In this document: positions 1-64,000 of the stretch, in pieces
How the letters are laid out: each line of letters starts with the position of its first letter
Position numbering within the stretch: position 1 is the stretch's first letter
From: a virus
DNA: 64,000 bases
IMG/VR virus record: IMGVR_UViG_3300025112_000005
Location: 16,206 to 80,205 of that record
Direction: 5' to 3' (one strand)
Program-made: the position numbers and the translations under genes
Notes under the pieces: generated by a model
Database searches by the model: none
Told to the model about the DNA's origin: nothing
What the model saw: the letters and a program-made list of their open reading frames with translations, nothing else

Positions 1-211
1 CGAGCATGTCGGTCAGCGCCAGCACGTCGCGGGCGGCGCGCATCGTCAGCTCCGCGTGCAGCACGCCCAGTTCGGGCTTCTCGTTGCGCAGGGCGCCAGC
101 CATCAGGCTGGCGCGCTGCTGGGGGTGCTCGGCGCCCGTGAGCATCAGCAGCAACTCGGCGCGCGGGCGGCGCGCGAGGCGCCACGTCACCAGGGAATCA
201 AGGGCGCTCAC
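1..211 (-). CDS. Hypothetical protein, truncated by the window edge
   Basis: GTG at 211 overlaps the TGA of the upstream minus-strand gene; reads MSALDSLVTWRLARRPRAELLLML... open to the window start. Confidence 0.55.
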   Translation of the reverse strand, partial: MSALDSLVTWRLARRPRAELLLMLTGAEHPQQRASLMAGALRNEKPELGVLHAELTMRAARDVLALTDML

Positions 212-495
212 TGTGCCCACCCGCTCTCCGCGCGGCGGGTCACGCGGTCGGCGTAGCGGTCGAACGCCTCATCCTCGAAGTATTCGTCCGCGATGACCGC
301 CGCCCACTCTGGGAGGTCGTCGTAGTCGAGCGGGTCCGTCGTGCGCAGGGTCTCGTCGTAGAAGACGATGTGGACGCTGCCGTCCGCGCTCTCCACCACG
401 TCATCGATGCTGGTTGACGCGCGGTCGAGCCCGCCCAGTTGGCGCTCGGCGTCTTCGTTGGCGTCGGGGGTGTCTTCGTGGATCCAATCGCTCAT
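208..495 (-). CDS. Small acidic hypothetical (early) protein
   Basis: ATG at 495 after purine-rich GGAAAGAG; MSDWIHEDTPDANEDAERQLGG...; divergent from the HTH gene. Confidence 0.65.
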   Translation of the reverse strand: MSDWIHEDTPDANEDAERQLGGLDRASTSIDDVVESADGSVHIVFYDETLRTTDPLDYDDLPEWAAVIADEYFEDEAFDRYADRVTRRAESGWAQ

Positions 496-753
496 CGTGC
501 TGCTCTTTCCGGGGCGCCGTTTTGCGACCCACGGAGACCATCCCAGACCTTGACCAAGTAACGCAACCCCTTTTCTCACAGCGGGGATTAGCTTTTAGTA
601 AAAACGCTTGTACCACGGGGGTTTAGGCCCGTATGTTCGGGGTCGATTCCGGTTAAAGCCCGTAGCTCAAAGGGGAAAACCCAAGCCCACGGGCACTAAC
701 CAAGGCCAGCAAGGAACGGGCGCGGGGCGAAAACGCGCTCTCAGGGAGGGACC

Positions 754-1044
754 TTGACGATTCAGCAGTATCTCGACGTGCGCGGCTTGTCTAACGAGCG
801 CCTCGGGAAACAGGTCGGCGCGACGCGGCAGACGGTCGCCCGTTGGCTACGCACGGGGGCGGTAGAGCGGCGGTGGTGGTCGTCCCTGGAAGCGCTCGGC
901 ATCACGCGGTTCGCTCGGCTCTACCGCGTCTCTCTGATCATGCCCGCGGACGTGACGCACGCGGCGACGGGGATGGACCCCGAAGAGGCGCTCCACGTCG
1001 AGGTAGGCGGGTGGGGCCAGCTCGTGTTCGGGGGTCAGTCTTGA
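754..1044 (+). CDS. Cro/XRE-like helix-turn-helix protein
   Basis: LSNERLGKQVGATRQTVARW HTH signature; GGGAGG RBS before TTG. Confidence 0.75.
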   Translation: MTIQQYLDVRGLSNERLGKQVGATRQTVARWLRTGAVERRWWSSLEALGITRFARLYRVSLIMPADVTHAATGMDPEEALHVEVGGWGQLVFGGQS

Positions 1045-3197
1045 TTCTCGGGCAGGTGTGGCCCCAGGCACGTGTGTTGGGGTGGAGCGAAGACGAGCCC
1101 GCGGGCGCAGCATACGAGACGGTGACCACGGACGCGCTCCGACGCATCTACGACACGGACGCGCACTTCGTCCCGTACTGGCTGGAGGGCGCGGCGGCGT
1201 GCCCCCGGCTGCTCAAGGACGTGGCCAAGGACCCCACGTACCCGATCCGGTTGCAGGTGATCCCGCTCGACTGCGAGCCCGAAGGCCACCCCGACGAGCT
1301 GCCCCCGGGCTGGCGCGAGAAGTTCCGCGCCGTCGCCGACGAGCTGGGCTTCGCGTGGTACGACACCCGCGGCGGCGGGCGGATGCTCCTCGCCACGCCG
1401 GATCCCGTCACCATCCAGCAGTTCGAGGTCATCCAGCGGCGCGCGGCGGCAATGGTCGATGCCGCGGGCTCCCGGGTCGACCCCGCAACGCTCGGCCAAT
1501 GGTCCCGCTGCTACCGCCTGCCGTTCGTCAACCGCGGCGGCGAGCCCCAGCGGCTCCGCTCGGGCGGGCTCGACGCCATCCCCCGCATCGAGCTGGACGC
1601 GCTGCCCAGCGCGCTCGGGCTGGAGGGCATGTTCGACGGCATCGCGGACGCGCGGCTGCCCCTGGAAGCGCTGGGCGCACAGGGCGAAGGCCGGCGCAAC
1701 GACTTTCTCGTACGCGTCGCGGGCCAGCTGCGCGGGCGCGGGCTCGGCGGCACGGCGCTGCTGGAGGAGCTGCAAACCCGGAATGAGGCGCAGTGCGATC
1801 CGCCCCTGCCACACCGCGAAGTCGCAGCCATCGCGCGCAGCGCGGAGCGCTGGGAAGCAGGCGCGCGCGCAGAGCCGGAAGCGGTGGCGGACGACCGACC
1901 GCTGGCGCTGGGGGACCACGTCGAGGTTGCACGGCGCCTGCTGGCGGAGCTGCCCGACGACACCGTGGGCGACCGCGGGATGCTCTGGGCATACTCGGCG
2001 GCGCTGGGGCTCTACGAGTCGAGCGATGGCGAGGAGCTGGCGCGGCGCGCGGCGCGGTTCTCCGGCTTCCCCATCCGTGCCGGGGTCGACCGCGACGGCA
2101 ACGACCGATTCACCAACCTGAAGCTGCGGGACAACGACTGCAAGGGCGTCGCAGGGGTCATGCTGCGCGAACACCGGACCCCCGGCTACTTCGACCACGA
2201 GGAGCCCGGGGTGGTCTTCGCCGACGGCTTCGTGGGCCAGGAGGGCACCCTGCGGCCCCACGACGCCGCGCACCGGGCGACGGTAGCCGTTCCCTTCGAG
2301 TTTCAGCCGGGGGCGACGCCTGGGGCCTTCCTGCGCTACCTGGGCGAAGTCTTCGAACCCCTGCCCGACGTGGGCGACATGATCCAGCTCGTGCGGGAGA
2401 TCATCGGCACCTACGCGATGGGCCTCGCCACCCGCTTCCAGCAGGCGTTCATCCTGCTGGGCGGCGGGGCCAACGGGAAGTCCGTGCTGCTGGACGTGGT
2501 GCGCTCGCTCTTCGACCGGAAGACCGTCACAGCCATCAGCCCCCAGGAGTGGGGCGACGAGTACCGGCGCGCTCGGCTGGCGGGGTCCCGGGTCAACCTC
2601 GTGTCGGAGCTGCCCGAAGTCGAGATGATGAGCAGCGAGAAGGTCAAGGGCATCATCAGCGGGGACGTGACCGAGGCGCGTGCGATCTACGGCGCCCCGT
2701 TCGACTTCACCCCGCGCGCGGGCCACCTGTTCAGCGCTAACGCGTTGCCGGGCGTCCGCGACCATTCACACGGCTTCTGGCGCCGCTGGAAGGTGCTACC
2801 GTTCCCCCGCGTCTTCGCGGAGCACGAGCAGGACCGCACGCTGACCCAGCGGCTCATCGAGACCCAGCGCGGGCTCATCATGTCGTGGGCTGTAGAGGCG
2901 GTGCCCGGGGTGCTCGCCCGCGGGGGGTATGTGAAGCCTGGGAGCTGTGATCGCATCACCCGTGACTGGCGAAGCCGGGCAGATCAGGTCGCCTGCTTCA
3001 TGGACGAAGACGACGCCGTGGCGGGTGAATCATGGCGCATCGGCGCTAGCCAGCTCTACAACCGATACGTGGAATGGGCCAAGCTGAACGGCTACCGAAA
3101 CCAGCTCTCCGGTAGGGTGTTCGGGGAGCGCGTCAAGACGATCCCAGGCGTGGGGACCAACAAGGTCAAAGGCGTGCGTTGGTATTTTGCGGTGTAA
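1041..3197 (+). CDS. Primase-polymerase / PriCT / D5-like SF3 helicase (P4-type phage primase-helicase)
   Basis: Likely TTG start overlapping the upstream TGA; PriCT motif EGRRNDFL...CDPPLPHREVAAIARS; Walker A GGGANGKS; SF3 features (VSELP, FSANALP, GFWRRW); C-terminal winged-helix-like region. Confidence 0.9.
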   Translation: MILGQVWPQARVLGWSEDEPAGAAYETVTTDALRRIYDTDAHFVPYWLEGAAACPRLLKDVAKDPTYPIRLQVIPLDCEPEGHPDELPPGWREKFRAVADELGFAWYDTRGGGRMLLATPDPVTIQQFEVIQRRAAAMVDAAGSRVDPATLGQWSRCYRLPFVNRGGEPQRLRSGGLDAIPRIELDALPSALGLEGMFDGIADARLPLEALGAQGEGRRNDFLVRVAGQLRGRGLGGTALLEELQTRNEAQCDPPLPHREVAAIARSAERWEAGARAEPEAVADDRPLALGDHVEVARRLLAELPDDTVGDRGMLWAYSAALGLYESSDGEELARRAARFSGFPIRAGVDRDGNDRFTNLKLRDNDCKGVAGVMLREHRTPGYFDHEEPGVVFADGFVGQEGTLRPHDAAHRATVAVPFEFQPGATPGAFLRYLGEVFEPLPDVGDMIQLVREIIGTYAMGLATRFQQAFILLGGGANGKSVLLDVVRSLFDRKTVTAISPQEWGDEYRRARLAGSRVNLVSELPEVEMMSSEKVKGIISGDVTEARAIYGAPFDFTPRAGHLFSANALPGVRDHSHGFWRRWKVLPFPRVFAEHEQDRTLTQRLIETQRGLIMSWAVEAVPGVLARGGYVKPGSCDRITRDWRSRADQVACFMDEDDAVAGESWRIGASQLYNRYVEWAKLNGYRNQLSGRVFGERVKTIPGVGTNKVKGVRWYFAV

Positions 3198-3250
3198 TCA
3201 ATTGCTCTAGGGAGGGAAGTACACCGGCCATGTTAGAAATGTGCGTAATC

Positions 3251-3512
3251 GGGGTAGCGGGTGGTAGCGGTTGGGTAGCGGGTAAAGCACTTTACCCGCT
3301 ACCCACTTTCTCCAATCACCGCGGGGCTTTACAGAAAAGCTGGCGGAAGTAGCGGTTGAGGCTCTGGGAGTCTATATACGCATATGTATAGGGACTCCCA
3401 AGCGTTTTCCCGCTACTACCGCTACCCTTGTGCTATACTGCCGGAAACATGGGGTTTTTGGGACGTTTTCAGGACACCCACCCGCTACCTAGCGGGGGTT
3501 CACCCGCTACCA
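3251..3512. promoter_or_regulatory. Putative replication origin: GGTAGCGG/CCGCTACC iterons, palindromes and an AT-rich patch
   Basis: About 9 copies of (G)GTAGCGG in both orientations; 15-bp inverted repeat at 3273-3304; second palindrome around TATATACGCATATGTATA at 3365-3400; directly downstream of the primase-helicase. Confidence 0.7.
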
Positions 3513-3526
3513 GGGAGGTTAAAGCC

Positions 3527-3979
3527 GTGAAAGCCACGCAACGCGCCGTTTTGGCGAATTTGGCGAATTCTTGCGCTGGGGCGCTCTTTGACAAGGGGCG
3601 CGCTGCGCTCTTGTGGCGTGATGCGGAGGGGTTCCTTAACTCAGCGCGGATCGTCCCCTGCGGCTTCGGCGCGGTGCGCCTGACGGTCAACTACTGGACC
3701 CCGGCGCTGTCGTGTCGGCGGTTGGGCGCGTTGGGGTTCGACGTGGACGATCAACACTTGTTGGCAGCGTCGGGTGATCTGGCAAGACACAGTGACCCCC
3801 GGCTGAAGCTGGAGCTATCCATGCAGCCCGCGGAGGTCCCCCAGCTCGTGCCCGGGTGGTTCTGGGCGTGGGTGGAGGCGCGGTGTGACCGGGGCGAGAT
3901 GCCCCCGCCCCCATTCCCGGTGACTGCGGACCTGTCCGAAAGCTACGTCTGGTCAACGGCGGCGGATTCTTCGTGCTGA
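3527..3979 (+). CDS. Hypothetical protein
   Basis: GGGAGG RBS then GTG at 3527; stop overlaps the next gene. Confidence 0.55.
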   Translation: MKATQRAVLANLANSCAGALFDKGRAALLWRDAEGFLNSARIVPCGFGAVRLTVNYWTPALSCRRLGALGFDVDDQHLLAASGDLARHSDPRLKLELSMQPAEVPQLVPGWFWAWVEARCDRGEMPPPPFPVTADLSESYVWSTAADSSC

Positions 3980-4440
3980 GCGAGCACTCAGAGCAGAGCG
4001 AGCTGGTGCGGCGAGCGCGCAGGGCGGGGTTGCTGATCGCGTCGGTGCCCAACGGGGCATCGTTGGCAGGCAACAAGCGCGACCGTGCGCGGCAGATGGC
4101 GAAGCTGAAGCGGGAGGGGTTAGCCATCGGCGTGCCCGACCTGCTGGTGTTCAGCCAGCCGACGGATCTGGACGTGGCGAGCGACTTCGAGCAGGAGCTG
4201 GTCGAGGCGCTGCGGGCGCTGTCGCCGGAGGCACGGGCACGCGTGGCGGCGCTGGCCGGAGTCGGCCCCGGCGCGGGGCTGGAGATGAAGCGGAGCGACG
4301 GCGGCAAGGACCCCGATGGCTCGCCAGCACAGCAGCGCTGGGGCGGGTGGTTGGCGGGACGCGGCTGGCGCTGGGGCGTGGCGCACGGGTGGCGGCAGGG
4401 GCTTGACCAATTACGGGCGTGGGGCTACAGTGTCCGGTGA
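3973..4440 (+). CDS. VRR-NUC family nuclease
   Basis: SEHSEQ...SVPNG...LKREGLAIGVPDL...LEMKR...SPAQQRW motif set. Confidence 0.85.
   Translation: MLSEHSEQSELVRRARRAGLLIASVPNGASLAGNKRDRARQMAKLKREGLAIGVPDLLVFSQPTDLDVASDFEQELVEALRALSPEARARVAALAGVGPGAGLEMKRSDGGKDPDGSPAQQRWGGWLAGRGWRWGVAHGWRQGLDQLRAWGYSVR
4403..4431 (+). promoter_or_regulatory. Putative sigma70-type promoter
   Basis: TTGACC-17 nt-TACAGT just upstream of the ATG at 4441. Confidence 0.45.
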
Positions 4441-4596
4441 ATGACCAAGTACGAACGAGCCCGGGAAGCCTACGAGCGGTGGTGTGCTGCGAGCGTGCAG
4501 CCCGACCACTCCCGGGCGTGGTACGTGTTGAGCGACGATGAAAAACGGCGCTGGTACGCCGTGGTGGGAGAAGAATGGTGCTTGAAGGCGAGATGA
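4441..4596 (+). CDS. Small hypothetical protein (51 aa)
   Basis: MTKYERAREAYERWCAAS...WCLKAR; follows the VRR-NUC stop; ATGA overlap with the next mini-ORF. Confidence 0.5.
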   Translation: MTKYERAREAYERWCAASVQPDHSRAWYVLSDDEKRRWYAVVGEEWCLKAR

Positions 4597-4684
4597 CGAC
4601 CCTGGAGCAGCGGGTGTTTGCGGCGGCGTTTGCCGCGTCCCACGTGGCGCATTCGCACGGGATGGTCACGAAGCCCGTGGAGCG

Positions 4685-5113
4685 GTGATCATCGCGTTCC
4701 TACTCGCCCAGATCTTCGCCCCGTGCTCTCCAGCGGTCGCAAGACTGCGGGCGGAGCACGTGCGCGGCGCGGAGCTGGTGAGCCGGACGGTGGTCTGCGT
4801 GGACGTGGTGCTGGCGGCGCGTGCCCGCGGGGTCGACCCCCGGCTGGCTGTGTCGGTGGCGTGGCACGAGTCGCGAATGGCGCCCAACGACGAAAGCAGC
4901 GCGGGGGCGGTCGGCCCGATGCAGGTTGTGCCGCGCTGGTGGTGTCCAGAAGGCCGCCGAGCGGGCTGCGACGTGGTGGATGCCGGGATGGAGGCGTTGG
5001 CGACCTACACGGGGCGCTACGGGCTCCGCGAGGGGCTGGCGCGCTACAATGCCGGCAACGACCCCGGGCCACGTGCCTGGGAGTACGCGGACGGGGTGCT
5101 GGAGTGGCTGTGA
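4685..5113 (+). CDS. Lytic transglycosylase (SLT family) with a hydrophobic N-terminus
   Basis: AWHESR, SSAGAVGPMQV and LARYNAG motifs. Confidence 0.88.
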   Translation: MIIAFLLAQIFAPCSPAVARLRAEHVRGAELVSRTVVCVDVVLAARARGVDPRLAVSVAWHESRMAPNDESSAGAVGPMQVVPRWWCPEGRRAGCDVVDAGMEALATYTGRYGLREGLARYNAGNDPGPRAWEYADGVLEWL

Positions 5114-5919
5114 GGCGGGAAGACCGAGGCTGGCCCCCCGTCGGTGGCGTGTGGCACCGAGGCACGCAGCAACGCGAGGTGCTGGAGCACGACTGCGGCG
5201 GTGGCCGCGTGCGCTACAAGAGCCTGCACCGGACACGTTGGTGCAAGCTGGGCACGTGGTGGAAATGGGCCGAGAAAGCGGTCGTGGGCGAGGTGCCTCT
5301 GGCACCTGATGAGCCCGTGTTGCTGCGGGACTTGGGGCATGAGCACCGGGGCTTGAGCGGCATCCTTGCGCCCCCCAAACCTCCAGGCCATCCAGGCGTT
5401 GCGCGTCTGGATGGGGCGGCGTTCGACCGTTGGCGGTCCGTGGTTGGTGAGTGCCTTGTGCGTGGCGTGCCCGTTGCGGAAGTGGCGGCGGCGACGGGGC
5501 TCACGGTGGCGCAGGTCGTCAAGGCCACCAAGGCGCTACGGAAGGCGTTCACGGCGCTGGGGCACGGCGCGCTGGCGCTGCGGCGTGAGGCGCTGTGGTG
5601 GGACGCGGTGCGGCTGGAGGCCACGCTCACGGACCACTTGCTGGCGTGCGTGCCCGGCGAGACGGACGCGCGCGAGGTCGCGGCGCTGGCGAAGGCACTG
5701 CTGGAGGCGCAGAAGCACCGGGCCACGCTCTGCGGGGCGACGGACGCGCCGACGACCCAGGTCAACGTCAACGTGGGCGTGGTCGACCCCGTGCAGATCG
5801 CCGTGCAACGGTTCGGGCTCGACCCCGATCAGCTCGGAGCGCTGGGGGACGGGCTGGCTGGCCAGCTCACAGACCGGGCGCGGGTGGTGCTGGAAGCTGA
5901 TTTCGAGGAGGCGGGGTGA
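5110..5919 (+). CDS. Probable terminase small subunit / HTH DNA-packaging protein (start uncertain, 5110 or 5293)
   Basis: HTH (GVPVAEVAAATGLT), helical core, then the beta-strand TTQVNVNVGV typical of TerS C-termini. Confidence 0.5.
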   Translation: MRREDRGWPPVGGVWHRGTQQREVLEHDCGGGRVRYKSLHRTRWCKLGTWWKWAEKAVVGEVPLAPDEPVLLRDLGHEHRGLSGILAPPKPPGHPGVARLDGAAFDRWRSVVGECLVRGVPVAEVAAATGLTVAQVVKATKALRKAFTALGHGALALRREALWWDAVRLEATLTDHLLACVPGETDAREVAALAKALLEAQKHRATLCGATDAPTTQVNVNVGVVDPVQIAVQRFGLDPDQLGALGDGLAGQLTDRARVVLEADFEEAG

Positions 5920-6128
5920 TGGGGGACGTAGAGGAGCGCGCGGAGTGCAACGGGTGCGGCGCGGACCTGACCTTCTGCATCTGCATCTTGGCTTCTTCCA
6001 TCGCCTTGGTGTGCGACAACTGCGCCCGCTGCTGGTGCGATGAAGAAGGGTGCCGGGAGGCGTCGGGGCTGGCGGACGGGGACGTGGTGTGCTCGCCGTG
6101 CTTCGATGAGGCGATGGGGAAAGGCTGA
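5916..6128 (+). CDS. Small Cys-rich (zinc-finger-like) protein
   Basis: CNGC...CDNC..CWC...C...CSPC; GTGA overlap with the upstream gene. Confidence 0.65.
   Translation: MMGDVEERAECNGCGADLTFCICILASSIALVCDNCARCWCDEEGCREASGLADGDVVCSPCFDEAMGKG
5971..6008. repeat. 38-nt inverted repeat, copy 1 (partner at 11821-11858)
   Basis: Reverse complement matches 11821-11858 at 37/38 positions. Confidence 0.95.
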
Positions 6129-6173
6129 TGTTTCGGATCAACCGATCGGCGCTGAGGGAAGGGGGCGTGAGAA

Positions 6174-6500
6174 GTGAGCACCATGTCCACGAAGCTGCGC
6201 AGTGAGCGTGCGCGTGCTGAAGGCCGCGCGCGGGAGCTGGACCGGCTGAAGTCGCTTACGGGCGTGTCACGGTGGGACCAGATACATGGGCGCGTCGCGG
6301 AGCTGTTGGCGCCCGCGGTCGAGGTACTGCCCGACGGTGCGCGGTTCACGGGGGCCGATGGCGAGGAGTGGCGTATTCGGTGGTGCGCTGAGCACGGCGA
6401 CTTGAGCTTGCGGGGTGGCATGAAGGTGAGCGCGACGCGACGCGGTGAGCCCGTGTCGTTGTCGGGGGCGTTGTATATGTGGACGCGGGTGGTGAACTGA
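6174..6500 (+). CDS. Hypothetical protein
   Basis: ORF in the co-directional cluster with an RBS-like purine tract. Confidence 0.6.
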   Translation: MSTMSTKLRSERARAEGRARELDRLKSLTGVSRWDQIHGRVAELLAPAVEVLPDGARFTGADGEEWRIRWCAEHGDLSLRGGMKVSATRRGEPVSLSGALYMWTRVVN

Positions 6501-6522
6501 GTGGACGCGGGTGGTGAACTGA
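6479..6522 (+). repeat. 22-bp perfect tandem duplication at a gene junction
   Basis: GTGGACGCGGGTGGTGAACTGA twice (6479-6500, 6501-6522). Confidence 0.95.
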
Positions 6523-6734
6523 GCAGCAGGCGAATGGCGGTGGCGCGTGGCGCGGTGCACTTGACGCGGCCCGAGGGCGGGGCGCCGTCGGGGTATTGCG
6601 GCGCGGGCGAGGGCATGTGGACCGACGACCCGCACGAGTGCACGTGCGACGGGTGTCTCTGGTTGTGGTCGAGCAAGAACCCCCCGCAAGAGGTGGCGAG
6701 AGGGCAGCGCGAAGGTGGCGAAGAGGCGGGGTAA
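6501..6734 (+). CDS. Small Cys/His hypothetical protein
   Basis: VHL...YCG...CTCDGC pattern, possible zinc binding. Confidence 0.55.
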   Translation: MDAGGELSSRRMAVARGAVHLTRPEGGAPSGYCGAGEGMWTDDPHECTCDGCLWLWSSKNPPQEVARGQREGGEEAG

Positions 6735-6907
6735 ACGCCCCGGGCGAACGGGCTGCCCTGAGTGCCGGACGGGTGTGCTGTGCGACGACGCACGGCGGAT
6801 GTTGCGCGAGCTGGTCGTAGAGGAGGCGGCGCTGGTCGAGCGGGGTCTGATGACGCCGTTTCGAGCGGGCCGGATCCCTGCGCGCCTGGAAGCGCTGGAG
6901 GGCGACG

Positions 6908-7348
6908 ATGCTGCGCGACTTGCTGACGATCTACACGACCCCGAACCCAGCGCTGGCGTCGGATCTGGCGCTGGAGCTGGTGGCGCGGTGGGAGGACTCG
7001 CTCGCGGGGCGGGTGCTGTGGCGCCTCTTGCACCCGGCGTTTCCGTCCGACGAACCAGACCCACGCGCCGTCGACCTGTTCGGGTGGGACCTGGGGACGA
7101 TGTGCCGTGATCCGTGGGCACGGTACTCGATGCGGTTGCACGACGCGGCGCACGTGGCGCTGGGGTACGCACCGACGCCGGAGGGCGAGGCGGAGCTGGC
7201 CGCGTATCTGCTGGCCAATGGCGTGTTTGACCCCGCTTACCTGGGCGTTCTCCCGTACGCTGTTCAGCACGGCGTGAGCCCGCGGCGAATGCTGCGCGCG
7301 GCGCGGCGCGGTTGGCGTGAGCCTAGTGTGATCGGGCGGGTGCTGTAG
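6908..7348 (+). CDS. Hypothetical protein
   Basis: GGAGGG RBS before ATG; GC3-rich codon pattern. Confidence 0.6.
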   Translation: MLRDLLTIYTTPNPALASDLALELVARWEDSLAGRVLWRLLHPAFPSDEPDPRAVDLFGWDLGTMCRDPWARYSMRLHDAAHVALGYAPTPEGEAELAAYLLANGVFDPAYLGVLPYAVQHGVSPRRMLRAARRGWREPSVIGRVL

Positions 7349-7351
7349 GAC

Positions 7352-7897
7352 TTGATCTACTTGCTGGAGTACCTGCTGGCGGGGCGCGTGGTCCGGCTGG
7401 GGAGGTTGGGCGTGTTCCGGTTCCAAGGAGGCCAGCTCCAGCGGCGTGCGCTGATTCTTAACCCGGACGCCGCGGGCGTGTGGGTCTCTGCGGAGACGCT
7501 CCCGATGGTGGCGTTCCTTCGAGCGCTGGAGACGCGGCGCCAGCCCGGGGGCGAGCCCGAGCAGCGCAGGCGGCGGGTGATCGTGGAGACGCCGTACAGG
7601 GGCGATGTGGCGCGGAACATGCGTTATCTGCGAGACGCGCAGCGTGATTGTATCGGGCGTGGAGAAGCCCCGTTTGCGAGCCACCGGATGTACACCGACG
7701 CGCTGGACGACGACGACCCCGTGGAACGCGACCTGGGCGTGGCGCTGGGGTTCGAGTGGGGGCTGGTGGCCCACGCCACGGTCGCGTACACGGACCTGGG
7801 CATCAGCACGGGCATGGGCTTGGGTATCGCGCACGCGAGGATGGCGGGGCGACCCGTGGAACTGCGTTCCTTGCCGGGCTGGGCGAGTGACGCGTAA
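7352..7897 (+). CDS. Phage protein with a C-terminal nucleoside-deoxyribosyltransferase-like (DUF4406/DUF7768-type) domain
   Basis: VIVETPYRGD...GEAPFASHRMY...DDDDPVERDLG...YTDLGISTGM motif. Confidence 0.7.
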   Translation: MIYLLEYLLAGRVVRLGRLGVFRFQGGQLQRRALILNPDAAGVWVSAETLPMVAFLRALETRRQPGGEPEQRRRRVIVETPYRGDVARNMRYLRDAQRDCIGRGEAPFASHRMYTDALDDDDPVERDLGVALGFEWGLVAHATVAYTDLGISTGMGLGIAHARMAGRPVELRSLPGWASDA

Positions 7898-7924
7898 CCT
7901 GGGTCGAATCGGCGGAGGACCAGC

Positions 7925-10900
7925 ATGTTGACGATGGCGAGCGTGGCGCGGTTGGCGAAGGCGAAGGGCAAGGACTACCGCGAGCGCGAAGCGGCGGGCC
8001 AAACGACCCTCTTCGGCGGCGGCGCCAGTGACGCGGACAGCGGTCACAGGCCCCGACGGCGTCGTCCCCGGGGGCCGGGCGCTGAGGCGGAACGCAATCA
8101 CGCACTTCGCTCGCAGCATCACCGGAAGAGGGCGGAGGATCACCAGCATCGACGCACGCCGGGGGCGCCGGGGGCGCAGGAGCACGCACAGGCGATCATG
8201 GCGCACAACAACGCGGCGGACGCACACAACGCGGCGCGGACGGCGCACGCGGAGGGCCGACCCGGGGCAGAAGCAGCCGCGGAGCGAGCGAACGACCGGA
8301 CACGAGACGCGGAAGCCGCATCTATCAGGGCGAGGAGCAAGGAAACCCCTCGCCACACGGGGCGCCACGGTGAGGAGGGGGGCCGAGGTAGTGGCCGGAT
8401 CCGCGACGCGCTGGACCCCGGCGGGCGAGCGCCTGCCCCGCGTGATCCGGTGTCTGACCACCAGATCGGACGCAGGGCCGCGCACCACGCAGACGCAGCA
8501 GCCGCACACCGCGCCGTGGCAGCAGGACGCCCGTCCGACGCGAAGCAACACCGCGCCGCGGCAGACGCGCACGAGAACGCGTCTGTGCTACATGCGGCAG
8601 GGCACGCCGACGCAGGCCGGGCGAGCGTTGAAGCGCTGGCGGCCAGCGATGCCGTTGCGGGTGGACGCGGTGCCACGAGCAGCGGCGATGATGCCCGGGA
8701 CCGGCGCGAGGGGGAGGCCCGCGGGCGCGTCGCCCAGGCGAAGGCGAAGCTGGACGCGGCGAAGAAGAAGGCCGGCGACAAGCCCCCGAGCGGCTACTAC
8801 CCCGCGAAGCGCTCCAAGAAGGGCGGCTTTACGGACGGCAAGGGCAACTACTGGTACCCCGGCAAGGGCGCGAAGCCCGCGGGGGCTCACGACGGCGAGC
8901 ACGGCAAGGACGCGGCGCTGGCGCACCACGACGAGCGCCGGGCGCACCACGACGAGATGGCGCTGGAGCACAAGAAGGCGGCGGCTGATCCCTACCGGAC
9001 GATGGAGAGCCGGGGGAAGCACGCGGACGCAGAGCGCAAGCACCACCACGCAGCGGTACACCACGGCGCGGCGCACGCAGACATCCGCGCGGGGCGCGTG
9101 GAGCCGAGCGACCCCAAGAGACACGACACCCTGGCGGGGACCACATCCGAGTGGGCCGACGACCACGACCGGGCGCAGTGGAACGACGAAGATGCGCACC
9201 ACCACGACGAAGCGGCGCGGCACCGGGCGAAGGCGGCCGAGCTGGGCGGCCACGGGCCGGAGACCCGGGCGCATCTGAACGCGGCGGACGCGCACGAAGA
9301 GGCGCACCGGCACGGGCGGGGCAGCATCGACACCCGAGCCCGCGACGTGTTCAGCGAGCGGGCCAACAAGGCGGGGGAGAAGGCCACGGCCGCGAGCAAG
9401 GCGGCGCGCAAGAAGGCCACGAGCAAGCCCCATACGCGTCACTCGTTCAATGAGGCGTTGAAGGGGCGAGACCGCAAGGGGCGCGCGGAGCTGTGGCACG
9501 AAGTGCTGGAGGGCGCGGGACTGACGGGGAGCGACCAGCCCAACTGGAACAGCCTCGGCAGCATCGAGACGCTACGTGCGACCCTCGCCCGGCGCGAGGG
9601 CTGGGAGGAGGGCCGCAAGAAGATGGCGGCGCTGGACGCGGAGCTGAAGAAGCGCGGGATGTTGCCCCTCACCGACGACGAGATGATGGACCGCGAAGCA
9701 GCGCGCATGGACGCGGAGGGCGTGCCCCACCCGCGTGACGCCCTGGACGCGCACACGGCGTACAAGAAGACCAAGGGTGCACTGGGTACGGATCTGGTCG
9801 AGTACCTGGAGATGAACGCATACAAGGTGCCCCCCGGGGCGCACGACCTGACGTCGTTGACGGACAAGGAACTGCGCAAGCTCAAGGGGCAGGTGTGGAA
9901 CGCGCTGAACGCCCCTGGACACGGCCATGCGTCGGTTCGCACACGGCGGCAGGCGCGGAAGGCGGCGAGCGCCCTGAGCGCGGAGGCGGATCGGCGTCTC
10001 AACGAGGGACACAAGGACAAGGCGGATCGGCGCAAGACCGGCGGCTTCGGCTCCCAGGCCGAGGTAGACGCGGCGTTTGAGGGCGGCGACCCGATGGGGC
10101 TGGACCCCAACGCGGCGGCCAGTGCGTCCATGAAGCAGAAGCCCGGCGCGGTGAAGCAGGCTGCGGCGGCGAGCGTCAGCGCGCGGACGGAGAAGGACAC
10201 GCCGAAGCCGGGGAGCCACGCTGCATTGGTCGCGGCGGGGAAGGCGGCTCTGGAGCGTGCGGACCACCCGCAACACAAGGTGCCGAAGGCCCTGCTGAAC
10301 CGGGGCGGGCGCCTGGGACGTGAGCGGGGCATCAAGGAGGCGGCGGAGAGCTGGTACAAGCACCCGGGCCACAGCGGGATGCCGGCGCGGCACGAGGTGA
10401 TCAAGCAGGTGCAGAAGGACCGGCAGCGGTGGCACGAGGACGGCGGTGGCAAGGGGTCGAGTAAGGTCGCGGACTTGGCGCCGAGCTACCTGCACGAGTA
10501 CGCGAAGCACGCGGCGTCTCAGTACGGGGACACGCCGCAGGCGGCCCCCGACCCCCAGGAACACGGGCTGTCGGGTGGGGAGGCGGCGGATCTGGTCAGC
10601 CGCTTCACGAAGCTCATGGGCACGCCCGAGGAGCCCACGAGCTGGTCCGGCGACCACGGAGGTGCGCAGATGCCCGCTGAGCACGGGCACGGCGAGGACT
10701 TCCACAGGCGGCTGATGACCGAGGCGCGCACAAACGCGGCGTCGTCCCGTTCGGGTATCCACAACAGCGCCCACCTGCACCGCATCGTCCAGCAGGCGGA
10801 CCAGCACGTGGCCGACTTCGCGGAGAGCAAGAGCAGTCACCGTAGCGGCGGTGCTGTGGCGACGTACCACCCCGACGAAGAGCAGCACTGGGGCACGGCG

Positions 10901-11020
10901 ATGGCTGCGCTCCAGAACGCGCACGGCGATACGCACCGCTTCGAGGCGAAGCGCCGCAAGACGGACAACCAGATGGTGATTCGGGCTCACCGGAAGTCGG
11001 GGAAGAGCCCAAAAGCGTAG
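7925..11020 (+). CDS. Giant His/Ala-rich mosaic head-cargo protein 1
   Basis: GGAGGA RBS; N-terminal RLAKA; YREREAAGQTTLFG and PPSGYYPAKRSKKGGFTDGKGNYWYPG modules shared with other head-region giants; AH..AA.AH repeats. Confidence 0.8.
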   Translation: MLTMASVARLAKAKGKDYREREAAGQTTLFGGGASDADSGHRPRRRRPRGPGAEAERNHALRSQHHRKRAEDHQHRRTPGAPGAQEHAQAIMAHNNAADAHNAARTAHAEGRPGAEAAAERANDRTRDAEAASIRARSKETPRHTGRHGEEGGRGSGRIRDALDPGGRAPAPRDPVSDHQIGRRAAHHADAAAAHRAVAAGRPSDAKQHRAAADAHENASVLHAAGHADAGRASVEALAASDAVAGGRGATSSGDDARDRREGEARGRVAQAKAKLDAAKKKAGDKPPSGYYPAKRSKKGGFTDGKGNYWYPGKGAKPAGAHDGEHGKDAALAHHDERRAHHDEMALEHKKAAADPYRTMESRGKHADAERKHHHAAVHHGAAHADIRAGRVEPSDPKRHDTLAGTTSEWADDHDRAQWNDEDAHHHDEAARHRAKAAELGGHGPETRAHLNAADAHEEAHRHGRGSIDTRARDVFSERANKAGEKATAASKAARKKATSKPHTRHSFNEALKGRDRKGRAELWHEVLEGAGLTGSDQPNWNSLGSIETLRATLARREGWEEGRKKMAALDAELKKRGMLPLTDDEMMDREAARMDAEGVPHPRDALDAHTAYKKTKGALGTDLVEYLEMNAYKVPPGAHDLTSLTDKELRKLKGQVWNALNAPGHGHASVRTRRQARKAASALSAEADRRLNEGHKDKADRRKTGGFGSQAEVDAAFEGGDPMGLDPNAAASASMKQKPGAVKQAAAASVSARTEKDTPKPGSHAALVAAGKAALERADHPQHKVPKALLNRGGRLGRERGIKEAAESWYKHPGHSGMPARHEVIKQVQKDRQRWHEDGGGKGSSKVADLAPSYLHEYAKHAASQYGDTPQAAPDPQEHGLSGGEAADLVSRFTKLMGTPEEPTSWSGDHGGAQMPAEHGHGEDFHRRLMTEARTNAASSRSGIHNSAHLHRIVQQADQHVADFAESKSSHRSGGAVATYHPDEEQHWGTAMAALQNAHGDTHRFEAKRRKTDNQMVIRAHRKSGKSPKA

Positions 11021-11052
11021 CCCCGGCGAGCACCGGGGACCACGTCGAGACC

Positions 11053-11409
11053 GTGCAGGCGGCATTCAAGGCGCACCGGGTCAACCGTTCGCAGGCGTCG
11101 CGTCTCCTCGCGTTCTTGCACGGAGAGGCCAGCATCGGCGAGGGCGAAGGGGACGCGACTGTGCGCGCGTTGAAAAGCCGCGGGCTGATTGAGAACACGG
11201 CATGGAGACAGGAGCCGGGGGAGTACGGCTACCAGCACGCACAGCTCACGGCCAAGGGGCGCGAGCTGGCGCGCGCGTTGGCCCACGCAGGCGTTTCGGA
11301 TGCGGGCGCGGCTGAGCTGTTGAGCGCGCGAGTAGTGCAGGGACGCCCCGCACCTCCGACACGCCGCTGGCGCGAGGGGCTGGAGAAAGACAGAAAGCGG
11401 AAGCCATGA
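11053..11409 (+). CDS. Hypothetical protein, possible winged helix
   Basis: TVRALKSRGLIE...QLTAKGRELA resembles a wHTH wing. Confidence 0.5.
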   Translation: MQAAFKAHRVNRSQASRLLAFLHGEASIGEGEGDATVRALKSRGLIENTAWRQEPGEYGYQHAQLTAKGRELARALAHAGVSDAGAAELLSARVVQGRPAPPTRRWREGLEKDRKRKP

Positions 11410-11633
11410 GCGACGACGGTGAGCACAAGACGGTCAGCATGAAACTGGCGATGTCCGTCCTGACCACGCTACTGGCGGTCATTGGCGGGCTGACCACGGT
11501 CACGCTGGACAAGGCCACCCAGGCGGCCGAGGCCCGCGCGGAGAACGCCGTGATGACCACCCAGGTGAAGGCGTGCGGTGACGTAATGTCCCGCTCGGAG
11601 AAGCTGCTGGCGGCATTGGAGGCGAGCCGATGA
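11406..11633 (+). CDS. Small membrane protein
   Basis: Hydrophobic LAMSVLTTLLAVIGGLTTV; ATGA overlaps. Confidence 0.65.
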   Translation: MSDDGEHKTVSMKLAMSVLTTLLAVIGGLTTVTLDKATQAAEARAENAVMTTQVKACGDVMSRSEKLLAALEASR

Positions 11634-11875
11634 ACACCCCGATCATTTTGGTGGCGGCGGCGGCGTTGACTGCGCTCGTGTTCCTGGCCGCCCCTGACGG
11701 CGCGGTGCCCGATGCAGGCAAAGACGCCGGCAAGGACGCAGGCGCCCCTGTGGCGGACGCGCACGCCCCAGCGCCCCCGACACCCCCCGAGGCGGTGCAG
11801 AAGGCGGCTGAGGAGCTACGCAAGGCGATGGAAGAGGCCAAGATGCAGATGCAGAAGGCCGGGCCGAAGCGCTAG
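11630..11875 (+). CDS. Small signal-anchored protein with DAG repeats
   Basis: N-terminal hydrophobic segment then PDAGKDAGKDAG. Confidence 0.65.
   Translation: MNTPIILVAAAALTALVFLAAPDGAVPDAGKDAGKDAGAPVADAHAPAPPTPPEAVQKAAEELRKAMEEAKMQMQKAGPKR
11821..11858. repeat. 38-nt inverted repeat, copy 2 (partner at 5971-6008)
   Basis: CAAGGCGATGGAAGAGGCCAAGATGCAGATGCAGAAGG. Confidence 0.95.
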
Positions 11876-12150
11876 ACTCCCGAGCACCCCGGGCGCAGAA
11901 CGTCGACCAGGAGCAGCACCCGACGTGAGCAGGGGTGATCCGGGTCGGCGCGTGCGGCGGCTTCCACGCCGTCGAGGTACCAGCACTGGACGGGGTACCC
12001 AGCGCGCGCCATCCTACGCAGCCCCGCGGCGACTTGCCGTAAATCGAACCCTTGAGCGTTGCCCGTGCCCATGCGCAGAGCGTACCCCTCGCGTGACCCA
12101 TTCGCCGAGTGGCTGGCGATGTCTACATGCTCGTTTGACCATGTAGACAT
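11872..12150 (-). CDS. Possible lone antisense small protein (92 aa)
   Basis: MSTWSNEHVDIASHSANG...PGCSGV fills the only large gap between + genes and converges on the 11630 gene. Confidence 0.4.
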   Translation of the reverse strand: MSTWSNEHVDIASHSANGSREGYALRMGTGNAQGFDLRQVAAGLRRMARAGYPVQCWYLDGVEAAARADPDHPCSRRVLLLVDVLRPGCSGV

Positions 12151-12193
12151 TTCCCGCCACCCTCGTGGGGCTGCGTGCTCGTGCGCCCCGGCG

Positions 12194-12222
12194 CCCGTGG
12201 TTCGATTCCACGGGCTGGCTCC
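12194..12222 (+). other. tRNA T-arm-like hairpin / 3' tRNA fragment
   Basis: CCCGTGGTTCGATTCCACGGG: canonical T-loop in a 7-bp stem; no matching 5' acceptor strand found. Confidence 0.4.
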
Positions 12223-12411
12223 TCCGCTTAGTTCGGAGCTGCCCCCGTCCCGGGGTACCGGAGGCGGGGAACGCGGGCACGCAGCGTCAACACCTTGACC
12301 ATGTAGCGGCAACCGGGCAGGATCAGGCCCTGCCGGCTTTATCCGCTCGCGCGAGCCCGCGTCAATCAACGGACGCTGGTAGGGTGGGCGGCTCAACCAC
12401 CGGAGGCTTAT

Positions 12412-12690
12412 ATGCCCGTCCGACACCTGAAGATCCGCAACTCCAAGCTCTACGGCACCCGCGTGTTCAACGTGGATGCCGAAGGTCGTGTGACCGCGGA
12501 GGACGGGAGCAACCCGACCCCCGTGGAGGCGGCGCGGTTCGCCACGATGGCCAATTACCACGTGACCCCCGACGACGCGGATGCGGCGGTAGAGCCGCAC
12601 GCGACCAAGGCGCCCGAGCCCGAGCCCCCGAAGGCGAAGGCGAAAGACGCCCAGGCGCGTCCCCCGCGGCGGCGCAAGCGCAGCAAGTGA
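12412..12690 (+). CDS. Hypothetical protein upstream of TerL
   Basis: GGAGG RBS; GTGA overlap with TerL. Confidence 0.75.
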   Translation: MPVRHLKIRNSKLYGTRVFNVDAEGRVTAEDGSNPTPVEAARFATMANYHVTPDDADAAVEPHATKAPEPEPPKAKAKDAQARPPRRRKRSK

Positions 12691-14408
12691 GCATCGCGGC
12701 TCAGCTCCTCGCGACCCCCGAGGGGCGCCGAGGGCTGGCCGCGGGGTCCCCCGCTTTCTTCGACACGCTTTATTGCGGGATGCGGCAGGCGGCGCACCGA
12801 CGGCGCTGGCTGGACGTGGTCGAAGAGACGATGGTCACCGCGCGGCGGACCCGTCGGAAGGGGCGGCTGCTGCTGTTGGCCCCGCGTGACCACGGCAAGA
12901 CCGAGCTGGCGATCAGCCTTGCGCTGCGGCAGGTGTGTTTGAACCGCGACGTGCGGATCTTGTGGATCAGCGAAGCGGCGGGCGTGGCAGAGAAGCGCGT
13001 GCGGCGCCTACGGTCGTTGCTTACGTCGGACAAGGTCGCGGAGGATTGGTGCAGCGCCCCGGAGGCGGGGCTGGGACCTTTCCGAGCGAACGACGAGAAA
13101 TGGACAAACACCCAGCTCTACGTCACCCGCAAGCTGGCCAGCGTGGACCCCACGATCGAGGCGGTCGGCAGCGGCGGCGCAATCACGGGCGGTCACTTTG
13201 ATCTGATTCTGTGCGACGACCTGGAAGACGACCGGACGACGTACACGGAGGGCCAGCGCGAGAAGACGCGCACGTGGTGGGCGGGCACCGTGCTTCCAAT
13301 GCTCAACCGCGGCGGAACGCTGGCGGTGATCGGGACGCGCAAGCACGCCGACGACCTATATGCCCGGCTGCGGAAGTCGCCATTGTGGCGCGTGATCGAG
13401 GACCCCGCGATCCTGAAGTGGCCCGACGCGCACGAGGTTGAGACGGAGCCCGACCCGAAGACCGGGCAGGAGCTTGTCACCCGGATCCGCGTCGAGGGCG
13501 ATTCTGAAGTGCTGTGGCCCGAGGAGCGCCCCATCGAGTACCTGCTGGGCGAGCGCTACGGCATGGGCTCGCTGTTCTTCGCCCGCGAGTTTCAGCACCA
13601 AGTGCAGGACGACAGCGCGGCGGCGTTCAAGTGGGAGTGGTTGGAGCTGGCGAAGAAGCGCGGGCGCGGGCTGCACCTGGGCCAGCTCCCGCCCGTGGAG
13701 GACCTTCTGCTGGTGCAGGGCTGGGACCTTGCGCTGGTGACCGACGAGGATCGAGCGCGCGCCCAGGACAGCGACTACGTGGTGGGCATCGGCTGGGGCA
13801 AGGACCCGAAGACGGGTGACCGCTACCTCGTGAGCGGGCTACGCAAGCGCGGCATGTCCCCCGGGCGCATCCGGGGCGAGGTCATGGGCGAATTCGAGGC
13901 GCTGGGCGGGCTGCGCAAGGTGCGTGCGGTTGGCGTCGAGCGGAACGCGTTCGGGGAGCTGCACTACATGGGGCTCAAGCGGACGACGGACCTACCGATC
14001 AAGCCCCACATGACGACGGGGCCGAAGAAGGCCGACCCGTGGGAGGGCGTGCCCGCGCTGGCCACGCTCTTCGAGAACGGAAAGGTGGTGCTGCCCTACC
14101 ACCCCGACGACCCCGAGGGGCGGGCGTTCGTGGACGTGCTGTGCGCGGAGCTGTGGGGGCTGGGGCGCGAGGCGCACGACGACACCGTCATGGCGCTGTG
14201 GATCGCGGAGTGCGTGCTGCGCGGCGCCGGCTTCCAATACCGCGTGGCGACGGGCGACGCGATCCACGAGATGGCGGGGACCGTGTACGACGAGCCCCCG
14301 ATCAAGGCAGACGACAGGCGGTCCCAAGAGCTGTGGGACGGCATCGCGGGGATGTTCCCCGGAGCGGATTTCGGAGACGATGATGACGACGACGAAGCTG
14401 ATCCGTAA
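12687..14408 (+). CDS. terL: Terminase large subunit
   Basis: Walker A LAPRDHGKT, Walker B ILCDD, coupling motif VIGTR, nuclease QGWDLA...ERNAF...HDDTVMA. Confidence 0.95.
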   Translation: MSIAAQLLATPEGRRGLAAGSPAFFDTLYCGMRQAAHRRRWLDVVEETMVTARRTRRKGRLLLLAPRDHGKTELAISLALRQVCLNRDVRILWISEAAGVAEKRVRRLRSLLTSDKVAEDWCSAPEAGLGPFRANDEKWTNTQLYVTRKLASVDPTIEAVGSGGAITGGHFDLILCDDLEDDRTTYTEGQREKTRTWWAGTVLPMLNRGGTLAVIGTRKHADDLYARLRKSPLWRVIEDPAILKWPDAHEVETEPDPKTGQELVTRIRVEGDSEVLWPEERPIEYLLGERYGMGSLFFAREFQHQVQDDSAAAFKWEWLELAKKRGRGLHLGQLPPVEDLLLVQGWDLALVTDEDRARAQDSDYVVGIGWGKDPKTGDRYLVSGLRKRGMSPGRIRGEVMGEFEALGGLRKVRAVGVERNAFGELHYMGLKRTTDLPIKPHMTTGPKKADPWEGVPALATLFENGKVVLPYHPDDPEGRAFVDVLCAELWGLGREAHDDTVMALWIAECVLRGAGFQYRVATGDAIHEMAGTVYDEPPIKADDRRSQELWDGIAGMFPGADFGDDDDDDEADP

Positions 14409-14622
14409 CCGCGGGCTGGGGCCGACTCAACGCAAGGTGTTGGAGGCGCTGCGTTCCGAGGCGGTGTCATGGACCCGCGCGGAGCTGGAAGAGATCACGG
14501 GGTGTACGATCCCGCAAGTACGCAGCGCGCTGAACGGGCTGCTACGCCGGGAGCTGGTGGCGCGCGCTCGCGACGGCGACCACAAGACAGCCCCTTGGGT
14601 CTGGTGGGCGCTCAGCGAGTAG
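14380..14622 (+). CDS. Winged-helix DNA-binding protein
   Basis: WTRAELEEITGCTIPQVRSALNGLLRRELV. Confidence 0.7.
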   Translation: MMTTTKLIRNRGLGPTQRKVLEALRSEAVSWTRAELEEITGCTIPQVRSALNGLLRRELVARARDGDHKTAPWVWWALSE

Positions 14623-14631
14623 CCGTGTAGG

Positions 14632-17600
14632 ATGGGCGGCGGAATGCTGACCTATGCCGAGCTGATCAAGGCGCACGCGGCGACCTACCATGGCAAGGGG
14701 CGCCGTACGGGTGTGCCGGGGCACTACAGCTACGACTACGACGAGCCCGCGCGGCGGGGCAGTGGGCGCGGCCAGCGCAAGCGGGAGGCGCTGGAGGCGG
14801 CGGGCCAGCTCTCGTTGCTGGGTCCAATGCAGCCAAGCGCGGCGCCCCCCGCCGCCCGTGAGGAGCCGAAGCCCGAGCGCCCCCAGCTCGCGCACGACCA
14901 CCCCGCGGTGAGTGAGCCCAGCGCGCGCATCACCCGGTACGACCTGAAGCAAGCGGCTGGCGTGCGCGCCGAGCTGGCGAAGATCGCGGACGAGCTGGAG
15001 AAGCTGCCCAACGGCGCAGACTGGCGACATGGCCGAGCGCGCGAGCTGGTTCGCGAAGTGGGCCGCGCCAGCACAAACGTCTTGCGGTGGGCGATGAAGC
15101 TGGAGCTGTGGGACAAACCCGACCACGAGGGCGGGCTGGACGCATTGATGAGCGGGCTCAACCGCAGCAGCGTGCTGGAGGGCGGCCCCCAGGCGACCGC
15201 GCGGCGCCTTCGGCGCATTCACAGAAAGCTGGCCGCGTCGGCGAAGCGTGGGACTGAGGACGTGTCCCACGAGGAGCGGCTGGAGACGCAGCAGGTGGGC
15301 GCCGTCCAGCTACAGGTCAGCAGGCACGAGGCAACGCCGGAGATGGCCCGTTCGCTCGCTCACGATCTGCGCGAAGCGCAGGGGCGCATGAAGCGCGCGG
15401 GGTTCCACGAGGCGTACAAAGGCGGGCGGGTCACCCTCAAGAAGCACGCGCGGGAGCACGAGGCGCGATACATGCGAAACGGCCGGTCAGCGGACACGGT
15501 CGAGTGGAACACCAATTCGCTGGGTACGCTGGGGGAGCACGAGGAGACAGTGGCGTCCATCGTCCACGAATTCGGACACCGGCACTACTACCGCAACCTG
15601 CCCAGCCGCGCCGTTGAAGGGTGGGACGCCGAGTCTGCGCGCATGGTCAACGTGGCGCGCGAGGACGTGGACAAGCTGGCCGACTACACGGCGCGCTTCG
15701 CCAGCGACGCGCAGCGCGACGGGGCCACTTACAGCGAGAGGCTGGGGACGGAAAGCGCGTTCTCCGAACGGGTGCGTGCCCACATCACCAATGACCCTGA
15801 CCTGGACCCGGAGACCCGCGCGCTTTACACGGCGATGGTGGGGGTCGTGGGGGAAGACCTGGAAAGCAGGCTGACGACCACCTGGGCGCACCCCGGCGAC
15901 CGCCAGCACGGGCTTGACGATGTGCGGAAAGAGATGCGCGAGAAGCTGGTGGGTGCGCATGTGCCCGTTCACTGGACAACGCAGTACGGGAGCACCAAGC
16001 CAGAGGAGGCATACGCGGAGGCGTTCAAGCTCTACGTGATGCGAGGCCCCCGAGCCCTGGGTGAGCGCACCCGAAAGTTCTTCGAGCACATTAGCAGCCT
16101 GCGCAAGGCGCAAGGCGCGTTCTCAGCACCGCTGGACACCGTGATGGAGCACCGGAAACAGCTCCGCGCGGGGCGGTTGGTAGACGCGATGGATAAGGCG
16201 CTGGGGGTTTTCCGATGCAGGCGTGGCACGCCGAGGGGCTGGCGCTGCTTTGCGGATCTGGTGAAGGCATACACTGCGTATCGCGGGAAGGGCACGCGCC
16301 ACGGCTCCCCGGGGAGCTACACCTACACCTACGACGATGAGCCCAAGGCGAAGGCGAAGAAGAAGGGGCGCCACACGGTGCTCCCCACGTGGGACGCCCC
16401 CGAGCGCATCGACCTGACTCTGGTGGGGTGCAGCAAGTCGAAGGTGGACCACGACGACCCCGTGGCCGTGCGGGACCTGTACCGCAAAGACCTGTGGAAC
16501 AAGCGGCGGGGGTTCGCGGAGGCGCGCTCGCGCCACGGCACCCCCTGGGCGGTGGTCAGCGCCGGCTTGGGCATTGTGGACCCCGACACCCAGGCGACGC
16601 GCTACGACACCCAGGTAAAGGATTTGAAGGGCGACGCGCGGAGCGAGTGGGTGCGCAACACGCGCGAGAGCCTGCGGCAGAAGCTACCCCGCGGCGGGCG
16701 CCTGGAAGTGATCGCCGGGCGTGACTACGTGGCGATGCTGCGGGAGGCGGTCGAGGGGCTGGGCATCGAGCTGGTTAACCCGCTCAAGAGCGTGGGCACA
16801 GGCGACGGGAAGCACTGGCTGGCGGCGCAGACGGATCTGCTGAACAACAAGCCCGCGCCCCGGGAGCCTGAGCAGCTGCGCCCCGCGCAGCAGCAGCTCT
16901 CCCTGTTCGGCCCCGACGACTGGCCCAAGAAGCGCGCGGCGCCCACGCTCTCCGCGTACGCCGAACTGCGCCCCCTGCGAAAGAAGCACGCGGCGGCAGA
17001 GGGTGCGTGGAAGAGGGTGCTGGGGGCAGCGGAGCGGCTGCTGGTGGCGACGGACTACGCGGAGCCCCACACGGTCGAGACGACCCGAGGGACCTACAAG
17101 TACAAGGGGGGCACCCATCGACCCCCCCAGGCGAGCGGGGGGCGGCTGGCGCCCGAGGTGACCCACCAGTTTGCAGGCGTGCTCCCGCAGGGGCGGCTTA
17201 CGCCGGAGAAGCTACATGCGGGGAGGCTGGCGGCGGCGGAGACGATGGCGCGGACGATGAGCCTGGACGAGACCCCCGCGGGTGTTCCGCGCTGGTGGAA
17301 GGCCGAGCGGAAGAGGTTCGTGGACGCTGTGGCGGAGCTGCGCGGTGCGCGTGACACGTACACGTCGATCACGCGACTGTTCCCGGGGAAGCGCTTCGAG
17401 ACCCCGAAGGTAGGCCGCGCCCTGGAGAAGATGGCCCTGGAACGCCGAGGGCTGGAGCGCGAGGCGGACGAACTAGACATCCCCCTGCGGCGGTACTTCG
17501 CCAGCGGGTCCAACAACGCGGGGGAGATTCGCGGGTTTGCTGCGCTGGGCATGAACGTGGGCGTGGCGGTGGACCAGATCAACAGCGCGTCCCTGGAAGC

Positions 17601-18594
17601 GATCCGAGAGCTGCGTGGCAACGGAACCCAGGTGTTCGTGGACTCCGGCGCGTTCGGAGAGGTCAAGTTCAACGTGCCGAACAAGAAAGGCAAGCTGCCA
17701 AAGCCGGACCTGCCCATCGGCCCGTACACGGTGCGCCCCATCACACACGAGGACTGGACCACCCGACTGGCGCTCTACGACCGCATCGTGGACGCGGCGG
17801 GTGCCCAGGCGCACGTCGTCGCGCCGGACAAGATCGCCGACCAAGCGACGACGCTGGAGCGAATGCGGAAGTACGCGCCGGAGATGCAGGCGCTCCGCGA
17901 GAAGGGCGCCAACGTGCTCGCCCCGTTGCAGGGCGGCGGCGCTCTGACGCTGGCGCAGTTTGAGGACAAGGTGACCGAGGCGCTAGGCTTTGACGACTAC
18001 GTGCGGGCGATCCCGATGAAATCGAACGCCACGAGCCCCGAGGTCTTGGAGGCGTTTCTGGAGGAGCGACGCCCGAAGCGCATCCACCTGCTGGGCCTGG
18101 GGCCGAGCAGCGACGCGTTCCCCGCGATCAGGGAGATGATCCAGCGGGTCAGCCCCCATACGTCCGTTACGCTGGACAGCGTGGCAATCACGGCGGCCGT
18201 GGGTCGCCCCAAATCAAAGAAGACTGGGGAGCTGCTGGAGCCGCGCAAGCTGTCCCGGGCGACCGATTGGGTGAGACGAGAGATGAGCCCGCAATACGAC
18301 AGAGACGCCGATTACACGGACCTGATTGGCGCCCCGAGCGAGTGGATGCCGCTGGCCCAACAGCAGCGCGTTGCGCGCGACCTGGATGCGATGGGGCACG
18401 ACGGGGCTGCGTTCTTGCGCGACCCTGACGGGTGGCTCCAAGAGGACGAGGGGGACGGTGCCCCGCCGAACTACGAGCTGCCGGAGGTGGCGCACCTAAT
18501 GGATCAGGTGTGGGGCAACTGGTGGGAGGACCGGGACGAGCACACGGCGGCCGTCAAGCGCGCGGCCGTGATGGAAGCGTGGGCGGCATCGTGA
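14632..18594 (+). CDS. Giant polyvalent protein 2: zincin (HEFGH) + YaaA/DUF6884-like + TGT/DpdA-like transglycosylase fold
   Basis: HEFGH...YGSTKPEEAYAEAF; LVGCSKSK...DLY...VVSAGLG...YD; FVDSGAF, APD, LQG, IHLLG, LDS. Confidence 0.85.
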   Translation: MGGGMLTYAELIKAHAATYHGKGRRTGVPGHYSYDYDEPARRGSGRGQRKREALEAAGQLSLLGPMQPSAAPPAAREEPKPERPQLAHDHPAVSEPSARITRYDLKQAAGVRAELAKIADELEKLPNGADWRHGRARELVREVGRASTNVLRWAMKLELWDKPDHEGGLDALMSGLNRSSVLEGGPQATARRLRRIHRKLAASAKRGTEDVSHEERLETQQVGAVQLQVSRHEATPEMARSLAHDLREAQGRMKRAGFHEAYKGGRVTLKKHAREHEARYMRNGRSADTVEWNTNSLGTLGEHEETVASIVHEFGHRHYYRNLPSRAVEGWDAESARMVNVAREDVDKLADYTARFASDAQRDGATYSERLGTESAFSERVRAHITNDPDLDPETRALYTAMVGVVGEDLESRLTTTWAHPGDRQHGLDDVRKEMREKLVGAHVPVHWTTQYGSTKPEEAYAEAFKLYVMRGPRALGERTRKFFEHISSLRKAQGAFSAPLDTVMEHRKQLRAGRLVDAMDKALGVFRCRRGTPRGWRCFADLVKAYTAYRGKGTRHGSPGSYTYTYDDEPKAKAKKKGRHTVLPTWDAPERIDLTLVGCSKSKVDHDDPVAVRDLYRKDLWNKRRGFAEARSRHGTPWAVVSAGLGIVDPDTQATRYDTQVKDLKGDARSEWVRNTRESLRQKLPRGGRLEVIAGRDYVAMLREAVEGLGIELVNPLKSVGTGDGKHWLAAQTDLLNNKPAPREPEQLRPAQQQLSLFGPDDWPKKRAAPTLSAYAELRPLRKKHAAAEGAWKRVLGAAERLLVATDYAEPHTVETTRGTYKYKGGTHRPPQASGGRLAPEVTHQFAGVLPQGRLTPEKLHAGRLAAAETMARTMSLDETPAGVPRWWKAERKRFVDAVAELRGARDTYTSITRLFPGKRFETPKVGRALEKMALERRGLEREADELDIPLRRYFASGSNNAGEIRGFAALGMNVGVAVDQINSASLEAIRELRGNGTQVFVDSGAFGEVKFNVPNKKGKLPKPDLPIGPYTVRPITHEDWTTRLALYDRIVDAAGAQAHVVAPDKIADQATTLERMRKYAPEMQALREKGANVLAPLQGGGALTLAQFEDKVTEALGFDDYVRAIPMKSNATSPEVLEAFLEERRPKRIHLLGLGPSSDAFPAIREMIQRVSPHTSVTLDSVAITAAVGRPKSKKTGELLEPRKLSRATDWVRREMSPQYDRDADYTDLIGAPSEWMPLAQQQRVARDLDAMGHDGAAFLRDPDGWLQEDEGDGAPPNYELPEVAHLMDQVWGNWWEDRDEHTAAVKRAAVMEAWAAS

Positions 18595-19109
18595 ACGCCC
18601 TGGTGCCCCCGCAGGCGTGGCACGCCGAGGGGCTGGCGCTGCACGAGCGCATGAAGCTGATGCGCTATGAGCTGGCGCAGTGTGGCTGGCGCATCTGGAA
18701 GCGCCCGAAGTGGAGCACGCACGCGTTCAAGGGCACGTCTATGACGTTCCACCCGCTGCGGCTGATGGTGACCCGTGTGGGGGTCGACCTGGAAGACGAC
18801 GCCACCCCGCTCTCCGAGGCAACGCTGTTCGCGCACGAGATGGCGCACGTGCTCCAGGGCGCGGGCTCGCGCGTGCTCTGGACGCTTCGCTACCTGCTGT
18901 TCCCCGGCTTCCGGCGCGCGGTCGAAGAGGAGGCGTTCGCGCACGGGATGGCGCTCGCGCTTGCTGCGGGGCACACGGGCTGGCACTACAAGGATCCGGC
19001 TGTGTTGCGGCCCCTGTACCTGTTGAAGCGTGACGAAAGCACCGCGGAGCGTGTACACCGTCGGGCGAGGGATCTGGTAGCATCCGGCGCAGGAGGTAGC
19101 ACCCCATGA
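18591..19109 (+). CDS. Small HExxH metallopeptidase-like protein
   Basis: LFAHEMAHVLQ...EEEAF. Confidence 0.7.
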   Translation: MNALVPPQAWHAEGLALHERMKLMRYELAQCGWRIWKRPKWSTHAFKGTSMTFHPLRLMVTRVGVDLEDDATPLSEATLFAHEMAHVLQGAGSRVLWTLRYLLFPGFRRAVEEEAFAHGMALALAAGHTGWHYKDPAVLRPLYLLKRDESTAERVHRRARDLVASGAGGSTP

Positions 19110-19441
19110 GCACGTTCACGACCCGCAGCAAAGCTGCGGCCAACGTCGTCCCGCCCAACGCCGATGTGGTGGTGATGGGGAAGGCGGACCTGGGCTACCG
19201 CCCCGCGGACATGAACGCCTATTTTCAGATCCACGTCCGAGGACTGGACGCCGGGACGTATGATCTGGCGCTGTCGCTTGCCGACGACCTGGACAACTTC
19301 CGCGACCACCAGACCAACGCAACCGAGAACGACTCCGTGATCGTGGACGGGCCGTTGGTCGAGGCGTTCCGGTTCACGTTCACCGGGCTGGGCGCGGGGG
19401 CGGCCCCGATCTGCTACGTGAAGGGCCAGCGGAAGGTCTAG
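19106..19441 (+). CDS. Probable virion structural (beta-rich) protein
   Basis: GGAGG RBS; small beta-rich protein ahead of fibre genes. Confidence 0.6.
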   Translation: MSTFTTRSKAAANVVPPNADVVVMGKADLGYRPADMNAYFQIHVRGLDAGTYDLALSLADDLDNFRDHQTNATENDSVIVDGPLVEAFRFTFTGLGAGAAPICYVKGQRKV

Positions 19442-19444
19442 CGG

Positions 19445-19846
19445 GTGGCCACCCTACGCGGCGAAGTAACCGGATCCGCGAACGCCAACAACGCGGCGCG
19501 GCTGGCCACGATCTGGGGGGACGGGGTTCTTGTCTACGACACGGACGATGACCGGCTCTACGTCGGCGACGGGGAGACCGCAGGCGGTAATCCGCTCGCT
19601 GAGGGCGGGACTACGCCCATCCCCGGGCACCCGCATTTGTTTCAAGGAGATGGGGCCACGACCGTTTTCACGCTACCGTGGACCCCGTTGACGGCTTCGG
19701 CCCGTGTGTGCCGAAACGGCTTGCAGATCGAGCGAAGCCCGACGCCTGGGGATAAGGACGAATTCCTGATCGCCGGTAACAAAATCACTTTCGGGGCTCC
19801 CCCCGGTACGCTGGACCGTCTTTCGGTCTCGGCGTGGACCCGCTAG
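19445..19846 (+). CDS. Fibre-associated protein (Mtd/hyaluronidase N-terminal-like motif plus small beta domain)
   Basis: GVLVYDTDDDRLYVGDGETAGG; GDGATTVFTL...RNGL. Confidence 0.7.
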   Translation: MATLRGEVTGSANANNAARLATIWGDGVLVYDTDDDRLYVGDGETAGGNPLAEGGTTPIPGHPHLFQGDGATTVFTLPWTPLTASARVCRNGLQIERSPTPGDKDEFLIAGNKITFGAPPGTLDRLSVSAWTR

Positions 19847-19866
19847 AGCGAGAGGGAAAGCAGCAC

Positions 19867-21942
19867 ATGGCCATCAAGATCGCCAGCGACCAGATTCAGG
19901 ACAACGCCGTCCTGACTGCCGCGATCACCGACACCGCGGTCACCGCGGCGAAGCTCGCCAGCGGCGCCGCCGTCGCCAACGTCGGCACGGGCGGCATCAG
20001 CTCCACGGAGCTGGGGTCCGACTCCGTGACGCAGGCCAAGATGGCCGACGACTCAGTGGGCACCGCGGAGATGATCGACGCCAACGTGACCGCCGCCAAG
20101 CTGGCGTCGGGCGCTGCCGTGTCCAACATCGGCGCGGGTGGCATCACCAGCAACGAGATGGGCTCCACGGCCAAGAACAGCGCGCTCGCGTCGAAGGCGT
20201 GGATGGAGGAGGTGGTCAGCGCCGACGAGTCGAACCCGTCCGCGTCGTCCGTCGACATCAAAACTTCGCTGAGCTTCGGCACCACCACGGGAGTGGGCGG
20301 CGCCACCATCGGCGCCACCGCGGGCATCCCGGTGCTGATCGAAGAGACGGGTGGCGCCGACTCCGGCGACTGGAACAACACGGACTCCCGCCCCGCTGCC
20401 ATCGGCGGCGACGCGAAGCTCTACCGCTGCGAAGTCTTCAGCACCGCGGGTGAGGAGATCGTGGACGCGAACGAAAAGCGCGTCTGGGCGGTGATCACGT
20501 GTGACGGCACCCGCCTGACCACCGACGCCTACACCCTGCGCTTCATGTCCGGCGAGTACGGATCCGGCAACGAGGGGGCGTACACGATGGCACAAGCGTT
20601 CTTCATCGTGTACCCCCAGGTGACCGACCTGTCGAACATGACCCTGGGCTCCAACCGCCTGGGCATCGTCTCGATCAGCAAGGAAGCCGCGGGCATCGCC
20701 ACCGGCCAGATCGGGACGGGGGAGCTGGCCCTCGACGCCGTGACCCAGGCGAAGATGGCCGACGACTCAGTGGGCACCGCGGAGATCCTGAACGCGAACG
20801 TGACCGCCGCCAAGCTGGCGTCGGGCGCGGCCGTCTCCAACATCGGCGCGGGTGGCATCACCAGCAACGAGCTGGGCACGGGCTCAGTGATCGCGGGCAA
20901 GATCGCGACGGGCGGCGTTTCGGCGGCGGCTCAGCTCGCCGCAAACGTGGTCGAGACCGCGAAGATCCTCGACGCCAACGTCACGGCGGCGAAGCTCGCC
21001 AGCGGCGCGGCCGTCTCCAACGTCGGCGCGGGCGGCATCACTAGCAACGAGCTGGCCACGGGTTCGGTGATCGCGGGCAAGATCGCGACGGGTGGCGTTT
21101 CGGCCGCGGCTCAGCTCGCCGCAAACGTGGTCGAGACCGCGAAGATCCTCGACGCCAACGTCACGGCGGCGAAGCTCGCCAGCGGCGCGGCCGTCTCCAA
21201 CGTCGGCGCGGGCGGCATCACCAGCAACGAGCTGGCCGCGGGTTCGGTGACCGAGGCGAAGATGGGCAGCTTGCTGCTGTCCCAGATCCGCAACACCGAG
21301 TCGGTTGGCCCGCTGGAGACCAAGCTCGGTGGCATTCTAGGCAGCGGCGCGGCGTCCCTCGCCGCGGAGACTGCGCTGGCCGTCTCCGAGAAGGCCGCGC
21401 CGGACATGAGCGTGGACGTGGCCGCGGGCACGTCGTTCAACGAGAACGGCGACCGCTTCGTGCTGACCACCCTCCAGAACGTCTCGGTGAGCGCGGCGCC
21501 CACGGCCGGCAACAGCCGGTACGACGTGGTGGTCATGTACGGTGACGAGCTGGTTACGATCCGTGCGGGCACCCCCGCCGCCACGGGCTCGCACACCGAG
21601 CCGACCCTGACCACGGGCGACGTGAAGCTGGCCGTGGTCGACGTGGAGAACGGCGACACGACGATCGTGGATGCCAACATCTACGACCACCGTCGTCGTG
21701 CCAACTGCACCCGCGTGGCGGAGAAGTTCGCCCCGTCGGGCTCGGACGTGACACTGGCTTTCCGCACCCGCCGCGGCGACCCCCAGGTCTTCCGCAACGG
21801 TCTGCGCGGTGAGCAGGTCGCGGCGGCTGCGACCGATGCTGACCAGTACACCGTCGACCAGCTCCCCGAGCAGGACGCGACCATGATCACGTTCGGCGCG
21901 TCGGTCAGCGGGGACACCATCCTCGTGGACTACGAGGGCTGA
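19867..21942 (+). CDS. Repetitive head/collar fibre protein
   Basis: Repeated VTAAKLASGAAVSNxGAGGITSNEL units; C-terminal RYDVVV and FRNGL motifs. Confidence 0.8.
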   Translation: MAIKIASDQIQDNAVLTAAITDTAVTAAKLASGAAVANVGTGGISSTELGSDSVTQAKMADDSVGTAEMIDANVTAAKLASGAAVSNIGAGGITSNEMGSTAKNSALASKAWMEEVVSADESNPSASSVDIKTSLSFGTTTGVGGATIGATAGIPVLIEETGGADSGDWNNTDSRPAAIGGDAKLYRCEVFSTAGEEIVDANEKRVWAVITCDGTRLTTDAYTLRFMSGEYGSGNEGAYTMAQAFFIVYPQVTDLSNMTLGSNRLGIVSISKEAAGIATGQIGTGELALDAVTQAKMADDSVGTAEILNANVTAAKLASGAAVSNIGAGGITSNELGTGSVIAGKIATGGVSAAAQLAANVVETAKILDANVTAAKLASGAAVSNVGAGGITSNELATGSVIAGKIATGGVSAAAQLAANVVETAKILDANVTAAKLASGAAVSNVGAGGITSNELAAGSVTEAKMGSLLLSQIRNTESVGPLETKLGGILGSGAASLAAETALAVSEKAAPDMSVDVAAGTSFNENGDRFVLTTLQNVSVSAAPTAGNSRYDVVVMYGDELVTIRAGTPAATGSHTEPTLTTGDVKLAVVDVENGDTTIVDANIYDHRRRANCTRVAEKFAPSGSDVTLAFRTRRGDPQVFRNGLRGEQVAAAATDADQYTVDQLPEQDATMITFGASVSGDTILVDYEG
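20800..21250 (+). repeat. 180-bp (60-aa) tandem repeats in the fibre gene
   Basis: Near-identical 180-bp units starting near 20810, 20990 and 21170. Confidence 0.9.
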
Positions 21943-22002
21943 TCCGGGTCACCATCACCACGACCGGGGCTCGCCCCCCGGCACCAGCCTGGGGTCGAGT
22001 AA

Positions 22003-25000
22003 ATGAGTGGTGGCCGTGTCTATCGCGAGCGGGAGGCGGAGGGGCAGCTCGGCTTGTTTGGCCAGATGGTCCAGCAGGCGAAGCAGAAGAAGCCCCCCGC
22101 GCCCCGACCCCCCTCCCCCAAGCCGTCGGCCCCCCGCCCCCCTGCGGGCTACCACCCTGCGCCCCGGAGCCGTAAGAGCGGCTGGACGGACGGGCACGGG
22201 CACTACTGGTACGCGACCGGGCAGCACAACCACGCGAGCGGCGGCGAGGAGCACCCCGAAGCCGAGGAGATGGAGAACGACCGGGCGATCGACCTGCACG
22301 ACGACCAGATCCACGAGGAGCTGAACAACGGGCGTAGCTCGCAGCTCCGGCGCCGGAAGCTGAACCGGGAGAAGCGCCTACGCGCGAGCGCCGAGGAGCG
22401 CAGGCAGGCGGCGGAGAAGCCGAAGATCGGGCGCGTCGAGCACCCGAAGCCCGAGGAGCCCAAGCGCGGACGCGACGAGCTGGTGGAGGATGTGGACGTT
22501 CAGTCCTACCCACACAAGCGCGGAGCAAAGCACTATGTGCGCGGAGCGTCGCGAGATGCGGTGCTGGTGAGGCTCCGCGAGATGGGGGCTTCGGAGGGTC
22601 AAATCGAGTGGGGGCGGGAGGGCACACGGGAAGGGGCGTACCTGGGGCGGTACGTAGGAGAGTGGAACGAGCTGACGCCGAAGCCCGAGGAGCCCAAGCG
22701 CGGACGCGACGAGCTGGTGGAGACGGCCGAGGAGCCCCAGCCCGAGCCCCCCGAGGCGCCCGGTGAGCCCCCGCCCCAGGTAGAGCCGCCCGAGCCCGAG
22801 AAGGAGGGCGAGAGCGGGTGGGAGGAGTGGCGAAAGAAGCACCCGGAGCACACCGACGCGGAGCGGTTCCACCGAGCTGAAGCACAGCGCACCGGCAGCG
22901 CCACGCACGAACAGGCGGCGCACGCTCACCAGACGGCCCGCCGAATCGGGGGCTACCACAAGGCCCGCGCGTGGGACATGTCCCGGCTGGCGTTCGACGA
23001 GAAGCCGAAGCCGCTGGTGGAGGAGCCGCCCGAGCCGGAGGCGCCCAAGGCCGAAGACGCGGACCTGACGCACGCAAAGCAGCTCATGCGAGACCACATG
23101 ACGCGTGCCGAGGAGTACCGGAAGCACGACGGCGCCGAGGAGGTTGTGCGCGCGCACAGCGCGGCGGCTGTGCTCTGGTCGCGCGTCGCCATCGGGGATG
23201 CCGACCGCGGCGATGCCATCGACGCGACCGCGGCGGCAGGCAAGGCGGAGCTGGCGTACACGGCTACCCCCCCCGCGGGGCCGGTGGAACCCCCTCGCGA
23301 GGAACCACCGGCCCCGCTCCCCCCGCCCAAAGGTATGCCCTTGCCTGATCCCTATCGTATCCGCACGGCGGGGGAGTATGCCCGGCTCCCTGTTGGGAGT
23401 GTGGTGGAGAAGAAGGGGGGCGGCGTGTATGTGAAGACGCCCCAGGGGGGATGGGTGCATCAGCACCCAGACACCGGCCTGCACGACAGCGGCGGCGGTC
23501 CGGGGGGTGAAACGAAGGTGCTCGACGAAAAAGAGGGGTTGCTCTCGCTCGTATCTCACGCCCAGGTGTTGCCCGATGTGGTTCATATCCCGGTGCCGGG
23601 GAAGACGTCTGAAGACGCCCACCGGGTGGGCGCGTTCCTGTTGAGCGAGGAGGGTCGCGAGGCGCTGGCCTCTCGCGGCGTTCGTGCCTCTGGCATGTCG
23701 CTTGGTCCCGGCAATTCAATGATCTTCGTACACCGGACCCACGAAAAGCGCCCCGCCGACCCCCCCAGCGGTGTCGACACGCACGCGGGCGCGGTCAAGG
23801 CCGCGCGCTACGCGGACGGCGCGTTGCGCATCCCGATTCCGGCGCACGAGGGGGGGGCGAAGGCGGGCGCGAAGGCGCTGGGGATGTGGCTGATGGGGGC
23901 GGAGGGGCGCGCGGCGTTGGTGGCGCAAGCCGACCAGCTCGACGTGGTGCCCAACCTGCGCAAGATCCGCATCCAGAACGGGGAGATGGCGATCCTCGCG
24001 CGCCCGCTCACGGAGGCGGAGCTGAAGCAGCGGCGCGACGCGGCCAAGAAGCGCACACGGGGGCCGACGACGGGGGGCGGCGCGGCCCGCGGCATCGACC
24101 GGACGCGCGAGGCGGCGCTGGCCGCCCGCGGGCAGGACGGCAAGACCGTGGCCGCCCAGGTCGAGAAGGATGAGCGTGATTGGGGCGAGAAGATCGGCGG
24201 TGCGGCAAAGGACCGCTGGGACGCCGTGCACAGCCGCAACCTGGGCGCGATGGAAGAGGAGGAGGGCGCGGAGTTCGCCCACAAGCACGTGACCAAGGCG
24301 CGCGTGCTGGGCTCCCATGACCCCGAGCACGACAAGGCGCTGGGGTCGACCCCGGGCGCGAGCCTCATCAAGCGCGAGCTGTTCAAGAAGGTGGCCCCGC
24401 GGCCCGAGAACAGCCCCGGGCACCGGAGCAACTACGTCGCCGGCTGCGATTGGCTGGCGAAGATGATGGACGTGCTGCACCACGAGGACGATGTGGCGTC
24501 GTTCTTGGAGGACTGGAAGACCGTCGCGGTTGAGGGGACCGAGCGGGACGTAGACGCGAAGACGTTCGCGGATCTGCGCGAGACGCTGGGCATTGTTCTT
24601 TGGAATAGGATGCACGTCATAGACCATCACGCCGCCCCCGGTCGCTGGAGGAAGTTTAGCGCGCAGGGCCAATGGTGGGCGCTGCCTGCTACGGAGGCCC
24701 CCGGGGGCAGCTTCAAAGTGCTGCACCACGAAGGCGAATTTACGCCGCGCGAACAGGCGGAGTGGTTGGTTGCCGAGCCCAAGCGCCGGGACGAGCTGCG
24801 CGCGCTGAAGAAATCGCGCGGGTCGTGGGCGCTCCATCGTCGGACGCAGGACACGGAGCGGCTACAGCGGTACGCACGGGCGTTGGGCGGGTCGTTCAAC
24901 ACCCAGCTCACCAACAGCACATCGGGAAACAAGGATTCGGCGCTGTGGGTGCGGGTGAAGCAGGCACGGGCGGGTAGCACGGCTTGGGAGGATCTGGGCG

Positions 25001-26178
25001 TCGGCGTCGACAAGGAGAAGAAGAAGCGCGACAAGAAGGGCAACGCGCCCCGCAGCTCCCACAAGTGGAAGGGCAGCGTGGAGGGCGCGGAGCGCAAGGG
25101 CGGCCCGGCTGTCCCCGCAGTGATCACCGAGGAGAAGCTGGCGGCCGACTTCGGCATCAAGCGCGGCGAGTACGGGCGCAGCATCGGGAGCACGGGGGAG
25201 CTGCACCTGCGCAAGTGCTACGAGGCGTTCACGGATCTGGCGGACCTGCTGGGGCTCGACGCGCCCCAGATGGGGAACGGCGGCGAGCTGGCGATGGCGT
25301 TCGGCGCACGCGGGCGCGGCGGAGCCCGAGCGCACTACGAGACGGTGCGGAAGGTGATCAACATCACCAAGATGGCGGCGGGGTCGTTGGCTCACGAGTG
25401 GGGGCATTACCTGGACGACCTGATGGGGGGGGCGGGGCTGACCGAGGTGAAGGGGCGGACGCAAGCGCAGTTCGCCAGCCACGGCCCCGAGCAGTACGCC
25501 GAGGCGCTGGACCCGAAGCTCAAAGAGGCGATGATGGCGGTGCGCGCGGCCATTTTGAGCAAGGACCCGGAGGCGTCGCGACTTCGTGACAAGGCGCTGG
25601 AAAAGGCCCGGGGGCTGCACAGAGAAGCGCGCGAAGCATTCGACCAGCTCCGTGCGCTGTCGTACGGGGAGAAGCAAGGGGAGAAGGGTAGGGCGTTAGG
25701 ACTGAAGCGCGAAGAGCTTCGGGTGCAGGCGGCGGCGGCGGACAGGGTGGCGGCGCAGCTCAAGGAGAAGGCGGAGAAGCCGAGCAAGTACGCGGCGGAC
25801 GCCAAGAAGCTGGGCGGCTATTGGGAGCGCCCGCACGAGATGTTCGCGCGCGCGTTCGAGTCGTTCATTGAGGATTCGCTGGTCGAGCGCGGGCGTGTGT
25901 CCGACTACCTCGTGCAAGGGACCAAGCCGCTGCGCGACCTGTGGAAGAAGACCAAGGAGAAGGAAGGCCCGTTGTGGGACCGCACCGAGGTGGAGAAGAA
26001 GCACGAGGCGCTGGAGCCGTATCCGCAAGGGGATGAGCGGACGCGGATCAACACGGCGATGCGCGAGCTGGTGGAGGCGCTGAAGGGCTCGGATCACTTG
26101 CGCAAAGGCTTGACCAGCTACGTCTATGGAAGCATCTTCGGCCAGATGGTGGCTGACCGACTGCTGGGGGTTACGTGA
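22003..26178 (+). CDS. Giant polyvalent protein 3: LPD5-like + LPD1 (zincin-related) domains
   Basis: DWGEKIGGAAKD; LAMAFGARG...AHYE...SLAHEWGHYLD; YWERPHEMFARAFE...PYPQGDER. Confidence 0.85.
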   Translation: MSGGRVYREREAEGQLGLFGQMVQQAKQKKPPAPRPPSPKPSAPRPPAGYHPAPRSRKSGWTDGHGHYWYATGQHNHASGGEEHPEAEEMENDRAIDLHDDQIHEELNNGRSSQLRRRKLNREKRLRASAEERRQAAEKPKIGRVEHPKPEEPKRGRDELVEDVDVQSYPHKRGAKHYVRGASRDAVLVRLREMGASEGQIEWGREGTREGAYLGRYVGEWNELTPKPEEPKRGRDELVETAEEPQPEPPEAPGEPPPQVEPPEPEKEGESGWEEWRKKHPEHTDAERFHRAEAQRTGSATHEQAAHAHQTARRIGGYHKARAWDMSRLAFDEKPKPLVEEPPEPEAPKAEDADLTHAKQLMRDHMTRAEEYRKHDGAEEVVRAHSAAAVLWSRVAIGDADRGDAIDATAAAGKAELAYTATPPAGPVEPPREEPPAPLPPPKGMPLPDPYRIRTAGEYARLPVGSVVEKKGGGVYVKTPQGGWVHQHPDTGLHDSGGGPGGETKVLDEKEGLLSLVSHAQVLPDVVHIPVPGKTSEDAHRVGAFLLSEEGREALASRGVRASGMSLGPGNSMIFVHRTHEKRPADPPSGVDTHAGAVKAARYADGALRIPIPAHEGGAKAGAKALGMWLMGAEGRAALVAQADQLDVVPNLRKIRIQNGEMAILARPLTEAELKQRRDAAKKRTRGPTTGGGAARGIDRTREAALAARGQDGKTVAAQVEKDERDWGEKIGGAAKDRWDAVHSRNLGAMEEEEGAEFAHKHVTKARVLGSHDPEHDKALGSTPGASLIKRELFKKVAPRPENSPGHRSNYVAGCDWLAKMMDVLHHEDDVASFLEDWKTVAVEGTERDVDAKTFADLRETLGIVLWNRMHVIDHHAAPGRWRKFSAQGQWWALPATEAPGGSFKVLHHEGEFTPREQAEWLVAEPKRRDELRALKKSRGSWALHRRTQDTERLQRYARALGGSFNTQLTNSTSGNKDSALWVRVKQARAGSTAWEDLGVGVDKEKKKRDKKGNAPRSSHKWKGSVEGAERKGGPAVPAVITEEKLAADFGIKRGEYGRSIGSTGELHLRKCYEAFTDLADLLGLDAPQMGNGGELAMAFGARGRGGARAHYETVRKVINITKMAAGSLAHEWGHYLDDLMGGAGLTEVKGRTQAQFASHGPEQYAEALDPKLKEAMMAVRAAILSKDPEASRLRDKALEKARGLHREAREAFDQLRALSYGEKQGEKGRALGLKREELRVQAAAADRVAAQLKEKAEKPSKYAADAKKLGGYWERPHEMFARAFESFIEDSLVERGRVSDYLVQGTKPLRDLWKKTKEKEGPLWDRTEVEKKHEALEPYPQGDERTRINTAMRELVEALKGSDHLRKGLTSYVYGSIFGQMVADRLLGVT
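22444..22722 (+). repeat. 45-bp perfect direct repeat flanking a 189-bp in-frame insert
   Basis: CCGAAGCCCGAGGAGCCCAAGCGCGGACGCGACGAGCTGGTGGAG at 22444-22488 and 22678-22722. Confidence 0.95.
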
Positions 26179-27914
26179 GCTGGTGGGACCGCCTACGGGG
26201 GCGTGAGCCGGCGCCCTTGGTGGGCAGCGAGGCGTTCACGGACGCGATGGTGGCGATGGCGGTTGACGCGCTGGCAAAGGCGCAGTCGTTGGAGCCCAAG
26301 GGGAAGGCCCCCGAGCCCCAGGCGCACGATATCGACCCGTGGGACGTGTACGCCGCGGTGGGCGATGAGGGGATGCTGGGCCAGCAGCACCTTGGCACCG
26401 CGGGGCTGGACTACACCACGCTCATGTCGATGGCGCGGGTGCCCACGATCGCGGGCATCATCCAAACGCGGGTGAACCAGATCGGGGAATTCGCGTGGCC
26501 CGCGTACGAGGAGGGCTCGCTGGGCTTCCAGATGCGGCTCCGCGACCGGGAGAAGACCCCGACCAAGGCACAGCAGAAGCGCATCCACGAGCTGACGGAT
26601 TGGATGGTGAGCTGCGGCGACGAGCGTATCGGCTTCGAGCTGAACATGGAGAGTTTCCTACGGATGCTCATGCGCGACTCGCTGACCTACGATCAGGCGA
26701 CGTTCGAGGTGGTGCGCACGAAGGGCAAGGACGTGGCGGGGTTCGTGCTCGTGGACGCGTCCACGGTGCGCCGTGCGATCCCGACCGAGGAGGAGCGCGA
26801 CGCGGGGATCCGGCGCAAGGACGACCAGATCGCGTTTGTGCAGATCTTGGGCGACGAGGTGGTGGCCGAGTGGACGGCGCGGGACCTTGCCTTCTGCGTG
26901 CGGCGCCCGCGGTCGGCAATCGCGATCCAGGGGTACGGCTACCCCGAGCTGGAAGACCTGATCCGGGTGATCACCAGCATCCTGCACGGCGAGACCTACA
27001 ACGCGAACAACTTCACGCACGGGATGCACACGGCGGGGATTCTGGCTCTCAAGAGCAAGATGAACCCGAAGATGTTCCGAGCGTTCCGGCGCGAGTTCTA
27101 TGCGCTGATGAGCGGTGCGTACAACGCCAAGAAGACGCCAATCGTACAGCTCGACCCGGACGCGAAAGAGGAGCTGCAAGCTATCAACTTGAGCCAGTCC
27201 AACCGGGATATGGAATTCAAGGAGTGGATGGCATACCTCCAGAAAGTCGCGTGCTCGATCTACCAGATCGACCCCGCCGAGCTGGGCTTCGTCCACGGGG
27301 CGGAGAACCAGACCGGCGCGCTCTCCCAAGGCGGCCCCGAAGCGCGCATCACTGCGTCGAAAGAGAAGGGGCTGCGCCCGCTGTTGCGTGGCGCCCAGGT
27401 GTGGCTCAACCGCTGGGTCGTGTCCCAGGTAGACCCGGACTTCGAGCTGGTTTTCGTCGGGCTCGACAAGGCCCGGCAAGATGCGCAGTTCGAGGCGGAC
27501 CTGAAGCGGCTCAAGGGTTTTATGACGCCCAACGAAATTCGCGCGCGCTACGACCTGAAGCCCATTCCGCCCGAAGTCGACGGCGGCGCGGCCGACATGA
27601 TTCTGGATTCGTCGTACATGAACACGGCGATGCAGCTCCGCCAGATGGCCCAGATGGACGAGGAGGGCGGCGAGGAGCCCGGGGGCGGCGGGGGCGAGGA
27701 GCAGGGCGACGAGTCACAGGGCGAGGAGCCCGGCGAAGAGACCGATGCGTCGCAGGGCTGGGACATGGACGACGACGACGTGGACCTGGACGCGCTGTTC
27801 GGTGGACCCCAAGGCGATGAGCCCGACGACGACGACGACGACGACGAGGACGAGGACGAGGACGACGACGACGACGACGAGGACAAGGTGAAGAAGGCGC
27901 TGGTGGAGGTCTAG
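26175..27914 (+). CDS. Portal protein (SPO1/Twort-like) with an acidic tail
   Basis: IIQTRVNQI, RDSLTYDQ, GYGYPELE, DMEFKEW, IDPAELG, SKEKGLRPLL, TPNEIR. Confidence 0.93.
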   Translation: MSWWDRLRGREPAPLVGSEAFTDAMVAMAVDALAKAQSLEPKGKAPEPQAHDIDPWDVYAAVGDEGMLGQQHLGTAGLDYTTLMSMARVPTIAGIIQTRVNQIGEFAWPAYEEGSLGFQMRLRDREKTPTKAQQKRIHELTDWMVSCGDERIGFELNMESFLRMLMRDSLTYDQATFEVVRTKGKDVAGFVLVDASTVRRAIPTEEERDAGIRRKDDQIAFVQILGDEVVAEWTARDLAFCVRRPRSAIAIQGYGYPELEDLIRVITSILHGETYNANNFTHGMHTAGILALKSKMNPKMFRAFRREFYALMSGAYNAKKTPIVQLDPDAKEELQAINLSQSNRDMEFKEWMAYLQKVACSIYQIDPAELGFVHGAENQTGALSQGGPEARITASKEKGLRPLLRGAQVWLNRWVVSQVDPDFELVFVGLDKARQDAQFEADLKRLKGFMTPNEIRARYDLKPIPPEVDGGAADMILDSSYMNTAMQLRQMAQMDEEGGEEPGGGGGEEQGDESQGEEPGEETDASQGWDMDDDDVDLDALFGGPQGDEPDDDDDDDEDEDEDDDDDDEDKVKKALVEV

Positions 27915-30388
27915 TGCTCGACCGCATCCTGGGAGAGCTGGAGAACCACGAGCGGTGGGCGCGGTGGCACGAGGGCACGCGCCGGGGCGACTGGCACCAG
28001 CGGCAGATCCAACGCATCACCGAGCGACTGGCCAAGTGCGAACGGCGCCCCGTAACCGGCGCCCCCTTCCACGACATGCTCGCCAAGGCGCGAGCGCACA
28101 AGTACATCCGGCGCGTGCCCAAGCCGGGCGGGGGCTACCGCTACTTCTACGACGTGGCGGGGGCTCGCGGGCTCGCGCACAATGATGAGCTGGTCGAGGG
28201 CGCGAAGTTCAAGCACGAGGGCGGGCACATCGAGGTTGTCGCCCAGCACGGTGACCGGGTGCAGATCCGGCACGACGAGTCGGGCGAGACCCTGACCGTT
28301 GACCGGGAGGAGCTGCGCCAGAAGCTCCACGAGTACCACGCGGAGAGCATCGCCGAGCACAAAGAGAAGACGCGGCGCAGCCTGGAGGAGACGGGCCGCC
28401 ACGGGAGCGAACGGCAGAAGGCCCGCGAGGAGAAGAGGGCCGCCCGGTACGCGTATTGGGATGCTCCCGCGGTGCGGGCGCTGCTGTACCCCAAGCCCGC
28501 GGGGCTGGAGCATGAGCCCGCGCGCTCCAAGCCCGTTCACGTCGTCCCGTACAGCCAGATTGACCGCACCTGGGAGCGTGATATCCCCGCGCTGGCGAAG
28601 GCGGGGCTGAAGACGTACGACGACCTGCACAAAGCCGGGCCGGACAAGATCGCCGCGGTGCTGGGGCGGGGGCGGCGAGACGCCGCGCAGCAGCTTTGGC
28701 GCACGGCGGACATGCGCAGCGGGTCGAGCAAGGCGCGCGCGAAGAAGCTGCACGAGACCGACCACCCCGATTGGGTGCCGGATCTGAGTCAGTACGACGT
28801 GATTCTGGTGAACACGTCCGGGGGCAAAGACTCCCAGGCGATGATGGACCGGACGCTGGAGCTGGTCGATTCGCAGGGCATCGACCGAGCCAAGGTGGTC
28901 GCCGTACACGCCGACCTGGGGCGCGTCGAGTGGGAGGGCACCAAAGAGCTGGCCCAGGCGCAGAGCGACCACTACGGCATTCGCATGGAAGTGGTGAAGC
29001 GCCAGAAGAACGACCTGCTTCAGCACATCGAGCAGCGGTACTACCAGCTCACGAACCGGATCGCGGACACCAAGGCGCTGGGCGGGCTGGAGACCTGGGG
29101 CGACCTGTACGACATGCTCCCCGAGCCGAAGGGGAAAGGCGCCGCGGAGGAGCGGCGTTGGAAGGCGGAGAAGGCGGCACTGGCAGAGCAGATCGCCGCG
29201 CGGCTCCCCGATGCGCACACCGATTTTTGGCCGCCCGACTTCGAGGGCAACCCGAGCCTGCACCACACCGTCGACAAGCTGATCCGTGCGAAGTACATCG
29301 TGGACAGCGCGGTGAGGAATCGGAACGCGGCTACCAAGTGGGCGGCCAAGAGCGAGAAGGCCAAGGCGAAGGACAAGCGGCCGAAGCTGGCGGGGGATTC
29401 GCTGGATTGGGGGATGCCGAACCCCTGGCCGGACAGCGGGGCGCGGTTCTGCACTAGCGAGCACAAGCGCGCCAGCATCCGAGCGCTGATCACGAATCTG
29501 GTGACGGCGCACAAGAAGGCCAACCCCGGCACGGGCAAGCCGCGCATCCTCAACACGATGGGGTTGCGTGCGCAGGAGTCGAGCGAGCGCGCAAATAAGC
29601 TGCTGTTCGAGCACGACAAGGACACCAGCTCCGGCGCGCGGTCGGTGGACACGTACTTGCCGATCAGTGGGTGGTCCGAAGAGGAGGTGTGGGACCGAAT
29701 CCGTGAATCGGGCGTTCCGCACCACGTCGCCTATGAGCTGGGGATGCGGCGGCTGTCGTGCGTGTTCTGCGTGTTCGCGGACGGGCACGACCTGCTGACC
29801 GCGGCGGCCAACAACCCCAACCTGTTCAAGCAATACGTGGAGCTGGAGAGGCGCTCCGGGTTCACGTACCAGCAAGGCAAGTTCGCCAAGGAAGACGCGG
29901 CGAAGATGGCGGAGTCACACCCCGCGTACGCGTCGTTGGCGGGGAAGCCCAAGAGCTTCGCGGCGGTCGACGAGGCGCTGAAGACGTTCGCGGCGGAGAA
30001 CCCCGAGGGGTTCCGCGTGATGCAGCAGATCGCCGAAAAGAAGAAGGAACAGCACGCGGTGCTGGGGCTGGTCGCCAGCGACGACCTACGGGCGCTTCTG
30101 AAGGCGCTGGGCGTCGATGACGACGACGGTACGCACACCCTGCTGTCGGCGCTGCACCACAACCTCGCGCAGCTCCGCAAGGCGGGGATGAAGGTGCACG
30201 CGGTGCAGTACGATTACCGCCCCAGCGGCGCGGTGGTGCAGCTCGACACGGAGCACGACTCGTTCTTCTGCGGCTCGCTCCCCTACCCAGAAGCCTACGC
30301 AGGAAGCACCGCAGCGGCTATCATGGCGCGGGCCGCGGGACTCGACTACGAGGAGCACGGTAGCCCCGATCAGCAGGAGGCGGTGTGA
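27914..30388 (+). CDS. Giant protein 4: HhH + PAPS-reductase-family (DndC/SspD-related) PP-loop enzyme
   Basis: SGGKDS, HADLG, FCTSEHK, GLRAQES, LPI..W....VW, RLSCVFC; upstream HhH-like LAKAGLKTYDDL...LGRG. Confidence 0.88.
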   Translation: MLDRILGELENHERWARWHEGTRRGDWHQRQIQRITERLAKCERRPVTGAPFHDMLAKARAHKYIRRVPKPGGGYRYFYDVAGARGLAHNDELVEGAKFKHEGGHIEVVAQHGDRVQIRHDESGETLTVDREELRQKLHEYHAESIAEHKEKTRRSLEETGRHGSERQKAREEKRAARYAYWDAPAVRALLYPKPAGLEHEPARSKPVHVVPYSQIDRTWERDIPALAKAGLKTYDDLHKAGPDKIAAVLGRGRRDAAQQLWRTADMRSGSSKARAKKLHETDHPDWVPDLSQYDVILVNTSGGKDSQAMMDRTLELVDSQGIDRAKVVAVHADLGRVEWEGTKELAQAQSDHYGIRMEVVKRQKNDLLQHIEQRYYQLTNRIADTKALGGLETWGDLYDMLPEPKGKGAAEERRWKAEKAALAEQIAARLPDAHTDFWPPDFEGNPSLHHTVDKLIRAKYIVDSAVRNRNAATKWAAKSEKAKAKDKRPKLAGDSLDWGMPNPWPDSGARFCTSEHKRASIRALITNLVTAHKKANPGTGKPRILNTMGLRAQESSERANKLLFEHDKDTSSGARSVDTYLPISGWSEEEVWDRIRESGVPHHVAYELGMRRLSCVFCVFADGHDLLTAAANNPNLFKQYVELERRSGFTYQQGKFAKEDAAKMAESHPAYASLAGKPKSFAAVDEALKTFAAENPEGFRVMQQIAEKKKEQHAVLGLVASDDLRALLKALGVDDDDGTHTLLSALHHNLAQLRKAGMKVHAVQYDYRPSGAVVQLDTEHDSFFCGSLPYPEAYAGSTAAAIMARAAGLDYEEHGSPDQQEAV

Positions 30389-33300
30389 GCCAGCTCGGAC
30401 TCTTCAGCCACGTGGTCCAACAGGCGACGGCGAAGCCGAAGCCGAAGCCGAAGCCGAAGCCCGGGGGACACCACCACCCGCCCCCCGGCTACCACCCCGC
30501 GCCCCGGAGCCGTAAGGGCGGCTGGACGGACGGCAAAAACTACTGGTACCCCGGCGATCCGCACCCGAAGCCCCGGGCGGCGGCAGCCGAGCCCGAGCCC
30601 ACTCCGACACCGCACCCGGAGCCCGTGGCGCCTACGACACCCCCGGAGCAGGCCACCGTGTTCGGGGGCGAGCACAGCAGCGTCACGCAGGAGCCCGAGG
30701 AGACACCCGCGCCGACGGAGCCGACCCCCGCGGTGGTGGTTGAGCCCGCGGCCGAGCCCGAGCACGCCAAGCCTGACGAGCTGTGGGCAGACGAAGACGA
30801 CGATTTTGACGACCCCGACGGCGACGGCTTCGATCTGTGGGACCTGATGGCCGAGGAGGGCGTGGCAGCGCCCGAGGAGCACGAGGCGGAGCTACTACAC
30901 CCCGACTGGTCGGCGGAGCCGAGCGAGCGCCCCCAGGGGCAGGCGGAGCTGGTGGGCGAGGAGGAGGAGCCCGCGGAGGAGCCCGCGGAGGAGCCCGCGG
31001 AGGAGCCGGGGACCGAGCAGGAGACTGAAGCCGACGACATGGCGCGTCGGATGCAGGAGCGGTTGAAGGAACGCGCGGCGCAAGAAGGCGCGGAGCGCGA
31101 AGCCCGTGTGGCGGCGGAAGAAGCGCAGCTCGCCGAAGAGCTGCGGCTGGCGTCCTTCGCGTATGGCTACGAGGTGCCCCAGCACGCGGTGCTGCCCCGG
31201 GAGCTGGACGAGAAGGCCCGTTACCGGCTGTGGGTGAAGGACGGCGACGCGTGGACGCGTGTCGATGAGCCGGAGGGGGTGTTTCGGCACAAAGGGGGGA
31301 TGTTCCGAGGCGCTTGGGTGCGTCCCGTATGGGACCGGACGCTTGAGGCGTACGAAGGGCAGTCCCCCGTCTTCATGCCCAGCGACCGCGTTCCGGCGTC
31401 GGAGGCGTTGGGCGCGCTGATCAAGATCGGGGAGCACGAGGTCAGTCCCGACCGACCGCCGAATTTCCTGGGGTTGATCCCCGAGAAGCTGGTGCGTCGG
31501 CGCCTTGTCACGGTGGAAGACGAGGACGGGAAGCCCGTACGGGACGAAGATGGCCGGTTGGTCCAGAAAGAGGGCGCGCTGGCGGGCGCGGGTGCGTCCC
31601 GGCAATACCGGGATTACTACAGCGGCAACCTCGTTTGGGCGCACGACAACATCCAGTCCCAGGATTGCACGGACACGTGGCTGATCGAGTCGGGGTTCTA
31701 CGACGCGGTGCAGGGTCCGGCGACGGGGACCGACCGGCATGGCGAGCCGATCAGCCTGTCCGACCAGCAGCGCGACCGGCGGCTGGCGGTGCTGCACAGC
31801 AACGTCCAGGGCATCGACTGGCTGAAGCTGCGGGAGCAGAAGCACGTCAAGATCTGGGAGAAGACGCAGCGCGATTTGACGGCGTGGTGGACCAACATCA
31901 CCAACGAGCAGCGCGAGCACTTCTGGACGAACTACTGCCACCGGGACAAGCAGAACACGCTGGCGAAGACTGCGGATCCGCGCCATGAGCTGGCGGAGTT
32001 CGCCGTGCCGAAGGGCATGGAGAAGATGTCGGCGCTGCGGGGTCCCTACTGGCGGGAAGACGCCACGACCTGGGCAGACGCAGAGCACACGATCCCGTGG
32101 CACGACCGGGACCCCGACAACCCCAAGCACGGCAAGCCGTGGGACTTCCACGTCTACCAGAAGAAGGCGGCCAACTTCGTCGTGGACCATGCGCCGCGTT
32201 CCATCCTCGCGATGGAGATGGGGCTGGGCAAGACCCTAACCGCGCTGGGCGCGTTCCACGAGCTGAAGCAGCGCGGCGAAATCGACCAGATGATCGTAAG
32301 CGCCCCGGTGAGCGCGATGGGGAGCTGGGAAGAGCACTTCGGGGATCTGTCCGACGCGCGGGTGGGCATCGCGAACGGATCCAAGAAGCAGAAAGAGCGG
32401 GTCGTCCAGCAGTTCGAGCGCGGCGAGCTGGACGTGTTGGTGGTGACCACGGACGCAATCGCCATCGACATGAAGAAGGCGAAGGAGCTGGACGAGGTTC
32501 CCAAGGGCGCCAACAAGGTGACCCTCAAGATGAAGGGGAGCTATCGAGGCGCGACCTGGGAGACTTCGTTTCTCCACCGACGGACGGACGGGGAGGGTTT
32601 CTCGATATTCCCTGATACGCGCAAGCTGGCGGGGTGGGATGACATGCGTATAAGCCTGGGCAATCCGCTGGGCTACCAGAAGCACGCGCATGACGAGGAG
32701 CGAAGGCGACAGAGCGGCGGTAAGAGCTACAGCAATGCTATGGCGGAGGCCCGTCGCGCGATCTTAGAGGAAGCGCCCGAAGGGGCCACTATGCAGACGT
32801 ACGACGGCTACCTGCGCAAGATGGCTGACGGCACGTGGGCCGCACCGCGCGAAGATCGGGGCGGGTGGAAGGCCGGGAGGCGTACGTCTGATTCGATCTG
32901 TGGGCGGGGGGATCTGACGGTCTGCTCTGCCCGACACTTGTCCGGCGAGGTGAAGCGCATTCAGCTGGATGCGGGGGATGTCAAGCTCGCGTACGAGAAT
33001 CCCGAATCCAACAAGGCGCGTCTCCAGGCGATGATGGAGGCCAAGGGGAAGCGGACGCTGCGCGTTGCCGACGAGCTGCACAAGTTCAAGAACCCCAACA
33101 GCAACCGCGCCCGTGGCTTCTTTGACGTGTTCACCGAGCCCGAGGGGCGGGTGATCGGAATGACCGGCACGCCCAAGCCCAACGGGATGCAGGACTTTTA
33201 CACCATCATGGACCACGTGGCACCCGGCAGCCTGGGCGACACCTACGCCGATTTCTCGGAGCGGTACAGCTACCGTTACCGGGCGTTCGGGGCGGACAAG

Positions 33301-34350
33301 GTGGCGGGGCTCCGGCCCGAGCAGTTGCCGAAGCTGTACGAGGACAGCGCGCACGTGATGTTCGTGCGGACCACCAACGACCCGGACAGCAAGATCATCT
33401 TGCCCAAGCGCCGCGACCTGTCCCCGTCGATCCCCCTGTCCGATTTTCAGGAGAAGGTCACGACGGCCTTTGGCGAGTGGGTCGCGGTGAAGCGCGTGAT
33501 CCAGATCCTCGGCAACCGGGAGAACCCCGGGCCGGAGTACGAGGCGGCCGTGGAGAAGCTGGCGGCGGCTGAGCGCGGAGACATGGGGAGCGTTGCCCAG
33601 GTGGCCGCGTCGGGGGCGCATACGGACGCGCAGGTAATGCTGATGCGTGCTCAGCAGCTTGCGATCAGCCCGTCGTTGCTGTCCCCCGCCTGGGGCGAGG
33701 CAAACCCGGGGTATGAGTCGCCGAAGACGAAGCTGGTGGCCGATTCGTTTCAAGAGCACATGAGCCAGCAGCCCAGCACGGGCGGCGTGATCTTCTGCAC
33801 GTTCAACGACGGAATCGCGGAGATGCAGCGGGCGTTGGTCCGGCGCGGGTTCCGTGAAGACCAGATCGCCGTCTACAAAGGCGGCGTGACGCCCAAGAAG
33901 CGCGCGGAGATCCAGAAGAAGCTGAACAGCGGCGAGCTGAAGGTGGTGCTGGGCAACTCGGCGTCCCTACAGACCGGCGCAAACATGCAGAAACGCGCCA
34001 ATTTTGTGGCGCACCTGTCGACCCCGTGGGCTCCCGACGCACTCACGCAGAGCACGGCGCGCGTGTACCGGCAGGGGCAGCAGAACGTCACCACGATCCT
34101 GCGCCCCGTGGGGTCCGACGCGGAGGCGCTGGTGGAGCGGGTGGTCAGTCGCAAGCTAATGGAGGCGGGGCAGGCGACCGGCAAGACGATGGCGGCGGAC
34201 AAGGCGGTGGCGGAGACTGTCCGCGGGGCCAAGCTGGACGCCGCATCAATCGCGAAGGTGCTGGGCATCGACCCCGCGAACTTCGGCAGCGAAGAGCTGA
34301 CCGACGCGCTTCGTGAGGAGCTGGGCATGGAGCTTCCCGAGGAGGATTGA
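30385..34350 (+). CDS. Giant protein 5: SNF2-family helicase/ATPase with a long N-terminal mosaic region
   Basis: MEMGLGKT, ADELH, MTGTP, SPKT, TGANMQ, QSTARVYRQGQ. Confidence 0.92.
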   Translation: MSQLGLFSHVVQQATAKPKPKPKPKPGGHHHPPPGYHPAPRSRKGGWTDGKNYWYPGDPHPKPRAAAAEPEPTPTPHPEPVAPTTPPEQATVFGGEHSSVTQEPEETPAPTEPTPAVVVEPAAEPEHAKPDELWADEDDDFDDPDGDGFDLWDLMAEEGVAAPEEHEAELLHPDWSAEPSERPQGQAELVGEEEEPAEEPAEEPAEEPGTEQETEADDMARRMQERLKERAAQEGAEREARVAAEEAQLAEELRLASFAYGYEVPQHAVLPRELDEKARYRLWVKDGDAWTRVDEPEGVFRHKGGMFRGAWVRPVWDRTLEAYEGQSPVFMPSDRVPASEALGALIKIGEHEVSPDRPPNFLGLIPEKLVRRRLVTVEDEDGKPVRDEDGRLVQKEGALAGAGASRQYRDYYSGNLVWAHDNIQSQDCTDTWLIESGFYDAVQGPATGTDRHGEPISLSDQQRDRRLAVLHSNVQGIDWLKLREQKHVKIWEKTQRDLTAWWTNITNEQREHFWTNYCHRDKQNTLAKTADPRHELAEFAVPKGMEKMSALRGPYWREDATTWADAEHTIPWHDRDPDNPKHGKPWDFHVYQKKAANFVVDHAPRSILAMEMGLGKTLTALGAFHELKQRGEIDQMIVSAPVSAMGSWEEHFGDLSDARVGIANGSKKQKERVVQQFERGELDVLVVTTDAIAIDMKKAKELDEVPKGANKVTLKMKGSYRGATWETSFLHRRTDGEGFSIFPDTRKLAGWDDMRISLGNPLGYQKHAHDEERRRQSGGKSYSNAMAEARRAILEEAPEGATMQTYDGYLRKMADGTWAAPREDRGGWKAGRRTSDSICGRGDLTVCSARHLSGEVKRIQLDAGDVKLAYENPESNKARLQAMMEAKGKRTLRVADELHKFKNPNSNRARGFFDVFTEPEGRVIGMTGTPKPNGMQDFYTIMDHVAPGSLGDTYADFSERYSYRYRAFGADKVAGLRPEQLPKLYEDSAHVMFVRTTNDPDSKIILPKRRDLSPSIPLSDFQEKVTTAFGEWVAVKRVIQILGNRENPGPEYEAAVEKLAAAERGDMGSVAQVAASGAHTDAQVMLMRAQQLAISPSLLSPAWGEANPGYESPKTKLVADSFQEHMSQQPSTGGVIFCTFNDGIAEMQRALVRRGFREDQIAVYKGGVTPKKRAEIQKKLNSGELKVVLGNSASLQTGANMQKRANFVAHLSTPWAPDALTQSTARVYRQGQQNVTTILRPVGSDAEALVERVVSRKLMEAGQATGKTMAADKAVAETVRGAKLDAASIAKVLGIDPANFGSEELTDALREELGMELPEED

Positions 34351-34351
34351 C

Positions 34352-34555
34352 ATGGACACAGATCTGACCCCCCAAGAGGCTACGGAGCTGCTTCGGATGC
34401 TCTGCCCCGTCGGCGGGATGAACCCCGCGGAGCCGGAGCCCGTGGAGCGCGCGCGGTTGTGCCGGCGCCTCTACGACCACATCAAGGCGGACAACGGGCT
34501 GGTGCCCAACTGGCTCAAGCACGACGTGTCCAACATCGTCGGCCCCGCTGCGTGA
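34352..34555 (+). CDS. Small hypothetical protein
   Basis: GGAGG RBS; GTGA overlap with the next gene. Confidence 0.6.
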   Translation: MDTDLTPQEATELLRMLCPVGGMNPAEPEPVERARLCRRLYDHIKADNGLVPNWLKHDVSNIVGPAA

Positions 34556-37500
34556 GCAGCGGACCCTTCATCGGCCCCCGGGGCGGGAAGTGGGCAGACG
34601 CCCAGCACACCGTCCCGTGGCATAGCTCCGAGGGGCGCGACCGGAGGCAGACCAGCCTGCTGGGCGCGGACGACGAGGGCACCAAGCGAAAGAAGCCCCT
34701 GCAACGACTGCGTGAGGGGGAGGTGATGGCGTTCCTCCAATCGCACGGGCACCGAGCGGGGAGCCATGCGGAACCGGGCGGTCACGGAGAGAGCGGGGTC
34801 CACACGCGCCAGCACTCCCGGCAGCAGGTCGAGGTGCGGCACGTCGAGTCACACCACCGGGACCACACGGGGCGCATCCAGCTCCCGGGGGGGGAGCACG
34901 AGGCTCTGAAGAAGCACGAGGCCCGCCAGCACGCCAAGGTGGTGGAGAAGCTGAAGGCTGCGGGGTATCACGTGCGCACGGACGCCGTGGGGCGGACGCT
35001 GGTCGGTCGGCGAGGGGGAGCGCCCGAGCACGGCCCCCAGCGTGTGCAGGCGGCGAGGCCGAAGAAGAAGCTGGAGCTGGTGGTGGACAACACGCAGCCG
35101 GGGCTGTTCAAGTCGATGGTGGTCCGAGCGCTGTGCAAGGCGCAGGGAGGCCCTTTCATCGGCCCCCGCGGCGGCAAGTGGGCGAACGCCCAGCACACGG
35201 TCCCGTGGAAGCCCAGCGGCGGGGTGTTGCGGGTGGACGCGGCCCTTGTCCGTGAGACTGTGGACGGGTGGTTTTCTGACTTGCGAGCGATGCCGGGACA
35301 ATCCCGGTCGTCCATGATCGAGTACACCCAGGCGGACGGGGCAAAGCGTCGCGCGGTGGCACAGATCGTTGTAGAGGCGAGCACGGGCGATCCGCGAGGC
35401 GTGAAGGGCATCCACCATTACCGGACCACGGGGCAGGGGGGGATGCACAAGGTCGTTGTGCACATCAGTATGCGAAAGCTGGCGGGGAAGATTGATACAG
35501 CCAAGGAGGCGGTGCGTTCCGTTCTTGCGCACGAGCTGACACACGCGGCCGACGTAGGGCTCCAGAAACGCGCAGAGCGACGCGCACGTGCTCATTTCTC
35601 AGGGGACAGTAAGGGCGCCGAGCGTCTGAGGGCGAGGGACCATAGCGACGGGTCGGCCAACTACTTCAACCAACCGCATGAAGTCACAGCGAAGATGCAG
35701 CAGATTCAGCGGGAGTTGTTGGACCCGGGTGTGGGGGGCGCGCTGGTCGAGGATGCAAAAAACCACGCGGACGACCCAGACAACCCGCCGCCGATGACGC
35801 CCGCGCAACTGCTTGAGTGGGAGAGCCCCTCCTGGGGTGAGGTGAAAGAGCACTATACCCCCGAGAACAAGAAGCGTGTGCTGCGTATGGTGGCGAAAAC
35901 CCATGCAGCGCTTTTGTCGGGAGAACTGGAGCCTGTGAAGAAGGCGGGGCCGTTCTCCTACATGGTGCTGGACGCGCTGGCGAAGGCCGCGAAGGGCGAG
36001 AGGCGGCAGGGCGCGAAGTACATTCGGCGCGTGCCCAAGCCCGGGGGCGGCTACCGCTACTACTACGCGGAAAGCAGCGCGGCGCGGTCGGCGACCGAGG
36101 GCGAGGACGTGCGGCTGGGCGACAAGCTGACCCGGGTCCACAAGGTCCATGCGCACGGTATTGAGATCGAAGACGAGAAGGGCAAGCGCACAGTCTCGCA
36201 CGACGAGTGGTCCCACATGCTGCACGAGCATTACGGCTCGCGCTTCTACGAGTGGGCAGAGAAGCGCGCGCGGCAGTACGCGGGCGCGGTGCTCAAGCAC
36301 GTTCCCGCGGAGCTGTTCAACGAGCTGAAGGGCGAGACCGACGCCGAGCGCATGGCGGACCTGAAAACCCGGCTGCCCGACGTGCACGCGAAGCTGGAGA
36401 AGGCGTTTTCGCGCGCGGGCGTCAGTCCCGAGGATGCGCACCGCGCTATCTCGCACGTGCTGGAGCGCAAGGGGTGGACGGGCGGCGCCCGGCAAACGCT
36501 CCTGGGGTCGATGCTCAACCGCGAGACGGCGTGGACCGTTCGGCACTACCGGAGGCTGAGCAAGGCCGCGGAGAACTTGGCGAAGGCCGACGGCGCGGAG
36601 CTGGTCGACCAGAAGCATGTTGCGGCGGCCATCGCGTTGCCGCGCACGGCGACGGCGATGGACCGCGTGGTCAACCGCGCGACGGCGGAGATGCACCACA
36701 TTCGCGCGGTGCTGAAGCTCCAGCTAACCCCGGGGGAGAAGAAGGAGGAGCAGGGCGCGCTGGCGCTGGACACGAAGATGTCCGCTGAGGCGCTGGCAAA
36801 AGTGCGCGCGGCGCACATGATCGGCCAGCTCTCTGTGATGGCTCAAGCGTTCCCGGGGCTGGCGTCGGATCCGGCCATGCAGCAGCTTCGTGTGCTGCTG
36901 GGCAGCCTTCAGTCCGTGGCTCCGCGCACGGAGCCGACGGCGAAGGGCGCGCAGACCACGGTGTACGTCGCGGGCGAATTCGGTTCCCCCGAGCCCATGA
37001 CCGCGGAGTACGCGCTGGTCGACGCGGCCGAACTGACTGCGAGCCACGACCCCGTGACGTTCGCGCAGAACGAGGCGCACGACATCGGCAACGAGCGCGC
37101 GTATCACCGCGACAAGGCCGAGCGGGCGAAGGTGATCAAGAACGCCGAAGACCTGAAGCCGGATCTGGTGATCAACACCAACCCGGACGCGACCAACGGC
37201 GCCCCCATCGTGGACGAAAACGGGGTGGTGTTGGGGGGCAACTCGCGCACCATGTCCATGCAGCGCGTTTACCGGATGGGAGGCGCCCAGGCGGCGGACC
37301 TGAAGGGGTACCTGAAGGGACAGGCGCGACAGTTCGGGTTCAAGCCCGGCGACGTGGAGGCGATGGCCCAGCCGATCCTCGTGCGGAAGGTCCAGCCCCA
37401 CGACGACGACCACAAGCGGCTTCTGGTGCGCCAGCTCAACGAGACGTTCATGCAGGCGATGGATCCGCGCACGATGGCGGTCGCGCAGGCGGCGCGGCTG

Positions 37501-38961
37501 GACGACAAGGCGCTGGAGGCGCTGGCCACCGACATGGGGCCGGACAAGACGCTGGCGGCGTTCCTGGGGGCGAAGGCATCTGACGGGTTCGTGAACCAGC
37601 TCAAGCGCGCGGGCGTGATCAGCGCCCAGAACCAGAACGCGTACATTCGCAAAAACGGGCGGCTCAACGAGAACGGCCGGCAGCTCGTGGAGAACGTGCT
37701 GGTGGGGAAGGTCGTCGGCGACGCGGACCTGCTGGTGGACCTGCCCCAGCCGCTTGTTGGGGCGCTCGCGCGTGCCGTGCCGTACATGGTGCAGGCGGAA
37801 GGGGCAGGGGCGGCGTACAACATCCGTAGTGAGCTGAAGCACGCGCTGGAGGCGTACACCGACATCAAGAACCGGCCTGAGTTCGGCATCCCGAAGAGCA
37901 AGAAGGAAGCAGCGGCGGTGCTGGAGTCGTGGAAGCGACTCGGCGGAGGGCTCTTTGAGGGTCACGAGGTGTTCAAGAACCCGCGCAGCATGGCGATCCT
38001 GAACACCCTGTTCACGCAAGCCGGCCCGCGGCAGATGGCCGCCGTGTTCCGCAAGTACGCGGAGGCGGCGGGGCATCAAGAGGCGGGTGGCGGCGAGGGG
38101 CTGGGCTTCTACGAGAAGAAGACCCCCGACGACGTGTTCGGAGAAGCGTTCGGCCGGGCGGAGGACGAAGAGGCGGCGCAGGAGAAGGCCAAGGCCGCGC
38201 GTGAGAAGCACGTGGAGGAGACCAAAGCAGAGGCCAAGAAGAAGGCCAAGGCGAAGGCGGAGCGCGAGGCCCAGAAGGAAGGGCCGCGAAAACTGTCTGA
38301 CCTGCCCCACGTGAGAGACGACCCGTGGGACGATGGGACGACGGTTGTTTTTCGACAAAGCCCGTTCCCCAAAGGGGACAAGCCCGCTATTTCAAGCAAG
38401 CTGATCAGCTCCGCGAAGGTCGAAAGCGTGAAGCTGGCGGACCTTCAGGGCTCACAGACCGAGATCACAGAGGTCGGGGTAGAGAAGCACGCGAAGGCCC
38501 CCGACGCGACCACACCGACAAGCGAGCTACCCGTGGTTATTCGTACAGCGGACGGGAAGCACATTATTCAGGACGGGCACCACCGGCTTGCGGCGGCTGT
38601 TTTGCGGGGAGATAAAGACGCCCGTGTGCGCGTGGCGGTCGAGCCCGGTGCCAAAGAAGCGCCCGCGCCGAAGGTTGAGCCCGAGGCGCCCGCGGTCGAT
38701 CACGCGGCCAAGGCCGAGGAGCACGACATCGCGGCGGAGAACATGCCCGGCAAGTACCCCGGGCACGCGTGGACGAGCACGAAGGAAGCGGCCCAGGACG
38801 CGCACACCGCGGCGGAGAAGGCGCACCAGAAGGCGCACGCGAGCCCGACCGCGGAGAACAAAGCAGCAGCAGCGGCGGCGACCAAGAAGGCCGAGGAAGC
38901 GGACGCGGCTTCGGAGAAGGAAGAGGCGGACGCGGCAGCGTCGCAGGGCGGGTTGTTCTGA
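34552..38961 (+). CDS. Giant polyvalent protein 6: zincin (HELTH) + ddrB-like ParB + C-terminal ParB
   Basis: LAHELTH...YFNQPHE; YALVDA..LTASHD...GAPIV...GGNSR; IIQDGHHRLAA. Confidence 0.87.
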   Translation: MSSGPFIGPRGGKWADAQHTVPWHSSEGRDRRQTSLLGADDEGTKRKKPLQRLREGEVMAFLQSHGHRAGSHAEPGGHGESGVHTRQHSRQQVEVRHVESHHRDHTGRIQLPGGEHEALKKHEARQHAKVVEKLKAAGYHVRTDAVGRTLVGRRGGAPEHGPQRVQAARPKKKLELVVDNTQPGLFKSMVVRALCKAQGGPFIGPRGGKWANAQHTVPWKPSGGVLRVDAALVRETVDGWFSDLRAMPGQSRSSMIEYTQADGAKRRAVAQIVVEASTGDPRGVKGIHHYRTTGQGGMHKVVVHISMRKLAGKIDTAKEAVRSVLAHELTHAADVGLQKRAERRARAHFSGDSKGAERLRARDHSDGSANYFNQPHEVTAKMQQIQRELLDPGVGGALVEDAKNHADDPDNPPPMTPAQLLEWESPSWGEVKEHYTPENKKRVLRMVAKTHAALLSGELEPVKKAGPFSYMVLDALAKAAKGERRQGAKYIRRVPKPGGGYRYYYAESSAARSATEGEDVRLGDKLTRVHKVHAHGIEIEDEKGKRTVSHDEWSHMLHEHYGSRFYEWAEKRARQYAGAVLKHVPAELFNELKGETDAERMADLKTRLPDVHAKLEKAFSRAGVSPEDAHRAISHVLERKGWTGGARQTLLGSMLNRETAWTVRHYRRLSKAAENLAKADGAELVDQKHVAAAIALPRTATAMDRVVNRATAEMHHIRAVLKLQLTPGEKKEEQGALALDTKMSAEALAKVRAAHMIGQLSVMAQAFPGLASDPAMQQLRVLLGSLQSVAPRTEPTAKGAQTTVYVAGEFGSPEPMTAEYALVDAAELTASHDPVTFAQNEAHDIGNERAYHRDKAERAKVIKNAEDLKPDLVINTNPDATNGAPIVDENGVVLGGNSRTMSMQRVYRMGGAQAADLKGYLKGQARQFGFKPGDVEAMAQPILVRKVQPHDDDHKRLLVRQLNETFMQAMDPRTMAVAQAARLDDKALEALATDMGPDKTLAAFLGAKASDGFVNQLKRAGVISAQNQNAYIRKNGRLNENGRQLVENVLVGKVVGDADLLVDLPQPLVGALARAVPYMVQAEGAGAAYNIRSELKHALEAYTDIKNRPEFGIPKSKKEAAAVLESWKRLGGGLFEGHEVFKNPRSMAILNTLFTQAGPRQMAAVFRKYAEAAGHQEAGGGEGLGFYEKKTPDDVFGEAFGRAEDEEAAQEKAKAAREKHVEETKAEAKKKAKAKAEREAQKEGPRKLSDLPHVRDDPWDDGTTVVFRQSPFPKGDKPAISSKLISSAKVESVKLADLQGSQTEITEVGVEKHAKAPDATTPTSELPVVIRTADGKHIIQDGHHRLAAAVLRGDKDARVRVAVEPGAKEAPAPKVEPEAPAVDHAAKAEEHDIAAENMPGKYPGHAWTSTKEAAQDAHTAAEKAHQKAHASPTAENKAAAAAATKKAEEADAASEKEEADAAASQGGLF

Positions 38962-39296
38962 TGCGGGTGGGACTGAGTGAGAGCTACCCCGGGGAGTTGG
39001 AGGAGCTGGGACCGCTGGGGGTCATGCAGAAGGCCGAGGCGGGGCTCCATGCAGCGCTGCGCGACCTGGGGCACCCCGAAGCCGCTGCTGCGCTGGCGGG
39101 GCGTCTGGATGCACTTCTCGACGCTGAGCGGGCGCTGACCGACGTGTACGAGGCGGGGGAGCTGCGAAAGGCGCTCCCACCGCGCGGGGGCGAGCTGGAC
39201 GTGGTGCAGATGCTCGCCGACCGGATGGGGGGCGCGTACGACGCGATGGCCGCGCGCTTGGAGAAGCGGCTACGGGAAGCGGTCGACCGTGGCTGA
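38961..39296 (+). CDS. Small head-region protein
   Basis: TGATG overlap; contains MQKA and LRKA motifs. Confidence 0.7.
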   Translation: MRVGLSESYPGELEELGPLGVMQKAEAGLHAALRDLGHPEAAAALAGRLDALLDAERALTDVYEAGELRKALPPRGGELDVVQMLADRMGGAYDAMAARLEKRLREAVDRG

Positions 39297-40329
39297 TGAC
39301 ACGTTGTCCCGCGTCGTGGCGGACCTGATCCGCGAGCATCACGAGGCGTTTCTGGTGGCGCTGCTGGGGCGGGACGCAAGCACCGTCCCCCCCGAGCGCA
39401 TCGAGGAGCTGCTGGCGTCCGGCGCGCTCGACCCGCACGCCATCGGCCGCGTGCACGTGGCTGTGGGGGACGAGCACTTGAACCCCTACGAGTACATGCG
39501 GCTGGTCTCGCGGGCGTACGCCAAGCTGGGCGACGACGACGCGGTGGCGGCGCGGACGTGGGGTTTCTCCGATTGGGAGCCACACGTGATCCGCGAGCTG
39601 GAGAGCGCGCGGGCGGAAGACGTTCGCCCCGCCGAGGCGCGCGCGCACGTGACCGCGGCGCGTCCCGAGCCCCCCGACCTGGAAGCCGGCGCGGTTGAGC
39701 CCAAGGCGCCTGGGTGGATGACGCCCCAGGAGCGCGCCAGCCACCGTGAGGCGCTGCTCCGTGCCGGGTCGTATGCGCGTGGGCTGGGCAACGTCTACGC
39801 TGCGGACTTGAGCACGAAGGCGGAGACCTGGACGGGCGAGCAGATCGAGCAGGAAGCGAACGCACCGCAGCGCGCGCAGATGCAGCAGGTGATTCGGGAG
39901 CACGTGGCCGAGGCCATCGCGACCCACCGCGACCAGGAGAAGCTGGCCCGGGATCTGGCTGAAGCGACGGGGTTCTATTCGCACAACTGGCGGCGGATCG
40001 CGTCCACTGAGCTGCAAGGCGCCCACAACCTGGGCATGGTGGAGGCGGCGATCGACGCGCACGGCGAGGCGGGCCGCGTGGCACGCATCACCGAGTCGGG
40101 CGCGTGTGAGCACTGTCTGCGGTTGTTTCGAGACGCCGAGGGCAAGCCGCGAGTGTTCGAGGTTCGCGAACTATTGGAGAACGGGACCAACGTGGGGCGC
40201 AAGGCAGCTGCGTGGCTCCCGACGGCGTGGCCGGTGCATCCAAACTGCCGCTGTGACACGCGGATTGTACCGCCTGGGCGAACAGTCACCGCTGATGGTA
40301 GGATCCGACGCGAGGAGACCGCGGCATGA
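39289..40329 (+). CDS. MuF/SPP1 gp7-like head morphogenesis protein
   Basis: WRRIASTE, ACEHC, VHPNCRC. Confidence 0.9.
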   Translation: MADDTLSRVVADLIREHHEAFLVALLGRDASTVPPERIEELLASGALDPHAIGRVHVAVGDEHLNPYEYMRLVSRAYAKLGDDDAVAARTWGFSDWEPHVIRELESARAEDVRPAEARAHVTAARPEPPDLEAGAVEPKAPGWMTPQERASHREALLRAGSYARGLGNVYAADLSTKAETWTGEQIEQEANAPQRAQMQQVIREHVAEAIATHRDQEKLARDLAEATGFYSHNWRRIASTELQGAHNLGMVEAAIDAHGEAGRVARITESGACEHCLRLFRDAEGKPRVFEVRELLENGTNVGRKAAAWLPTAWPVHPNCRCDTRIVPPGRTVTADGRIRREETAA

Positions 40330-41009
40330 GCTACGACACCCCCGACGACCTGGGCGACTTCCGCTTCTGGTCCCCCCTGCTGGTCAAGGCCGACAACCCC
40401 AACGGCGGGTTTGGTGAGGTGGCGCTGGGGAAGATCGGCGGCGTGATCAGCTCCGACACCGTAGACTTTCAGGGCGAGACGCTGGACCAAGACGGCGTGG
40501 ATTGGTCGTACTTCGAGGCTCACGGGCTCTTGAACTACAACCACACGGCGCTGATCCTGGGCGAGCCGACCGCGGTGATTCGCAAGGGCGGCCGAACGCT
40601 GATGGAAGGCGTGCTGTACCTGCACCAGCCCAAGGCGCGCGAGGTCTACCAGACCGCCGTTGCGATGCGCAAAAGCGGTGCCCGGCGCAGCTACGGCTTC
40701 AGCGTCGAGGGCAAGGTGTTGGAGCGCGAGCAGGGGAACCCCACGAACGTCCGCCGCGCCCGGGTGATGAACGTGAGCGTGTGCGAGCACCCCGTGAATC
40801 CCGACGCGCGTATGACCTTGCGCAAGGCGCTGAGTGTGGGCTACCAGACCGCAGCAGGCATGGACGGCGGTTTCTCCCCGCTCGTGCCTCAGAGCTTGGA
40901 GGGCAGCGTGGCGCTGTCCACGTTCAAGCGGGAGCTGTTGGGTCAGTTTCCCCGCCTGACTGATGATGAATGTGACGCTGTGGCACGGCGAGTGCTTCAC
41001 TTGCCTTGA
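40326..41009 (+). CDS. Prohead protease
   Basis: DFQGE...LNYNH...GFSVEG...PVNPDA; lies between MuF and capsid. Confidence 0.9.
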   Translation: MSYDTPDDLGDFRFWSPLLVKADNPNGGFGEVALGKIGGVISSDTVDFQGETLDQDGVDWSYFEAHGLLNYNHTALILGEPTAVIRKGGRTLMEGVLYLHQPKAREVYQTAVAMRKSGARRSYGFSVEGKVLEREQGNPTNVRRARVMNVSVCEHPVNPDARMTLRKALSVGYQTAAGMDGGFSPLVPQSLEGSVALSTFKRELLGQFPRLTDDECDAVARRVLHLP

Positions 41010-41034
41010 CCGCGGATCGCGACCCGGTGAGAAT
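41006..41034 (+). promoter_or_regulatory. Putative sigma70-like promoter for scaffold/capsid
   Basis: TTGACC-17 nt-GAGAAT in the intergenic gap; same -35 hexamer as at 4403. Confidence 0.45.
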
Positions 41035-41071
41035 ACCGACGTGGGGTGACCCCCCCGAGGAGACGACGAAG

Positions 41072-41704
41072 ATGCAGACGCGAGACCAGATCATCGCGGC
41101 GCTCCGTACCGCGGGGGCCGACGAAGAGACAATCAGCAAGGCGCTGGCCGAGCTGGAGCCGACCACCCCCGAGAACGACGCGCTGGGCAAGAGCCTGGGC
41201 GACCTGCGTGCCGCGTTCGACCGCGAGCACGCCGGACGCGACGAGGATCTGGCCAAGAGCCTGGACGAAGCCGCCGATCTGGTGGACGCCGTTACGAAGG
41301 GCTCCGACCTGATCCTGGCCGAATTCCGCGCGCAGAACGACGCGCTGGCCAAAGGGATGGTGGCGCTCATCAACACGTCCCGCGACGAGCGCGCCGAACT
41401 GCGTTCGCTGATCGAAGAGGTCCGCGAGCTTCGGCAGGATCGCGAGGAGCAGGACGAGCGCATCGCCAAGGCGCTCTCCGTCCCCCAGGAGCCCCGTGGG
41501 CTCTCCGGGGCCACGCCCGTCCCCACGCCGTCCGAGCGCGTCCTTGGAGGCGCCCCGGAGGCGGGCGACCTGATCAACAAGGCGCTGACCGAGCTTCAGA
41601 GCGCCGACGAGCCCCGCAAGCGGGAGCTTTCGACGGCGATTTCGCGCCTTAACTCCGGCTTCGCTGCGCACGCGGTGGCCCAGGAGTTTGGGTTGAGCGC
41701 CTGA
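41072..41704 (+). CDS. Scaffold-like coiled-coil protein
   Basis: Between protease and capsid; helical and acidic; seven [LIV]-x-K-[ASG] motifs. Confidence 0.75.
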   Translation: MQTRDQIIAALRTAGADEETISKALAELEPTTPENDALGKSLGDLRAAFDREHAGRDEDLAKSLDEAADLVDAVTKGSDLILAEFRAQNDALAKGMVALINTSRDERAELRSLIEEVRELRQDREEQDERIAKALSVPQEPRGLSGATPVPTPSERVLGGAPEAGDLINKALTELQSADEPRKRELSTAISRLNSGFAAHAVAQEFGLSA

Positions 41705-41749
41705 CACGCGTCGGGTCGCCCCGCGCTGACTGAATAAGGAGATTCCAGA

Positions 41750-43192
41750 GTGCAGTTCCCGAATATGAACCAGGACATGCCCGTCGCGGATCTGGTCAAG
41801 CTCAACAACGCGCTGCGTAAGGCGGCGAGTGTGGGCTACCAAACCGCAGCGGGGACCACGGGCGCCGACGCAGGGACGTTCTCCCCGCTCGTGCCGCAGA
41901 GCATCGAATCAGTGCTGGCTTCGGCCACGTACACGATGCAACACCTTTCGCTGTGGCGTGACATCCCTAAGCGGGACGTGACGCAGACCCTCCACGAGTA
42001 CGCGGTGGTCAACGAACACGGCGCGGACTTGGATCCGTTCTTCGCGGAAGGTTCTGTCCCGGCGACGAACCGTTCTGAATACGAGCGGAAGAGCCTCAAG
42101 ATCAAGTACCTTGCCGAGCGGCGCGAGATCACCGACGTGGCCAGCATGGTGGGCCTGATCGGGGTCAACAAGAACGCGCTGGCCGAGGAGACCGAGAAGG
42201 GCACCATCCGGCTGCTCCAGCGCACTGAGCGCGCGTTGTTCCACGCGGACAGCGACATCAACCCGCTGGCCTTCGACGGCATCTTCAAGCAGATCGAAGA
42301 CGGCGCGTCACAGAACGTCACCGACATGGACGGCGCCGCGCCGACCCCCGACCTGCTGGGCGAGATGCTGGGCGAGCTGTACGCCGCACCCAACTACGGG
42401 ATCGCGGACTGCATCTACGTCGAGCCGCGCATCCACCAAGAGCTGATCCGGCAAGCGCAGGCGCACGGGCGTCACGACCAGCTCAGCATTCAGGACAGCA
42501 CCAAGCTGACCTGGGGCGCCAAGGAGCTGTGCATCATGTCCCCGTACGGGCCGGTGCCGATCCGCAACGCGCCGTTCCTGTACAACAAGTGGCCCGTCCC
42601 GATGAACGTGGACAAGCAGGCGATCCGTGTCGCGGGCATCGGCGACGTGATCCCCGACACCCCGCAACTGGACGCAGGTCCGGCATCCCCCCCAGACGGC
42701 GCGTCGAAGTTCACCGCGGCCGACGCGGGCGACTACGAGTATTACATCGAGGCAGTCGGGGCGAAGGGCGTAAGTGCCGTCTTCTTCGCTGGCGCCGCCG
42801 CGGTGGCCGTGGTCGCAGGCGACAAGGTGACGTTCACCATCAAGGGCGACGGACTCACCAACGCCCCCGCCTACTACCGGATCTTTCGATCGGCCAAGGA
42901 CGGGGGCTACAAGACCGCCCAGCTCCTCACCGAGCTGGCGTACACCGCGGGTATGGATACGGCGTTCGAGGACTACAACGCGGAGAAGCCCGGCACGTCC
43001 AAGATCCTCGCGGTCAAGCACGATCCGGGGATCATCGAGTGGGTGAAGCTCCTCGACTTCCTGCGGCGCCCGCTGGCCGAGGTGGAGACCACCAAGCCCT
43101 TCCTCCTGATGCTGTTCGGTGCGCCCATCATCAAGGTTCCGACCAAGACCTGGGTGCTCAAGAACTGCGGCGTCAACACGGCGGGCCTGTAA
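41750..43192 (+). CDS. Major capsid protein (SPO1/Twort-like, with an Ig-like insertion)
   Basis: LRKAASVGY, QSIE, E.ALFHADS...FDG, DAGDYEY...YYRIFRS, LMLFGAP. Confidence 0.92.
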   Translation: MQFPNMNQDMPVADLVKLNNALRKAASVGYQTAAGTTGADAGTFSPLVPQSIESVLASATYTMQHLSLWRDIPKRDVTQTLHEYAVVNEHGADLDPFFAEGSVPATNRSEYERKSLKIKYLAERREITDVASMVGLIGVNKNALAEETEKGTIRLLQRTERALFHADSDINPLAFDGIFKQIEDGASQNVTDMDGAAPTPDLLGEMLGELYAAPNYGIADCIYVEPRIHQELIRQAQAHGRHDQLSIQDSTKLTWGAKELCIMSPYGPVPIRNAPFLYNKWPVPMNVDKQAIRVAGIGDVIPDTPQLDAGPASPPDGASKFTAADAGDYEYYIEAVGAKGVSAVFFAGAAAVAVVAGDKVTFTIKGDGLTNAPAYYRIFRSAKDGGYKTAQLLTELAYTAGMDTAFEDYNAEKPGTSKILAVKHDPGIIEWVKLLDFLRRPLAEVETTKPFLLMLFGAPIIKVPTKTWVLKNCGVNTAGL

Positions 43193-43214
43193 GGGCTGGC
43201 AGAGGAGCTGACCG

Positions 43215-43583
43215 ATGGGACTCACCCTGAACGCGCTCGTAGAGCGCAACGAGGCGGCCAACCACAACCTAAAGGCGCTGGGCCTGGGTCGCCGGCTCCG
43301 CAACGCCGGCAAGGCCACCATCGTCGCAGCGGCGAGCGAGGTCACGGTGACCTTGCCCGTCGAAATGCTCGATGGCGACTACTACCCCCAGGCGACCCTC
43401 GTGGACGATGCGGGCCTTGCGGCGTCGATGACCGGCAGCCCCGGTCACGTGTGCGTCGAGGTGATCGACGGCGCCAGCTTCAAGATCAAGCTGGTGAGCG
43501 TTCTAGGTGCCGCTGTGCCCGTTGCCGCCGCGCCCGCGAAGGTCGACGTGATGTGGAGCGTCTCCGGGGGCCGCGTCAAGTAA
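43215..43583 (+). CDS. Probable capsid decoration/fibre protein
   Basis: Directly after the capsid gene; GAGGAG RBS; small beta domain. Confidence 0.6.
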   Translation: MGLTLNALVERNEAANHNLKALGLGRRLRNAGKATIVAAASEVTVTLPVEMLDGDYYPQATLVDDAGLAASMTGSPGHVCVEVIDGASFKIKLVSVLGAAVPVAAAPAKVDVMWSVSGGRVK

Positions 43584-43626
43584 CCCCCGGGCGCGTTCTA
43601 CGCGTCCACCTACCTACCCCGGGGGG
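43584..43626 (+). terminator. GC hairpin after the capsid operon (possible terminator or processing site)
   Basis: CCCCGGG...CCCGGGG outer stem with an inner GCGT/ACGC stem; no U-tract. Confidence 0.3.
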
Positions 43627-43631
43627 CTCCC

Positions 43632-44609
43632 GTGCCTGAGTGCAGGGTCACAGAAATTCTGACGACCCAGCGTCTCAAGGACACCACGCTACTCGGCGTG
43701 GACCTGACGCTGGACGACGGGACCGCCTACCCCGATGCTCAATTCGCCCAGGCAATCGACCACGCCATCGCGACGGTTCAAAACGAGCTGGGGCTGACCC
43801 TCGACCAGTTCACGGTCGAGGAGGAACGGCACGACATCTACGCGCCCGACCGAGCGGCGTGGTGGCCTTTTCGGATGGACGACCGCCCCGTGCGCAAGAT
43901 CACGGGGATGCGGCTTCGCTACGGGTCGTTCCCGGCTGTCGAGTTTCCGCTGAGCTGGATCCAGCTCATCGCGCCCATGTACGGGCAGCTCCACATCATG
44001 CCCAGCGAAGAGGCGCTCGGTAGTTACATCATCCGTGCCGGCATCCCGATGATCGCCGGGGACGTGCTCCAGACCAACGACTACATCCCGGGGTACTTCG
44101 CGTTCGACTACGAATGCGGCTTCACGTGCTTCACGGGGACGTTGTCGATCCCCGACGGGGCGACGGAGGCCACGTTCACGTTTCCGGCCGACACGCCCAT
44201 GACCGACCGCTACCGTGTGGATCTGGCGCTGACGGACGCGCAGGGGGCCGCGGGGCTCCGGCTCAAGAAGCGCTCGCTGAAGGCGTTCACCGTCGAGGTG
44301 TCCACGGCCCCCGCGGGGGCGGCGGCCACCGTGACGTTCACGGCGGACAGCATCCCCGACGACATCAAGCAACTGGTCTTGATCATCGCCGCGATGATGC
44401 CGCTGGCGGTCGCGGGTGACCTGATCGTGGGCGCCGGCATCGCGTCGATCAGTACGTCGATGGACGGGCTGTCGCAGAACATCAACACCACGGCCAGCGC
44501 TACGAACAGCGGTTACGGCGCTCGGATCTTGGAGCTGCGGAAGCAAGCCGACGCGCTGCTGCCAGCGCTGCGCGCGCGGTACCGGATGCCCAGCACTGCG
44601 ATGATCTGA
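43632..44609 (+). CDS. Head-tail adaptor (neck) protein
   Basis: GAGIASISTSMDGLSQ...TASATNSGYGARI; position after capsid. Confidence 0.8.
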   Translation: MPECRVTEILTTQRLKDTTLLGVDLTLDDGTAYPDAQFAQAIDHAIATVQNELGLTLDQFTVEEERHDIYAPDRAAWWPFRMDDRPVRKITGMRLRYGSFPAVEFPLSWIQLIAPMYGQLHIMPSEEALGSYIIRAGIPMIAGDVLQTNDYIPGYFAFDYECGFTCFTGTLSIPDGATEATFTFPADTPMTDRYRVDLALTDAQGAAGLRLKKRSLKAFTVEVSTAPAGAAATVTFTADSIPDDIKQLVLIIAAMMPLAVAGDLIVGAGIASISTSMDGLSQNINTTASATNSGYGARILELRKQADALLPALRARYRMPSTAMI

Positions 44610-45448
44610 TGCCGGTCCTTCCCTCATTCTTCCCCGTCAAGCTGGTGCCCCGCGCCGACATGCTGGGGAAGCACTTCCGCAAGATGATCGCGCAGAAGGG
44701 GCTGCACCTGTCGTGGGAGCACGCGACGGAGTGCCCCTGCGAGCGGCGGACGGTCGACATGGGGCTGGCGCTGGACGCCGGCATGGGCGGCAACGTGGGG
44801 AGCACCCGGCAAGCTCGCGTGGACTGCCCGACGTGCGGCGGGCGGGGGTACCGCTATCACAGCACGCAGAACATCCGAGGAGTGGTTACGAGCGCGGCGC
44901 AGAACCCCGAGCGCTTCCGCTCGTATGGGGAGATGGCCCGGGGCATGATCAGCCTCACGGTCAACGCTGAGCACCGGCTGAACCTGGGCGACCGGCTGAC
45001 GCTGCGCGACGACCCCGACCTACCCGAGACCGAGGCGCCCGTGCAGCTCTACCGGGAGACGCACGTGTACGGGGGCGAGGACCCCAGCAGCACGCGCTAC
45101 CCCATCCACACGCGTACGCTGAAGCTCGCAGGGGGCGACGCCACGCACAACGTCATGGACCTGTACGTGACCGACGCCGCGGGCATCGCCCAGGCGGGCG
45201 GTGAGAAGACCGTGGGGGTCGACTTCACGGTGGACAACGGGCTCGTGGACTGGATCAACCCGCCCGCGGTCGGCGCGCGCTGGTCGATCAGCTACTACGG
45301 GCGGCCCGTTTATCTGGTGACGGACCTACCACACCCGTTTCGCGATACGCTGATCAAGACGAAGCTGCCCACGGTGACGTTCGAGTCGCTTCCGATCAAC
45401 GCCATGTGCGCGCTGGAGTTTCTGGTGCCTGGGAAGGTGACCGGATGA
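44609..45448 (+). CDS. Head completion/neck protein with a Zn motif
   Basis: CPC...CPTCGGRGY, typical of SPO1-like neck proteins. Confidence 0.78.
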   Translation: MPVLPSFFPVKLVPRADMLGKHFRKMIAQKGLHLSWEHATECPCERRTVDMGLALDAGMGGNVGSTRQARVDCPTCGGRGYRYHSTQNIRGVVTSAAQNPERFRSYGEMARGMISLTVNAEHRLNLGDRLTLRDDPDLPETEAPVQLYRETHVYGGEDPSSTRYPIHTRTLKLAGGDATHNVMDLYVTDAAGIAQAGGEKTVGVDFTVDNGLVDWINPPAVGARWSISYYGRPVYLVTDLPHPFRDTLIKTKLPTVTFESLPINAMCALEFLVPGKVTG

Positions 45449-46194
45449 CGTTCGAGGATCTGCTGAAGGGCGCAACGCGCGAGAAGATGCAGGCGCTTGC
45501 CCAGGTCATTGCGGCTGAGTGGGCGGCGGAGGCGCGCGGGCAGCTCCGGCGCACGGCCGGCTCCTACCTCAAGAGCATCGGCATCCGTGAGGTGACCGCG
45601 GATCGTCTGGTGGTGGCGCTCCCCGGGCCGGGCGTGGAGGGCAAGGTGGCCACCCAGGCGCGGATCGTGGAGTTCGGCATGGGGCCGGGCGGCATCGGTA
45701 CGCAGGGATCCTACGACGTGCGGAAGTTCCTGCTGCGTGCACCAACGGACGGCAGGCGCTCCGCTCTCCGGTGGGGCAAGAACGGCCCCTATATGAACGT
45801 GCCGTTCACGCGGCGCGGCGCCACGTCAGAGACCCCGGGACCGCTCGAAATCGAGCGGCTCGGAGGGCGGCGGGCGCTGGCGGCGGCTCGGAAGCTGGGC
45901 GCACGAGTCACGGACCCCGCGACGAAGAAGCTGCTGCAAGGCGGCGGGCGGCTGGGTGCCGGCATGGCGCCGAAGATGCGCGCACACCACGTGTCCGACC
46001 CCCTGGCCGGGCTGGTGCGCGAGGCGAGTACGTACAGCGGGGGCAAGTGGCAGACGAGCGGCTACAAGGTGTGGCGCCGGGCGAGCTGGGCCAACCGGCA
46101 CCCGCTGGCGTGGCTGTCGAGCGGGGGAAAGGCCCGGCACATCGCGCGCCGCGTCCGCGGGAAGCTCCCCGACCTGATCCGCGAGGTGTTCTAG
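45445..46194 (+). CDS. Neck/tail-completion protein
   Basis: Position; VEFG...YDVRK..L, YMNVPF. Confidence 0.65.
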   Translation: MTFEDLLKGATREKMQALAQVIAAEWAAEARGQLRRTAGSYLKSIGIREVTADRLVVALPGPGVEGKVATQARIVEFGMGPGGIGTQGSYDVRKFLLRAPTDGRRSALRWGKNGPYMNVPFTRRGATSETPGPLEIERLGGRRALAAARKLGARVTDPATKKLLQGGGRLGAGMAPKMRAHHVSDPLAGLVREASTYSGGKWQTSGYKVWRRASWANRHPLAWLSSGGKARHIARRVRGKLPDLIREVF

Positions 46195-46857
46195 GTGCTG
46201 CTGGACATGCACATGGTCCACGCGGTCCTGAACGGGTGGACGGTCTACCGCGACTCGTTGGTGGCCTTCCGCGGGCTGTTCCCCACGTTGGGGGACGCCG
46301 TGACGTTGCGCTGGCACACGCTGCTGGTCGATGAACCCCCTGCGGTTCGCTCCGCGTTCGCGCCCGGGACCCCCGAGGGGTTGCCGCTGGTGACGATCGA
46401 GCTGACCGGGGAGAGCGTCGAGAACCGCGCGATGAGCAACCGGCTGGGGACGACCAGCACCCCCCAGCATGAGCTGGGCTTTGGCGTCCGGCAGACGACC
46501 GAAGTCACCATCATGTCCAAGCGCGACGAGACGCTGCGCGCGCTGGCAGTGATCGTGCGCGCGGTGCTGCTCCGAGCGGTTCCTAGCTTTCAACGCTCGG
46601 ACTACGAGGATCTGCGCTACGAGGGGATGGGCGAGCTGTCTCTAGACGAGATGCTGGTCGCCGAGGAACTGGGCGTGTCGGTCATTCGGCTGCGCTACTC
46701 CGCGCAGAGCAGCGTGGTTGTGCTGGATCCGCCAACCGGCGCACTCACGAGCAAGCCGTGGTTCGTCCAGCTCGATGACGTGGTAGAAGCCCCAGGAGAC
46801 CCCGCACCCGCGACGGGGGCAGGCACCCCGGGCGGCGTGACCCCGGACAACGATTGA
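46195..46857 (+). CDS. Tail terminator-like protein
   Basis: Immediately upstream of the sheath gene. Confidence 0.6.
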   Translation: MLLDMHMVHAVLNGWTVYRDSLVAFRGLFPTLGDAVTLRWHTLLVDEPPAVRSAFAPGTPEGLPLVTIELTGESVENRAMSNRLGTTSTPQHELGFGVRQTTEVTIMSKRDETLRALAVIVRAVLLRAVPSFQRSDYEDLRYEGMGELSLDEMLVAEELGVSVIRLRYSAQSSVVVLDPPTGALTSKPWFVQLDDVVEAPGDPAPATGAGTPGGVTPDND

Positions 46858-46889
46858 GGTACTCTCACCGCGTACACGGAGTGTAGCGA

Positions 46890-48848
46890 ATGCCCAGCAG
46901 CTTCAAGCTCAACGGTCGCACCATCTACCGCCCCGGTGTCTACGGCAACGTGGACGTGTCGGCGTTGGGGGGGAAGGGCACGGCCACCGGCAACGTCGCA
47001 CTGGTGGCGGATCTGCCCGGCTTCAAGAAGGCCACCCCGCTGTCGTTCAATGGACAGCGCGGGTTTACAGGCTACGACCCCGCCGACGACGAGCTGGCGC
47101 TGTTGGCGTCACTCGCGTTCAACCCCGCCGCGGACGACGCGATCCCGGGCGGCGCCAACACCCTGACCATCGTGTCCGCCAACGACCCCACCCAGGCGTT
47201 CGTCAACGTGGACGACGTGGGCGCGGCCGTGGCGATGACGATCAAGAGCAAGGTGTGGGGCAAGGCCGGTAACCGGGTCAACTACGATCTGCTCAAGGCC
47301 GCGGACGTGCACACGTTCCAGTTCGTGCGCGACGGCATCAGCGAGGAGTTCGTGATGACGATCCCCAAGATGGGGACGATCATCTACGACGGCGGCGTGT
47401 TGACCACGGCCGTGGTCGAGCGCACGCCTTCACAGCTCCGGTACGAGTGGACGCGCAACCTGGGCGCGGTGCACCCCATCGCAGAGGCGACGGATTGGGA
47501 CCACGCGCCGACCGAAGGCGTCGTGACCGTGACCATCGACCAGCTTCCCGCAATGGGGATGACCCTCACGGTCACCACCACGGGGACGGACTTGGCGGGG
47601 GCCGCTCAGAACGAAGCGCTGGCGTTCACCGACGGTGATCCGCTGACAAAGACCACGACCGCCAGCTTCGGGTCCATCACCAAGGTGGCCAGCTTGCTGG
47701 ACGGGGGCGCGGCGAACCCGAACGTCACCGTGGGCTGCAACAGCGGCAAGATCATCAGCAACACCGGCCGAAAGCTGTCCGGCGTGCTGACCGAGATGGG
47801 GAACCTGGGCGGCGTCACGGTCACGACCGACGACCCCCAGGCCGGATCGCTCGACGCGGCCGACGCGGACTGCACCGCTGGCGAGGTCAGCGTGCTGGCG
47901 TCCTACGAGGTACGCGCAGACTCGGCGCTGATCGTGCGGGGGCTCGCGGCGTCACAGCTCGTAGAGGCGGCGCGCGGCGCGAGCTGCGAGGCGATGGACC
48001 TGGGCGTGCAGCTCAAGGGCAACTTCGGCGGCGGCTCCGACACCGCTCCCGTGGGCACGGCTCCCTGGCAGGCGGCGCTGGACGCCATCCTCGACAAGAA
48101 CATCCAGATCGTGATCGTGCTGTCCACGGACACCGCGGTGCACGCGCTGCTGGCCAAGCACTGCAACGACGCGGCGCTTCAGGGCTACGAGCGAAATTGT
48201 TGGGTCGGCGGGGTCGGCTCGCAGACGAAGGCCCAGGTGAACACGGAGACAGCGGCGCTCAACACGCGCTACGTGTCCGCCGTCTTCGACCAGATCGAGG
48301 TTGACCACCCCAACGGTTCGACGCCGACGCTGGAGCCGTCGTATTTCGCGCTGATCTGCGCGTGTATGCAGGCGGGCTCCCCCGTCGCGTGGCCCCTGAC
48401 GCACAACCGCCCGCGTATCCGCGACGCCTTCCAGACGTGGTCGCCCAACCTGGACGCTGACGAGATGATCGCCCAGGGCGTCTGTATGCTCACGCAGGAC
48501 ACGCTGGGCTGGCGCATCGAGCGGTCGGTTACGACCTACCGGACGGATGACAACCCGATTCTGTCCGAGACGAGCGCCTGGGAATCCGTCCAAACCTGCG
48601 TGCGCGACCTGCGCAGCAAGCTGATCGGGAAGGTCGGTAACCCCGGGGTGGCCGGGACGCGCGGCAAGGTGTTGTCCGCATCGCTCGACCGGCTGGACGA
48701 GCAGGTCAAGCTGGGGTGGATCAAGGCGCACCAGAACGTGGACGTGGAAGACCTGGGCGACCGCTTCCGCCTGACGGGCGAAATCGCGCCCGTCGAGCCC
48801 ACCAACTTCTTCGACATCGCGTTGTCCGCGGTGCGGATCCCGGGGTGA
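46890..48848 (+). CDS. Tail sheath protein
   Basis: RPGVY N-terminus, WGKAGN, C-terminal RSVTTY...PVEPTNF. Confidence 0.93.
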   Translation: MPSSFKLNGRTIYRPGVYGNVDVSALGGKGTATGNVALVADLPGFKKATPLSFNGQRGFTGYDPADDELALLASLAFNPAADDAIPGGANTLTIVSANDPTQAFVNVDDVGAAVAMTIKSKVWGKAGNRVNYDLLKAADVHTFQFVRDGISEEFVMTIPKMGTIIYDGGVLTTAVVERTPSQLRYEWTRNLGAVHPIAEATDWDHAPTEGVVTVTIDQLPAMGMTLTVTTTGTDLAGAAQNEALAFTDGDPLTKTTTASFGSITKVASLLDGGAANPNVTVGCNSGKIISNTGRKLSGVLTEMGNLGGVTVTTDDPQAGSLDAADADCTAGEVSVLASYEVRADSALIVRGLAASQLVEAARGASCEAMDLGVQLKGNFGGGSDTAPVGTAPWQAALDAILDKNIQIVIVLSTDTAVHALLAKHCNDAALQGYERNCWVGGVGSQTKAQVNTETAALNTRYVSAVFDQIEVDHPNGSTPTLEPSYFALICACMQAGSPVAWPLTHNRPRIRDAFQTWSPNLDADEMIAQGVCMLTQDTLGWRIERSVTTYRTDDNPILSETSAWESVQTCVRDLRSKLIGKVGNPGVAGTRGKVLSASLDRLDEQVKLGWIKAHQNVDVEDLGDRFRLTGEIAPVEPTNFFDIALSAVRIPG

Positions 48849-48853
48849 TGTAG

Positions 48854-49276
48854 ATGGCGACTCGTGCAATCAGCGGCTCCAGGGCGAAGCTGTTCCTGAA
48901 CGACGAAGAAGTAGGCTTCGCGGTCAACGTCTCCGGCACCGAGACGCAGATGCTCCAGCGCGTGGACGCGATGGGGGATGCGTACTCAAAGGAGATTGTG
49001 GCCGTGCGGCGTGTGGCCAGCTTCAACGCGGCGCACGTGCGCATCAAGCGCGGCTCGCTGAAGGCGCTCAGAGCGATGGCGCGTGGTTCGACCACCAACA
49101 TCCTGAACTTCCCGCCCCTGACTGCGATCCTCTACGACGACCTGGAAGATGAGCCCATCGAGAAGATCACCGGCTGCGTCTGCGAGCAGCGAAGCTGGTC
49201 GGTCGATGCCGCGGGCATCCTCAACGAGAACGTGTCTTTCCAGGCGATCCGACTCATGGACGAAGACGAGCAGTAA
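48854..49276 (+). CDS. Tail tube protein
   Basis: 140 aa directly after the sheath; SGSRAKL...ENVSFQAI. Confidence 0.88.
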   Translation: MATRAISGSRAKLFLNDEEVGFAVNVSGTETQMLQRVDAMGDAYSKEIVAVRRVASFNAAHVRIKRGSLKALRAMARGSTTNILNFPPLTAILYDDLEDEPIEKITGCVCEQRSWSVDAAGILNENVSFQAIRLMDEDEQ

Positions 49277-49285
49277 GGGGGCGCT

Positions 49286-49726
49286 GTGGGGGCTGCTGAT
49301 ACCTTGGACCTGCGCGCAGCGGCGCGCGCTACCGACCCTGCGCACGAAGACGACGCCCCTCTGGTACCGCGCGAGCGCGTCGCAAACATCGCGTACCACG
49401 AGAAGCGCGCAGCCGTGGTGCTGCGGGCACCCGACGGTGCACAGCGCACACATGCCGACCGACTGGCGGCGACCCTGGCAGGTGTCCCCTGGGCGCAGCT
49501 CTCCCCGCTGGCGCAGGCGCGCTTTCAGTCGCTTGCGATCTTCGCGGTGTGCATCAGCAAGACGCCTGACTGGCTCGATGCTGCGGCGCAGGAAGACGAC
49601 GAACTGCTGTTCGCATTGGCGGGGGCTGCGGAGGCCCACGCCCTGGCCTACTTTCTCCGAGACGATGGATCGGGTGGGGCGGCTGAGAAACCTCCGCGGG
49701 TGGTGGTGGCGCTCGCAGACGCCTGA
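49286..49726 (+). CDS. Tail assembly chaperone
   Basis: Between tube and tape measure; TPDW motif. Confidence 0.75.
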   Translation: MGAADTLDLRAAARATDPAHEDDAPLVPRERVANIAYHEKRAAVVLRAPDGAQRTHADRLAATLAGVPWAQLSPLAQARFQSLAIFAVCISKTPDWLDAAAQEDDELLFALAGAAEAHALAYFLRDDGSGGAAEKPPRVVVALADA

Positions 49727-49898
49727 TCCGGCGCTTGCCGGAGCTGTTGAGTTTGAGCGGGTGCTGATGGCACTCGACCCCGATGCTTGGGCAAAACTGA
49801 GCGGGCCGACGCGCGACGACGCCGGCCGGCTGGTCACGGGTGATCCGGTCGTGGACGCGTGGGAGCGCGAAGCGTGGGAGGAAGCCGCCCGTGAGTAG
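49653..49898 (+). CDS. Chaperone C-terminal extension in the +1 frame (frameshift product or separate ORF from ATG 49665)
   Basis: Overlapping +1-frame ORF ending VTGDPVVDAWERE; stop overlaps the tape measure start. Confidence 0.55.
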   Translation, partial: FSETMDRVGRLRNLRGWWWRSQTPDPALAGAVEFERVLMALDPDAWAKLSGPTRDDAGRLVTGDPVVDAWEREAWEEAARE

Positions 49899-51642
49899 CG
49901 AAAAGCATACAACCGAAATCGAGGTCAACATCACCACGGCGTCCGCCGAGGCGGCGGTCGAGCGGGTGTTGGCCAAGCTCAACAAGGCGGCAAACGTAGC
50001 GGACGGGCTTGGCATCGGCGACGGCGGCCCCCAGGGGTCCCAGGGGACCAGCTCCGCAGGCTCGCGCACCACCACCAGCTCCGCGCGCCCTGCACTGCCC
50101 CACGGGGCGCCCGCGGGCAGCTCAACGACCAGCTCCGCGGGGGCAGGAGCGCTCCCCACGCTCCCTGGGGGCGGAAGCGGCGGGGGCGGCGGCGGCGGGG
50201 GCGGCGGTGGGCAGTACGGACCCGCGCGACCAGACACGGGTCGAGGTAGCAGGGAACAAGAGCGCTGGAACGAACAGCGTGAGCGTGCGATCCGGCGCCG
50301 GGAGTGGGAGGCGTCCAAGGTGCCCCCCGCGGAGCCCCCCCCGCCGCAGCACTTGGTACGCGACGCGGCCATGCAGCAGGCGCAGGGCGGTGCAGTGGGC
50401 GCCGTCGGGGCGCTTGCAACGGCATCGTCCGGGGCGGCCGGGATGCTCACCGTAGGGGCAGGCGCGGCGCGGGGCGCCGGGAAGGCCGCTGGGGCTATCG
50501 GCAAGGCCGAAGGCACCCCCCTTTTCAAGCGCCTGGGCATGGCGGGCATGGCTCTTGGGGGGCTCAGCGGCGCGGGGATGGCGCTGGGTGCGGCAAGCTA
50601 CGGCGCTCGTATGGGCGCGATTGGCGAGCGTGCGGGGCTAGAGGAAGGGGAGTTGCAAGCGTTGCGAATGGGCGGAGGTGGTGTGCCCCGCAACTACTAC
50701 AACGTGATGTCGGATACCTGGGGCGCGGACCCCCAAGAGGCGCTTCAGATGATGGTCCAGGGGACCAGCGCCGTGGGGATGCGGCAGTGGGGGGGCACCA
50801 AAGCCCGCACCTTGGTCAACACGATGTTTGCAGCAAAACGTAGCGGCATGAGCCCCGGTAGTATCTCCAGTATGGCAGCTACTTACGGCGCTGGGGGCGG
50901 GTCGTTGAAGGGGTTGAATGCGCTCGGTGAACTGGATCGGATGACCCTCGGGCTTACGGAGTCGATGGACATTTCAGGAAGCCGCGCCGACGAGGTGCTC
51001 TCCGCCTTGGTGGGGGCTATTGGAGCCCGCGCAGGTAGCGGGCGCATGGCCGACAGCAACAAAATGGCGGCGTTCACCTTGGGGCTCCACAAGACCGGAA
51101 TCTCAGAGGTCAGAGGCACGGGGGCGGCTCGTGCGACTGCCCGCATGATGGGGTACGGCACCAGCGCGGCGCAGTCGTTCGGCTCCAACTTCGCGGGGCT
51201 GGGGCAGGCGGCGTTGCTCGCCGAGGCGTTTCAGGGCGGGGGGTCCATCGAGCAGATCATGGCGCGGCTGGACGAGCAGGGGCAGAGCCCCCAGGCGGTG
51301 CGGCAGGCGTACCGGAACCAGCTCGGCGGGGCAGCGAAATATGCGCTGTACGGCGAAGGCGAGTCTGCGCGGAGTGCTCGGGGCATCTTGGCGGCAGATC
51401 CGACTGAGCCGTCGAGAGCCTGGGCGCCTTCGCTCGTGGAGCCGGGCGACCTGATGTCTCTTCGTCGCGCACAGGCACGGCGGGCGGCACGGCGGGTGGA
51501 CGGGGTGGATGTAGCCCAGGGCGTGCAGTTGATCGGAATCGCAGAGGACATGGAGGCGGCGCTGATGGCGGTTACGCGTGGTCCCGCGGGGCAAAAATTC
51601 ACTGAGATCATGGAGCGTATCGCCCGGTACTTGGCCCCGTGA
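49891..51642 (+). CDS. Tape measure protein (short)
   Basis: Position; Gly/Ala-rich helical sequence. Confidence 0.75.
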   Translation: MSSEKHTTEIEVNITTASAEAAVERVLAKLNKAANVADGLGIGDGGPQGSQGTSSAGSRTTTSSARPALPHGAPAGSSTTSSAGAGALPTLPGGGSGGGGGGGGGGGQYGPARPDTGRGSREQERWNEQRERAIRRREWEASKVPPAEPPPPQHLVRDAAMQQAQGGAVGAVGALATASSGAAGMLTVGAGAARGAGKAAGAIGKAEGTPLFKRLGMAGMALGGLSGAGMALGAASYGARMGAIGERAGLEEGELQALRMGGGGVPRNYYNVMSDTWGADPQEALQMMVQGTSAVGMRQWGGTKARTLVNTMFAAKRSGMSPGSISSMAATYGAGGGSLKGLNALGELDRMTLGLTESMDISGSRADEVLSALVGAIGARAGSGRMADSNKMAAFTLGLHKTGISEVRGTGAARATARMMGYGTSAAQSFGSNFAGLGQAALLAEAFQGGGSIEQIMARLDEQGQSPQAVRQAYRNQLGGAAKYALYGEGESARSARGILAADPTEPSRAWAPSLVEPGDLMSLRRAQARRAARRVDGVDVAQGVQLIGIAEDMEAALMAVTRGPAGQKFTEIMERIARYLAP

Positions 51643-53123
51643 CGGCGCGGCGTAGTCCCCTACGTGCTGAAATCCACACGTACGATGGGGTCGAGGATAT
51701 CACCGGGTGGGTGGGTAGCCTCTCGTACACCAACAGCACGACGGGGGGGACGGCGCAGGCGACGCTGCATATCCCGTTGCAGAGCTGGGGACGGATGGGG
51801 CGCAAGGTGCCCGTGCTCCCCGGGGCGTGGCTGGTGGTTCGTGATGCGGGGACGCACCAGACGCATTGGTGGGGGCGCATTGACGCCGTGTCGACGGGGC
51901 GCGAGGTAGCCGCGGGGAGCGCCCCGCACGGGGTGACGACCACACCCGTGAGCATTTCCGCGCAGACCTACGAACAGATGTTGGGCAACGCGCGTGTGAT
52001 CCTCGCCCCCGGGATGCGCGGGGCCGACGTTCCCGGCGCCGTGTACCAGTTCAAGAGCTGGGCGCCCCGGATGAAGGCGTGGATGCAGGCATTCGATACC
52101 AACCAGCCCGGGGAGCTACTGGCGAAGGTGTTCCGTGTGCTTGCCCAGCAGCCCCTTCCGCGCTCTCTGGGAGGCGAAACGCTCGGCGAGGCTGTCCCGG
52201 TTGCTTGGAACGAGGATCTGGCCCCTCCGGCGCTTGTGGACCGCTTCATCCCCGTCCCGGGGCTCGCTATCCAGGCGTTCGGCAACATGCTACCTCGCGG
52301 AACGATCTGGAGCATGATCCAGGGGACGTTCGGGGCGGACCCGCAGCTCGTGGAGCTGTTCCCCGGAAACTACCCCTTCCTGGGGGGCGCAGGGGCGGGG
52401 GCTTCGGTCGGAGGCGCTTCTACAGCGCTGGAGGAGGTGCTGGGCGTCCGCGTGCCCCTCGTGTACCGGATGGCACCGCTGCACGTAGACAAGGCGGTGT
52501 GGGGGGAAGGGGTTGTTGTTGCGGGACTGTTCGGGAAGACGCCCAGCGGCTTCGCGCAGCACCTTGACCAGTCGGACGTTGAAAACTGGACCGTGCGCTG
52601 GTCGGACAGCGACCGCAAAAACGGGTTCTATGCAGAGACCTACCTACAACCGCAATCGCAAATGGGCGCGTACGGGCTTCTGGGGACCCCGATCATCGAC
52701 GCTGAAGACGCGGAACGGCACGGGCTCCGGTTCTTTGAAGCCTCGTGGCCGTTCTTCCCCAGCGCGGGGGAAGAAGCCGCGGGGCAGAGCCTTCAGGCGT
52801 CCATCGACGCCGTAGTGGAGTACGCCGCGCACGCGCTCCAAAACAGTCACCTGAAGGGCGTCGGGTCGCTCACGTTGCGTCCCAACCCGTTCCTGCGCCC
52901 AGGTGGCTGGGTGACGGTTGACGTAGGCGCCGATGAGAGGTGGAGCTGCTACCTCAACAGCGTGACTTACCACGCCAGCGTTGCCGCGGAGGGGCTGCTG
53001 ACCACGGGGACGAGCGCTGAGTACATCCAGGGGATTTTCGGCACCACGGGCGAGGCCACCATGCAGCGCATGGACACGGTGGCGGGTGCCGCAGACGTGG
53101 ACTTCACGAAGGGCGTGGTTTGA
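51639..53123 (+). CDS. Baseplate hub-like protein
   Basis: Position; HGLRF and GSLTL...P.LRPG...YLNSVTY C-terminal pattern. Confidence 0.7.
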   Translation: MTARRSPLRAEIHTYDGVEDITGWVGSLSYTNSTTGGTAQATLHIPLQSWGRMGRKVPVLPGAWLVVRDAGTHQTHWWGRIDAVSTGREVAAGSAPHGVTTTPVSISAQTYEQMLGNARVILAPGMRGADVPGAVYQFKSWAPRMKAWMQAFDTNQPGELLAKVFRVLAQQPLPRSLGGETLGEAVPVAWNEDLAPPALVDRFIPVPGLAIQAFGNMLPRGTIWSMIQGTFGADPQLVELFPGNYPFLGGAGAGASVGGASTALEEVLGVRVPLVYRMAPLHVDKAVWGEGVVVAGLFGKTPSGFAQHLDQSDVENWTVRWSDSDRKNGFYAETYLQPQSQMGAYGLLGTPIIDAEDAERHGLRFFEASWPFFPSAGEEAAGQSLQASIDAVVEYAAHALQNSHLKGVGSLTLRPNPFLRPGGWVTVDVGADERWSCYLNSVTYHASVAAEGLLTTGTSAEYIQGIFGTTGEATMQRMDTVAGAADVDFTKGVV

Positions 53124-53920
53124 ACTTCAAGGGGTCCATTCGCTGGGCACGTGTGGAGCGCATGTACGTGCAGGGTGGCCAGCCCGTCGCGGACGTGGTG
53201 GACCGCTGGGGCGGCGTGTACCGCGCGGTGCGCTTCTTGGGGCTGGGCGGCGGCATCGGCAACTTTGGGTCCGCGGGTGCACGGGGCGTCGAGGCGGGCG
53301 ACAAGAGCGAGCTGGCTACGGACGGCGACGCGGCAGAGGTGGCGCTCGTCTTCCCCGAAACAACGAAGGCGGGGCGGGCTCAGAAGCCGTGGATCATCGC
53401 CAGCGCCATGCACCCCAGCGACGGCGCCAAGGTCACGTTGGAGACCGAAGCACCTGCGACGGGCTCGGACTACACCAAGCACCACGCCACGGATCACGTG
53501 ATCGGGCGCAAGACGGCGCGCGTGGTCGTCTCCGAGCTGGCGGGGGTGGCTGTGCAAGGGCTCGCGGGCCAGCCCGTGCGTGTACAGCTCGCGGGGTCGG
53601 ACAAGCTGCGTGTGAGCAGCGACGGCGAGGCGAACGAAACGGTCCTGCTGGGCGGCCGGCTGCGCGCGTTCTTGGACGCCCTGGTGGCGCGGCTGGAGCT
53701 GCAACGACTCGCGATCGTCACGCTGGAGAATTGGGCAAACACGGCGGTCACCCCGTCCACGGGGGAGCCCACGGCGTCTTTCGTGCAGGACTACAACGCG
53801 TGGGTAGCTGCGAACGCTGCGGGCGGCATCTACCTCGCCCCTGACGAGCCGTTCGTGGCCACGGCTGATACCATCGAGTCGGCGGTGGTCGCGATCAGCA
53901 GCAAGAGCAAGGGGGGCTGA
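53120..53920 (+). CDS. Baseplate spike (gpV/gp45-like) protein
   Basis: OB-fold-like N-terminus then beta-repeats, VLLG..L; after the hub. Confidence 0.65.
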   Translation: MNFKGSIRWARVERMYVQGGQPVADVVDRWGGVYRAVRFLGLGGGIGNFGSAGARGVEAGDKSELATDGDAAEVALVFPETTKAGRAQKPWIIASAMHPSDGAKVTLETEAPATGSDYTKHHATDHVIGRKTARVVVSELAGVAVQGLAGQPVRVQLAGSDKLRVSSDGEANETVLLGGRLRAFLDALVARLELQRLAIVTLENWANTAVTPSTGEPTASFVQDYNAWVAANAAGGIYLAPDEPFVATADTIESAVVAISSKSKGG

Positions 53921-53921
53921 G

Positions 53922-55577
53922 ATGTATCCAGGCGTGGCGGTTCCTCAGTCGGGGCGGTTGGCGGCCCTCTTTCGGGTCCCCATCGACTACGTGTTGGAGG
54001 TGCGCGTGGACGGGCAGGTGGCCGTGGCGGTCAGCGTCCCCAACTACCCCGGTGGGCTCTCGCTTTCGCAGCCCCATGCGACCAGCGTCCGGCACACGTT
54101 GGGCGACGAGCCCGTGCGTGAGGCGACGGTGAACCGCTTCCGCACCATCGTGATCAGGGGCAACAGCGGGTTCCGAGCGCGCGCCGGCTACAACGAGCGG
54201 GGGGAAGTGATCTTCGCCGAGGGGCCGATCATCCTTCGCGAGTTCCAAGCGTTCCTCGACGCCTACCAGAAGCTCGTCGCAGAAGACGGCCCGCGGGTCA
54301 CGCTGGTCTTTCGGGCCTTCGCGGAGAACTACAACTACCGCTGCGAGATTGAGACCTGGGCAGTCGAGCGGGACGCGGCGACCACGCCGCTGGCCAACTG
54401 GTCGTTGACGCTGCGCGCGTATCTCGACGCGCCGCCCAACAACCCGATCAACCTGCTGTCCCCGGTGTCGGACTGGTTCGAGAAGGCCGCGCAGAAGATC
54501 CAGCTTGCGAACGCGTACATCGCGATTGCAGGCAATGCGACCACGAACTTTCGCGGTGATCTGGAGAGTTTGCGCGCGCCTGGGCGGGCGCTCCAACAGA
54601 CGGCGCTTGCGCTCCAGAACGTGGCTGACGGCGCGCGCGCTATTGCCCGTTTTCCTGCTGACATGGTGGCGGACTTCGCGAACGCTGCGCAGGGCTTCAA
54701 GGACGCGTACGAAGATGTTGTGGGTGGGCGCTTCGATGATCCGTTGGGGGTCAACGAGTGGGAAGCGCTCTCAGGAGAATGGGAGCGGTTGACCAACACG
54801 CTGGGGATCACGGCGGAGGATGCCCCGCGCGACAGCATGACCGCGCTGGGGTACAGCGGTGGTACAGCGGCGGACCTGGAGATGTCCAGGGCGCGTGCGC
54901 TGGCCGTGGGGCCGCTTGACGGGCTGTACCTACGCGCTCCGACACGCGGTCCCCGACTCGATGCGCAAGAGGCGACCCCCGTCCAGCTCCGCACGGGGGA
55001 GAACCTGCGCGATGTGGCGCTGCGCATCCTGGGCGATGCGGAGCAATGGATCGTGATCGCCGAGTACAACGGGTGGCAGAACGCGCACCGGCTGGGGAGC
55101 GGGCGGCCCGCGCGCCGGGGCGATTGGGTTCGGGTCCCGCGGGGTCGACGGAGCGAAACGCTCTTGCGTCGGTCGGACCCGTACATGCGCGACCTGTACC
55201 TGGACGCGGAGGGGGATCTGGAGCTTGTGGGGCAGGGCGGCACCACGGGTTTCTTGATGGACCTACGTACCGTGCGTGGTCCCGCGAATCTCCGGCAGGC
55301 GCTCACGGGACGGATGTTGACCGTGATGGGGGAATCGGCGGGGTTCCCGCAGTACGGGCTTCCGCGTGTGGTGGGGCTGGGCGGCTCTGCCAGCGGCGCC
55401 GCGTACATTGCCGCGCACGTCCGTGACCAGCTCCTCCGCGACCCTCGTGTGGACCTTGTGCAGAATCTCTCCGTGACCGACGAGGGGGATACCCTCACGG
55501 CGGAAGCCGACGTGACGCCCAAGGACGCGACGGGGTCCCCTGTCACGCTCCTGGCACCCCTACCATCTGCCGCGTAG
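53922..55577 (+). CDS. Fused baseplate protein: tube-initiator-like + LysM-like + gp25/wedge-like
   Basis: GENLRDVALRILGDAEQW..IAEYN (LysM-like); GPANLRQAL...GE...P.YG...DPRV (gp25-like). Confidence 0.78.
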   Translation: MYPGVAVPQSGRLAALFRVPIDYVLEVRVDGQVAVAVSVPNYPGGLSLSQPHATSVRHTLGDEPVREATVNRFRTIVIRGNSGFRARAGYNERGEVIFAEGPIILREFQAFLDAYQKLVAEDGPRVTLVFRAFAENYNYRCEIETWAVERDAATTPLANWSLTLRAYLDAPPNNPINLLSPVSDWFEKAAQKIQLANAYIAIAGNATTNFRGDLESLRAPGRALQQTALALQNVADGARAIARFPADMVADFANAAQGFKDAYEDVVGGRFDDPLGVNEWEALSGEWERLTNTLGITAEDAPRDSMTALGYSGGTAADLEMSRARALAVGPLDGLYLRAPTRGPRLDAQEATPVQLRTGENLRDVALRILGDAEQWIVIAEYNGWQNAHRLGSGRPARRGDWVRVPRGRRSETLLRRSDPYMRDLYLDAEGDLELVGQGGTTGFLMDLRTVRGPANLRQALTGRMLTVMGESAGFPQYGLPRVVGLGGSASGAAYIAAHVRDQLLRDPRVDLVQNLSVTDEGDTLTAEADVTPKDATGSPVTLLAPLPSAA

Positions 55578-55590
55578 AATAGGGGCGCTC

Positions 55591-56991
55591 ATGTCCTATG
55601 ACCCTCGAACAACGAGCCTGATCCTCCGCGAGATGGCGGCGCGCGTGGTGGCACGTGGCGGCGCCGACGACGTGGCGGAGGGCTCCGTGCTGGCGCACCT
55701 GCTCTACTGCTGGGCGGAGGAGCTGGGCGGGTTGGAGCACCGGCTGGCCCGTATCCGAAACGCGTTCTACCTCGACGGCGCCAGCGGGACCGACCTGGAC
55801 GACCGGGTGGCCGACCTGCCCCCCAGTGGGATCGTACGGCTCACGGCGAGCGCGGGCAGCGGCGGCGCGCTTGCGCTCACCCGCGTGGACACGGTGGGTG
55901 CACTCACCGTCCTTGCGGGGGCGACGTACGGGCGCACGGACGATAGCTCGTTGGTGTACCGGCAGCTCGCGGACGCGGTCTTCGCAGATGGCGTGGACAC
56001 GGCGCTTAACGTCGCCGTGGTGTGCCTCACTCCGGGAGTCGCGGGGAACGCTGCGGCAGGGCAGATCAACAAGATCATCAACGCGGTGGGAGCCACGGGC
56101 GCGATCGGCCGGACGGCGATCACCAACGGGCGAGACGCGGAGGGCGACGAAGCCCTGCGCATCCGCGCTCGCTCCTACCTGTCCAGCCTCACGGGCAGCA
56201 CGCCCGCGGCGCTGGAGTACCTGGGGCTTTCGTTCACGGCGGCGGACGGATCGCGCGCAGCCTTCGCGCGCATCTTCGAGGACCCCGACACCGTGGGGCT
56301 ATGCGAGCTGCTTCTGGACGATGGAAGCGGGCTCGTGGGGTACAGGCGCCCGGGGGCGCTCGCCACGGGGACAGTCCCCGACGGCGGGCCGCCCGTGCTT
56401 TGGCACGAAGCCCCTGCTGTGGAGCCCGTGACACGTATCGAGGCGAACATAGGGGGCCTGAACCGGGACCTGTTGGCGGCGGAGTACACGAGCATTCCAG
56501 AACGGGGGTTGGTGTACGTGGAAGACGGCGTATTTGCGCCGGGAGACACGTGGCAGATCAAAGCGTACGAGGTCTGGACAGGGCTCCCGGCCGAACTACA
56601 GGCGTTGATCGAGGGCGACCCCAGCGACCCCTTGAACGCGCCCGGCTACCGTGCGGCTGGTGTCCGTGTGCGGGTCACGGCGCCCAGCGTCTTCGACATC
56701 GCACTGTCCGTCAACGTCGTGCCCGTCAGCGGGCGCGATTGGGACGCGGTGACCGCGGACGTGAAGACGGCGGTGATTGAGTACATGGCGACCCTCGGCC
56801 CTGGTGAGCCGCTGTTCATTGCGCGCCTCATTGACCGGGTCATGGACAACGGCGACGTGCTCACGGTGCGGTTCTTCCAGGGGGCCGACGCCGCAACACC
56901 AGCGAACGATGTGATCCCGCCAAGCGCGCGTCACGTGTTGCGCACGGACGACGGTCGCATCACCGTTGTCCCGTTGCCCCAGGAGGTCTGA
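55591..56991 (+). CDS. Baseplate J-like wedge protein
   Basis: EGSV, ASGTDLD, GVAGN, NGRDAEGDEALR, YRAAGVRV. Confidence 0.9.
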   Translation: MSYDPRTTSLILREMAARVVARGGADDVAEGSVLAHLLYCWAEELGGLEHRLARIRNAFYLDGASGTDLDDRVADLPPSGIVRLTASAGSGGALALTRVDTVGALTVLAGATYGRTDDSSLVYRQLADAVFADGVDTALNVAVVCLTPGVAGNAAAGQINKIINAVGATGAIGRTAITNGRDAEGDEALRIRARSYLSSLTGSTPAALEYLGLSFTAADGSRAAFARIFEDPDTVGLCELLLDDGSGLVGYRRPGALATGTVPDGGPPVLWHEAPAVEPVTRIEANIGGLNRDLLAAEYTSIPERGLVYVEDGVFAPGDTWQIKAYEVWTGLPAELQALIEGDPSDPLNAPGYRAAGVRVRVTAPSVFDIALSVNVVPVSGRDWDAVTADVKTAVIEYMATLGPGEPLFIARLIDRVMDNGDVLTVRFFQGADAATPANDVIPPSARHVLRTDDGRITVVPLPQEV

Positions 56992-56993
56992 GC

Positions 56994-58511
56994 GTGTCGC
57001 AGGACAAGGTTCGGTTCGAGGATCAGGAGCGCGTCGACCGCCCCGACATGGACGCGCTCCAGGCGCTCGTCTACAAGTACGCCAGCGGGATGCTGGGCGG
57101 GGTCCTGGGGCCGGCGAGCGGGCTACTTACCCCGTTGTCGTGGACCAAGAGCAACGACGGCGTGGACTACTTCCTGACGCTCGATCGGCTGGTGGTGTGC
57201 CACACGGTGCAGACCGAGACCCGGGTGGAGGATCAGGCGGGTGGTGGGGGCGCAGTCAACGTGGGCACCGCGTGGGACTCGGTGGTGCACACATTCGCCC
57301 CCGGCGACGCGGGCCACGACAACCACCCCGTGAAGTACACCGCGGCGCGCGCTGCTGAGATGGGCGGCCCCGGGGGGACCAAGCCGTACGTCTGGTGTCG
57401 CCCCCAGGACGTGCCCGCGGACGTGGACACGCGCCGGATCTGGAACGTCGCCACGGGTGCGGAGTCGCCGTTGGCGATGGCCACCCGCAACCGGCAGCGG
57501 TTGATGTTCGAGGTCAGCACGGAGAAGCCCGCGATCGGTGCCGGGGCTGATTGGGTCGCCATTGCGCGCGTCTGGACGTGGGTCGATAACCAGATCAGCG
57601 TGCTGTACGGAATCAGCGCGTGGGACGACCCCGACCTGCACGCGCTCACTGAAGAAGGGGGCGTGGTCGAAGACCCCAGCGCGGAGTCGGCGAGCTTCGC
57701 CTACCCCCTCCAGCGGTTGGTAGAAGGCTCGGTCCCGGGGGGGCGCTTCGACGGCACCGTGAACACGTGGCCCCCAGGCACCCGGCGCAGCGGCGGCATC
57801 ATGTACGCGCTGCATTGGGTGCGGTCGCGTCTCCGGCGCCACATCAGCCAAGGCACGTACGACCCCGCGGGGACGGTCACGCGCCCGTGGTGGGAGCTGC
57901 CGGAGCTGAGCTTGAACGGGGCATACAAGTGGCTCACCACGAACACCACGAACATCGTAGCCAATGCCGCTGCGGCTCTCCTGAACAAGAACCACCTGAC
58001 CCGTAACGTGACGCTCTGCGCGGGGGTCCTTCAGTTCCACGCCGCGGGCATTCACGCAGCCCCGTACAACGTGGTGGGCTGGGCGCTGATGCACGGGTGG
58101 GGCATTGAGTCTGTAGCAATGGGGGGCACTGAACGCACCGTCATTGTCCGCTTCAAGGACAGTCTTATTACGGGGCGGGAGGGGTGGTACATTAGCGGGG
58201 TTACCTGCGCCCCCGTTTACGGCCCGGGGGTTGTTGCAAACCCCAGCGGGTTCCAGCTCAACGCGCATATGATCCCAGACGCCTACGCGACCCCCGCGGG
58301 GTTTTCTCCAGGGGACCTGAGCGCTTATGCGGGGGCTGCGGTAGGGCTCGCGGCGGGGCAGTATGGAATCAGGCTGGAGGTGTCCCAGCTCGTGGAAACG
58401 GGCGCAGTCCTCGACGGGGTACTTCCTGCTGATGGGGTGATCAACGACATTCACGCATGGGCGGTGAACGTGGTGATCAGCAAGTTCAAGCCCGGGGACG
58501 CGGGGGTCTAA
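56994..58511 (+). CDS. Baseplate/tail-fibre-associated structural protein
   Basis: Follows baseplate J; ERVDRPD N-terminus; C-terminal part lower in GC. Confidence 0.6.
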   Translation: MSQDKVRFEDQERVDRPDMDALQALVYKYASGMLGGVLGPASGLLTPLSWTKSNDGVDYFLTLDRLVVCHTVQTETRVEDQAGGGGAVNVGTAWDSVVHTFAPGDAGHDNHPVKYTAARAAEMGGPGGTKPYVWCRPQDVPADVDTRRIWNVATGAESPLAMATRNRQRLMFEVSTEKPAIGAGADWVAIARVWTWVDNQISVLYGISAWDDPDLHALTEEGGVVEDPSAESASFAYPLQRLVEGSVPGGRFDGTVNTWPPGTRRSGGIMYALHWVRSRLRRHISQGTYDPAGTVTRPWWELPELSLNGAYKWLTTNTTNIVANAAAALLNKNHLTRNVTLCAGVLQFHAAGIHAAPYNVVGWALMHGWGIESVAMGGTERTVIVRFKDSLITGREGWYISGVTCAPVYGPGVVANPSGFQLNAHMIPDAYATPAGFSPGDLSAYAGAAVGLAAGQYGIRLEVSQLVETGAVLDGVLPADGVINDIHAWAVNVVISKFKPGDAGV

Positions 58512-58514
58512 CCA

Positions 58515-59642
58515 GTGGCTATCACGGCATACGCGAGCGGGGACAGCGCCCCGATCACCAACCCCGATGTGGACATCGCGGTGGATCTGTCCGCCGTCTC
58601 GCTCCCGCAGACCGTCCAGCTCTACGGCGACGCGTACGACGACGCGAACCCGTCAAACACGGCGTGGAATTGGACCTGGACGGTGTTGGACGACGACGGG
58701 CCGGGAAACCCCTTCCCGCTCGCCCCGTCGGGGGTCGTACAGAATCCCACCGGGGATGTGCCGACGTGGCGCAACGTCCGGCTGTTCCTGATCGTCCAGA
58801 ACACCAACACGTCGGTGTTCAGCGAGCAGGATCCGCTGAAGGCGCCCAACAGCGCGTTTGTGATCGTGCGCGTGCTCAGCACGACCGCGGGCCTGGAGAA
58901 GCTGGCCGCGGGGGAACGCGACTACCACGACAAGCTGCACAGCGTGATCGCCCAGGTTGAGACCGACGCGGGTGGGGTCGGCACGCACACGGTGGCGTCG
59001 CACTCAGACACCAGCGCCACGGGCGCCCAGCTCGACACCCTGACGACCAACGCCGACGCGACGGGGCTGCACAAGCACGGCGCGGCGGACTTGCCCGTGG
59101 CCACGAGCACGGCCAAGGGTGCGGTGACGTTGGAGGAGACGGGCAGCGGCGCGGCGAAGGTAATCACCCGCGAGCGTGTGCAGCTTCAGGCGTCCGTGGA
59201 CGGGACCCGGGTCGACGGCTCGGGGTGGGTCGGAGGGCAGGTGGTCCCCGCGACCTACGAGACCGACCAAGCGGTCAGCGGCGGCAAGCCGTTGGCGATC
59301 TGGAAGGCCGGCGAAGCGATCAAGCTCCTGGGCTGGGCGGTGCAGCTCGTGGACGGGGGCAAGAGCAGCGCCGCGCACCCCTACAAGTTCCGCCTGGGCG
59401 TGGCCAACGCCACCCAGCTCGCTGCGGGGACGTGGGCGGACCTGGGCTCAGAGCTGACGGGCTCGCCGTCGTCGGACGGAGCCCCCTTGGCGCTGAGCGC
59501 CGCGCTGGGCGCAGAGCACGCGCTACCCGTGGGGGAATACGTCGCGTTGTTCTGCCTCGCAGCTCCGCGCGTTGCCGCGGACAGCGAGGCGCCCGGGGGC
59601 GGGCTCACCGTCCAGGTCTTCGCACGCAGGGAGGTTGCCTGA
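58515..59642 (+). CDS. Virion structural / fibre protein
   Basis: PKD-like N-terminus (WNWTW), GLHKH, ATSTAKGAVTL. Confidence 0.6.
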   Translation: MAITAYASGDSAPITNPDVDIAVDLSAVSLPQTVQLYGDAYDDANPSNTAWNWTWTVLDDDGPGNPFPLAPSGVVQNPTGDVPTWRNVRLFLIVQNTNTSVFSEQDPLKAPNSAFVIVRVLSTTAGLEKLAAGERDYHDKLHSVIAQVETDAGGVGTHTVASHSDTSATGAQLDTLTTNADATGLHKHGAADLPVATSTAKGAVTLEETGSGAAKVITRERVQLQASVDGTRVDGSGWVGGQVVPATYETDQAVSGGKPLAIWKAGEAIKLLGWAVQLVDGGKSSAAHPYKFRLGVANATQLAAGTWADLGSELTGSPSSDGAPLALSAALGAEHALPVGEYVALFCLAAPRVAADSEAPGGGLTVQVFARREVA

Positions 59643-60175
59643 TGGCCGTTGCAAGCACCCGCAGCGCGTCCCCTACGAAGTCGGACGCCGTGCCACGCCC
59701 CCGCCCGGGTGGTATCTGGCGCTTTGATCTGGACTACACACAGTTTCAGGTCAGCGGTTCGCGCATCACGCTCGACCTGCGACCCACCGACCGCGTGACC
59801 GCGGAGCCCGTGCTGATCAAAGCCGTGTGGGCGCTGGTCAACTTGGTGTTCACAGGCGAGACGACGATTGAGCTGGACGTGGGGCAGACCAACGGCGATG
59901 CCAACGAGTACCTGCACGCGGGCGACCTGACCGGCTCCGGCACCATCGGACAGACCCAGGCAGAGCGCGGCACGGCATCGGACGGGCGCAACGCGGTAAT
60001 GCTGGGCGACCTGCTTGCGACCGTCGACCTGGACACCGGCAGCGGCACGAACCTGACCGCGGGCGGCCTGGAGTTGTTCGTGGCCTACGAGGAGCTGGAC
60101 GAGGCCAACCACCCGGAGACCCCGCACGCGGCGCCCACCCAGGTCTCCGACCCAGGGCGCGGGACCGTGCTCTGA
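59642..60175 (+). CDS. Virion structural beta-protein
   Basis: TGATG overlaps at both ends; jelly-roll-like composition. Confidence 0.6.
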   Translation: MAVASTRSASPTKSDAVPRPRPGGIWRFDLDYTQFQVSGSRITLDLRPTDRVTAEPVLIKAVWALVNLVFTGETTIELDVGQTNGDANEYLHAGDLTGSGTIGQTQAERGTASDGRNAVMLGDLLATVDLDTGSGTNLTAGGLELFVAYEELDEANHPETPHAAPTQVSDPGRGTVL

Positions 60176-61062
60176 TGCCGGGCGGCTTCGGCGACGACTC
60201 GCGGCACCTGAACGGGCTCGGGGCGGACTCCGGCTTCGGATCCCCCTCCTCGTTGTCGAGCCCCAGCGATGCCGGCTTTGGCTCCGTGCGCGAGCTGCGC
60301 GACCCCGGGCTGCGCATCGCGCCGTGGCACTTCCAACACACGCTCTACCCCGATGAAGGCGGCGTGCTTGTGCGCGTCATGGGGGCCTTCCCAAACCGCG
60401 GCCCGTGGCGTGTGCGGCTCACCCCCGACGCGGGCGCGACGCTGCACCCGTTGGGGAAGGTCGGTTGCTACGGCGGGATCATCGGGAAGGCGCACGCGTG
60501 CTACACGAACCCGGAGCAGACGGCGCTGGTGTTCGTGCTCCCACCCTTGGCGGTCGGTTACTACGACGTGTGGATGGACGAGCTGGCCCCGGAGGACATC
60601 GCGGGCGGTGTGGTCGGTCCCGTGCGCCTCGTGCTCGGGGGGCTGACGGTCATTGTGCGCAACCCTTGCGAGGAGACGTACAGCGTACGGGCGACGTACC
60701 CGCCGCGGTTCAAGACGGGCGTGCGGGCGTGGGAGCTGGAAGACGGCACCTTGCCGGCGCTCCCGACCCCGCCTTTAGAGACGTTCACGCGGACGCTGGG
60801 GCAGGTCGCCCAGCAGACGGGCGGGTCGCCGCAATCGCGGCTGGCGCTCGCGCTCGTGCCGGACGCGGCGATCATCGTCGTGCAGTCCACCATCGGCTTC
60901 CCCGACGCGGGGGAGGTGTGGGTGCGTGAACGGCGGTACGCCTACACCAGCAAGACGGTGGTGTGGTTCGAGGGGCTCACGCTGCTGACCGCGGACGACC
61001 GGCGCACCATCCCGAAGCTCACGGAGGTCACGTGTCATGCTCCAGCCCTACTCGCAGGCTGA
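60175..61062 (+). CDS. Tail/baseplate-associated protein
   Basis: GFG repeats, IPT-like segment, STIGFPDAG motif. Confidence 0.6.
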   Translation: MPGGFGDDSRHLNGLGADSGFGSPSSLSSPSDAGFGSVRELRDPGLRIAPWHFQHTLYPDEGGVLVRVMGAFPNRGPWRVRLTPDAGATLHPLGKVGCYGGIIGKAHACYTNPEQTALVFVLPPLAVGYYDVWMDELAPEDIAGGVVGPVRLVLGGLTVIVRNPCEETYSVRATYPPRFKTGVRAWELEDGTLPALPTPPLETFTRTLGQVAQQTGGSPQSRLALALVPDAAIIVVQSTIGFPDAGEVWVRERRYAYTSKTVVWFEGLTLLTADDRRTIPKLTEVTCHAPALLAG

Positions 61063-61888
61063 GATTGCGCACCGGGATACGCTGATCCAGAAGGCGGAGG
61101 ACTTCGCGCTGGACCGCTTGGGGGAGCTGTACGGCATCCCCCGGATCCCGGTCATCAAACGCGAGTTCTGGCGGCGGGTGATGCACGCGGCGGCGCTTGG
61201 ACCCCGGGACCGCATGGGGACGATCTTCGCCGTCACCGACGCGCTGTTGCGCCCGTGGTCCGACCTGCTGACGACCACCTGCAACCTGGAAGCGGCCAAC
61301 CCGCGGAAGCTCATCGGGGGCACGCCCCGTGGGCAGGCGTGGAGCTGCACGCACGAGGGGCGTCTGGTGGTCGTGGGGACGCACGGCGTGTTCTGGACGA
61401 CGGACGTGGTGGGCGCGGACATGGAGCTGTCGCACATCCCAACGACGTACTGGAAGCGGGCCAACTGGACGGTGGACGAGGACGACGTGAGCGTGCGCGT
61501 GCTCCCGTTCTGGCTGCGCGAAGACGGCGCCCGCGTGCGGATCTACCTCGACAGCGAGATGTTCAGCGTGCCGGCGACCTACCTCCAACCCAACAGCCTC
61601 GACGCCATCCCCGCGGGGCAACCGCTGGGCGGCGCGCTCGTGCAGGACGCGACGGTGCCCGCAGCGCTTCCAGGGCCGTTCTACCTGCGCGGCGACGGGC
61701 TGCGCGGGATGTTTCAGGTGTTGCTCGACGGGCTCTGCGCGGCGGGGGTCCAGCTCGAAATGCTGTCATTGGAGTGGTGCGGTGCGACGGCGCTCGGGAT
61801 CGGCCCGTTGGAGGACTTGAATCAGTACGGTAGGATCGTGGGCGCGGACGTACCCTCGCCCGCGTCGCTCATCGGTTGGGGGGGCTGA
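61037..61888 (+). CDS. Baseplate wedge (tail protein I-like) protein
   Basis: AEDFALDRLGELYGIPR and AAGV motifs. Confidence 0.6.
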   Translation: MLQPYSQAEIAHRDTLIQKAEDFALDRLGELYGIPRIPVIKREFWRRVMHAAALGPRDRMGTIFAVTDALLRPWSDLLTTTCNLEAANPRKLIGGTPRGQAWSCTHEGRLVVVGTHGVFWTTDVVGADMELSHIPTTYWKRANWTVDEDDVSVRVLPFWLREDGARVRIYLDSEMFSVPATYLQPNSLDAIPAGQPLGGALVQDATVPAALPGPFYLRGDGLRGMFQVLLDGLCAAGVQLEMLSLEWCGATALGIGPLEDLNQYGRIVGADVPSPASLIGWGG

Positions 61889-61890
61889 GC

Positions 61891-62631
61891 ATGGGACTGT
61901 TTGACGACGTGTCGCGCTGGATGCAGCGCGATTGGCTCATGGCGGAGCTGGACAACGACGCGCCCGAAGACCCGGGCACGGGAGCGGACGCGAAGCGGCG
62001 AAAGAAGGCCGACCCCGGGACCGTCGTCGTAGCTACCGCGCTCGCTGAGTGGGAGCGCGTTGTGCGCGAGCCCCGCGGCGAGGCCAACCGGGTGGACGAG
62101 TACATCCGCGGCGACCTGGGCCTGGGCTGGTCGACCGCGGACGCGATCAACTGGACCCCCAACGCCCCGTACACGCGCAACGGCATGTTCCAATGGTGCG
62201 GGGCCTTCGCCGCGTTCTGCTGGGGTACCGCGGGCCTACGCGCCGACCCCGTCCGCAAGAAGAGCTGGGCGAGCACCGTCCGGCTCTACAAGTGGGCGCA
62301 GGGGTCCGAGCGGGTGGTCAGCGTCCCCGACGGGCTATTGCCCGGCGACGTGGTGATCGTGACCCGCGGCAAGAAGAAGCAGGGGGAGCACATCTGCCTC
62401 GTGGAGCGTGTCGACCTGGACGCGAAGCTGGTGCACACCATCGAGGGCAACGCTCGGGGGCGTGGCGGCGACGGCGAGGTGTTCGAGGGCGTGATCCGAC
62501 GGACCCGCCCGTGGCCGAAGGCGCTCGGGGGCTGGGGCCGACGCGGCAAGATGCGGTGCCCGGTCTCGGGGCTCTCGCAGTCGTCTGATATCGTGTGGGC
62601 CTACCGCCCGTTGGCTGAGGATCTGGTCTGA
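61891..62631 (+). CDS. CHAP-domain endolysin
   Basis: WCGAF, PGDVVI, HICLV, TIEGN. Confidence 0.88.
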   Translation: MGLFDDVSRWMQRDWLMAELDNDAPEDPGTGADAKRRKKADPGTVVVATALAEWERVVREPRGEANRVDEYIRGDLGLGWSTADAINWTPNAPYTRNGMFQWCGAFAAFCWGTAGLRADPVRKKSWASTVRLYKWAQGSERVVSVPDGLLPGDVVIVTRGKKKQGEHICLVERVDLDAKLVHTIEGNARGRGGDGEVFEGVIRRTRPWPKALGGWGRRGKMRCPVSGLSQSSDIVWAYRPLAEDLV

Positions 62632-62882
62632 TGGGATGGATCAAGAACACCGCGGGGAAGCCAGATAGCCAGTTCACGCTGCTGCTGGGCTGGAACATCC
62701 TTACGGCGCTGCTGGTCGTCTACGTCGTGGTGCGCGGATCGATGGGTACGCCCGTCGCCGTCGACTCGGAGGTCTGGGCGGTCTGTGTGGGGATGGCGGT
62801 CGGCAAGGGCTATAATTATGTGAAGCGTCGAGGGCAAGCGGCGGCGGACGCCCCCCTGCCCGGCGAGGATCTGGCAGGATGA
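62631..62882 (+). CDS. Putative holin
   Basis: Two hydrophobic segments; adjacent to the endolysin. Confidence 0.6.
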   Translation: MGWIKNTAGKPDSQFTLLLGWNILTALLVVYVVVRGSMGTPVAVDSEVWAVCVGMAVGKGYNYVKRRGQAAADAPLPGEDLAG

Positions 62883-62889
62883 GGAACAC

Positions 62890-63321
62890 GTGGCAGAGAC
62901 GGTCGAAGGCGTGGCGGGCAATCCACGGCGTGCACGAGGAGCCTTCCCCATGAGCATATTGCTGGTGCTGGTGTCTGCCATGCTCGCGCCCGCGTCCACG
63001 AACGCGGAGGTGCTCCAGCGCATCGAGAAGGGCCAGATCCAGCTCGTCGCCGACGTACGGTCCATCAAGGAAGACGTGTCGGACCTGAAGGACAAGCAGC
63101 GCCGGAGCGACGACATTTACCGGGACCACCACATCCCCACGCGGGACCAGTGGTCGGCGGTGGCCACCAAAGCGGAGGTCACAGCGCTTGCGGCGCGCGT
63201 TGCGCAGATCGAGCGACGCATGGACTACCTGCTGGGCGCGCTCGTTGTCGTGCTCGGGCTCCTGGGCTGGGTCTCGAACAGCACCCGGGTCCAGGTCAAG
63301 GGACTGGTGGACAACTCGTGA
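62890..63321 (+). CDS. Membrane coiled-coil protein in the lysis cassette
   Basis: N- and C-terminal hydrophobic segments with a coiled coil between. Confidence 0.55.
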   Translation: MAETVEGVAGNPRRARGAFPMSILLVLVSAMLAPASTNAEVLQRIEKGQIQLVADVRSIKEDVSDLKDKQRRSDDIYRDHHIPTRDQWSAVATKAEVTALAARVAQIERRMDYLLGALVVVLGLLGWVSNSTRVQVKGLVDNS

Positions 63322-63587
63322 CGACGTGGATCGTCGGGCTTGTCGGCGGTCTTCTCGCCACGCTGGCGCTCTGGTGGGGCCGGTCTCAGCGGCGCGGCAA
63401 GCTGGTGGCGCAGGAGCGCGAGCGCGTGGCCCAGGTCGAGCTGGTCGAGCACAAGCGCATAGACGTGAAGGTTGAGGAAGCGGTGGAGCGTAGCGAGGCG
63501 GTGCGCGAAGATCTGGCGGACGAGAAAGAGAAGATCGACCGCGCCGACCTGGGCGATCTGGTCAGCATGGTGGACGACCTACCGTGA
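63318..63587 (+). CDS. i-spanin-like membrane protein
   Basis: N-terminal TM then a charged coiled coil. Confidence 0.5.
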   Translation: MTTWIVGLVGGLLATLALWWGRSQRRGKLVAQERERVAQVELVEHKRIDVKVEEAVERSEAVREDLADEKEKIDRADLGDLVSMVDDLP

Positions 63588-63937
63588 TCACGCTCGTGCT
63601 CATCGCCCAGCTCTGCACCGGAGCGGTCGCGCTCCAGCCCGGGGACGTGGCCGACTGCACCGGCATCCTCTGGCCCATCGACAAAACCAAAGCGGTCATC
63701 GCCTGCCACAAAGTGGACCTGCCCGACTGCGAACGGCGGCTGACGTTGGTGCGCGACACCCTCACGGCGAAGCTGGAGGGCTGTCAGGCGTCCCTGGGGG
63801 CCTGCAAGGGTGCTGCGGATCCCCTCGCGCCCGTCGAGCCCGAAACACCCGTCTGGGGCTACCTCACGGCGGGCGGCGGTGGATTACTCGTCGGTGCCCT
63901 TGCCGGGGTCCTGCTGGTCGTCGTCGCGCTCGACTGA
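63584..63937 (+). CDS. Spanin-like secreted/membrane protein
   Basis: Signal-like N-terminus with Cys, several Cys, C-terminal TM. Confidence 0.5.
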   Translation: MITLVLIAQLCTGAVALQPGDVADCTGILWPIDKTKAVIACHKVDLPDCERRLTLVRDTLTAKLEGCQASLGACKGAADPLAPVEPETPVWGYLTAGGGGLLVGALAGVLLVVVALD

Positions 63938-64000
63938 CGGAATCATCTGGCTTGTCGGTTGCATCCTTCCGCGCTCCCGCCGCCGGAATCATCTGGCGTG

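Follow-up and report, generated by a model that had tools for sequence, protein, structure and literature searches.

Short modules downstream of a candidate prohead-protease motif recur in giant polyvalent-type proteins of an uncultured tailed phage

Polyvalent proteins of phages and conjugative elements were described by Iyer, Burroughs, Anand, de Souza and Aravind (2017; PMC5512222). The passages of that work considered here predict that these proteins are packaged and travel to the host along with the DNA, perhaps once proteolysed, and ascribe the processing to an embedded MPTase. In phage P1, the 250-kDa anti-restriction protein DarB is loaded into the head by an N-terminal signal of at most 30 aa, its N-terminal 30 aa direct a reporter into the capsid, and DdrB and DarA are processed (PMC9024508). 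T4 internal proteins IPI-III and Alt carry a capsid targeting sequence, and ejection proteins of phiKZ and SPN3US are cut by the prohead protease (PMC10052503, PMC9026906). T4 and phiKZ/SPN3US each have a prohead protease of simple consensus that acts on many internal head proteins as well as on the portal and on itself, with propeptides implicated in targeting.

We analyzed a 64,000-nucleotide window (positions 16,206 to 80,205 of IMG/VR record IMGVR_UViG_3300025112_000005) from the genome of an uncultured tailed phage (80,205 bp, 68% GC). Six giant plus-strand ORFs (G1 to G6, 824-1469 aa) make up 28% of the 80.2-kb genome and are interspersed with genes for TerL, portal, MuF, protease, scaffold and major capsid protein (MCP), confirming the layout given in the initial annotation (Table 1). 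The G3/portal, portal/G4 and G4/G5 junctions overlap by 4, 1 and 4 nt, respectively. The giants resemble polyvalent proteins in their size, multi-domain make-up, content (LPD1, ddrB-ParB, SNF2, zincin) and position beside portal, terminase and MuF genes. Their enzymatic domains are unrelated, as had been proposed: we identified DUF6884 with an HExxH motif in G2, HExxH with LPD1 in G3, PAPS_reduct in G4, an SNF2 helicase in G5 and HExxH with ddrB-ParB in G6. G1 has no Pfam or PHROG match. In a comparison of G5 with the DarB-like phrog_10089, the helicase part alone matches and no methyltransferase was found.

Table 1. Features of the head-gene region. Positions are those of the window; residues are those of the encoded protein; a slash marks the predicted cut.
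Feature	Position	Strand	Residues (aa)	Remarks
G1	7925-11020	+		1031 aa
G1 leader end, LAK/A	7952-7963			leader of 12 aa
G1 module D	7967-8020			
G1 module C	8783-8863		287	
TerL (large terminase subunit)	12165-14408	+		phrog_38, E 3.8e-68
G2	14632-18594	+		1320 aa
G2 site LIK/A	14662-14673			
G2 module-B variant	14686-14739		19	
G2 zincin motif HEFGH			312	
G2 site LVK/A	16258-16269			
G2 second module-B variant	16279-16332		550	
G2 DUF6884			596-731	
G3	22003-26178	+		1391 aa; stop overlaps portal start
G3 module D	22012-22062			
G3 module C	22138-22212		46	
G3 HEWGH			1131	
G3 LPD1			1266-1361	PF18796, E 8.5e-21
Portal	26175-27914	+		Pfam Phage_portal
Portal site LAK/A	26271-26282		33-36	
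Portal site VKK/A	27888-27899			close to C-terminus
G4	27914-30388	+		824 aa
G4 site LAK/A	28079-28090			
G4 module B	28097-28150		62	
G4 PAPS-reductase / PP-loop domain			~294-659	
G5	30385-34350	+		1321 aa
G5 module D	30388-30408			
G5 module C	30478-30555		32	
G5 degenerate module A	32041-32100		553	
G5 SNF2 helicase			590-1276	
G6	34552-38961	+		1469 aa
G6 N-terminal module A	34561-34620		4	
G6 site LCK/A	35131-35142			
G6 second module A	35149-35208		200	
G6 zincin motif HELTH	35530-35544		327	
G6 site LAK/A	within 35971-35988			
G6 module B	36013-36066		488	
G6 ddrB-ParB			816-947	PF18763, E 4.6e-21
MuF-like minor head protein	39289-40329	+		346 aa
Prohead serine protease	40326-41009	+		phrog_1028, E 7e-31
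Protease site LVK/A	40380-40391			flanks core
Protease catalytic-type motif NYNH	40533-40544			
Protease catalytic-type motif GFSVEG	40695-40712			
Protease site LRK/A	40818-40829			flanks core
Protease C-terminal segment	40830-40904			copy of MCP N-arm
Scaffold-like protein	41006-41704	+		232 aa; [LIV]xK[ASG] sites: 7 vs 0.6 expected
MCP, SPO1 gp6.1 / phi812 type	41750-43192	+		matches 9vel, 5lii, 9row
MCP maturation site ALRK/AASVGY (predicted)	41813-41824			

The MCP is homologous to those of PDB entries 9vel (E 3e-23), 5lii (E 3e-12) and 9row (E 5e-12). The mature chain of the Twort-like MCP in 9row begins SFQTGYG, immediately after VVK, and ALRK/AASVGYQ of this MCP aligns with that start. 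The capsid motif of the initial annotation (ALRKA/ASVGY) lies at the place of the Twort-like maturation site, with the cut expected after Lys and not after Ala or Ser. [LIVMF]xK[ASG] is kept at the MCP N-terminus in 16 of the 21 relatives whose MCP start could be cleanly read, and L-[NR]-K-A is the form conserved in relatives' MCPs. In the protease and scaffold together, [LIVMF]xK[ASG] occurs 11 times against 1.0 expected (10.6-fold), with control motifs near 1; relatives carry 9-16 sites per scaffold and 4-8 per protease. The MuF-like protein has none. Based on the MCP alignment, the MCP conservation and the enrichment in protease and scaffold, [LIVMF]xK[ASG] is credibly the prohead-protease site.

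These features resemble SPO1/Twort heads, which have a homologous MCP and protease, [LV]-x-K/[SA] about 24-30 aa into the MCP, a scaffold rich in xKS/xKA and a protease C-terminal copy of the MCP N-arm. The protease matches Pfam S78 weakly; its NYNH and GFSVEG motifs correspond in alignment to NYEH/GFSIEG in Koomba-kaat and to NYDH/GFSIEG in SP-10. Herelleviridae are characterized, in the part of the source considered, by genomes of 125-170 kb and a Firmicutes host (PMC7414437); we rejected membership of this family because of the 80,205-bp, 68% GC genome and an MCP identity of 22-27% to members.

Other processing schemes differ. T4 and phiKZ proteases cut after Glu, whereas the predicted P1 residue here is Lys. 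We rejected a T4-type leader of ~10 aa cut at L/I-x-E because of the P1 Lys and because the peptide lies downstream and also occurs internally. A phiKZ/SPN3US-type cut after Glu (A/S/G-x-E) was likewise rejected, as [LIVMF]xE[ASG] occurs twice in protease plus scaffold against 2.4 expected. The targeting part in T4 and phiKZ is a removed N-terminal propeptide, while the module here lies on the P' side and would be kept; the substrates here are also multi-enzyme polyproteins, unlike T4- or phiKZ-type substrates. The P1 Dar system shares the DdrB-type ParB domain found in G6. P1, by contrast, has a T4-like head with its MCP cut after Glu (E120/S121), a single signal in each protein and no tags repeated inside it, and we found no sequence similarity between the tags described below and the P1 Dar signal. 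MuF-fused polymorphic toxins and encapsulin cargo peptides also send cargo to an HK97-fold shell, through fusion to a head protein or by means of a short peptide. Encapsulin cargo peptides are C-terminal and are not linked to a protease. Both are functional analogies without homology to the modules here.

The shared short modules noted in the initial annotation were confirmed (blastp E 1e-5 to 1e-12). Module A has the general form GPFIGPRGGKWADxxHTIPW (GPFIGPRGGKW..HT.PW in this genome). Module B, (H)KYIRRVPKPGGGYRYYY, is present in G4 and G6 with variants in G2, and is followed by a small SH3/KOW-like barrel. Module C, PPxGYxPAPRSxKGGWTDG..YWYPG, occurs in G1, G3 and G5, whose N-termini also carry module D, REREAEGQLGLFG. 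Each module spans ~20-25 aa, and A, B and C share a basic, Gly-rich and aromatic character. Module A by itself is predicted to be unstructured. Synonymous sites vary between module copies, which points to selection on the peptide. A and C are swapped at one place between G6 and its homologue P0002, and modules are located between Pfam domains, as in P0019 (InPase, A, GNAT, A, SAM-lyase, A). The modules act like short linear motifs. Such inter-domain peptides, and their coupling to a prohead-protease consensus, distinguish these proteins from those of Iyer et al.; neither feature appears in the passages of that work considered here (PMC5512222).

In 119 metagenomic polyvalent proteins, 157 of 179 module-A copies have [LIVMF]-x-K-[ASG] ending no more than three residues ahead of them, and for module B the motif is found within 14 aa in 44 of 50 copies. 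A and B copies are preceded by the motif in 88% of cases, against 7.8% expected. Three unrelated modules share this preceding motif, at variable spacing. In this genome, 6 of the 10 modules located away from the extreme N-terminus follow the motif within 12 aa; the background density of 28 sites per 7356 aa predicts ~4%, so that the module-adjacent excess is far beyond chance. Every LxKA string quoted in the initial annotation is present, also in the MCP, portal, protease and scaffold. Its observation that several modules start right after L-x-K-[AS] does not extend to the C modules or the degenerate module A of G5, which have no adjacent site; no convincing site was found in G3 or G5 as whole proteins.

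A general enrichment of the motif in the giants did not bear out. The broad consensus occurs 28 times against 23.5 expected, a ratio of 1.19 that is consistent with chance and no higher than elsewhere in the proteome (tail 1.16, early 1.39); for the broad motif, this is the outcome that the initial annotation had named as refuting its reading. The narrower L.K[AS] occurs 17 times against 5.9 expected, a count made on the very sequences from which that motif was defined. The signal in the giants is positional and is not one of density. The proposed unit of site, short module and enzyme domain recurs as an arrangement in the 119 metagenomic proteins. Module copies concentrate near the N-terminus: 84 lie in the first protein decile and 5 in the last, and the median distance between copies is 299 aa. 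In relatives, several N-terminal domains (InPase) lack their own module.

Module A is carried by 781 representative proteins. None of 72,556 plasmid or 50,697 cultured-phage records (INPHARED, including Herelleviridae) contains it, nor do plasmid-borne polyvalent proteins that have the same effector domains. This MCP family is encoded on 21 of 22 long viral contigs bearing module A. Synteny is kept in four relatives (G011, G005, G006 and G007), in which the gene order between TerL and protease is conserved. Relatives also fuse module A to MuF head proteins, including MuF - A - HExxH - A architectures. These observations define a previously unstudied clade with an SPO1-like capsid, genomes of 50-113 kb and MAG matches in Myxococcales and PVC bacteria.

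Gene order, domain content, the modules, the placement of the motif and its conservation across the clade are observed; packaging, cleavage, a docking or addressing role of the modules, and injection of the giants are inferred. The giants are probably polyvalent multi-effector proteins that are packaged in the prohead and cut by the prohead protease at module-adjacent sites; tags placed after a cut-site motif suggest loading into the capsid and trimming or splitting there. The giants would be transcribed together with the portal, MuF, protease, scaffold and capsid genes, with translation coupled in part. Once they enter the procapsid, the prohead serine protease would cut several substrates after Lys, taking off a 24-aa capsid leader, dicing the scaffold and trimming the portal and itself. 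It would clip short leaders from G1, G2 and G4 and split G2 (aa 545) and G6 (aa 196 and 478). The earlier idea of cutting into separate effectors would fit only G2 and G6; G1 and G4 would lose short leaders, and no convincing site is seen in G3 or G5. Since the cut falls upstream of the conserved module, every product would retain a module at the N-terminus that cleavage creates. The most plausible role of the modules would be to dock each unit to a partner in the virion, be it for loading, retention or exit. Following ejection, the DdrB-like ParB, SNF2 helicase, PAPS-reductase-like, DUF6884 and zincin/LPD1 domains may act on host defences or DNA.

An unlikely alternative is that the modules work on the effector side, as short linear motifs that head each enzymatic unit, bind, for example, nucleic acid or a host factor in the infected cell and are unrelated to capsid loading; the giants may still be packaged, even cut. 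Several properties are consistent with this reading. The composition of A, B and C is one, as are the retention of tags on products downstream of the cut and the opening of module B into an SH3/KOW-like barrel. QLxLF, which matches the bacterial sliding-clamp-binding consensus, occurs 29 times in these proteins against 1.0 expected. A 36-aa stretch of module A has ~60% mean column identity, 9 of its positions being invariant and 5 nearly so, and across phages of 36-71% GC no virion protein is nearly as conserved, suggesting a universal ligand. A patch conserved like module A was absent from every phage protein examined, so that a virion partner is not evident. However, plasmid polyvalent proteins with the same effector domains lack module A, which is restricted to phages of one capsid/protease type and is tightly coupled to the head-protease motif.

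Autoproteolysis, in which embedded zincin-like metallopeptidase domains cut the giants and the modules are their recognition sites, is less probable still. HExxH motifs in G2, G3 and G6 and the MuF - A - HExxH - A architectures of relatives agree with such processing, which Iyer et al., in the passages considered, predict for P1 DdrB (PMC5512222). Yet the pre-module motif is that of the MCP maturation site and is massively enriched in the classical substrates scaffold and protease, and G4 has a site and a module but no convincing zincin domain. Equally improbable is that the giants are ordinary intracellular late enzymes of a head operon, with the motif an uncut structural element of the modules, such as a strand before a turn: the absence of global enrichment, the commonness of LxKA as a helical pattern and the existence of large packaged proteins that stay unprocessed (N4 vRNAP) are outweighed by the identical motif before three unrelated modules at variable spacing, the MuF fusions, the ddrB-ParB/DarB-like content and the conserved TerL-to-protease gene order.

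Within the preferred reading of packaged, protease-cut giants, a more tentative proposal is that A, B and C serve as portable tags for loading cargo into, or ejecting it from, an HK97-fold phage capsid. About 20 residues might then suffice to place any protein in the prohead, with [LIVMF]-x-K/[ASG] as the release site. This seems possible, though we do not regard it as probable. The tag-plus-site unit looks unreported, while polyvalent proteins, the P1 DarB and T4 targeting sequences and phiKZ-type processed ejection proteins are known.

The analysis provides a readable prohead-protease consensus and a testable map of the cuts expected in giant putative virion proteins. Should the tags serve to load or release cargo, they would reveal the rule for filling capsids with polyvalent anti-defence enzymes, hitherto only predicted, and would offer a short, sequence-defined handle with which to bring foreign proteins into phage heads. 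If the tags are portable, arbitrary enzymes could be strung into polyproteins and resolved by the head protease, and ~800 protein clusters from phages of 36-71% GC would share a clade-wide modular grammar of protein delivery.

The window covers positions 16206–80205 of one virus record, which is 80,205 bp long and has ~68% GC. The final 126 bp recur at position 8, and this 126-bp terminal overlap indicates that the genome is probably complete. As the initial annotation had described, six giant open reading frames (G1–G6) are interleaved with head genes (table). Together they account for 22,086 nt (28% of the genome). Neighboring genes overlap by 4, 1, and 4 nt along the series G3, portal, G4, and G5, and by 4 nt at each junction of MuF, protease, and scaffold, which indicates that the giants are co-expressed with head genes. 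A tail-fibre-like gene lies between TerL/G2 and G3/portal, an unusual location for such a protein.

Giant genes, head genes, and shared modules (nucleotide positions refer to the window; TerL, large terminase subunit; MCP, major capsid protein)
Feature	Position	Strand	Length	Match or sequence
G1	7925-11020	+	1031 aa	
TerL	12165-14408	+		phrog_38, E 4e-68
G2	14632-18594	+	1320 aa	
Tail-fibre-like virion gene	19834-21942	+	702 aa	repeated tail-fibre-like PHROG matches
G3	22003-26178	+	1391 aa	
Portal	26175-27914	+		Pfam Phage_portal, E 3e-20
G4	27914-30388	+	824 aa	
G5	30385-34350	+	1321 aa	
G6	34552-38961	+	1469 aa	
MuF	39289-40329	+		
Prohead protease	40326-41009	+		phrog_1028, E 7e-31
Scaffold-like gene	41006-41704	+		
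MCP	41750-43192	+		
Module A	G6 aa 4 and 200; degenerate copy G5 aa 553			GPFIGPRGGKWA[DN]AQHTVPW
Module B	G4 aa 62, G6 aa 488			KYIRRVPKPGGGYRY[FY]Y
Module B variants	G2 aa 19 and 550			Y[HR]GKG.R.G.PG.Y.Y.Y
Module C	G1 aa 287, G3 aa 46, G5 aa 32			PPxGYxPAxRSxKGG[WF]TDGxGxYWY
Module D	G1, G3, G5			N-terminal REREAEGQLGLFG-type element

Pfam and PHROG searches identified DUF6884 in G2, LPD1 in G3, a PAPS-reductase/PP-loop domain in G4, an SNF2 helicase in G5 (with a C-terminal lobe that also matches the DarB-like phrog_10089), and ddrB-ParB in G6. G1 had no domain match in Pfam, PHROG, or the ESM Atlas. This set corresponds to the repertoire of phage ‘polyvalent proteins’ of Iyer et al., 2017 (PMC5512222), where such proteins are predicted to be packaged in the capsid and possibly self-processed by metallopeptidase domains. 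HExxH zincin motifs are present in G2 (HEFGH, aa 312), G3 (HEWGH, aa 1131), and G6 (HELTH, aa 327; window 35530–35544). These may be polyvalent-protein MPTase domains and an alternative processing enzyme.

All-against-all blastp recovered the short similarities that had been noticed among the giants, here termed modules A–D (table). A search with G6 aa 1–600 matched 120 large metagenomic proteins, which contain 183 module-A copies and ~50 module-B copies. Their effector domains are very diverse and include ddrB-ParB, InPase, ART-PolyVal, LPD1, topoisomerase IB, Zeta toxin, GNAT, SAM lyase, GGDEF, methyltransferases, and SNF2. The initial annotation had proposed a profile search for the modules in related phages. 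Module A proved widespread, with 781 representative proteins matched among 1.84 billion and up to five copies per protein. Module A had no match among cultured phages (50,697 records) or plasmids (72,556 records), and a full-text literature search with the module sequences returned none. Across 185,579 prokaryote genomes it matched only six times, each time in a MAG: two from Myxococcales and one each assigned to Lentisphaeria, Sedimentisphaerales, a Bacillota bacterium, and an uncultured proteobacterium. The Myxococcales, Lentisphaeria, and Sedimentisphaerales matches are a hint to possible hosts.

Module A tracks a particular capsid. We queried IMG/VR with a degenerate DNA pattern for GPRGGKWAD and identified 98 matching stretches; related-locus searches returned no match with the MCP and only three loci with a 67-aa module stretch. 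An MCP 30–53% identical to this one is encoded by 21 of 22 module-bearing contigs (> ~50 kb), and these range from 36% to 71% GC. The sole exception is an incomplete contig with a distant portal match. Four fully read relatives keep the gene order TerL – giants – portal – (MuF fusions/giants) – protease – scaffold – MCP, and in two of the four the MuF head protein carries a fused module A. A gene that follows the MCP gene (43632–44609) encodes an 18-aa stretch, DGLSQNINTTASATNSGY (aa 278–295), that is 81% conserved across four relatives, in a protein otherwise ~29% identical; modules aside, it is the best-conserved patch of the virion gene set. We rejected two explanations of module identity, recent gene conversion and a recombination cassette at the DNA level. 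Module copies in this genome carry synonymous differences and so are not recent gene conversions, and the modules persist across the 36–71% GC range.

Modules are closely coupled to the motif [LIVMF]xK[ASG], hereafter the site. Among 119 metagenomic proteins, a site ends at most three residues before the GP of module A in 157 of 179 copies, and lies within 14 aa of module B in 44 of 50 copies (7.8% expected). A site also usually precedes module C elsewhere. Modules are placed between Pfam domains, as in the metagenomic polyvalent protein P0019, which reads InPase (aa 31–152), A (174), GNAT (229–284), A (326), SAM lyase (397–503), and A (540); a second such protein, P0023, is similar. Modules are strongly biased toward the protein start (first decile, 84 copies; last decile, five), spacing has a median of 299 aa, and a module lies within 60 aa of the C-terminus in only two of 201 proteins. 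This inter-domain placement and asymmetry imply that the repeating unit is [site]-[module]-[domain]. At one aligned position, G6 aa 194–219 (window 35131–35208) has LCK/A (slash within a sequence, predicted cut position) followed by module A, whereas P0002, a metagenomic polyvalent protein 59% identical to G6, has module C (aa ~185–215) between conserved flanks. This replacement suggests that modules are interchangeable.

A second short motif, QLxLF, is found in G3 (aa 14–18, ~22042–22056), G5 (aa 3–7, ~30391–30405), and G2 (aa 59–63, ~14806–14820), and occurs 29 times in the 120 metagenomic proteins, with 1.0 expected. It often lies just upstream of the Lys site or is merged with it (e.g. QLGLFK/A). 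QLxLF matches the consensus for binding to the bacterial sliding clamp.

Several observations implicate the site in prohead maturation. Homologues of the MCP include SPO1 gp6.1 and the Staphylococcus phi812-type MCP (PDB 9vel, 5lii, 9row). Because our literature search found no paper stating the cleavage specificity of Herelleviridae, we used the deposited mature chain of 9row as the reference. This chain begins SFQTGYG, directly after the ...VVK of its precursor. This MCP reads ALRK/AASVGYQ at the aligned start, and relatives’ MCPs read L-[NR]-K/A. Staphylococcus phage Koomba-kaat and Bacillus phage SP-10 have xKS or xKA throughout their scaffolds, and their proteases close with [FV]VKS and then a copy of the MCP N-arm. 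The phage studied here has the same arrangement, with 58% identity between protease aa 165–205 and MCP aa 22–66.

Protease and scaffold together contain 11 sites (1.0 expected), seven of them in the scaffold (0.6 expected). Of the control motifs, the Arg, Glu, and K[DENQ] versions and two spacing variants have observed-to-expected ratios close to 1 or lower in these proteins; a reversed motif (6 vs 1.0) and a phi-xx-K spacing variant (3 vs 1.1) are also elevated. Relatives have 9 and 16 sites in their scaffolds and 4 to 8 in their proteases, and an N-terminal site is present at aa 21–43 in four of four portals checked. The comparison thus supports well the proposal that the motif is a prohead-protease consensus, with a predicted cut after Lys; the initial annotation had placed the cut after the following Ala, one residue too late.

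Two further features concern these head proteins. Following LRK/A, the C-terminal tail of the protease (aa 169–193, window 40830–40904) copies the mature MCP N-arm (MCP aa 26–66, window 41825–41947), as also seen in two relatives (contigs G011 and G005); this tail may tether the protease in the procapsid and then release it by self-cleavage. The portal has a site at aa 33–36 and another 5 aa from its C-terminus (VKK/ALVEV), behind a long acidic tail.

Within the giants themselves, site density is at chance (28 observed vs 23.5 expected, ratio 1.19), as compared with ratios of 1.16 in the tail region and 1.39 in the early region. The initial annotation had set a motif excess in head-region proteins as a test; the giants did not show one for the broad motif, and we rejected global enrichment as evidence. 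The excess of the narrower L.K[AS] (17 vs 5.9) involves a motif taken from the very proteins scored. Six of ten modules away from the extreme N-terminus come after a site, and the site before module B is the only one preserved in all five G6 homologue sequences. Predicted cuts would remove leaders of 12 and 13 aa from G1 and G2 and of 58 aa from G4, and would split G2 at aa 545 and G6 at aa 196 and 478. G3 and G5 contain no convincing cut site.

Modeled alone with AF2, module A is without secondary structure (pLDDT ~62), as a short linear motif would be. The module-B model consists of a beta-hairpin (pLDDT ~60) followed by a confident small beta-barrel and helices. Foldseek searches with this region yielded weak SH3/KOW/Tudor-like matches and one uncultured-phage DdrB-like homologue; neither module has a relative among solved structures. 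As the tag is downstream of the cut, it would remain on the product, unlike the T4 capsid-targeting sequence. The tags resemble the N-terminal 30 residues of P1 DarB, which are enough for capsid loading (PMC9024508).

A host-directed or DNA-binding role for the tags is a live alternative. The tags are basic, Gly-rich, and aromatic, they adjoin the strongly enriched QLxLF (29 vs 1.0 expected), and our search found no virion protein with a patch as conserved as module A. We favor a virion-linked role, since the module occurs only in phages that share one capsid/protease type, and plasmid polyvalent proteins are without it.

The shared modules first noticed in this genome are therefore real and extend well beyond it. 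They may address diverse enzymes to the prohead, where the giants would be cleaved for later injection. Related known kinds are polyvalent proteins, the P1 and T4 targeting signals, and phiKZ/SPN3US-type processed ejection proteins (PMC10052503). The new, defining feature is the coupling of a conserved tag with a putative Lys-specific prohead-protease site.

Follow-up and report, generated by a model that had tools for sequence, protein, structure and literature searches.

A zinc-less TGT/DpdA-like TIM barrel fused to a DUF6884 domain in a polyvalent phage protein: a candidate base-exchange enzyme

Modification of DNA with 7-deazaguanines is an established anti-restriction strategy, and the known insertases (bDpdA and DpdA1-4) were discovered through their linkage to preQ0 genes. 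Two enzyme families, DpdC (DUF328) and the C1 domain of ArcS, act on preQ0 that is already in a polynucleotide. In bDpdA, the active site consists of D95, D130 and D256 together with F99, H181 and L236, and the substitutions D95A and D256A each abolish base exchange (PMC10164549). DpdC resembles DUF328 (PMC5699537). DUF6884 has been linked, like YaaA, to DNA-lesion recognition, and the motifs CxxxK and LSAxxG were defined for it (PMC11701544). A DpdA gene may also occur without the genes that make its substrate: this is so in 76 phages, which may draw on preQ0 from the host; among such DpdA-only phages, 7-11 carries dADG and Orion is without modification (PMC6884629).

Here we analyze a 64,000-nucleotide stretch of viral DNA (hereafter, the window; positions 16,206 to 80,205 of IMG/VR record IMGVR_UViG_3300025112_000005), in which a sequence-only reading had proposed a TGT/DpdA-like base-exchange fold within a putative virion cargo protein. 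The open reading frame (ORF) in question translates into a 1320-aa polyvalent phage protein that combines a zincin motif, a DUF6884 domain and a TGT-like barrel. It is composed of two tagged units fused head-to-tail, a fusion that the earlier reading had not spotted. The features are as follows.

14632..18594, plus strand: whole ORF, a polyvalent fusion of two tagged units, flanked by TerL (12165-14408) on one side and by a tail-fibre-like ORF, an LPD1 giant and the portal gene on the other
14647..14745, plus strand: N-terminal tag, copy 1 (aa 6-38, pattern ..Y.GKG.R.G.PG.Y.Y.Y..EP), sharing 52% identity with the P0003 N-terminus
14806..14820, plus strand: QLSLL, a clamp-binding-like motif in a linker of unit 1 (motif scan)
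15565..15579, plus strand: HEFGH, a zincin-type motif in unit 1, from sequence reading only and without a Pfam match
16249..16356, plus strand: tag copy 2 (aa 540-575), which opens unit 2; P0003 starts here, with 69% identity over aa 540-1318
16417..16824, plus strand: DUF6884 domain (Pfam, aa 596-731, E 2.1e-23) that contains CSKSK (aa 600) and VSAGLG (aa 642) and has a YaaA/DUF328-like fold
16894..16908, plus strand: QLSLF (aa 755) in the linker after DUF6884, fitting the sliding-clamp-binding consensus (motif scan)
16924..17466, plus strand: middle region (aa 765-945), with no assigned fold and common only to the close homologue P0003
17485..18591, plus strand: TGT/DpdA-like TIM barrel (aa 952-1185) with a hairpin/helical C-terminal extension (aa 1186-1320), from AF2, structure search, Foldseek and hhalign

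The counterpart of unit 2 (aa 540-1320), P0003, is a separate 791-aa protein elsewhere; judged by this comparison, unit 2 is an independent tagged module, here joined behind a zincin-bearing unit. The neighbours of the ORF include TerL, portal, MuF-like, protease and capsid genes. Other polyvalent giants in the genome bear LPD1, SNF2/DarB-like, ddrB-ParB and PAPS-reductase domains, and a ParB-superfamily domain is found in a neighbouring giant protein. As the gene lies in a head-morphogenesis block with other polyvalent proteins, and its N-terminal tag is repeated, delivery with the virion (packaging or injection) is plausible.

Structure prediction, one of the checks that the earlier reading had called for, gives a TIM barrel of eight beta/alpha units for the C-terminal ~370 residues (AF2, pLDDT 91.2). 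When compared with 48,161 chains (VIA-align), the model matches DpdA best (7ui4, Z 15.0, rmsd 3.1 over 183 aa), followed by ArcTGT 1iq8 and TGT 3unt (Z 13.1), with unrelated barrels from Z 12.2; DpdA thus stands a mere 3 or so Z units above TIM barrels in general. The top Foldseek matches are TGT (E ~1e-6). At the profile level, hhalign against phage 9g DpdA1 yields E 2.9e-5 over 145 columns with a probability of 74%, pairing D65 with D72, D127 with D114, Q161 with H141, H213 with H196, and D243 with D215 (domain numbering first; adding 939 gives full-protein numbering). None of the models PF01702 (TGT), PF23859 (DpdA), PF20314 (DUF6610) and PF14350 (Beta_protein) matches, the last three having been searched to E<=10. 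This is a weak criterion, since relatives of 9g DpdA1, a bona fide member, are likewise without a precomputed Pfam match.

The motifs FVDSGAF, APD, LQG, IHLLG and LDS, reported earlier in the order of the TGT/DpdA catalytic motifs, are all in the ORF in that order, 3-6 nt from the positions first given. They fall at aa 1002-1008 (nt 17635, previously 17641), aa 1064 (nt 17821), aa 1099 (nt 17926), aa 1151 (nt 18082, previously 18085) and aa 1181 (nt 18172, previously 18175), respectively, and they occupy invariant or near-invariant columns. Residues F63, D65, G67, A68, A125, P126, D127, Q161, H213, L215, G216, G218 and D243 are invariant in the domain and 39 homologues, and D65, D127, D243, F69 and L215 are each invariant or at least 90% conserved in this 40-sequence alignment; columns invariant across 40 homologues make the motifs more than a chance resemblance. 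In the AF2 model, the motifs containing D65, D127, D243 and L215 lie at the ends of beta3, beta4, beta8 and beta7. Counterparts of DpdA catalytic positions are all three aspartates, the aromatic residue at +4 and the leucine of HLLG, a match based on the hhalign alignment with 9g DpdA1, the strand positions in the model and the published roles of the bDpdA residues. The predicted catalytic residues are D1004, F1008, D1066, Q1100, H1152, L1154 and D1182.

Other hallmarks are missing from the barrel. DpdA and TGT share a conserved structural zinc site, CxCx2Cx22H; it is absent here, as the 381-aa domain contains no cysteine at all. The Gly-rich beta6-alpha6 loop that binds the 7-substituent (G206/G207 in bDpdA) was not found; the loop here reads IPMKSNATS, and the family consensus is PMK[KS]xAT[ST] with P189 invariant (40-sequence alignment). 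After beta8, the model has a short helix, hairpin-like bridges and helices spanning 267-379 (DSSP), with G252, R266 and T269 near-invariant. The structural alignment to 7ui4 ends at residue 246, and any Ins8-type insertion, in which a hairpin and helices position the polynucleotide, would lie outside it. We regard aa 952-1320 as a predicted, catalytically intact member of a zinc-less TGT/DpdA branch. This branch is uncatalogued, a relative of DpdA and TGT outside the curated family models.

A YaaA/DUF6884-like domain had been suggested ahead of the barrel, and both the Pfam model and the fold bear this out: DUF6884 (PF21818) scores 83.4 bits against a cut-off of 30, and both of its motifs, CxxxK and one of LSAxxG type, are present. 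In structure the domain comes closest to YaaA (5caj, Z 8.4, rmsd 3.6 over 142 of 161 aa), with its 'cantaloupe' alpha/beta fold, and to the ArcS-C1-type 2q07 (Z 8.2), the next match being at 6.4. The query of this search was the AF2 model ranked first (pLDDT 85); pLDDT was 50-56 in the remaining four. No sequence similarity was detected between the domain and the ArcS-C1 protein of STSV2, a genome in which the DpdA and ArcS-C1 genes sit side by side (STSV2_15-STSV2_16). DUF6884 and the barrel are fused in 5 of 150 homologues, in both domain orders.

The QLSLF motif between DUF6884 and the middle region, also noted previously, is real, and its match to the QL[SD]LF-type consensus makes it a putative binder of the sliding clamp. 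Across the 150 homologues, Q[LV]xL[FW] occurs 26 times versus 1.6 +/- 1.1 after shuffling, an enrichment of about 17-fold. Such motifs cluster at C-termini or module junctions and often close the stand-alone members, 13 of 94 of which have one among their 14 final residues, compared with 0.7 +/- 0.8 for randomly placed windows.

A search of 1.84 billion representatives puts the barrel family at 897 clusters (E<=1e-3), and two members have faint DUF6610 matches (E 0.0065 and 0.0094). One member, in L071, has every motif and scores 290 bits with the family HMM; it adjoins genes for a QueE-like radical SAM protein, QueC (E 8e-30) and Mom, and it is nested inside the family tree, yet far from the protein studied here. 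QueC is found in 2 of the 46 viral records with a family member, or 2 of the 15 near-complete ones, and in none of 33 bacterial neighbourhoods. As the sequence-only reading had stated, the window holds no folE, queD, queE or queC gene, and the wider search it proposed was equally silent: HMMs for QueC, FolE, PTPS/QueD, Radical_SAM and TGT, along with tblastn using the preQ0 pathway proteins of phage 9g, found nothing, either in the window or in the full 80,205-bp record, which CheckV estimates to be 100% complete.

We propose, with a probability of roughly 0.5, that unit 2 performs DpdA-like base exchange on DNA with host-made precursors and that the fused DUF6884 domain finishes the product. 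In the scheme that we infer, which covers activity, base, DNA as substrate, binding to the clamp and packaging, the nucleophile attacking C1' would be D1182, where beta8 ends, and D1004 (beta3) would serve as general acid/base. Guanine would be swapped for a precursor of a 7-deazaguanine; since the phage has no synthesis genes, preQ0 or preQ1 made by the host is the most plausible candidate. The DUF6884 domain, with its DpdC/ArcS C1 fold, would then convert the inserted base. The linker QLSLF may tether unit 2 to the host sliding clamp, in which case modification would follow replication. The fusion of the barrel to a domain with the fold of a modification finisher is what suggests that this is probably a two-step DNA-rewriting tool supplied with host-made precursors. 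The parts of the proposal differ in strength. Action of the barrel on a glycosidic bond of some nucleic acid, by cleavage or by exchange, is rather likely; for DNA as the substrate, the odds are a little better than a coin toss; and a 7-deazaguanine as the base falls somewhat short of even odds. The clamp-like motifs, the fused DpdC/ArcS-like domain and the one QueC/QueE-linked relative favour DNA and 7-deazaguanine. The sequence does not separate phage DNA (modified with host precursors), host DNA and tRNA as targets. More doubtful still is the fullest version, in which unit 2 would be a self-contained, clamp-tethered, virion-delivered cassette of a zinc-less DpdA-like insertase and a finisher of DpdC/ArcS fold that would rewrite guanines from host precursors alone or insert a new base; the family-specific beta6 loop makes a base so far unknown in DNA conceivable.

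An unlikely alternative is a barrel that acts as a DNA glycosylase, or as a transglycosylase whose base is not one of the 7-deazaguanines. It would keep the Asp nucleophile and acid/base chemistry but would cut out or swap a different base, for example to strip host-type marks, to harm host DNA or to introduce a base not yet described. Consistent with this are the replacement of the loop that selects the 7-substituent by a family-specific one, the lack of QueC in 44 of the 46 viral records and in this phage, and the neighbours of the family in acidobacterial prophages, which are replication, recombination and nuclease genes rather than base-synthesis genes. However, we know of no TGT-fold enzyme that is a plain hydrolase. 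The QueC/QueE-linked member, moreover, carries the same type of beta6 loop (PCKKAATS), so the loop is compatible with 7-deazaguanines. The lesion-recognition link of DUF6884/YaaA (PMC11701544) also suits a glycosylase, whereas DpdA-only phages, a point against this alternative, are common (PMC6884629).

We consider it quite improbable that the enzyme leaves DNA alone and instead modifies tRNA (as TGT) or protein (as Cap10 on CD-NTases) or makes a soluble nucleobase product (as proposed for TIM-B), to manipulate host translation or immunity. The superfamily does act on tRNA and proteins, the Cap10 complex 9ntn is matched at Z 11.0, TIM-B is a predicted regulator (bioRxiv 10.64898/2026.10.19.760177), and one look-alike cluster in the Atlas was auto-named 'T4 beta protein family'. 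Nevertheless, the best structural match is DpdA, PF14350 and PF01702 are without a match, and neither a PUA domain nor any other that binds RNA was detected; the clamp-binding-like motifs and the fusion to a DNA-lesion-type domain point to DNA, and the other polyvalent proteins of the genome bear SNF2 and ParB-superfamily domains, both from DNA-acting families. That the barrel is catalytically dead, or has unrelated TIM-barrel chemistry (e.g., aldolase-like), and plays a structural or packaging role in a cargo protein with only convergent resemblance to TGT, is highly improbable: there are many middling TIM-barrel matches (class II aldolases at Z 12.2) and no HMM membership in any known family, but the proposed catalytic positions are invariant in 40 diverse homologues, stand-alone proteins included, the top three structural matches belong to one superfamily, and the profile alignment keeps the motifs in register across six strands.

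The wider interest of DpdA-like exchange by this barrel is that a large, unannotated zinc-less branch, mostly without linkage to preQ0 genes, is housed in phage giants that combine several enzymes and in the replication modules of prophages. If its members are active, modified guanines, or a new base, would be anticipated in a wider range of phages, such enzymes may come pre-fused to a finishing enzyme and a replisome tether, and a function would be assigned to part of DUF6884. They are also compact candidate enzymes for site-directed DNA base exchange. Should the cassette version be true, the family of roughly 900 clusters would be a sixth, and widespread, DpdA-type lineage, and the QLxLF motifs with which its members often end would point to clamp coupling as a common trait of DNA transglycosylases, canonical DpdA1 itself ending in a conserved QELF.

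Among described systems, the closest in structure (Z 15.0) is bDpdA of Salmonella Montevideo (7ui4), which serves the Dpd system as its DNA guanine/preQ0 transglycosylase. Both are TIM barrels with an Asp ending beta3, beta4 and beta8, an aromatic residue at +4 from the Asp of beta3 and, in the HLxG strand, a Leu, and both are without the N-terminal beta-lid of TGT, the barrel here opening directly at beta1. Unlike bDpdA, the present barrel has no zinc site (no Cys) and no Pfam DpdA/TGT match, places Gln rather than His at the base-reading position and PMK[KS]xAT[ST] rather than Gly-Gly in the beta6 loop, has a C-terminal extension that lies beyond the structural alignment and so is not aligned to Ins8, and is embedded in a polyvalent phage protein with no dpdB-K cluster or preQ0 genes. 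DpdA1 of Enterobacteria phage 9g (gp03) is closest by profile (hhalign E 2.9e-5) and similarly small; its FLDSGAFS is nearly identical to the motif here, it is missed by precomputed Pfam TGT annotation and PDB sequence search, and its family too ends in a conserved ..QELF. In contrast, the 9g gene lies in a folE-queD-gat-queC-queE operon, none of which is present here, identity is below 20%, the base is read by His (9g) versus Gln, and the beta6 loop is of GG type rather than PMK.

DpdA4/DUF6610 (Halovirus HVTV-1 gp69) and TIM-B/PF14350 (phage P4 beta) are likewise divergent branches of the superfamily, recognised only by HHpred or structure; neither model matches here, even at E<=10, and TIM-B comes from host defence operons, not phage cargo proteins. 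The protein resembles the polyvalent proteins of Iyer et al. 2017 (PMC5512222) in being long, multi-domain and encoded beside TerL, portal and MuF, whereas TGT-like, TIM-barrel and YaaA-like domains are not mentioned there by these words. The DUF6884 model differs from DpdC (DUF328/YaaA) and ArcS C1 (2q07 type) in its lack of sequence similarity to the STSV2 ArcS-C1, and its Z scores are modest, with one of five AF2 models confident. Their folds are nonetheless its two best matches (Z 8.4 and 8.2), its C-x3-K after beta1 resembles the PC-x3-KPY of ArcS C1, and the fusion of barrel and DUF6884 mirrors the pairing with a DpdA-type enzyme seen in dpdA-dpdC and in STSV2_15-STSV2_16.

In the 1320-aa protein encoded by ORF 14632-18594 (+), all of the catalytic motifs of tRNA-guanine transglycosylases (TGT) and DpdA enzymes that the sequence-only reading had listed are there in the order claimed, displaced by 3-6 nt from where that reading put them. 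The match goes beyond chance. When its last 381 residues were searched with HMMER across 1.84 billion representatives, a family of 897 clusters emerged at E ≤ 1e-3 (307 at E ≤ 1e-30), whose members range from stand-alone proteins of ~350 aa to copies within proteins as long as 4,271 aa. When 39 homologues are aligned, the motif residues occupy columns that are invariant or nearly so (F63, D65, G67, A68; A125, P126, D127; Q161; H213, L215, G216, G218; D243; domain numbering, to which 939 is added for the protein). Comparison of the barrel (aa 952-1320) with the PDB, by single sequence and by profile, gave only noise; NCBIfam gave zero matches, and a tblastn search of 50,697 phage records gave none.

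The assignment of a TGT/DpdA fold with its catalytic motifs is supported by a predicted barrel, by a best structural match to bacterial DpdA (bDpdA; PDB 7ui4) and by motifs in register with DpdA1 of phage 9g. AlphaFold2, run on the family alignment, predicts eight beta/alpha units, after which come a hairpin and helices (pLDDT 91.2, pTM 0.82). An aligner independent of Foldseek, applied to 48,161 representative chains, placed 7ui4 at the top (Z 15.0, rmsd 3.1 over 183 aa, 17% identity), with archaeosine TGT 1iq8 and bacterial TGT 3unt ranked second (Z 13.1) and unrelated barrels starting at Z 12.2; QTRT2 and Cap10 were also among the matches. Foldseek ranked bacterial TGT best, with low TM-scores. 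Because the margin of the modeled barrel's TGT/DpdA matches over unrelated barrels is only moderate, we sought support at the sequence level. A profile of 9g DpdA1 relatives aligned with the family profile at E 2.9e-5 (probability 74%, 145 columns), in register from beta3 to beta8: FVDSGAF in the family with FLDSGAF in the 9g DpdA1 profile, APD with LDG, LQG with FHA, IHLLGLG with KVHGFGI, and LDS with CDS. Against a single E. coli Tgt, hhalign gave a non-significant result (probability 0.5%) in which the DSG motif was nonetheless aligned. A plain aldolase-type TIM barrel is rejected, as the three best structural matches all come from a single superfamily and the catalytic motifs keep their register.

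The active site of bDpdA comprises D95 (acid/base), F99, D130, H181, L236 and D256 (nucleophile); the three aspartates do not vary among DpdA and TGT enzymes, and exchange is abolished by D95A and by D256A (PMC10164549). The predicted counterparts in the barrel, D1004, F1008, D1066, Q1100, L1154 and D1182, are all intact. HMMER with the 9g DpdA1 profile missed 7ui4, so sequence gave no bridge to the residue numbering of bDpdA.

The barrel departs from the named families. The zinc site CxCx2Cx22H, conserved in DpdA and TGT, is absent, there being no cysteine in the domain, and the beta6 loop, Gly-rich in DpdA/TGT, reads PMK[KS]xAT[ST] in the family. None of the superfamily's Pfam models (TGT, DpdA PF23859, DUF6610 (DpdA4) and Beta_protein PF14350 (TIM-B)) matched even at E ≤ 10; a missing HMM match is weak evidence, because the 9g DpdA1 relatives likewise have no Pfam match and miss 7ui4. 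On motifs and predicted structure, we file the barrel as a putative new zinc-less branch of the TGT/DpdA superfamily, outside every named DpdA subfamily. Another divergent branch, TIM-B, was united with the superfamily by a 2026 preprint (bioRxiv 10.64898/2026.10.19.760177).

As to the base that such an enzyme might handle, the absence of preQ0 genes, claimed earlier for the window, extends to the whole genome, which is without QueC, FolE, QueD or a radical-SAM gene. In a gene-context analysis by ORF clustering of loci, none of 33 bacterial loci carried a que gene within 10 kb of a family member. In Acidobacteriaceae prophages (L009, L012, L014, L016, L024, L025, L030), stand-alone members sit in a conserved block with an AEP (AEP-TOTE) primase, a PLD-like nuclease, a Rad52-type recombinase and a DUF6094 methyltransferase; the conserved neighbours in acidobacterial prophages also include a PAPS-reductase-like protein. 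A QueC match was found in 2 of the 46 viral records with a family member, and in 2 of the 15 near-complete ones. On one 70-kb viral contig, L071:9956-14466 holds a family member, a QueE-like radical SAM gene, QueC (E 8e-30), two small ORFs and a Mom-family gene, and by its gene content is a predicted DNA-modification island. The member there scores 290 bits against the family HMM, keeps all motifs (with His at the Q161 position), and is nested within the family tree, yet distant from the clade of the 1320-aa protein. Its position beside the QueE-like gene, QueC and Mom makes at least one branch of the family very probably a 7-deazaguanine insertase, and as its beta6 loop, PCKKAATS, is of the same odd type as in the family, that loop would be compatible with such insertion. 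Phages with DpdA only are common and may draw on host preQ0; their outcomes differ, with dADG in phage 7-11 and no modification in phage Orion (PMC6884629).

A role at DNA is favored by putative clamp-binding motifs. The QLSLF previously picked out by eye was confirmed at aa 755, in the linker following DUF6884, and a QLSLL lies at aa 59 in the protein's N-terminal unit. Across 150 homologues, Q[LV]xL[FW] occurs 26 times versus 1.6 +/- 1.1 in shuffles, located at the C-termini of stand-alone proteins or immediately ahead of the barrel in fusions; a relaxed motif falls in the last 14 residues of 13 of 94 stand-alone members versus 0.7 +/- 0.8 in random windows. This enrichment is consistent with the QL[SD]LF sliding-clamp motif, and would point to a replisome-linked role. 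The 9g DpdA1 family ends in a conserved ..QELF, with L314 and F315 invariant in an alignment of its relatives, and the phage 9g DpdA gene (L035:3007-3960 (-)) directly adjoins that phage's own replicative clamp gene. The QELF end of canonical DpdA1 may be a clamp-binding motif in a characterized DpdA.

The 1320-aa ORF is a head-to-tail fusion. P0003, a 791-aa protein from another source, is 69% identical to aa 540-1318, and its N-terminus is a tag, ..Y.GKG.R.G.PG.Y.Y.Y..EP, that the ORF carries at aa 6-38 and again at aa 540-575. The 180-aa region from QLSLF to the barrel (window 16924-17466) has no detectable relatives except this close homologue. Giant homologues carry the tag repeatedly (five copies in P0109, two in P0063), and in the window a G.Y.Y.Y-type tag after L[AIV]KA heads modules at four places in three giant ORFs:

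14719 (+), G.Y.Y.Y-type tag after L[AIV]KA
16312 (+), G.Y.Y.Y-type tag after L[AIV]KA
28130 (+), G.Y.Y.Y-type tag after L[AIV]KA
36046 (+), G.Y.Y.Y-type tag after L[AIV]KA

Two of these copies, ...LAKA...KYIRRVPKPGGGYRY[YF]Y, belong to the PAPS-reductase-like giant and the ddrB-ParB giant. The tag may act as a signal for packaging or processing, and the fusion architecture with its recurring tags supports a modular, possibly processed cargo; packaging in the virion is what we infer.

The genome (an IMG/VR virus record of 80,205 bp, of which the window spans bases 16206-80205; ~68% GC, full by CheckV completeness estimate) places the ORF in a myovirus morphogenesis block:

12165-14408, large terminase
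19834-21942, tail-fibre-like ORF
22003-26178, LPD1-bearing giant
26175-27914, portal
27914-38961, PAPS-reductase-like giant, SNF2/DarB-like giant and ddrB-ParB giant
downstream of the giants, MuF-like protein, head protease, major capsid protein and tail sheath

Upstream of the window (record 1-16205), the ten largest ORFs have no Pfam match (E ≤ 0.001). This phage pairs its TGT-like family member with a PAPS-reductase-family (PP-loop) protein at window 27914-30388, and the same co-occurrence is seen at six bacterial or prophage loci (L003, L009, L014, L016, L023, L024), where such a protein follows the family member ~5-6 kb downstream. QueC is a PP-loop enzyme too, and given this kinship a functional link between the two is conceivable. 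A setting like that of this morphogenesis block has been described for polyvalent proteins in PMC5512222, a paper in which we found no TGT-like domain mentioned.

The DUF6884-like domain proposed to precede the barrel is recovered by Pfam at aa 596-731 (E 2.1e-23), with CxxxK and LSAxxG-type motifs present. Barrel and DUF6884 are fused in 5 of the 150 top homologues, in both orders. Word-based search found no stand-alone DUF6884 relatives of this copy, and BLASTP found nothing between it and STSV2_16, a viral ArcS-C1 homologue (L086:14485-15895). The AlphaFold2 model (pLDDT 85 in the best-ranked run, 50-56 in the other four) has its best matches in E. coli YaaA/DUF328 (Z 8.4) and 2q07 (AF0587; Z 8.2), the next being at 6.4. 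Literature searches on AF0587, and on DpdC together with YaaA, turned up nothing usable; 2q07, labeled 'unknown function', is an ArcS-C1-type structure, because STSV2_16 finds it at E 3.6e-8 in an alignment that covers PC-x3-KPY. The preQ0 on which ArcS acts is in tRNA. DpdC, which resembles DUF328, converts preQ0-DNA to ADG-DNA (PMC5699537; PMC10164549). Given these matches, the barrel is joined to a domain whose modeled fold is that of the two enzyme families known for acting on polynucleotide preQ0. By fold alone, the barrel-DUF6884 fusion thus mirrors the gene pairs dpdA-dpdC and, in Sulfolobus virus STSV2, STSV2_15-STSV2_16.

Follow-up and report, generated by a model that had tools for sequence, protein, structure and literature searches.

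We have identified a phage protein, P0001, that we interpret as a DNA-directed ATP pyrophosphatase with a probable Fe-S site, which would function in the modification of DNA or in anti-restriction and may be delivered from the capsid; judged on its sequence and its relatives, the probability of this reading is roughly 0.55. The protein consists of an N-terminal module, an HhH-like segment, a PP-loop domain split by an insert, and a C-terminal domain. So-called "PAPS reductases" abound in phages (2203 relatives of the PAPS-like protein were recovered in our whole-library search) and are routinely annotated as sulfur-metabolism helpers. The lineage with the HhH-like insert and with ddrB-ParB and InPase fusions is tied firmly to the polyvalent anti-defence toolkit; this link speaks against a role in metabolism and offers a testable model of ATP-dependent, DNA-directed modification. 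A DNA mark written from the infecting particle would, if true, be a new route of restriction evasion.

The window is the whole stretch of viral DNA that was analysed (64,000 nt). The features discussed below all lie on its plus strand:

26175..27914, + strand: portal gene (context), directly upstream of the PAPS-like ORF
27903..27907, + strand: Shine-Dalgarno sequence GGAGG, 7 nt before the GTG start of the PAPS-like ORF
27914..30388, + strand: PAPS-like ORF, encoding P0001 (824 aa)
28076..28453, + strand: N-terminal module (about residues 55-180), with LAKA-x2-HKYIRRVPKPGGGYRYFY, a beta-rich core and then helices
28571..28717, + strand: HhH-like three-helix segment (about residues 220-268)
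28766..29038, + strand: PP-loop (adenine-nucleotide alpha-hydrolase) domain, part before the insert (residues 285-375), containing SGGKDS
29039..29428, + strand: helical insert of ~128 aa (residues 376-505)
29429..29893, + strand: PP-loop domain, part after the insert (residues 506-660), with Cys513, Lys518, Glu555, Cys616 and Cys619
30011..30385, + strand: C-terminal alpha/beta domain (about residues 700-824)
30385..34350, + strand: SNF2-family helicase ORF (context), co-translated with the PAPS-like ORF
34459..38961, + strand: ddrB-ParB ORF (1500 aa), encoding a ddrB-ParB domain and a single N-terminal module

The portal stop codon TAG (27912-27914) and the GTG start of the PAPS-like ORF share one nucleotide, and GGAGG lies 7 nt before that start. 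At the other end, the SNF2 GTG overlaps the PAPS-like stop codon within GTGA and is preceded by AGGAGG. Judging by these signals, the PAPS-like gene is translationally coupled to both the portal and SNF2. The first-pass annotation had placed a PAPS-reductase-family enzyme next to the portal at 28589-29900; it does adjoin the portal, and its motifs do fall inside that span, although the span covers only residues 226-663 of the ORF. Giant proteins with LPD1, SNF2 and ddrB-ParB surround the portal and MuF genes in the window, and one phage with proteins 60-70% identical preserves the gene order portal, PAPS-like, SNF2, ParB, MuF, protease. Two full-length homologues, P0002 (71%) and P0003 (61%), have the same N-terminus as P0001. 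The product of the ddrB-ParB ORF is a probable functional partner of the PAPS-like protein.

Three motifs define the catalytic domain, and the ORF translation confirmed each where it had first been read (28817, 29450 and 29756). These are SGGKDS (residues 302-307, nt 28817-28834), C-T-S (residues 513-515, nt 29450-29458, with the Cys513 codon at 29450-29452) and S-C-V-F-C (residues 615-619, nt 29756-29770, with Cys616 at 29759-29761 and Cys619 at 29768-29770). Pfam PAPS_reduct (PF01507) scored 51.6 bits on P0001 against a gathering threshold of 22.5. The insert interrupts the domain, so that the single aligned stretch is limited to profile positions 105-172; the genome search recovered both domain halves. 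The match to phrog_424 (E 4.6e-32, 112.6 bits) spans residues 294-659, and by these scores P0001 belongs to the phage PAPS-reductase-like clade phrog_424. In an alignment of the best matches among the 2203 relatives, S302, G304, K305, D306 and S307 were retained in every row (140-141 per position), C513 in 150 of 150, C616 in 144 of 147 and C619 in 145 of 145, and Lys518 and Glu555 were near-totally conserved among more than 140 diverse relatives. The family motifs SGGKDS, R-[FY]-C-T-S-x-x-K and S-C-x-F-C are invariant or nearly so in the relatives.

The AF2 model of P0001 had a pLDDT of 86.8. The fold search was headed by TilS (1ni5, Z 14.2) and the APS reductases 2goy (Z 14.1, 196 residues aligned, rmsd 3.7) and 7lhr (Z 13.8), with NcsA (Z 12.8), Cap9 (9nto, Z 12.0), TtuA (Z 11.2) and QueC (Z 10.7) further down; GMP synthetase was also matched and, like TilS, NcsA and QueC, lies within Z 10.7-14.2. 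Foldseek matched no PDB entry at E<=0.001, with 2goy at 1.4e-3, and neither fold search had a DndC or SspD structure among its matches. In a PDB sequence search with the whole protein, 2goy was the sole match (E 0.31), and C616 and C619 aligned to both Cys of its C-x-x-C. The three invariant Cys, the only ones at the presumed cluster site, appear to correspond to the Fe-S site of the APS-reductase/DndC type, and an Fe-S site is probable, although they could bind zinc instead, as in QueC. P0001 is very probably a PP-loop ATP pyrophosphatase and not a sulfonucleotide reductase. The recurrent fusion of relatives to InPase fits a reaction that releases PPi; no InPase was found in the genome of this phage itself.

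The family was compared with CysH, DndC, SspD and IbrA through scores against curated models and through the scores of E. coli CysH and YbdN on the family HMM. P0001 reached 24 bits on the CysH model NF002537 (cut-off 154) and 25.7 bits on the APS reductase model TIGR02055 (cut-off 235.3). On the family HMM the phage members Gilgamesh gp116 and Dolphis gp103 scored 344 and 234 bits, whereas E. coli CysH scored 17 and YbdN 32. The catalytic Cys of CysH lies in a C-terminal, ECGLH-type motif, and the PP-loop of sulfonucleotide reductases is degenerate. Residues 620-784 of P0001, the stretch that holds the catalytic Cys of CysH-type enzymes, contain no Cys, and a seven-sequence alignment (A1) has no invariant Cys column beyond C619. 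With an intact PP-loop and no Cys at the CysH position, a role in sulfate assimilation is very unlikely, as the first-pass annotation had also proposed. The idea of an auxiliary metabolic gene, in which a true PAPS/APS reductase boosts host sulfate assimilation, draws on the Pfam and PHROG names, on the APS and PAPS reductases among the closest solved structures, and on several papers that interpret phage homologues in this way. Set against the low model scores, the invariant SGGKDS, the missing Cys nucleophile, and the fusions with ParB and InPase in polyvalent proteins, it is scarcely credible.

Of the phosphorothioation proteins DndC and SspD, the same comparison sets P0001 apart from DndC and makes SspD improbable. 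P0001 scored 19.2 bits on DndC TIGR03183 (cut-off 290.4), 19-20 bits on the PADLOC DndC models, and 17.2 bits (E 8e-4) on SspD PDLC02782, a model without a curated cut-off. The BrxP match (33 bits) was confined to profile positions 214-338 of 779. Among the PADLOC matches of the neighbours (five large ORFs scanned) there were no Dnd partners of the DndD/E type, and the neighbouring ORFs scanned had no matches to PglZ or BrxC. Aminotran_5, the domain of cysteine desulfurases of the DndA/IscS and SspA type, was absent from the 80-kb genome. As for IbrA, P0001 had no DUF3440 match at E<=0.01, and the CTS and SCxxC segments of E. coli YbdN (PAPS_reduct plus DUF3440) failed to align on the family HMM.

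The distance from the PP-loop to CTS is 209 aa in P0001 against a family mode of 81 aa, that is, about 128 extra residues. The phrog_424 alignment sets 366 residues of P0001 on 220 profile positions, and tblastn of P0001 against isolated phages splits into two pieces flanking the insert. The insert noted earlier, put at about 120 residues, is real. At its start lies what remains, in degenerate form, of the HhH-like module found in relatives at this site. The HhH-like reading of the segment upstream of the PP-loop holds in part: the HhH motif pattern and the AF2 helices (220-229, 235-250 and 255-267) fit, and a profile derived from the inserts of 17 relatives aligns with residues 222-264 at 24 bits (i-E 1.4e-6), but Pfam HHH_5 on residues 226-257 (E 0.036, 15 bits) stays below its cut-off of 27. 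The relatives themselves have no significant Pfam HhH match, DUF4332 alone appearing at E about 0.07.

Residues 1-204 of P0001 had no Pfam match even at E<=10. The N-terminal module within them is also found in the neighbouring ParB ORF, and in 2-5 copies in giant polyvalent proteins. The C-terminal domain is conserved in P0002-P0005 and P0123. Folded alone, residues 643-824 gave a pLDDT of 81; compared with 48,161 PDB representatives they gave a best Z of 6.3, which is within noise, and thus no fold match. A dsRBD-like alpha-beta3-alpha fold, considered for this domain, is unsupported at that value. An Atlas feature search with residues 660-824 was uninformative (scores at most 0.77).

The insert-bearing PAPS-like domain is also embedded in phage proteins of 1768-2488 aa. 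Nine such giants were scanned with Pfam, and ddrB-ParB and InPase were each found in four of the nine, LPD1, DUF6884 and GNAT in one each. Among the 23 PAPS-bearing proteins of at least 1000 aa, local HMMs detected ddrB-ParB in 5, InPase in 6 and the N-terminal module in 8. In the core tree, all forms with a long insert (>=186 aa) and 9 of the 17 with an insert of 139-165 aa make up one group (SH-aLRT 89). Since P0001 shares the repeated N-terminal module of these relatives but has a single catalytic domain, it is best read, at the level of sequence, as one unbundled unit of the phage-type polyvalent toolkit. The occurrence of the insert-bearing PAPS-like form within polyvalent proteins of 1.8-2.5 kaa is, as far as these domain assignments go, new here; the main text of the paper that defined polyvalent proteins (Iyer, Burroughs, Anand, de Souza & Aravind 2017, PMC5512222) contains no occurrence of a PAPS-reductase or PP-loop domain.

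The first-pass annotation had further proposed that the enzyme acts on DNA, in modification or anti-restriction. At the level of context this fits the ddrB-ParB fusions in relatives, the coupling to SNF2, and a PAPS-Dam fusion implicated in escape from Dnd. The Dolphis homologue is likewise flanked by DNA methyltransferases. The fusion in question, p0018 of Vibrio phage 44E38.1, joins a PAPS domain to a Dam methylase (preprint 10.1101/2021.05.05.442762; published as Piel et al. 2022). When this gene and the adjacent gene were moved together they gave Dnd escape, and the fusion is at least part of an anti-Dnd system, whose mechanism is not given (10.1101/2021.05.05.442762). On balance, we consider that P0001 probably acts on DNA.

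The Vibrio result also bears on a non-catalytic decoy, which would bind and block host Dnd/Ssp/BREX-4 components or the sulfur relay of the host. The genetic link to Dnd escape comes without a mechanism, and the domain does resemble DndC, SspD and BrxP. Nevertheless, the PP-loop, Lys518, Glu555 and the three Cys hardly vary among more than 140 diverse relatives, which argues for catalysis, as do the InPase fusions, and we regard a decoy as very improbable.

An active enzyme might still have a target other than DNA, such as host tRNA or other RNA, a protein or a small molecule, and be an anti-defence or takeover effector whose DNA-binding-like parts only localise it. Characterised PP-loop relatives work mostly on tRNA and metabolites. 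The QueC-like Cap9 (9nto) was solved with NDG-modified CdnD, according to the entry title, which makes a protein target conceivable, and polyvalent proteins carry many host-directed effectors (PMC5512222). We find such a target improbable, however, as the domain recurs fused or adjacent to ddrB-ParB, SNF2 and DNA methyltransferases, and the sole genetic result for a phage PAPS domain concerns DNA-modification-based defence (10.1101/2021.05.05.442762).

If DNA is the target, the base could be modified in place of the backbone; a carbonyl, for example, might be adenylated and then thiolated or aminated, as in TtuA/TtcA, TilS and QueC. Such a pathway might be shared with the DUF6884-containing cargo protein (ORF 14632-18594), which might have a DpdA-like base-exchange domain. 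TilS, NcsA, TtuA and QueC match P0001 at the same Z level as the APS reductases, and a three-Cys site is the arrangement of the TtuA/NcsA class. The PAPS-like domain is fused to DUF6884 in P0014, and in L009 the sequence immediately after a PAPS-like ORF is homologous to the DUF6884 ORF (residues 954-1206). An annotated TGT lies two genes from Gilgamesh gp116, and in the Atlas feature search the DUF6884 ORF (residues 880-1320) falls near clusters carrying "T4 beta protein" and in part DpdA (0.91-0.93). Against this, HMMs for TGT, DpdA and Beta_protein had no match anywhere in the genome, and no deazaguanine synthesis genes were seen. The "TGT-like" ORF had no PDB sequence match and no BLAST similarity to the Gilgamesh TGT, gp114, and residues 880-1320 of the DUF6884 ORF had no Pfam match at E<=10. 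We know of no thio-base in natural DNA. Base modification is therefore unlikely in our view, and of the TGT-like cargo partner proposed earlier there is left the language-model lead from the Atlas.

Returning to the DNA-directed ATP pyrophosphatase, we propose the following sequence of events. P0001 would be expressed with the head genes and might be packed in the capsid and delivered with the DNA, on which the HhH-like elements would hold it. The PP-loop would use ATP to adenylate an oxygen of the DNA with release of PPi, the most economical substrate being a backbone phosphate, as in DndC/SspD. The Cys3 site would supply or position the incoming group, for which sulfur from host IscS is the leading candidate, and the modified phage DNA would then escape host restriction, for example by Dnd-type systems. 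Help would probably come from the SNF2 motor and the ddrB-ParB protein encoded next to it. Counting against this explanation are the low scores on the DndC, SspD and BrxP models, the lack of a cysteine desulfurase in the genome and of DndD/E-type partners among the ORFs scanned, the sub-threshold HhH match in Pfam, the zinc alternative for the three Cys, and the structural neighbours TilS, NcsA, QueC and TtuA, most of which work on RNA or free bases. Phosphorothioation as the actual chemistry is possible but doubtful.

For delivery in the virion, which is suggested by gene position and architecture, we hold the chances to be even. The short PAPS reductase gp65 of Burkholderia phage JC1 is encoded among virion genes and adjoins a DarB-like giant, yet it was undetected by virion mass spectrometry whereas its neighbours were detected. 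An oxygen-labile Fe-S cluster would also be an awkward virion passenger, which counts against delivery. Bolder still, and quite unlikely, is a proposal in which the PAPS-like unit, SNF2 and ddrB-ParB together would form a capsid-delivered DNA sulfur writer (of phosphorothioate or a thio-base) that marks the incoming phage genome within minutes of infection, using ATP and host IscS, with the motor and a ParB nickase/NTPase replacing DndD/SspC and DndE/SspB. Such a writer would also explain what the PAPS-like module found repeatedly in polyvalent proteins is for. We found no description of an injected DNA sulfur-modification machine in phage in the literature searched.

Among known systems, the best structural match is to CysH-type APS/PAPS reductases (PDB 2goy, 7lhr and 1sur), from which P0001 differs in its intact ATP PP-loop, in a Cys-Thr that replaces the Cys-Cys pair, and in lacking the C-terminal catalytic Cys. 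DndC, SspD and BrxP share with it the superfamily, an intact SGGKDS, Cys residues where an Fe-S cluster would sit, and a setting with a ParB-like protein and an ATPase or helicase; P0001 scores weakly on their models, and the genome search and the scan of five large ORFs showed no DndA/D/E or SspA/B/C partners. The pairs IbrA/IbrB and E. coli YbdN/YbdM combine a PP-loop enzyme of the PAPS-reductase superfamily with a ParB-superfamily partner, as at this locus, but P0001 is without the DUF3440 of IbrA/YbdN, and YbdN reaches only its 32 bits on the family HMM. Vibrio phage 44E38.1 p0018, likened here by description only, similarly ties a PAPS-reductase-like domain to DNA-modifying functions, although the partners differ, being a Dam fusion there and the HhH-like segment, SNF2 and ParB here. 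The proteins of PHROG 424 (Streptomyces phage Gilgamesh gp116 and Pseudomonas phage Dolphis gp103) have the same catalytic domain and motifs. They are stand-alone proteins of 246-363 aa, gp103 without an insert and gp116 with a short spacer only, whereas P0001 has an N-terminal module, an HhH-like segment, a 128-aa insert, a C-terminal domain and a place in the head operon. Phage-type polyvalent proteins, including those like P1 DdrB/DarB (PMC5512222), carry the insert-bearing domain alongside ddrB-ParB, InPase and LPD1. A polyvalent protein combines several unrelated effector domains in one giant encoded with virion genes, as the closest domain relatives do, whereas P0001 has an ORF to itself and only one catalytic domain in its 824 aa.

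The PAPS-like protein is encoded by a single plus-strand ORF of 824 aa (27914..30388), of which the span originally given takes in residues 226-663 only. The window itself (~68% G+C) covers bases 16206-80205 of an 80,205-bp IMG/VR virus record, and the ORF lies in the following gene order.

Genes surrounding the PAPS-like ORF (positions in the window)
12165-14408, terminase large subunit
14632-18594, 1320-aa ORF with DUF6884
19834-21942, fibre-like ORF
22003-26178, 1391-aa ORF with LPD1
26175-27914, portal
27914-30388, + strand, PAPS-like ORF
30385-34350, SNF2 helicase
34459-38961, 1500-aa ORF with ddrB-ParB
39289-40329, MuF-like minor head protein
40326-41009, head protease
41750-43192, major capsid protein
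46890-48848, tail sheath

The PAPS-like start codon shares 1 nt with the stop codon of the portal gene (TAGTG; GGAGG lies upstream), and the PAPS-like stop overlaps the SNF2 start (GTGA, with AGGAGG upstream). The portal, PAPS-like and SNF2 genes are therefore three translationally coupled late genes. The order portal, PAPS-like, SNF2, ParB, MuF and protease is preserved in L006, a related phage with 60-72% protein identity. The portal C-terminus (window 27740-27900) is an extremely acidic, Asp/Glu-rich stretch of ~60 residues, located right before the coupled PAPS-like start. Within the SNF2 ORF (30385-34350), the halves of the helicase core are ~190 residues apart, with the N-lobe at residues 591-700 and the next motifs from ~890; its best look-alikes among defence systems are the ZorD, DrmD, DpdE and BrxH helicases.

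A full-length AF2 model of the PAPS-like protein, generated from an input alignment of 60 sequences, was confident (mean pLDDT 86.8) and comprised six segments.

Predicted segments of the PAPS-like protein (AF2)
(a) residues 1-42, two helices, then a disordered linker (43-64)
(b) residues ~55-180, N-terminal module, starting LAKA-RA-HKYIRRVPKPGGGYRYFY, then a beta-rich core, then helices
(c) residues 220-267, HhH-like segment of three helices
(d) residues 285-375 and 506-660, PP-loop domain in two pieces
(e) residues 376-505, all-helical insert, pLDDT mostly >85
(f) residues ~700-824, alpha/beta C-terminal domain

The three motifs noticed in the first-pass annotation (SGGKDS at 28817, CTS at 29450 and SCVFC at 29756) were all found where it had placed them. 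They are not due to chance, because the ORF scores 51.6 bits with Pfam PAPS_reduct (cut-off 22.5) and matches phrog_424, a phage "PAPS reductase" clade, with an E value of 4.6e-32, because an exhaustive phmmer search with the protein returned 2203 relatives (E<=1e-3), and because the motifs are conserved in the best 150 of these. Among the best 150 of the 2203 phmmer matches, aligned by HMM, S302, G304, K305, D306 and S307 are kept in 140-141/140-141 rows, C513 in 150/150, C616 in 144/147 and C619 in 145/145; K518, R552, E555 and R559 are likewise essentially invariant. Structural matches of the catalytic domain were TilS (1ni5; Z 14.2), the APS reductases 2goy (Z 14.1; 196 aligned, rmsd 3.7) and 7lhr (Z 13.8), NcsA (Z 12.8), TtuA (Z 11.2) and QueC (Z 10.7). 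Since these Z values are effectively tied, the fold selects no substrate. C616 and C619 stand opposite both Cys of the 2goy C-x-x-C in the phmmer alignment, the two residues that ligate the 4Fe-4S cluster of APS reductase, and we infer that C513 is equivalent to the Cys-Cys pair of APS reductase.

The insert suspected earlier is real, as the spacing between PP-loop and CTS is 209 aa here, and 81 aa is the modal value among short relatives. Intermediate spacing classes (~95-130 and 139-165 aa) also occur among relatives, marking this gap as an insertion hot-spot. In 17 relatives the insert starts with L-x-x-AG-[IV]-x-T-W-x-D-L-A-x-A-x-P-x-x-[IV]-x-x-x-I-G-E-G-K-G, after which comes a long helix rich in Lys, Ala and Glu. 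A profile of this start matched the query best at residues 222-264, ahead of the PP-loop domain (24 bits, i-E 1.4e-6), and only weakly at the query's own insert start (residues 382-403; 4.8 bits). Thus, in the query and the other members of its subclade (P0001-P0005), an intact copy of the module precedes the PP-loop domain, which itself harbours a degenerate one. The helix-hairpin-helix proposed by the first-pass annotation fits residues 220-267 by pattern and predicted helices, but Pfam HHH_5 is sub-threshold (E 0.036), as is Pfam support for HhH in the relatives; DNA binding is accordingly rated as likely. A maximum likelihood tree of the core only, with the insert removed, was built from the query's own 150 best matches. 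All 18 forms with long inserts (at least 186 aa) and 9/17 with a 139-165-aa insert share a group of 28 (SH-aLRT 89), and the query's subclade (92) adjoins a polyvalent-embedded set (98).

Our main new point is the evidence placing the phage PAPS-like clade among the modules of polyvalent proteins. The insert-bearing domain was found within proteins of 1768-2488 aa, and Pfam detected ddrB-ParB in 4/9 and InPase in 4/9 giants with a PAPS-like domain, and LPD1, DUF6884 and GNAT in 1/9 each. With local HMMs, PAPS-bearing proteins of at least 1000 aa (n=23) contained ddrB-ParB (5/23), InPase (6/23) or the N-terminal module (8/23). InPase and GNAT excepted, the fusion-partner domains are those present on separate neighbouring ORFs in the window, and the ParB partnership suggested earlier is well supported by the ddrB-ParB/PAPS-like fusions. 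The main text of Iyer et al. 2017 (PMC5512222) includes ddrB-ParB, InPase, SNF2 and LPD domains among those of polyvalent proteins, and nowhere mentions a PAPS-reductase or PP-loop domain.

The N-terminal module (window 28076-28453) is a Pfam-less unit of ~100-130 aa that usually heads each functional unit in giants, with the pattern [LIVM]xK[ASG]-xx-HKY[ILV][RK]R-x(5-15)-YRY[FY]Y, then GAxFKHEGGH, then IRHDETGE. Copies are also present in proteins P0008, P0009, P0031, P0034, P0037, P0051, P0067, P0091, P0147 and P0156. A copy is located at residues 520-605 of the window's ParB ORF (34459-38961), and there are giants without a PAPS domain that contain 2-5 copies per protein. [LIVM]-x-K-[ASG] lies at most 10 residues ahead of the HKY[ILV][RK]R core in 37/42 copies (background 3.7%); in the query this site is LAKA (residues 55-58), inside the disordered linker of the AF2 model. 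The site fits a unit boundary and is possibly cut by the head protease. Equally, it could belong to the fold of the module. The module may be a packaging or adaptor domain. The giant ORFs 22003-26178, 30385-34350 and 7925-11017 have a second short element in common near their N-termini, consisting of Q-L-G-L-F, a Pro/Lys-rich run and GYHPAPRSRK[SG]GWTDG..YWY, with 72-82% BLAST identity over ~28 aa between otherwise unrelated proteins, and L006 has it too. The ParB ORF contains GPFIGPRGGKWA[DN]AQHTVPW twice (residues 35-56 and 231-252), ahead of its N-terminal module and ddrB-ParB, which suggests several units chained within one ORF.

A "TGT-like" partner had also been proposed, but searches of the genome with TGT, DpdA and Beta_protein HMMs gave no match. 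Neither Pfam, PHROG nor PDB sequences matched residues 880-1320 of ORF 14632-18594 (window 17269-18591). In a language-model feature search these residues fell near "T4 beta protein" clusters and near a cluster with DpdA in 17% of its members, at scores of 0.91-0.93. This similarity is the sole pointer to such a partner. In locus L009, the gene immediately after the PAPS-like one encodes a homologue of the region (46% over 259 aa), and in the relative P0014 DUF6884, PAPS-like domain and InPase are fused in one polypeptide. Because the region or DUF6884 travels with the PAPS-like gene in this way, modification of a DNA base by the PAPS-like enzyme is kept as a less probable rival explanation. 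The DUF6884 domain itself (residues 596-731; E 2e-23) has a second match, to PDC-M57A, a candidate defence protein in PADLOC (E 7e-13).

The fold, motifs, motif conservation, fusion partners and operon structure of the PAPS-like protein are shown by these results. The enzyme would be a PPi-releasing ATP pyrophosphatase, because its PP-loop is intact and fusion to inorganic pyrophosphatase is recurrent; the fused pyrophosphatase would pull an adenylation reaction forward. Its substrate would be DNA, given its HhH-like elements and its partners ddrB-ParB and SNF2, and given that the Dolphis homologue is flanked by DNA methyltransferases and the Gilgamesh homologue lies two genes away from an annotated TGT. 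Region 76905-78883 of Pseudomonas phage Dolphis (MT711888.1) resembles an islet for anti-defence or DNA modification: there a MazEF pair and a DNA methyltransferase enclose gp103, the short homologue, with a 213-aa 'adenylosuccinate synthase' following. The enzyme may serve restriction evasion, because co-transfer of a PAPS-domain-Dam fusion gene and its neighbour conferred escape from host Dnd in a Vibrio phage (10.1101/2021.05.05.442762; also cited as such in PMC13551039). The authors describe this effect as "related at least in part" to the PAPS domain. Capsid delivery is plausible from gene position and architecture. Against it, a short PAPS reductase of phage JC1 is encoded among virion genes and was undetected in virions, and an Fe-S cluster would be a fragile passenger.

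Comparison with characterised enzymes places the protein apart. Curated models scored 24 bits for CysH (cut-off 154), 25.7 for APS reductase (235) and 19 for DndC (290), all far short of membership level; the PADLOC models, which have no curated cut-off, were likewise far short of it, with 33 bits for BrxP, 20 for DndC and 17 for SspD. A profile from the PAPS-like relatives scored 344 bits with Streptomyces phage Gilgamesh gp116, 234 with Dolphis gp103, 32 with E. coli YbdN (IbrA paralogue) and 17 with E. coli CysH. The protein thus belongs to the phage "PAPS reductase" clade, outside every characterised family. Membership of DndC/SspD is not upheld by these scores. The DNA-directed anti-restriction role proposed in the first-pass annotation is probable in light of the ParB/SNF2 partners and the Vibrio phage Dnd escape. 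The exclusion of sulfate assimilation in that annotation agrees with the CysH score and with two further features. CysH-type sulfonucleotide reductases have a degenerate PP-loop, whereas the PAPS-like protein keeps a canonical ATP-type PP-loop, and its translation has no Cys in residues 620-784 able to serve as C-terminal nucleophile; both features count directly against sulfonucleotide reduction. TtuA and NcsA are sulfur-inserting PP-loop enzymes with an open-site Fe-S arrangement, which the three-Cys site resembles; by this analogy, phosphorothioation or thiolation is the leading chemical guess. No cysteine desulfurase was found in the phage genome, so the sulfur would need a host source. 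In its architecture, the PAPS-like protein is new within a phage enzyme clade that is known but biochemically uncharacterised.
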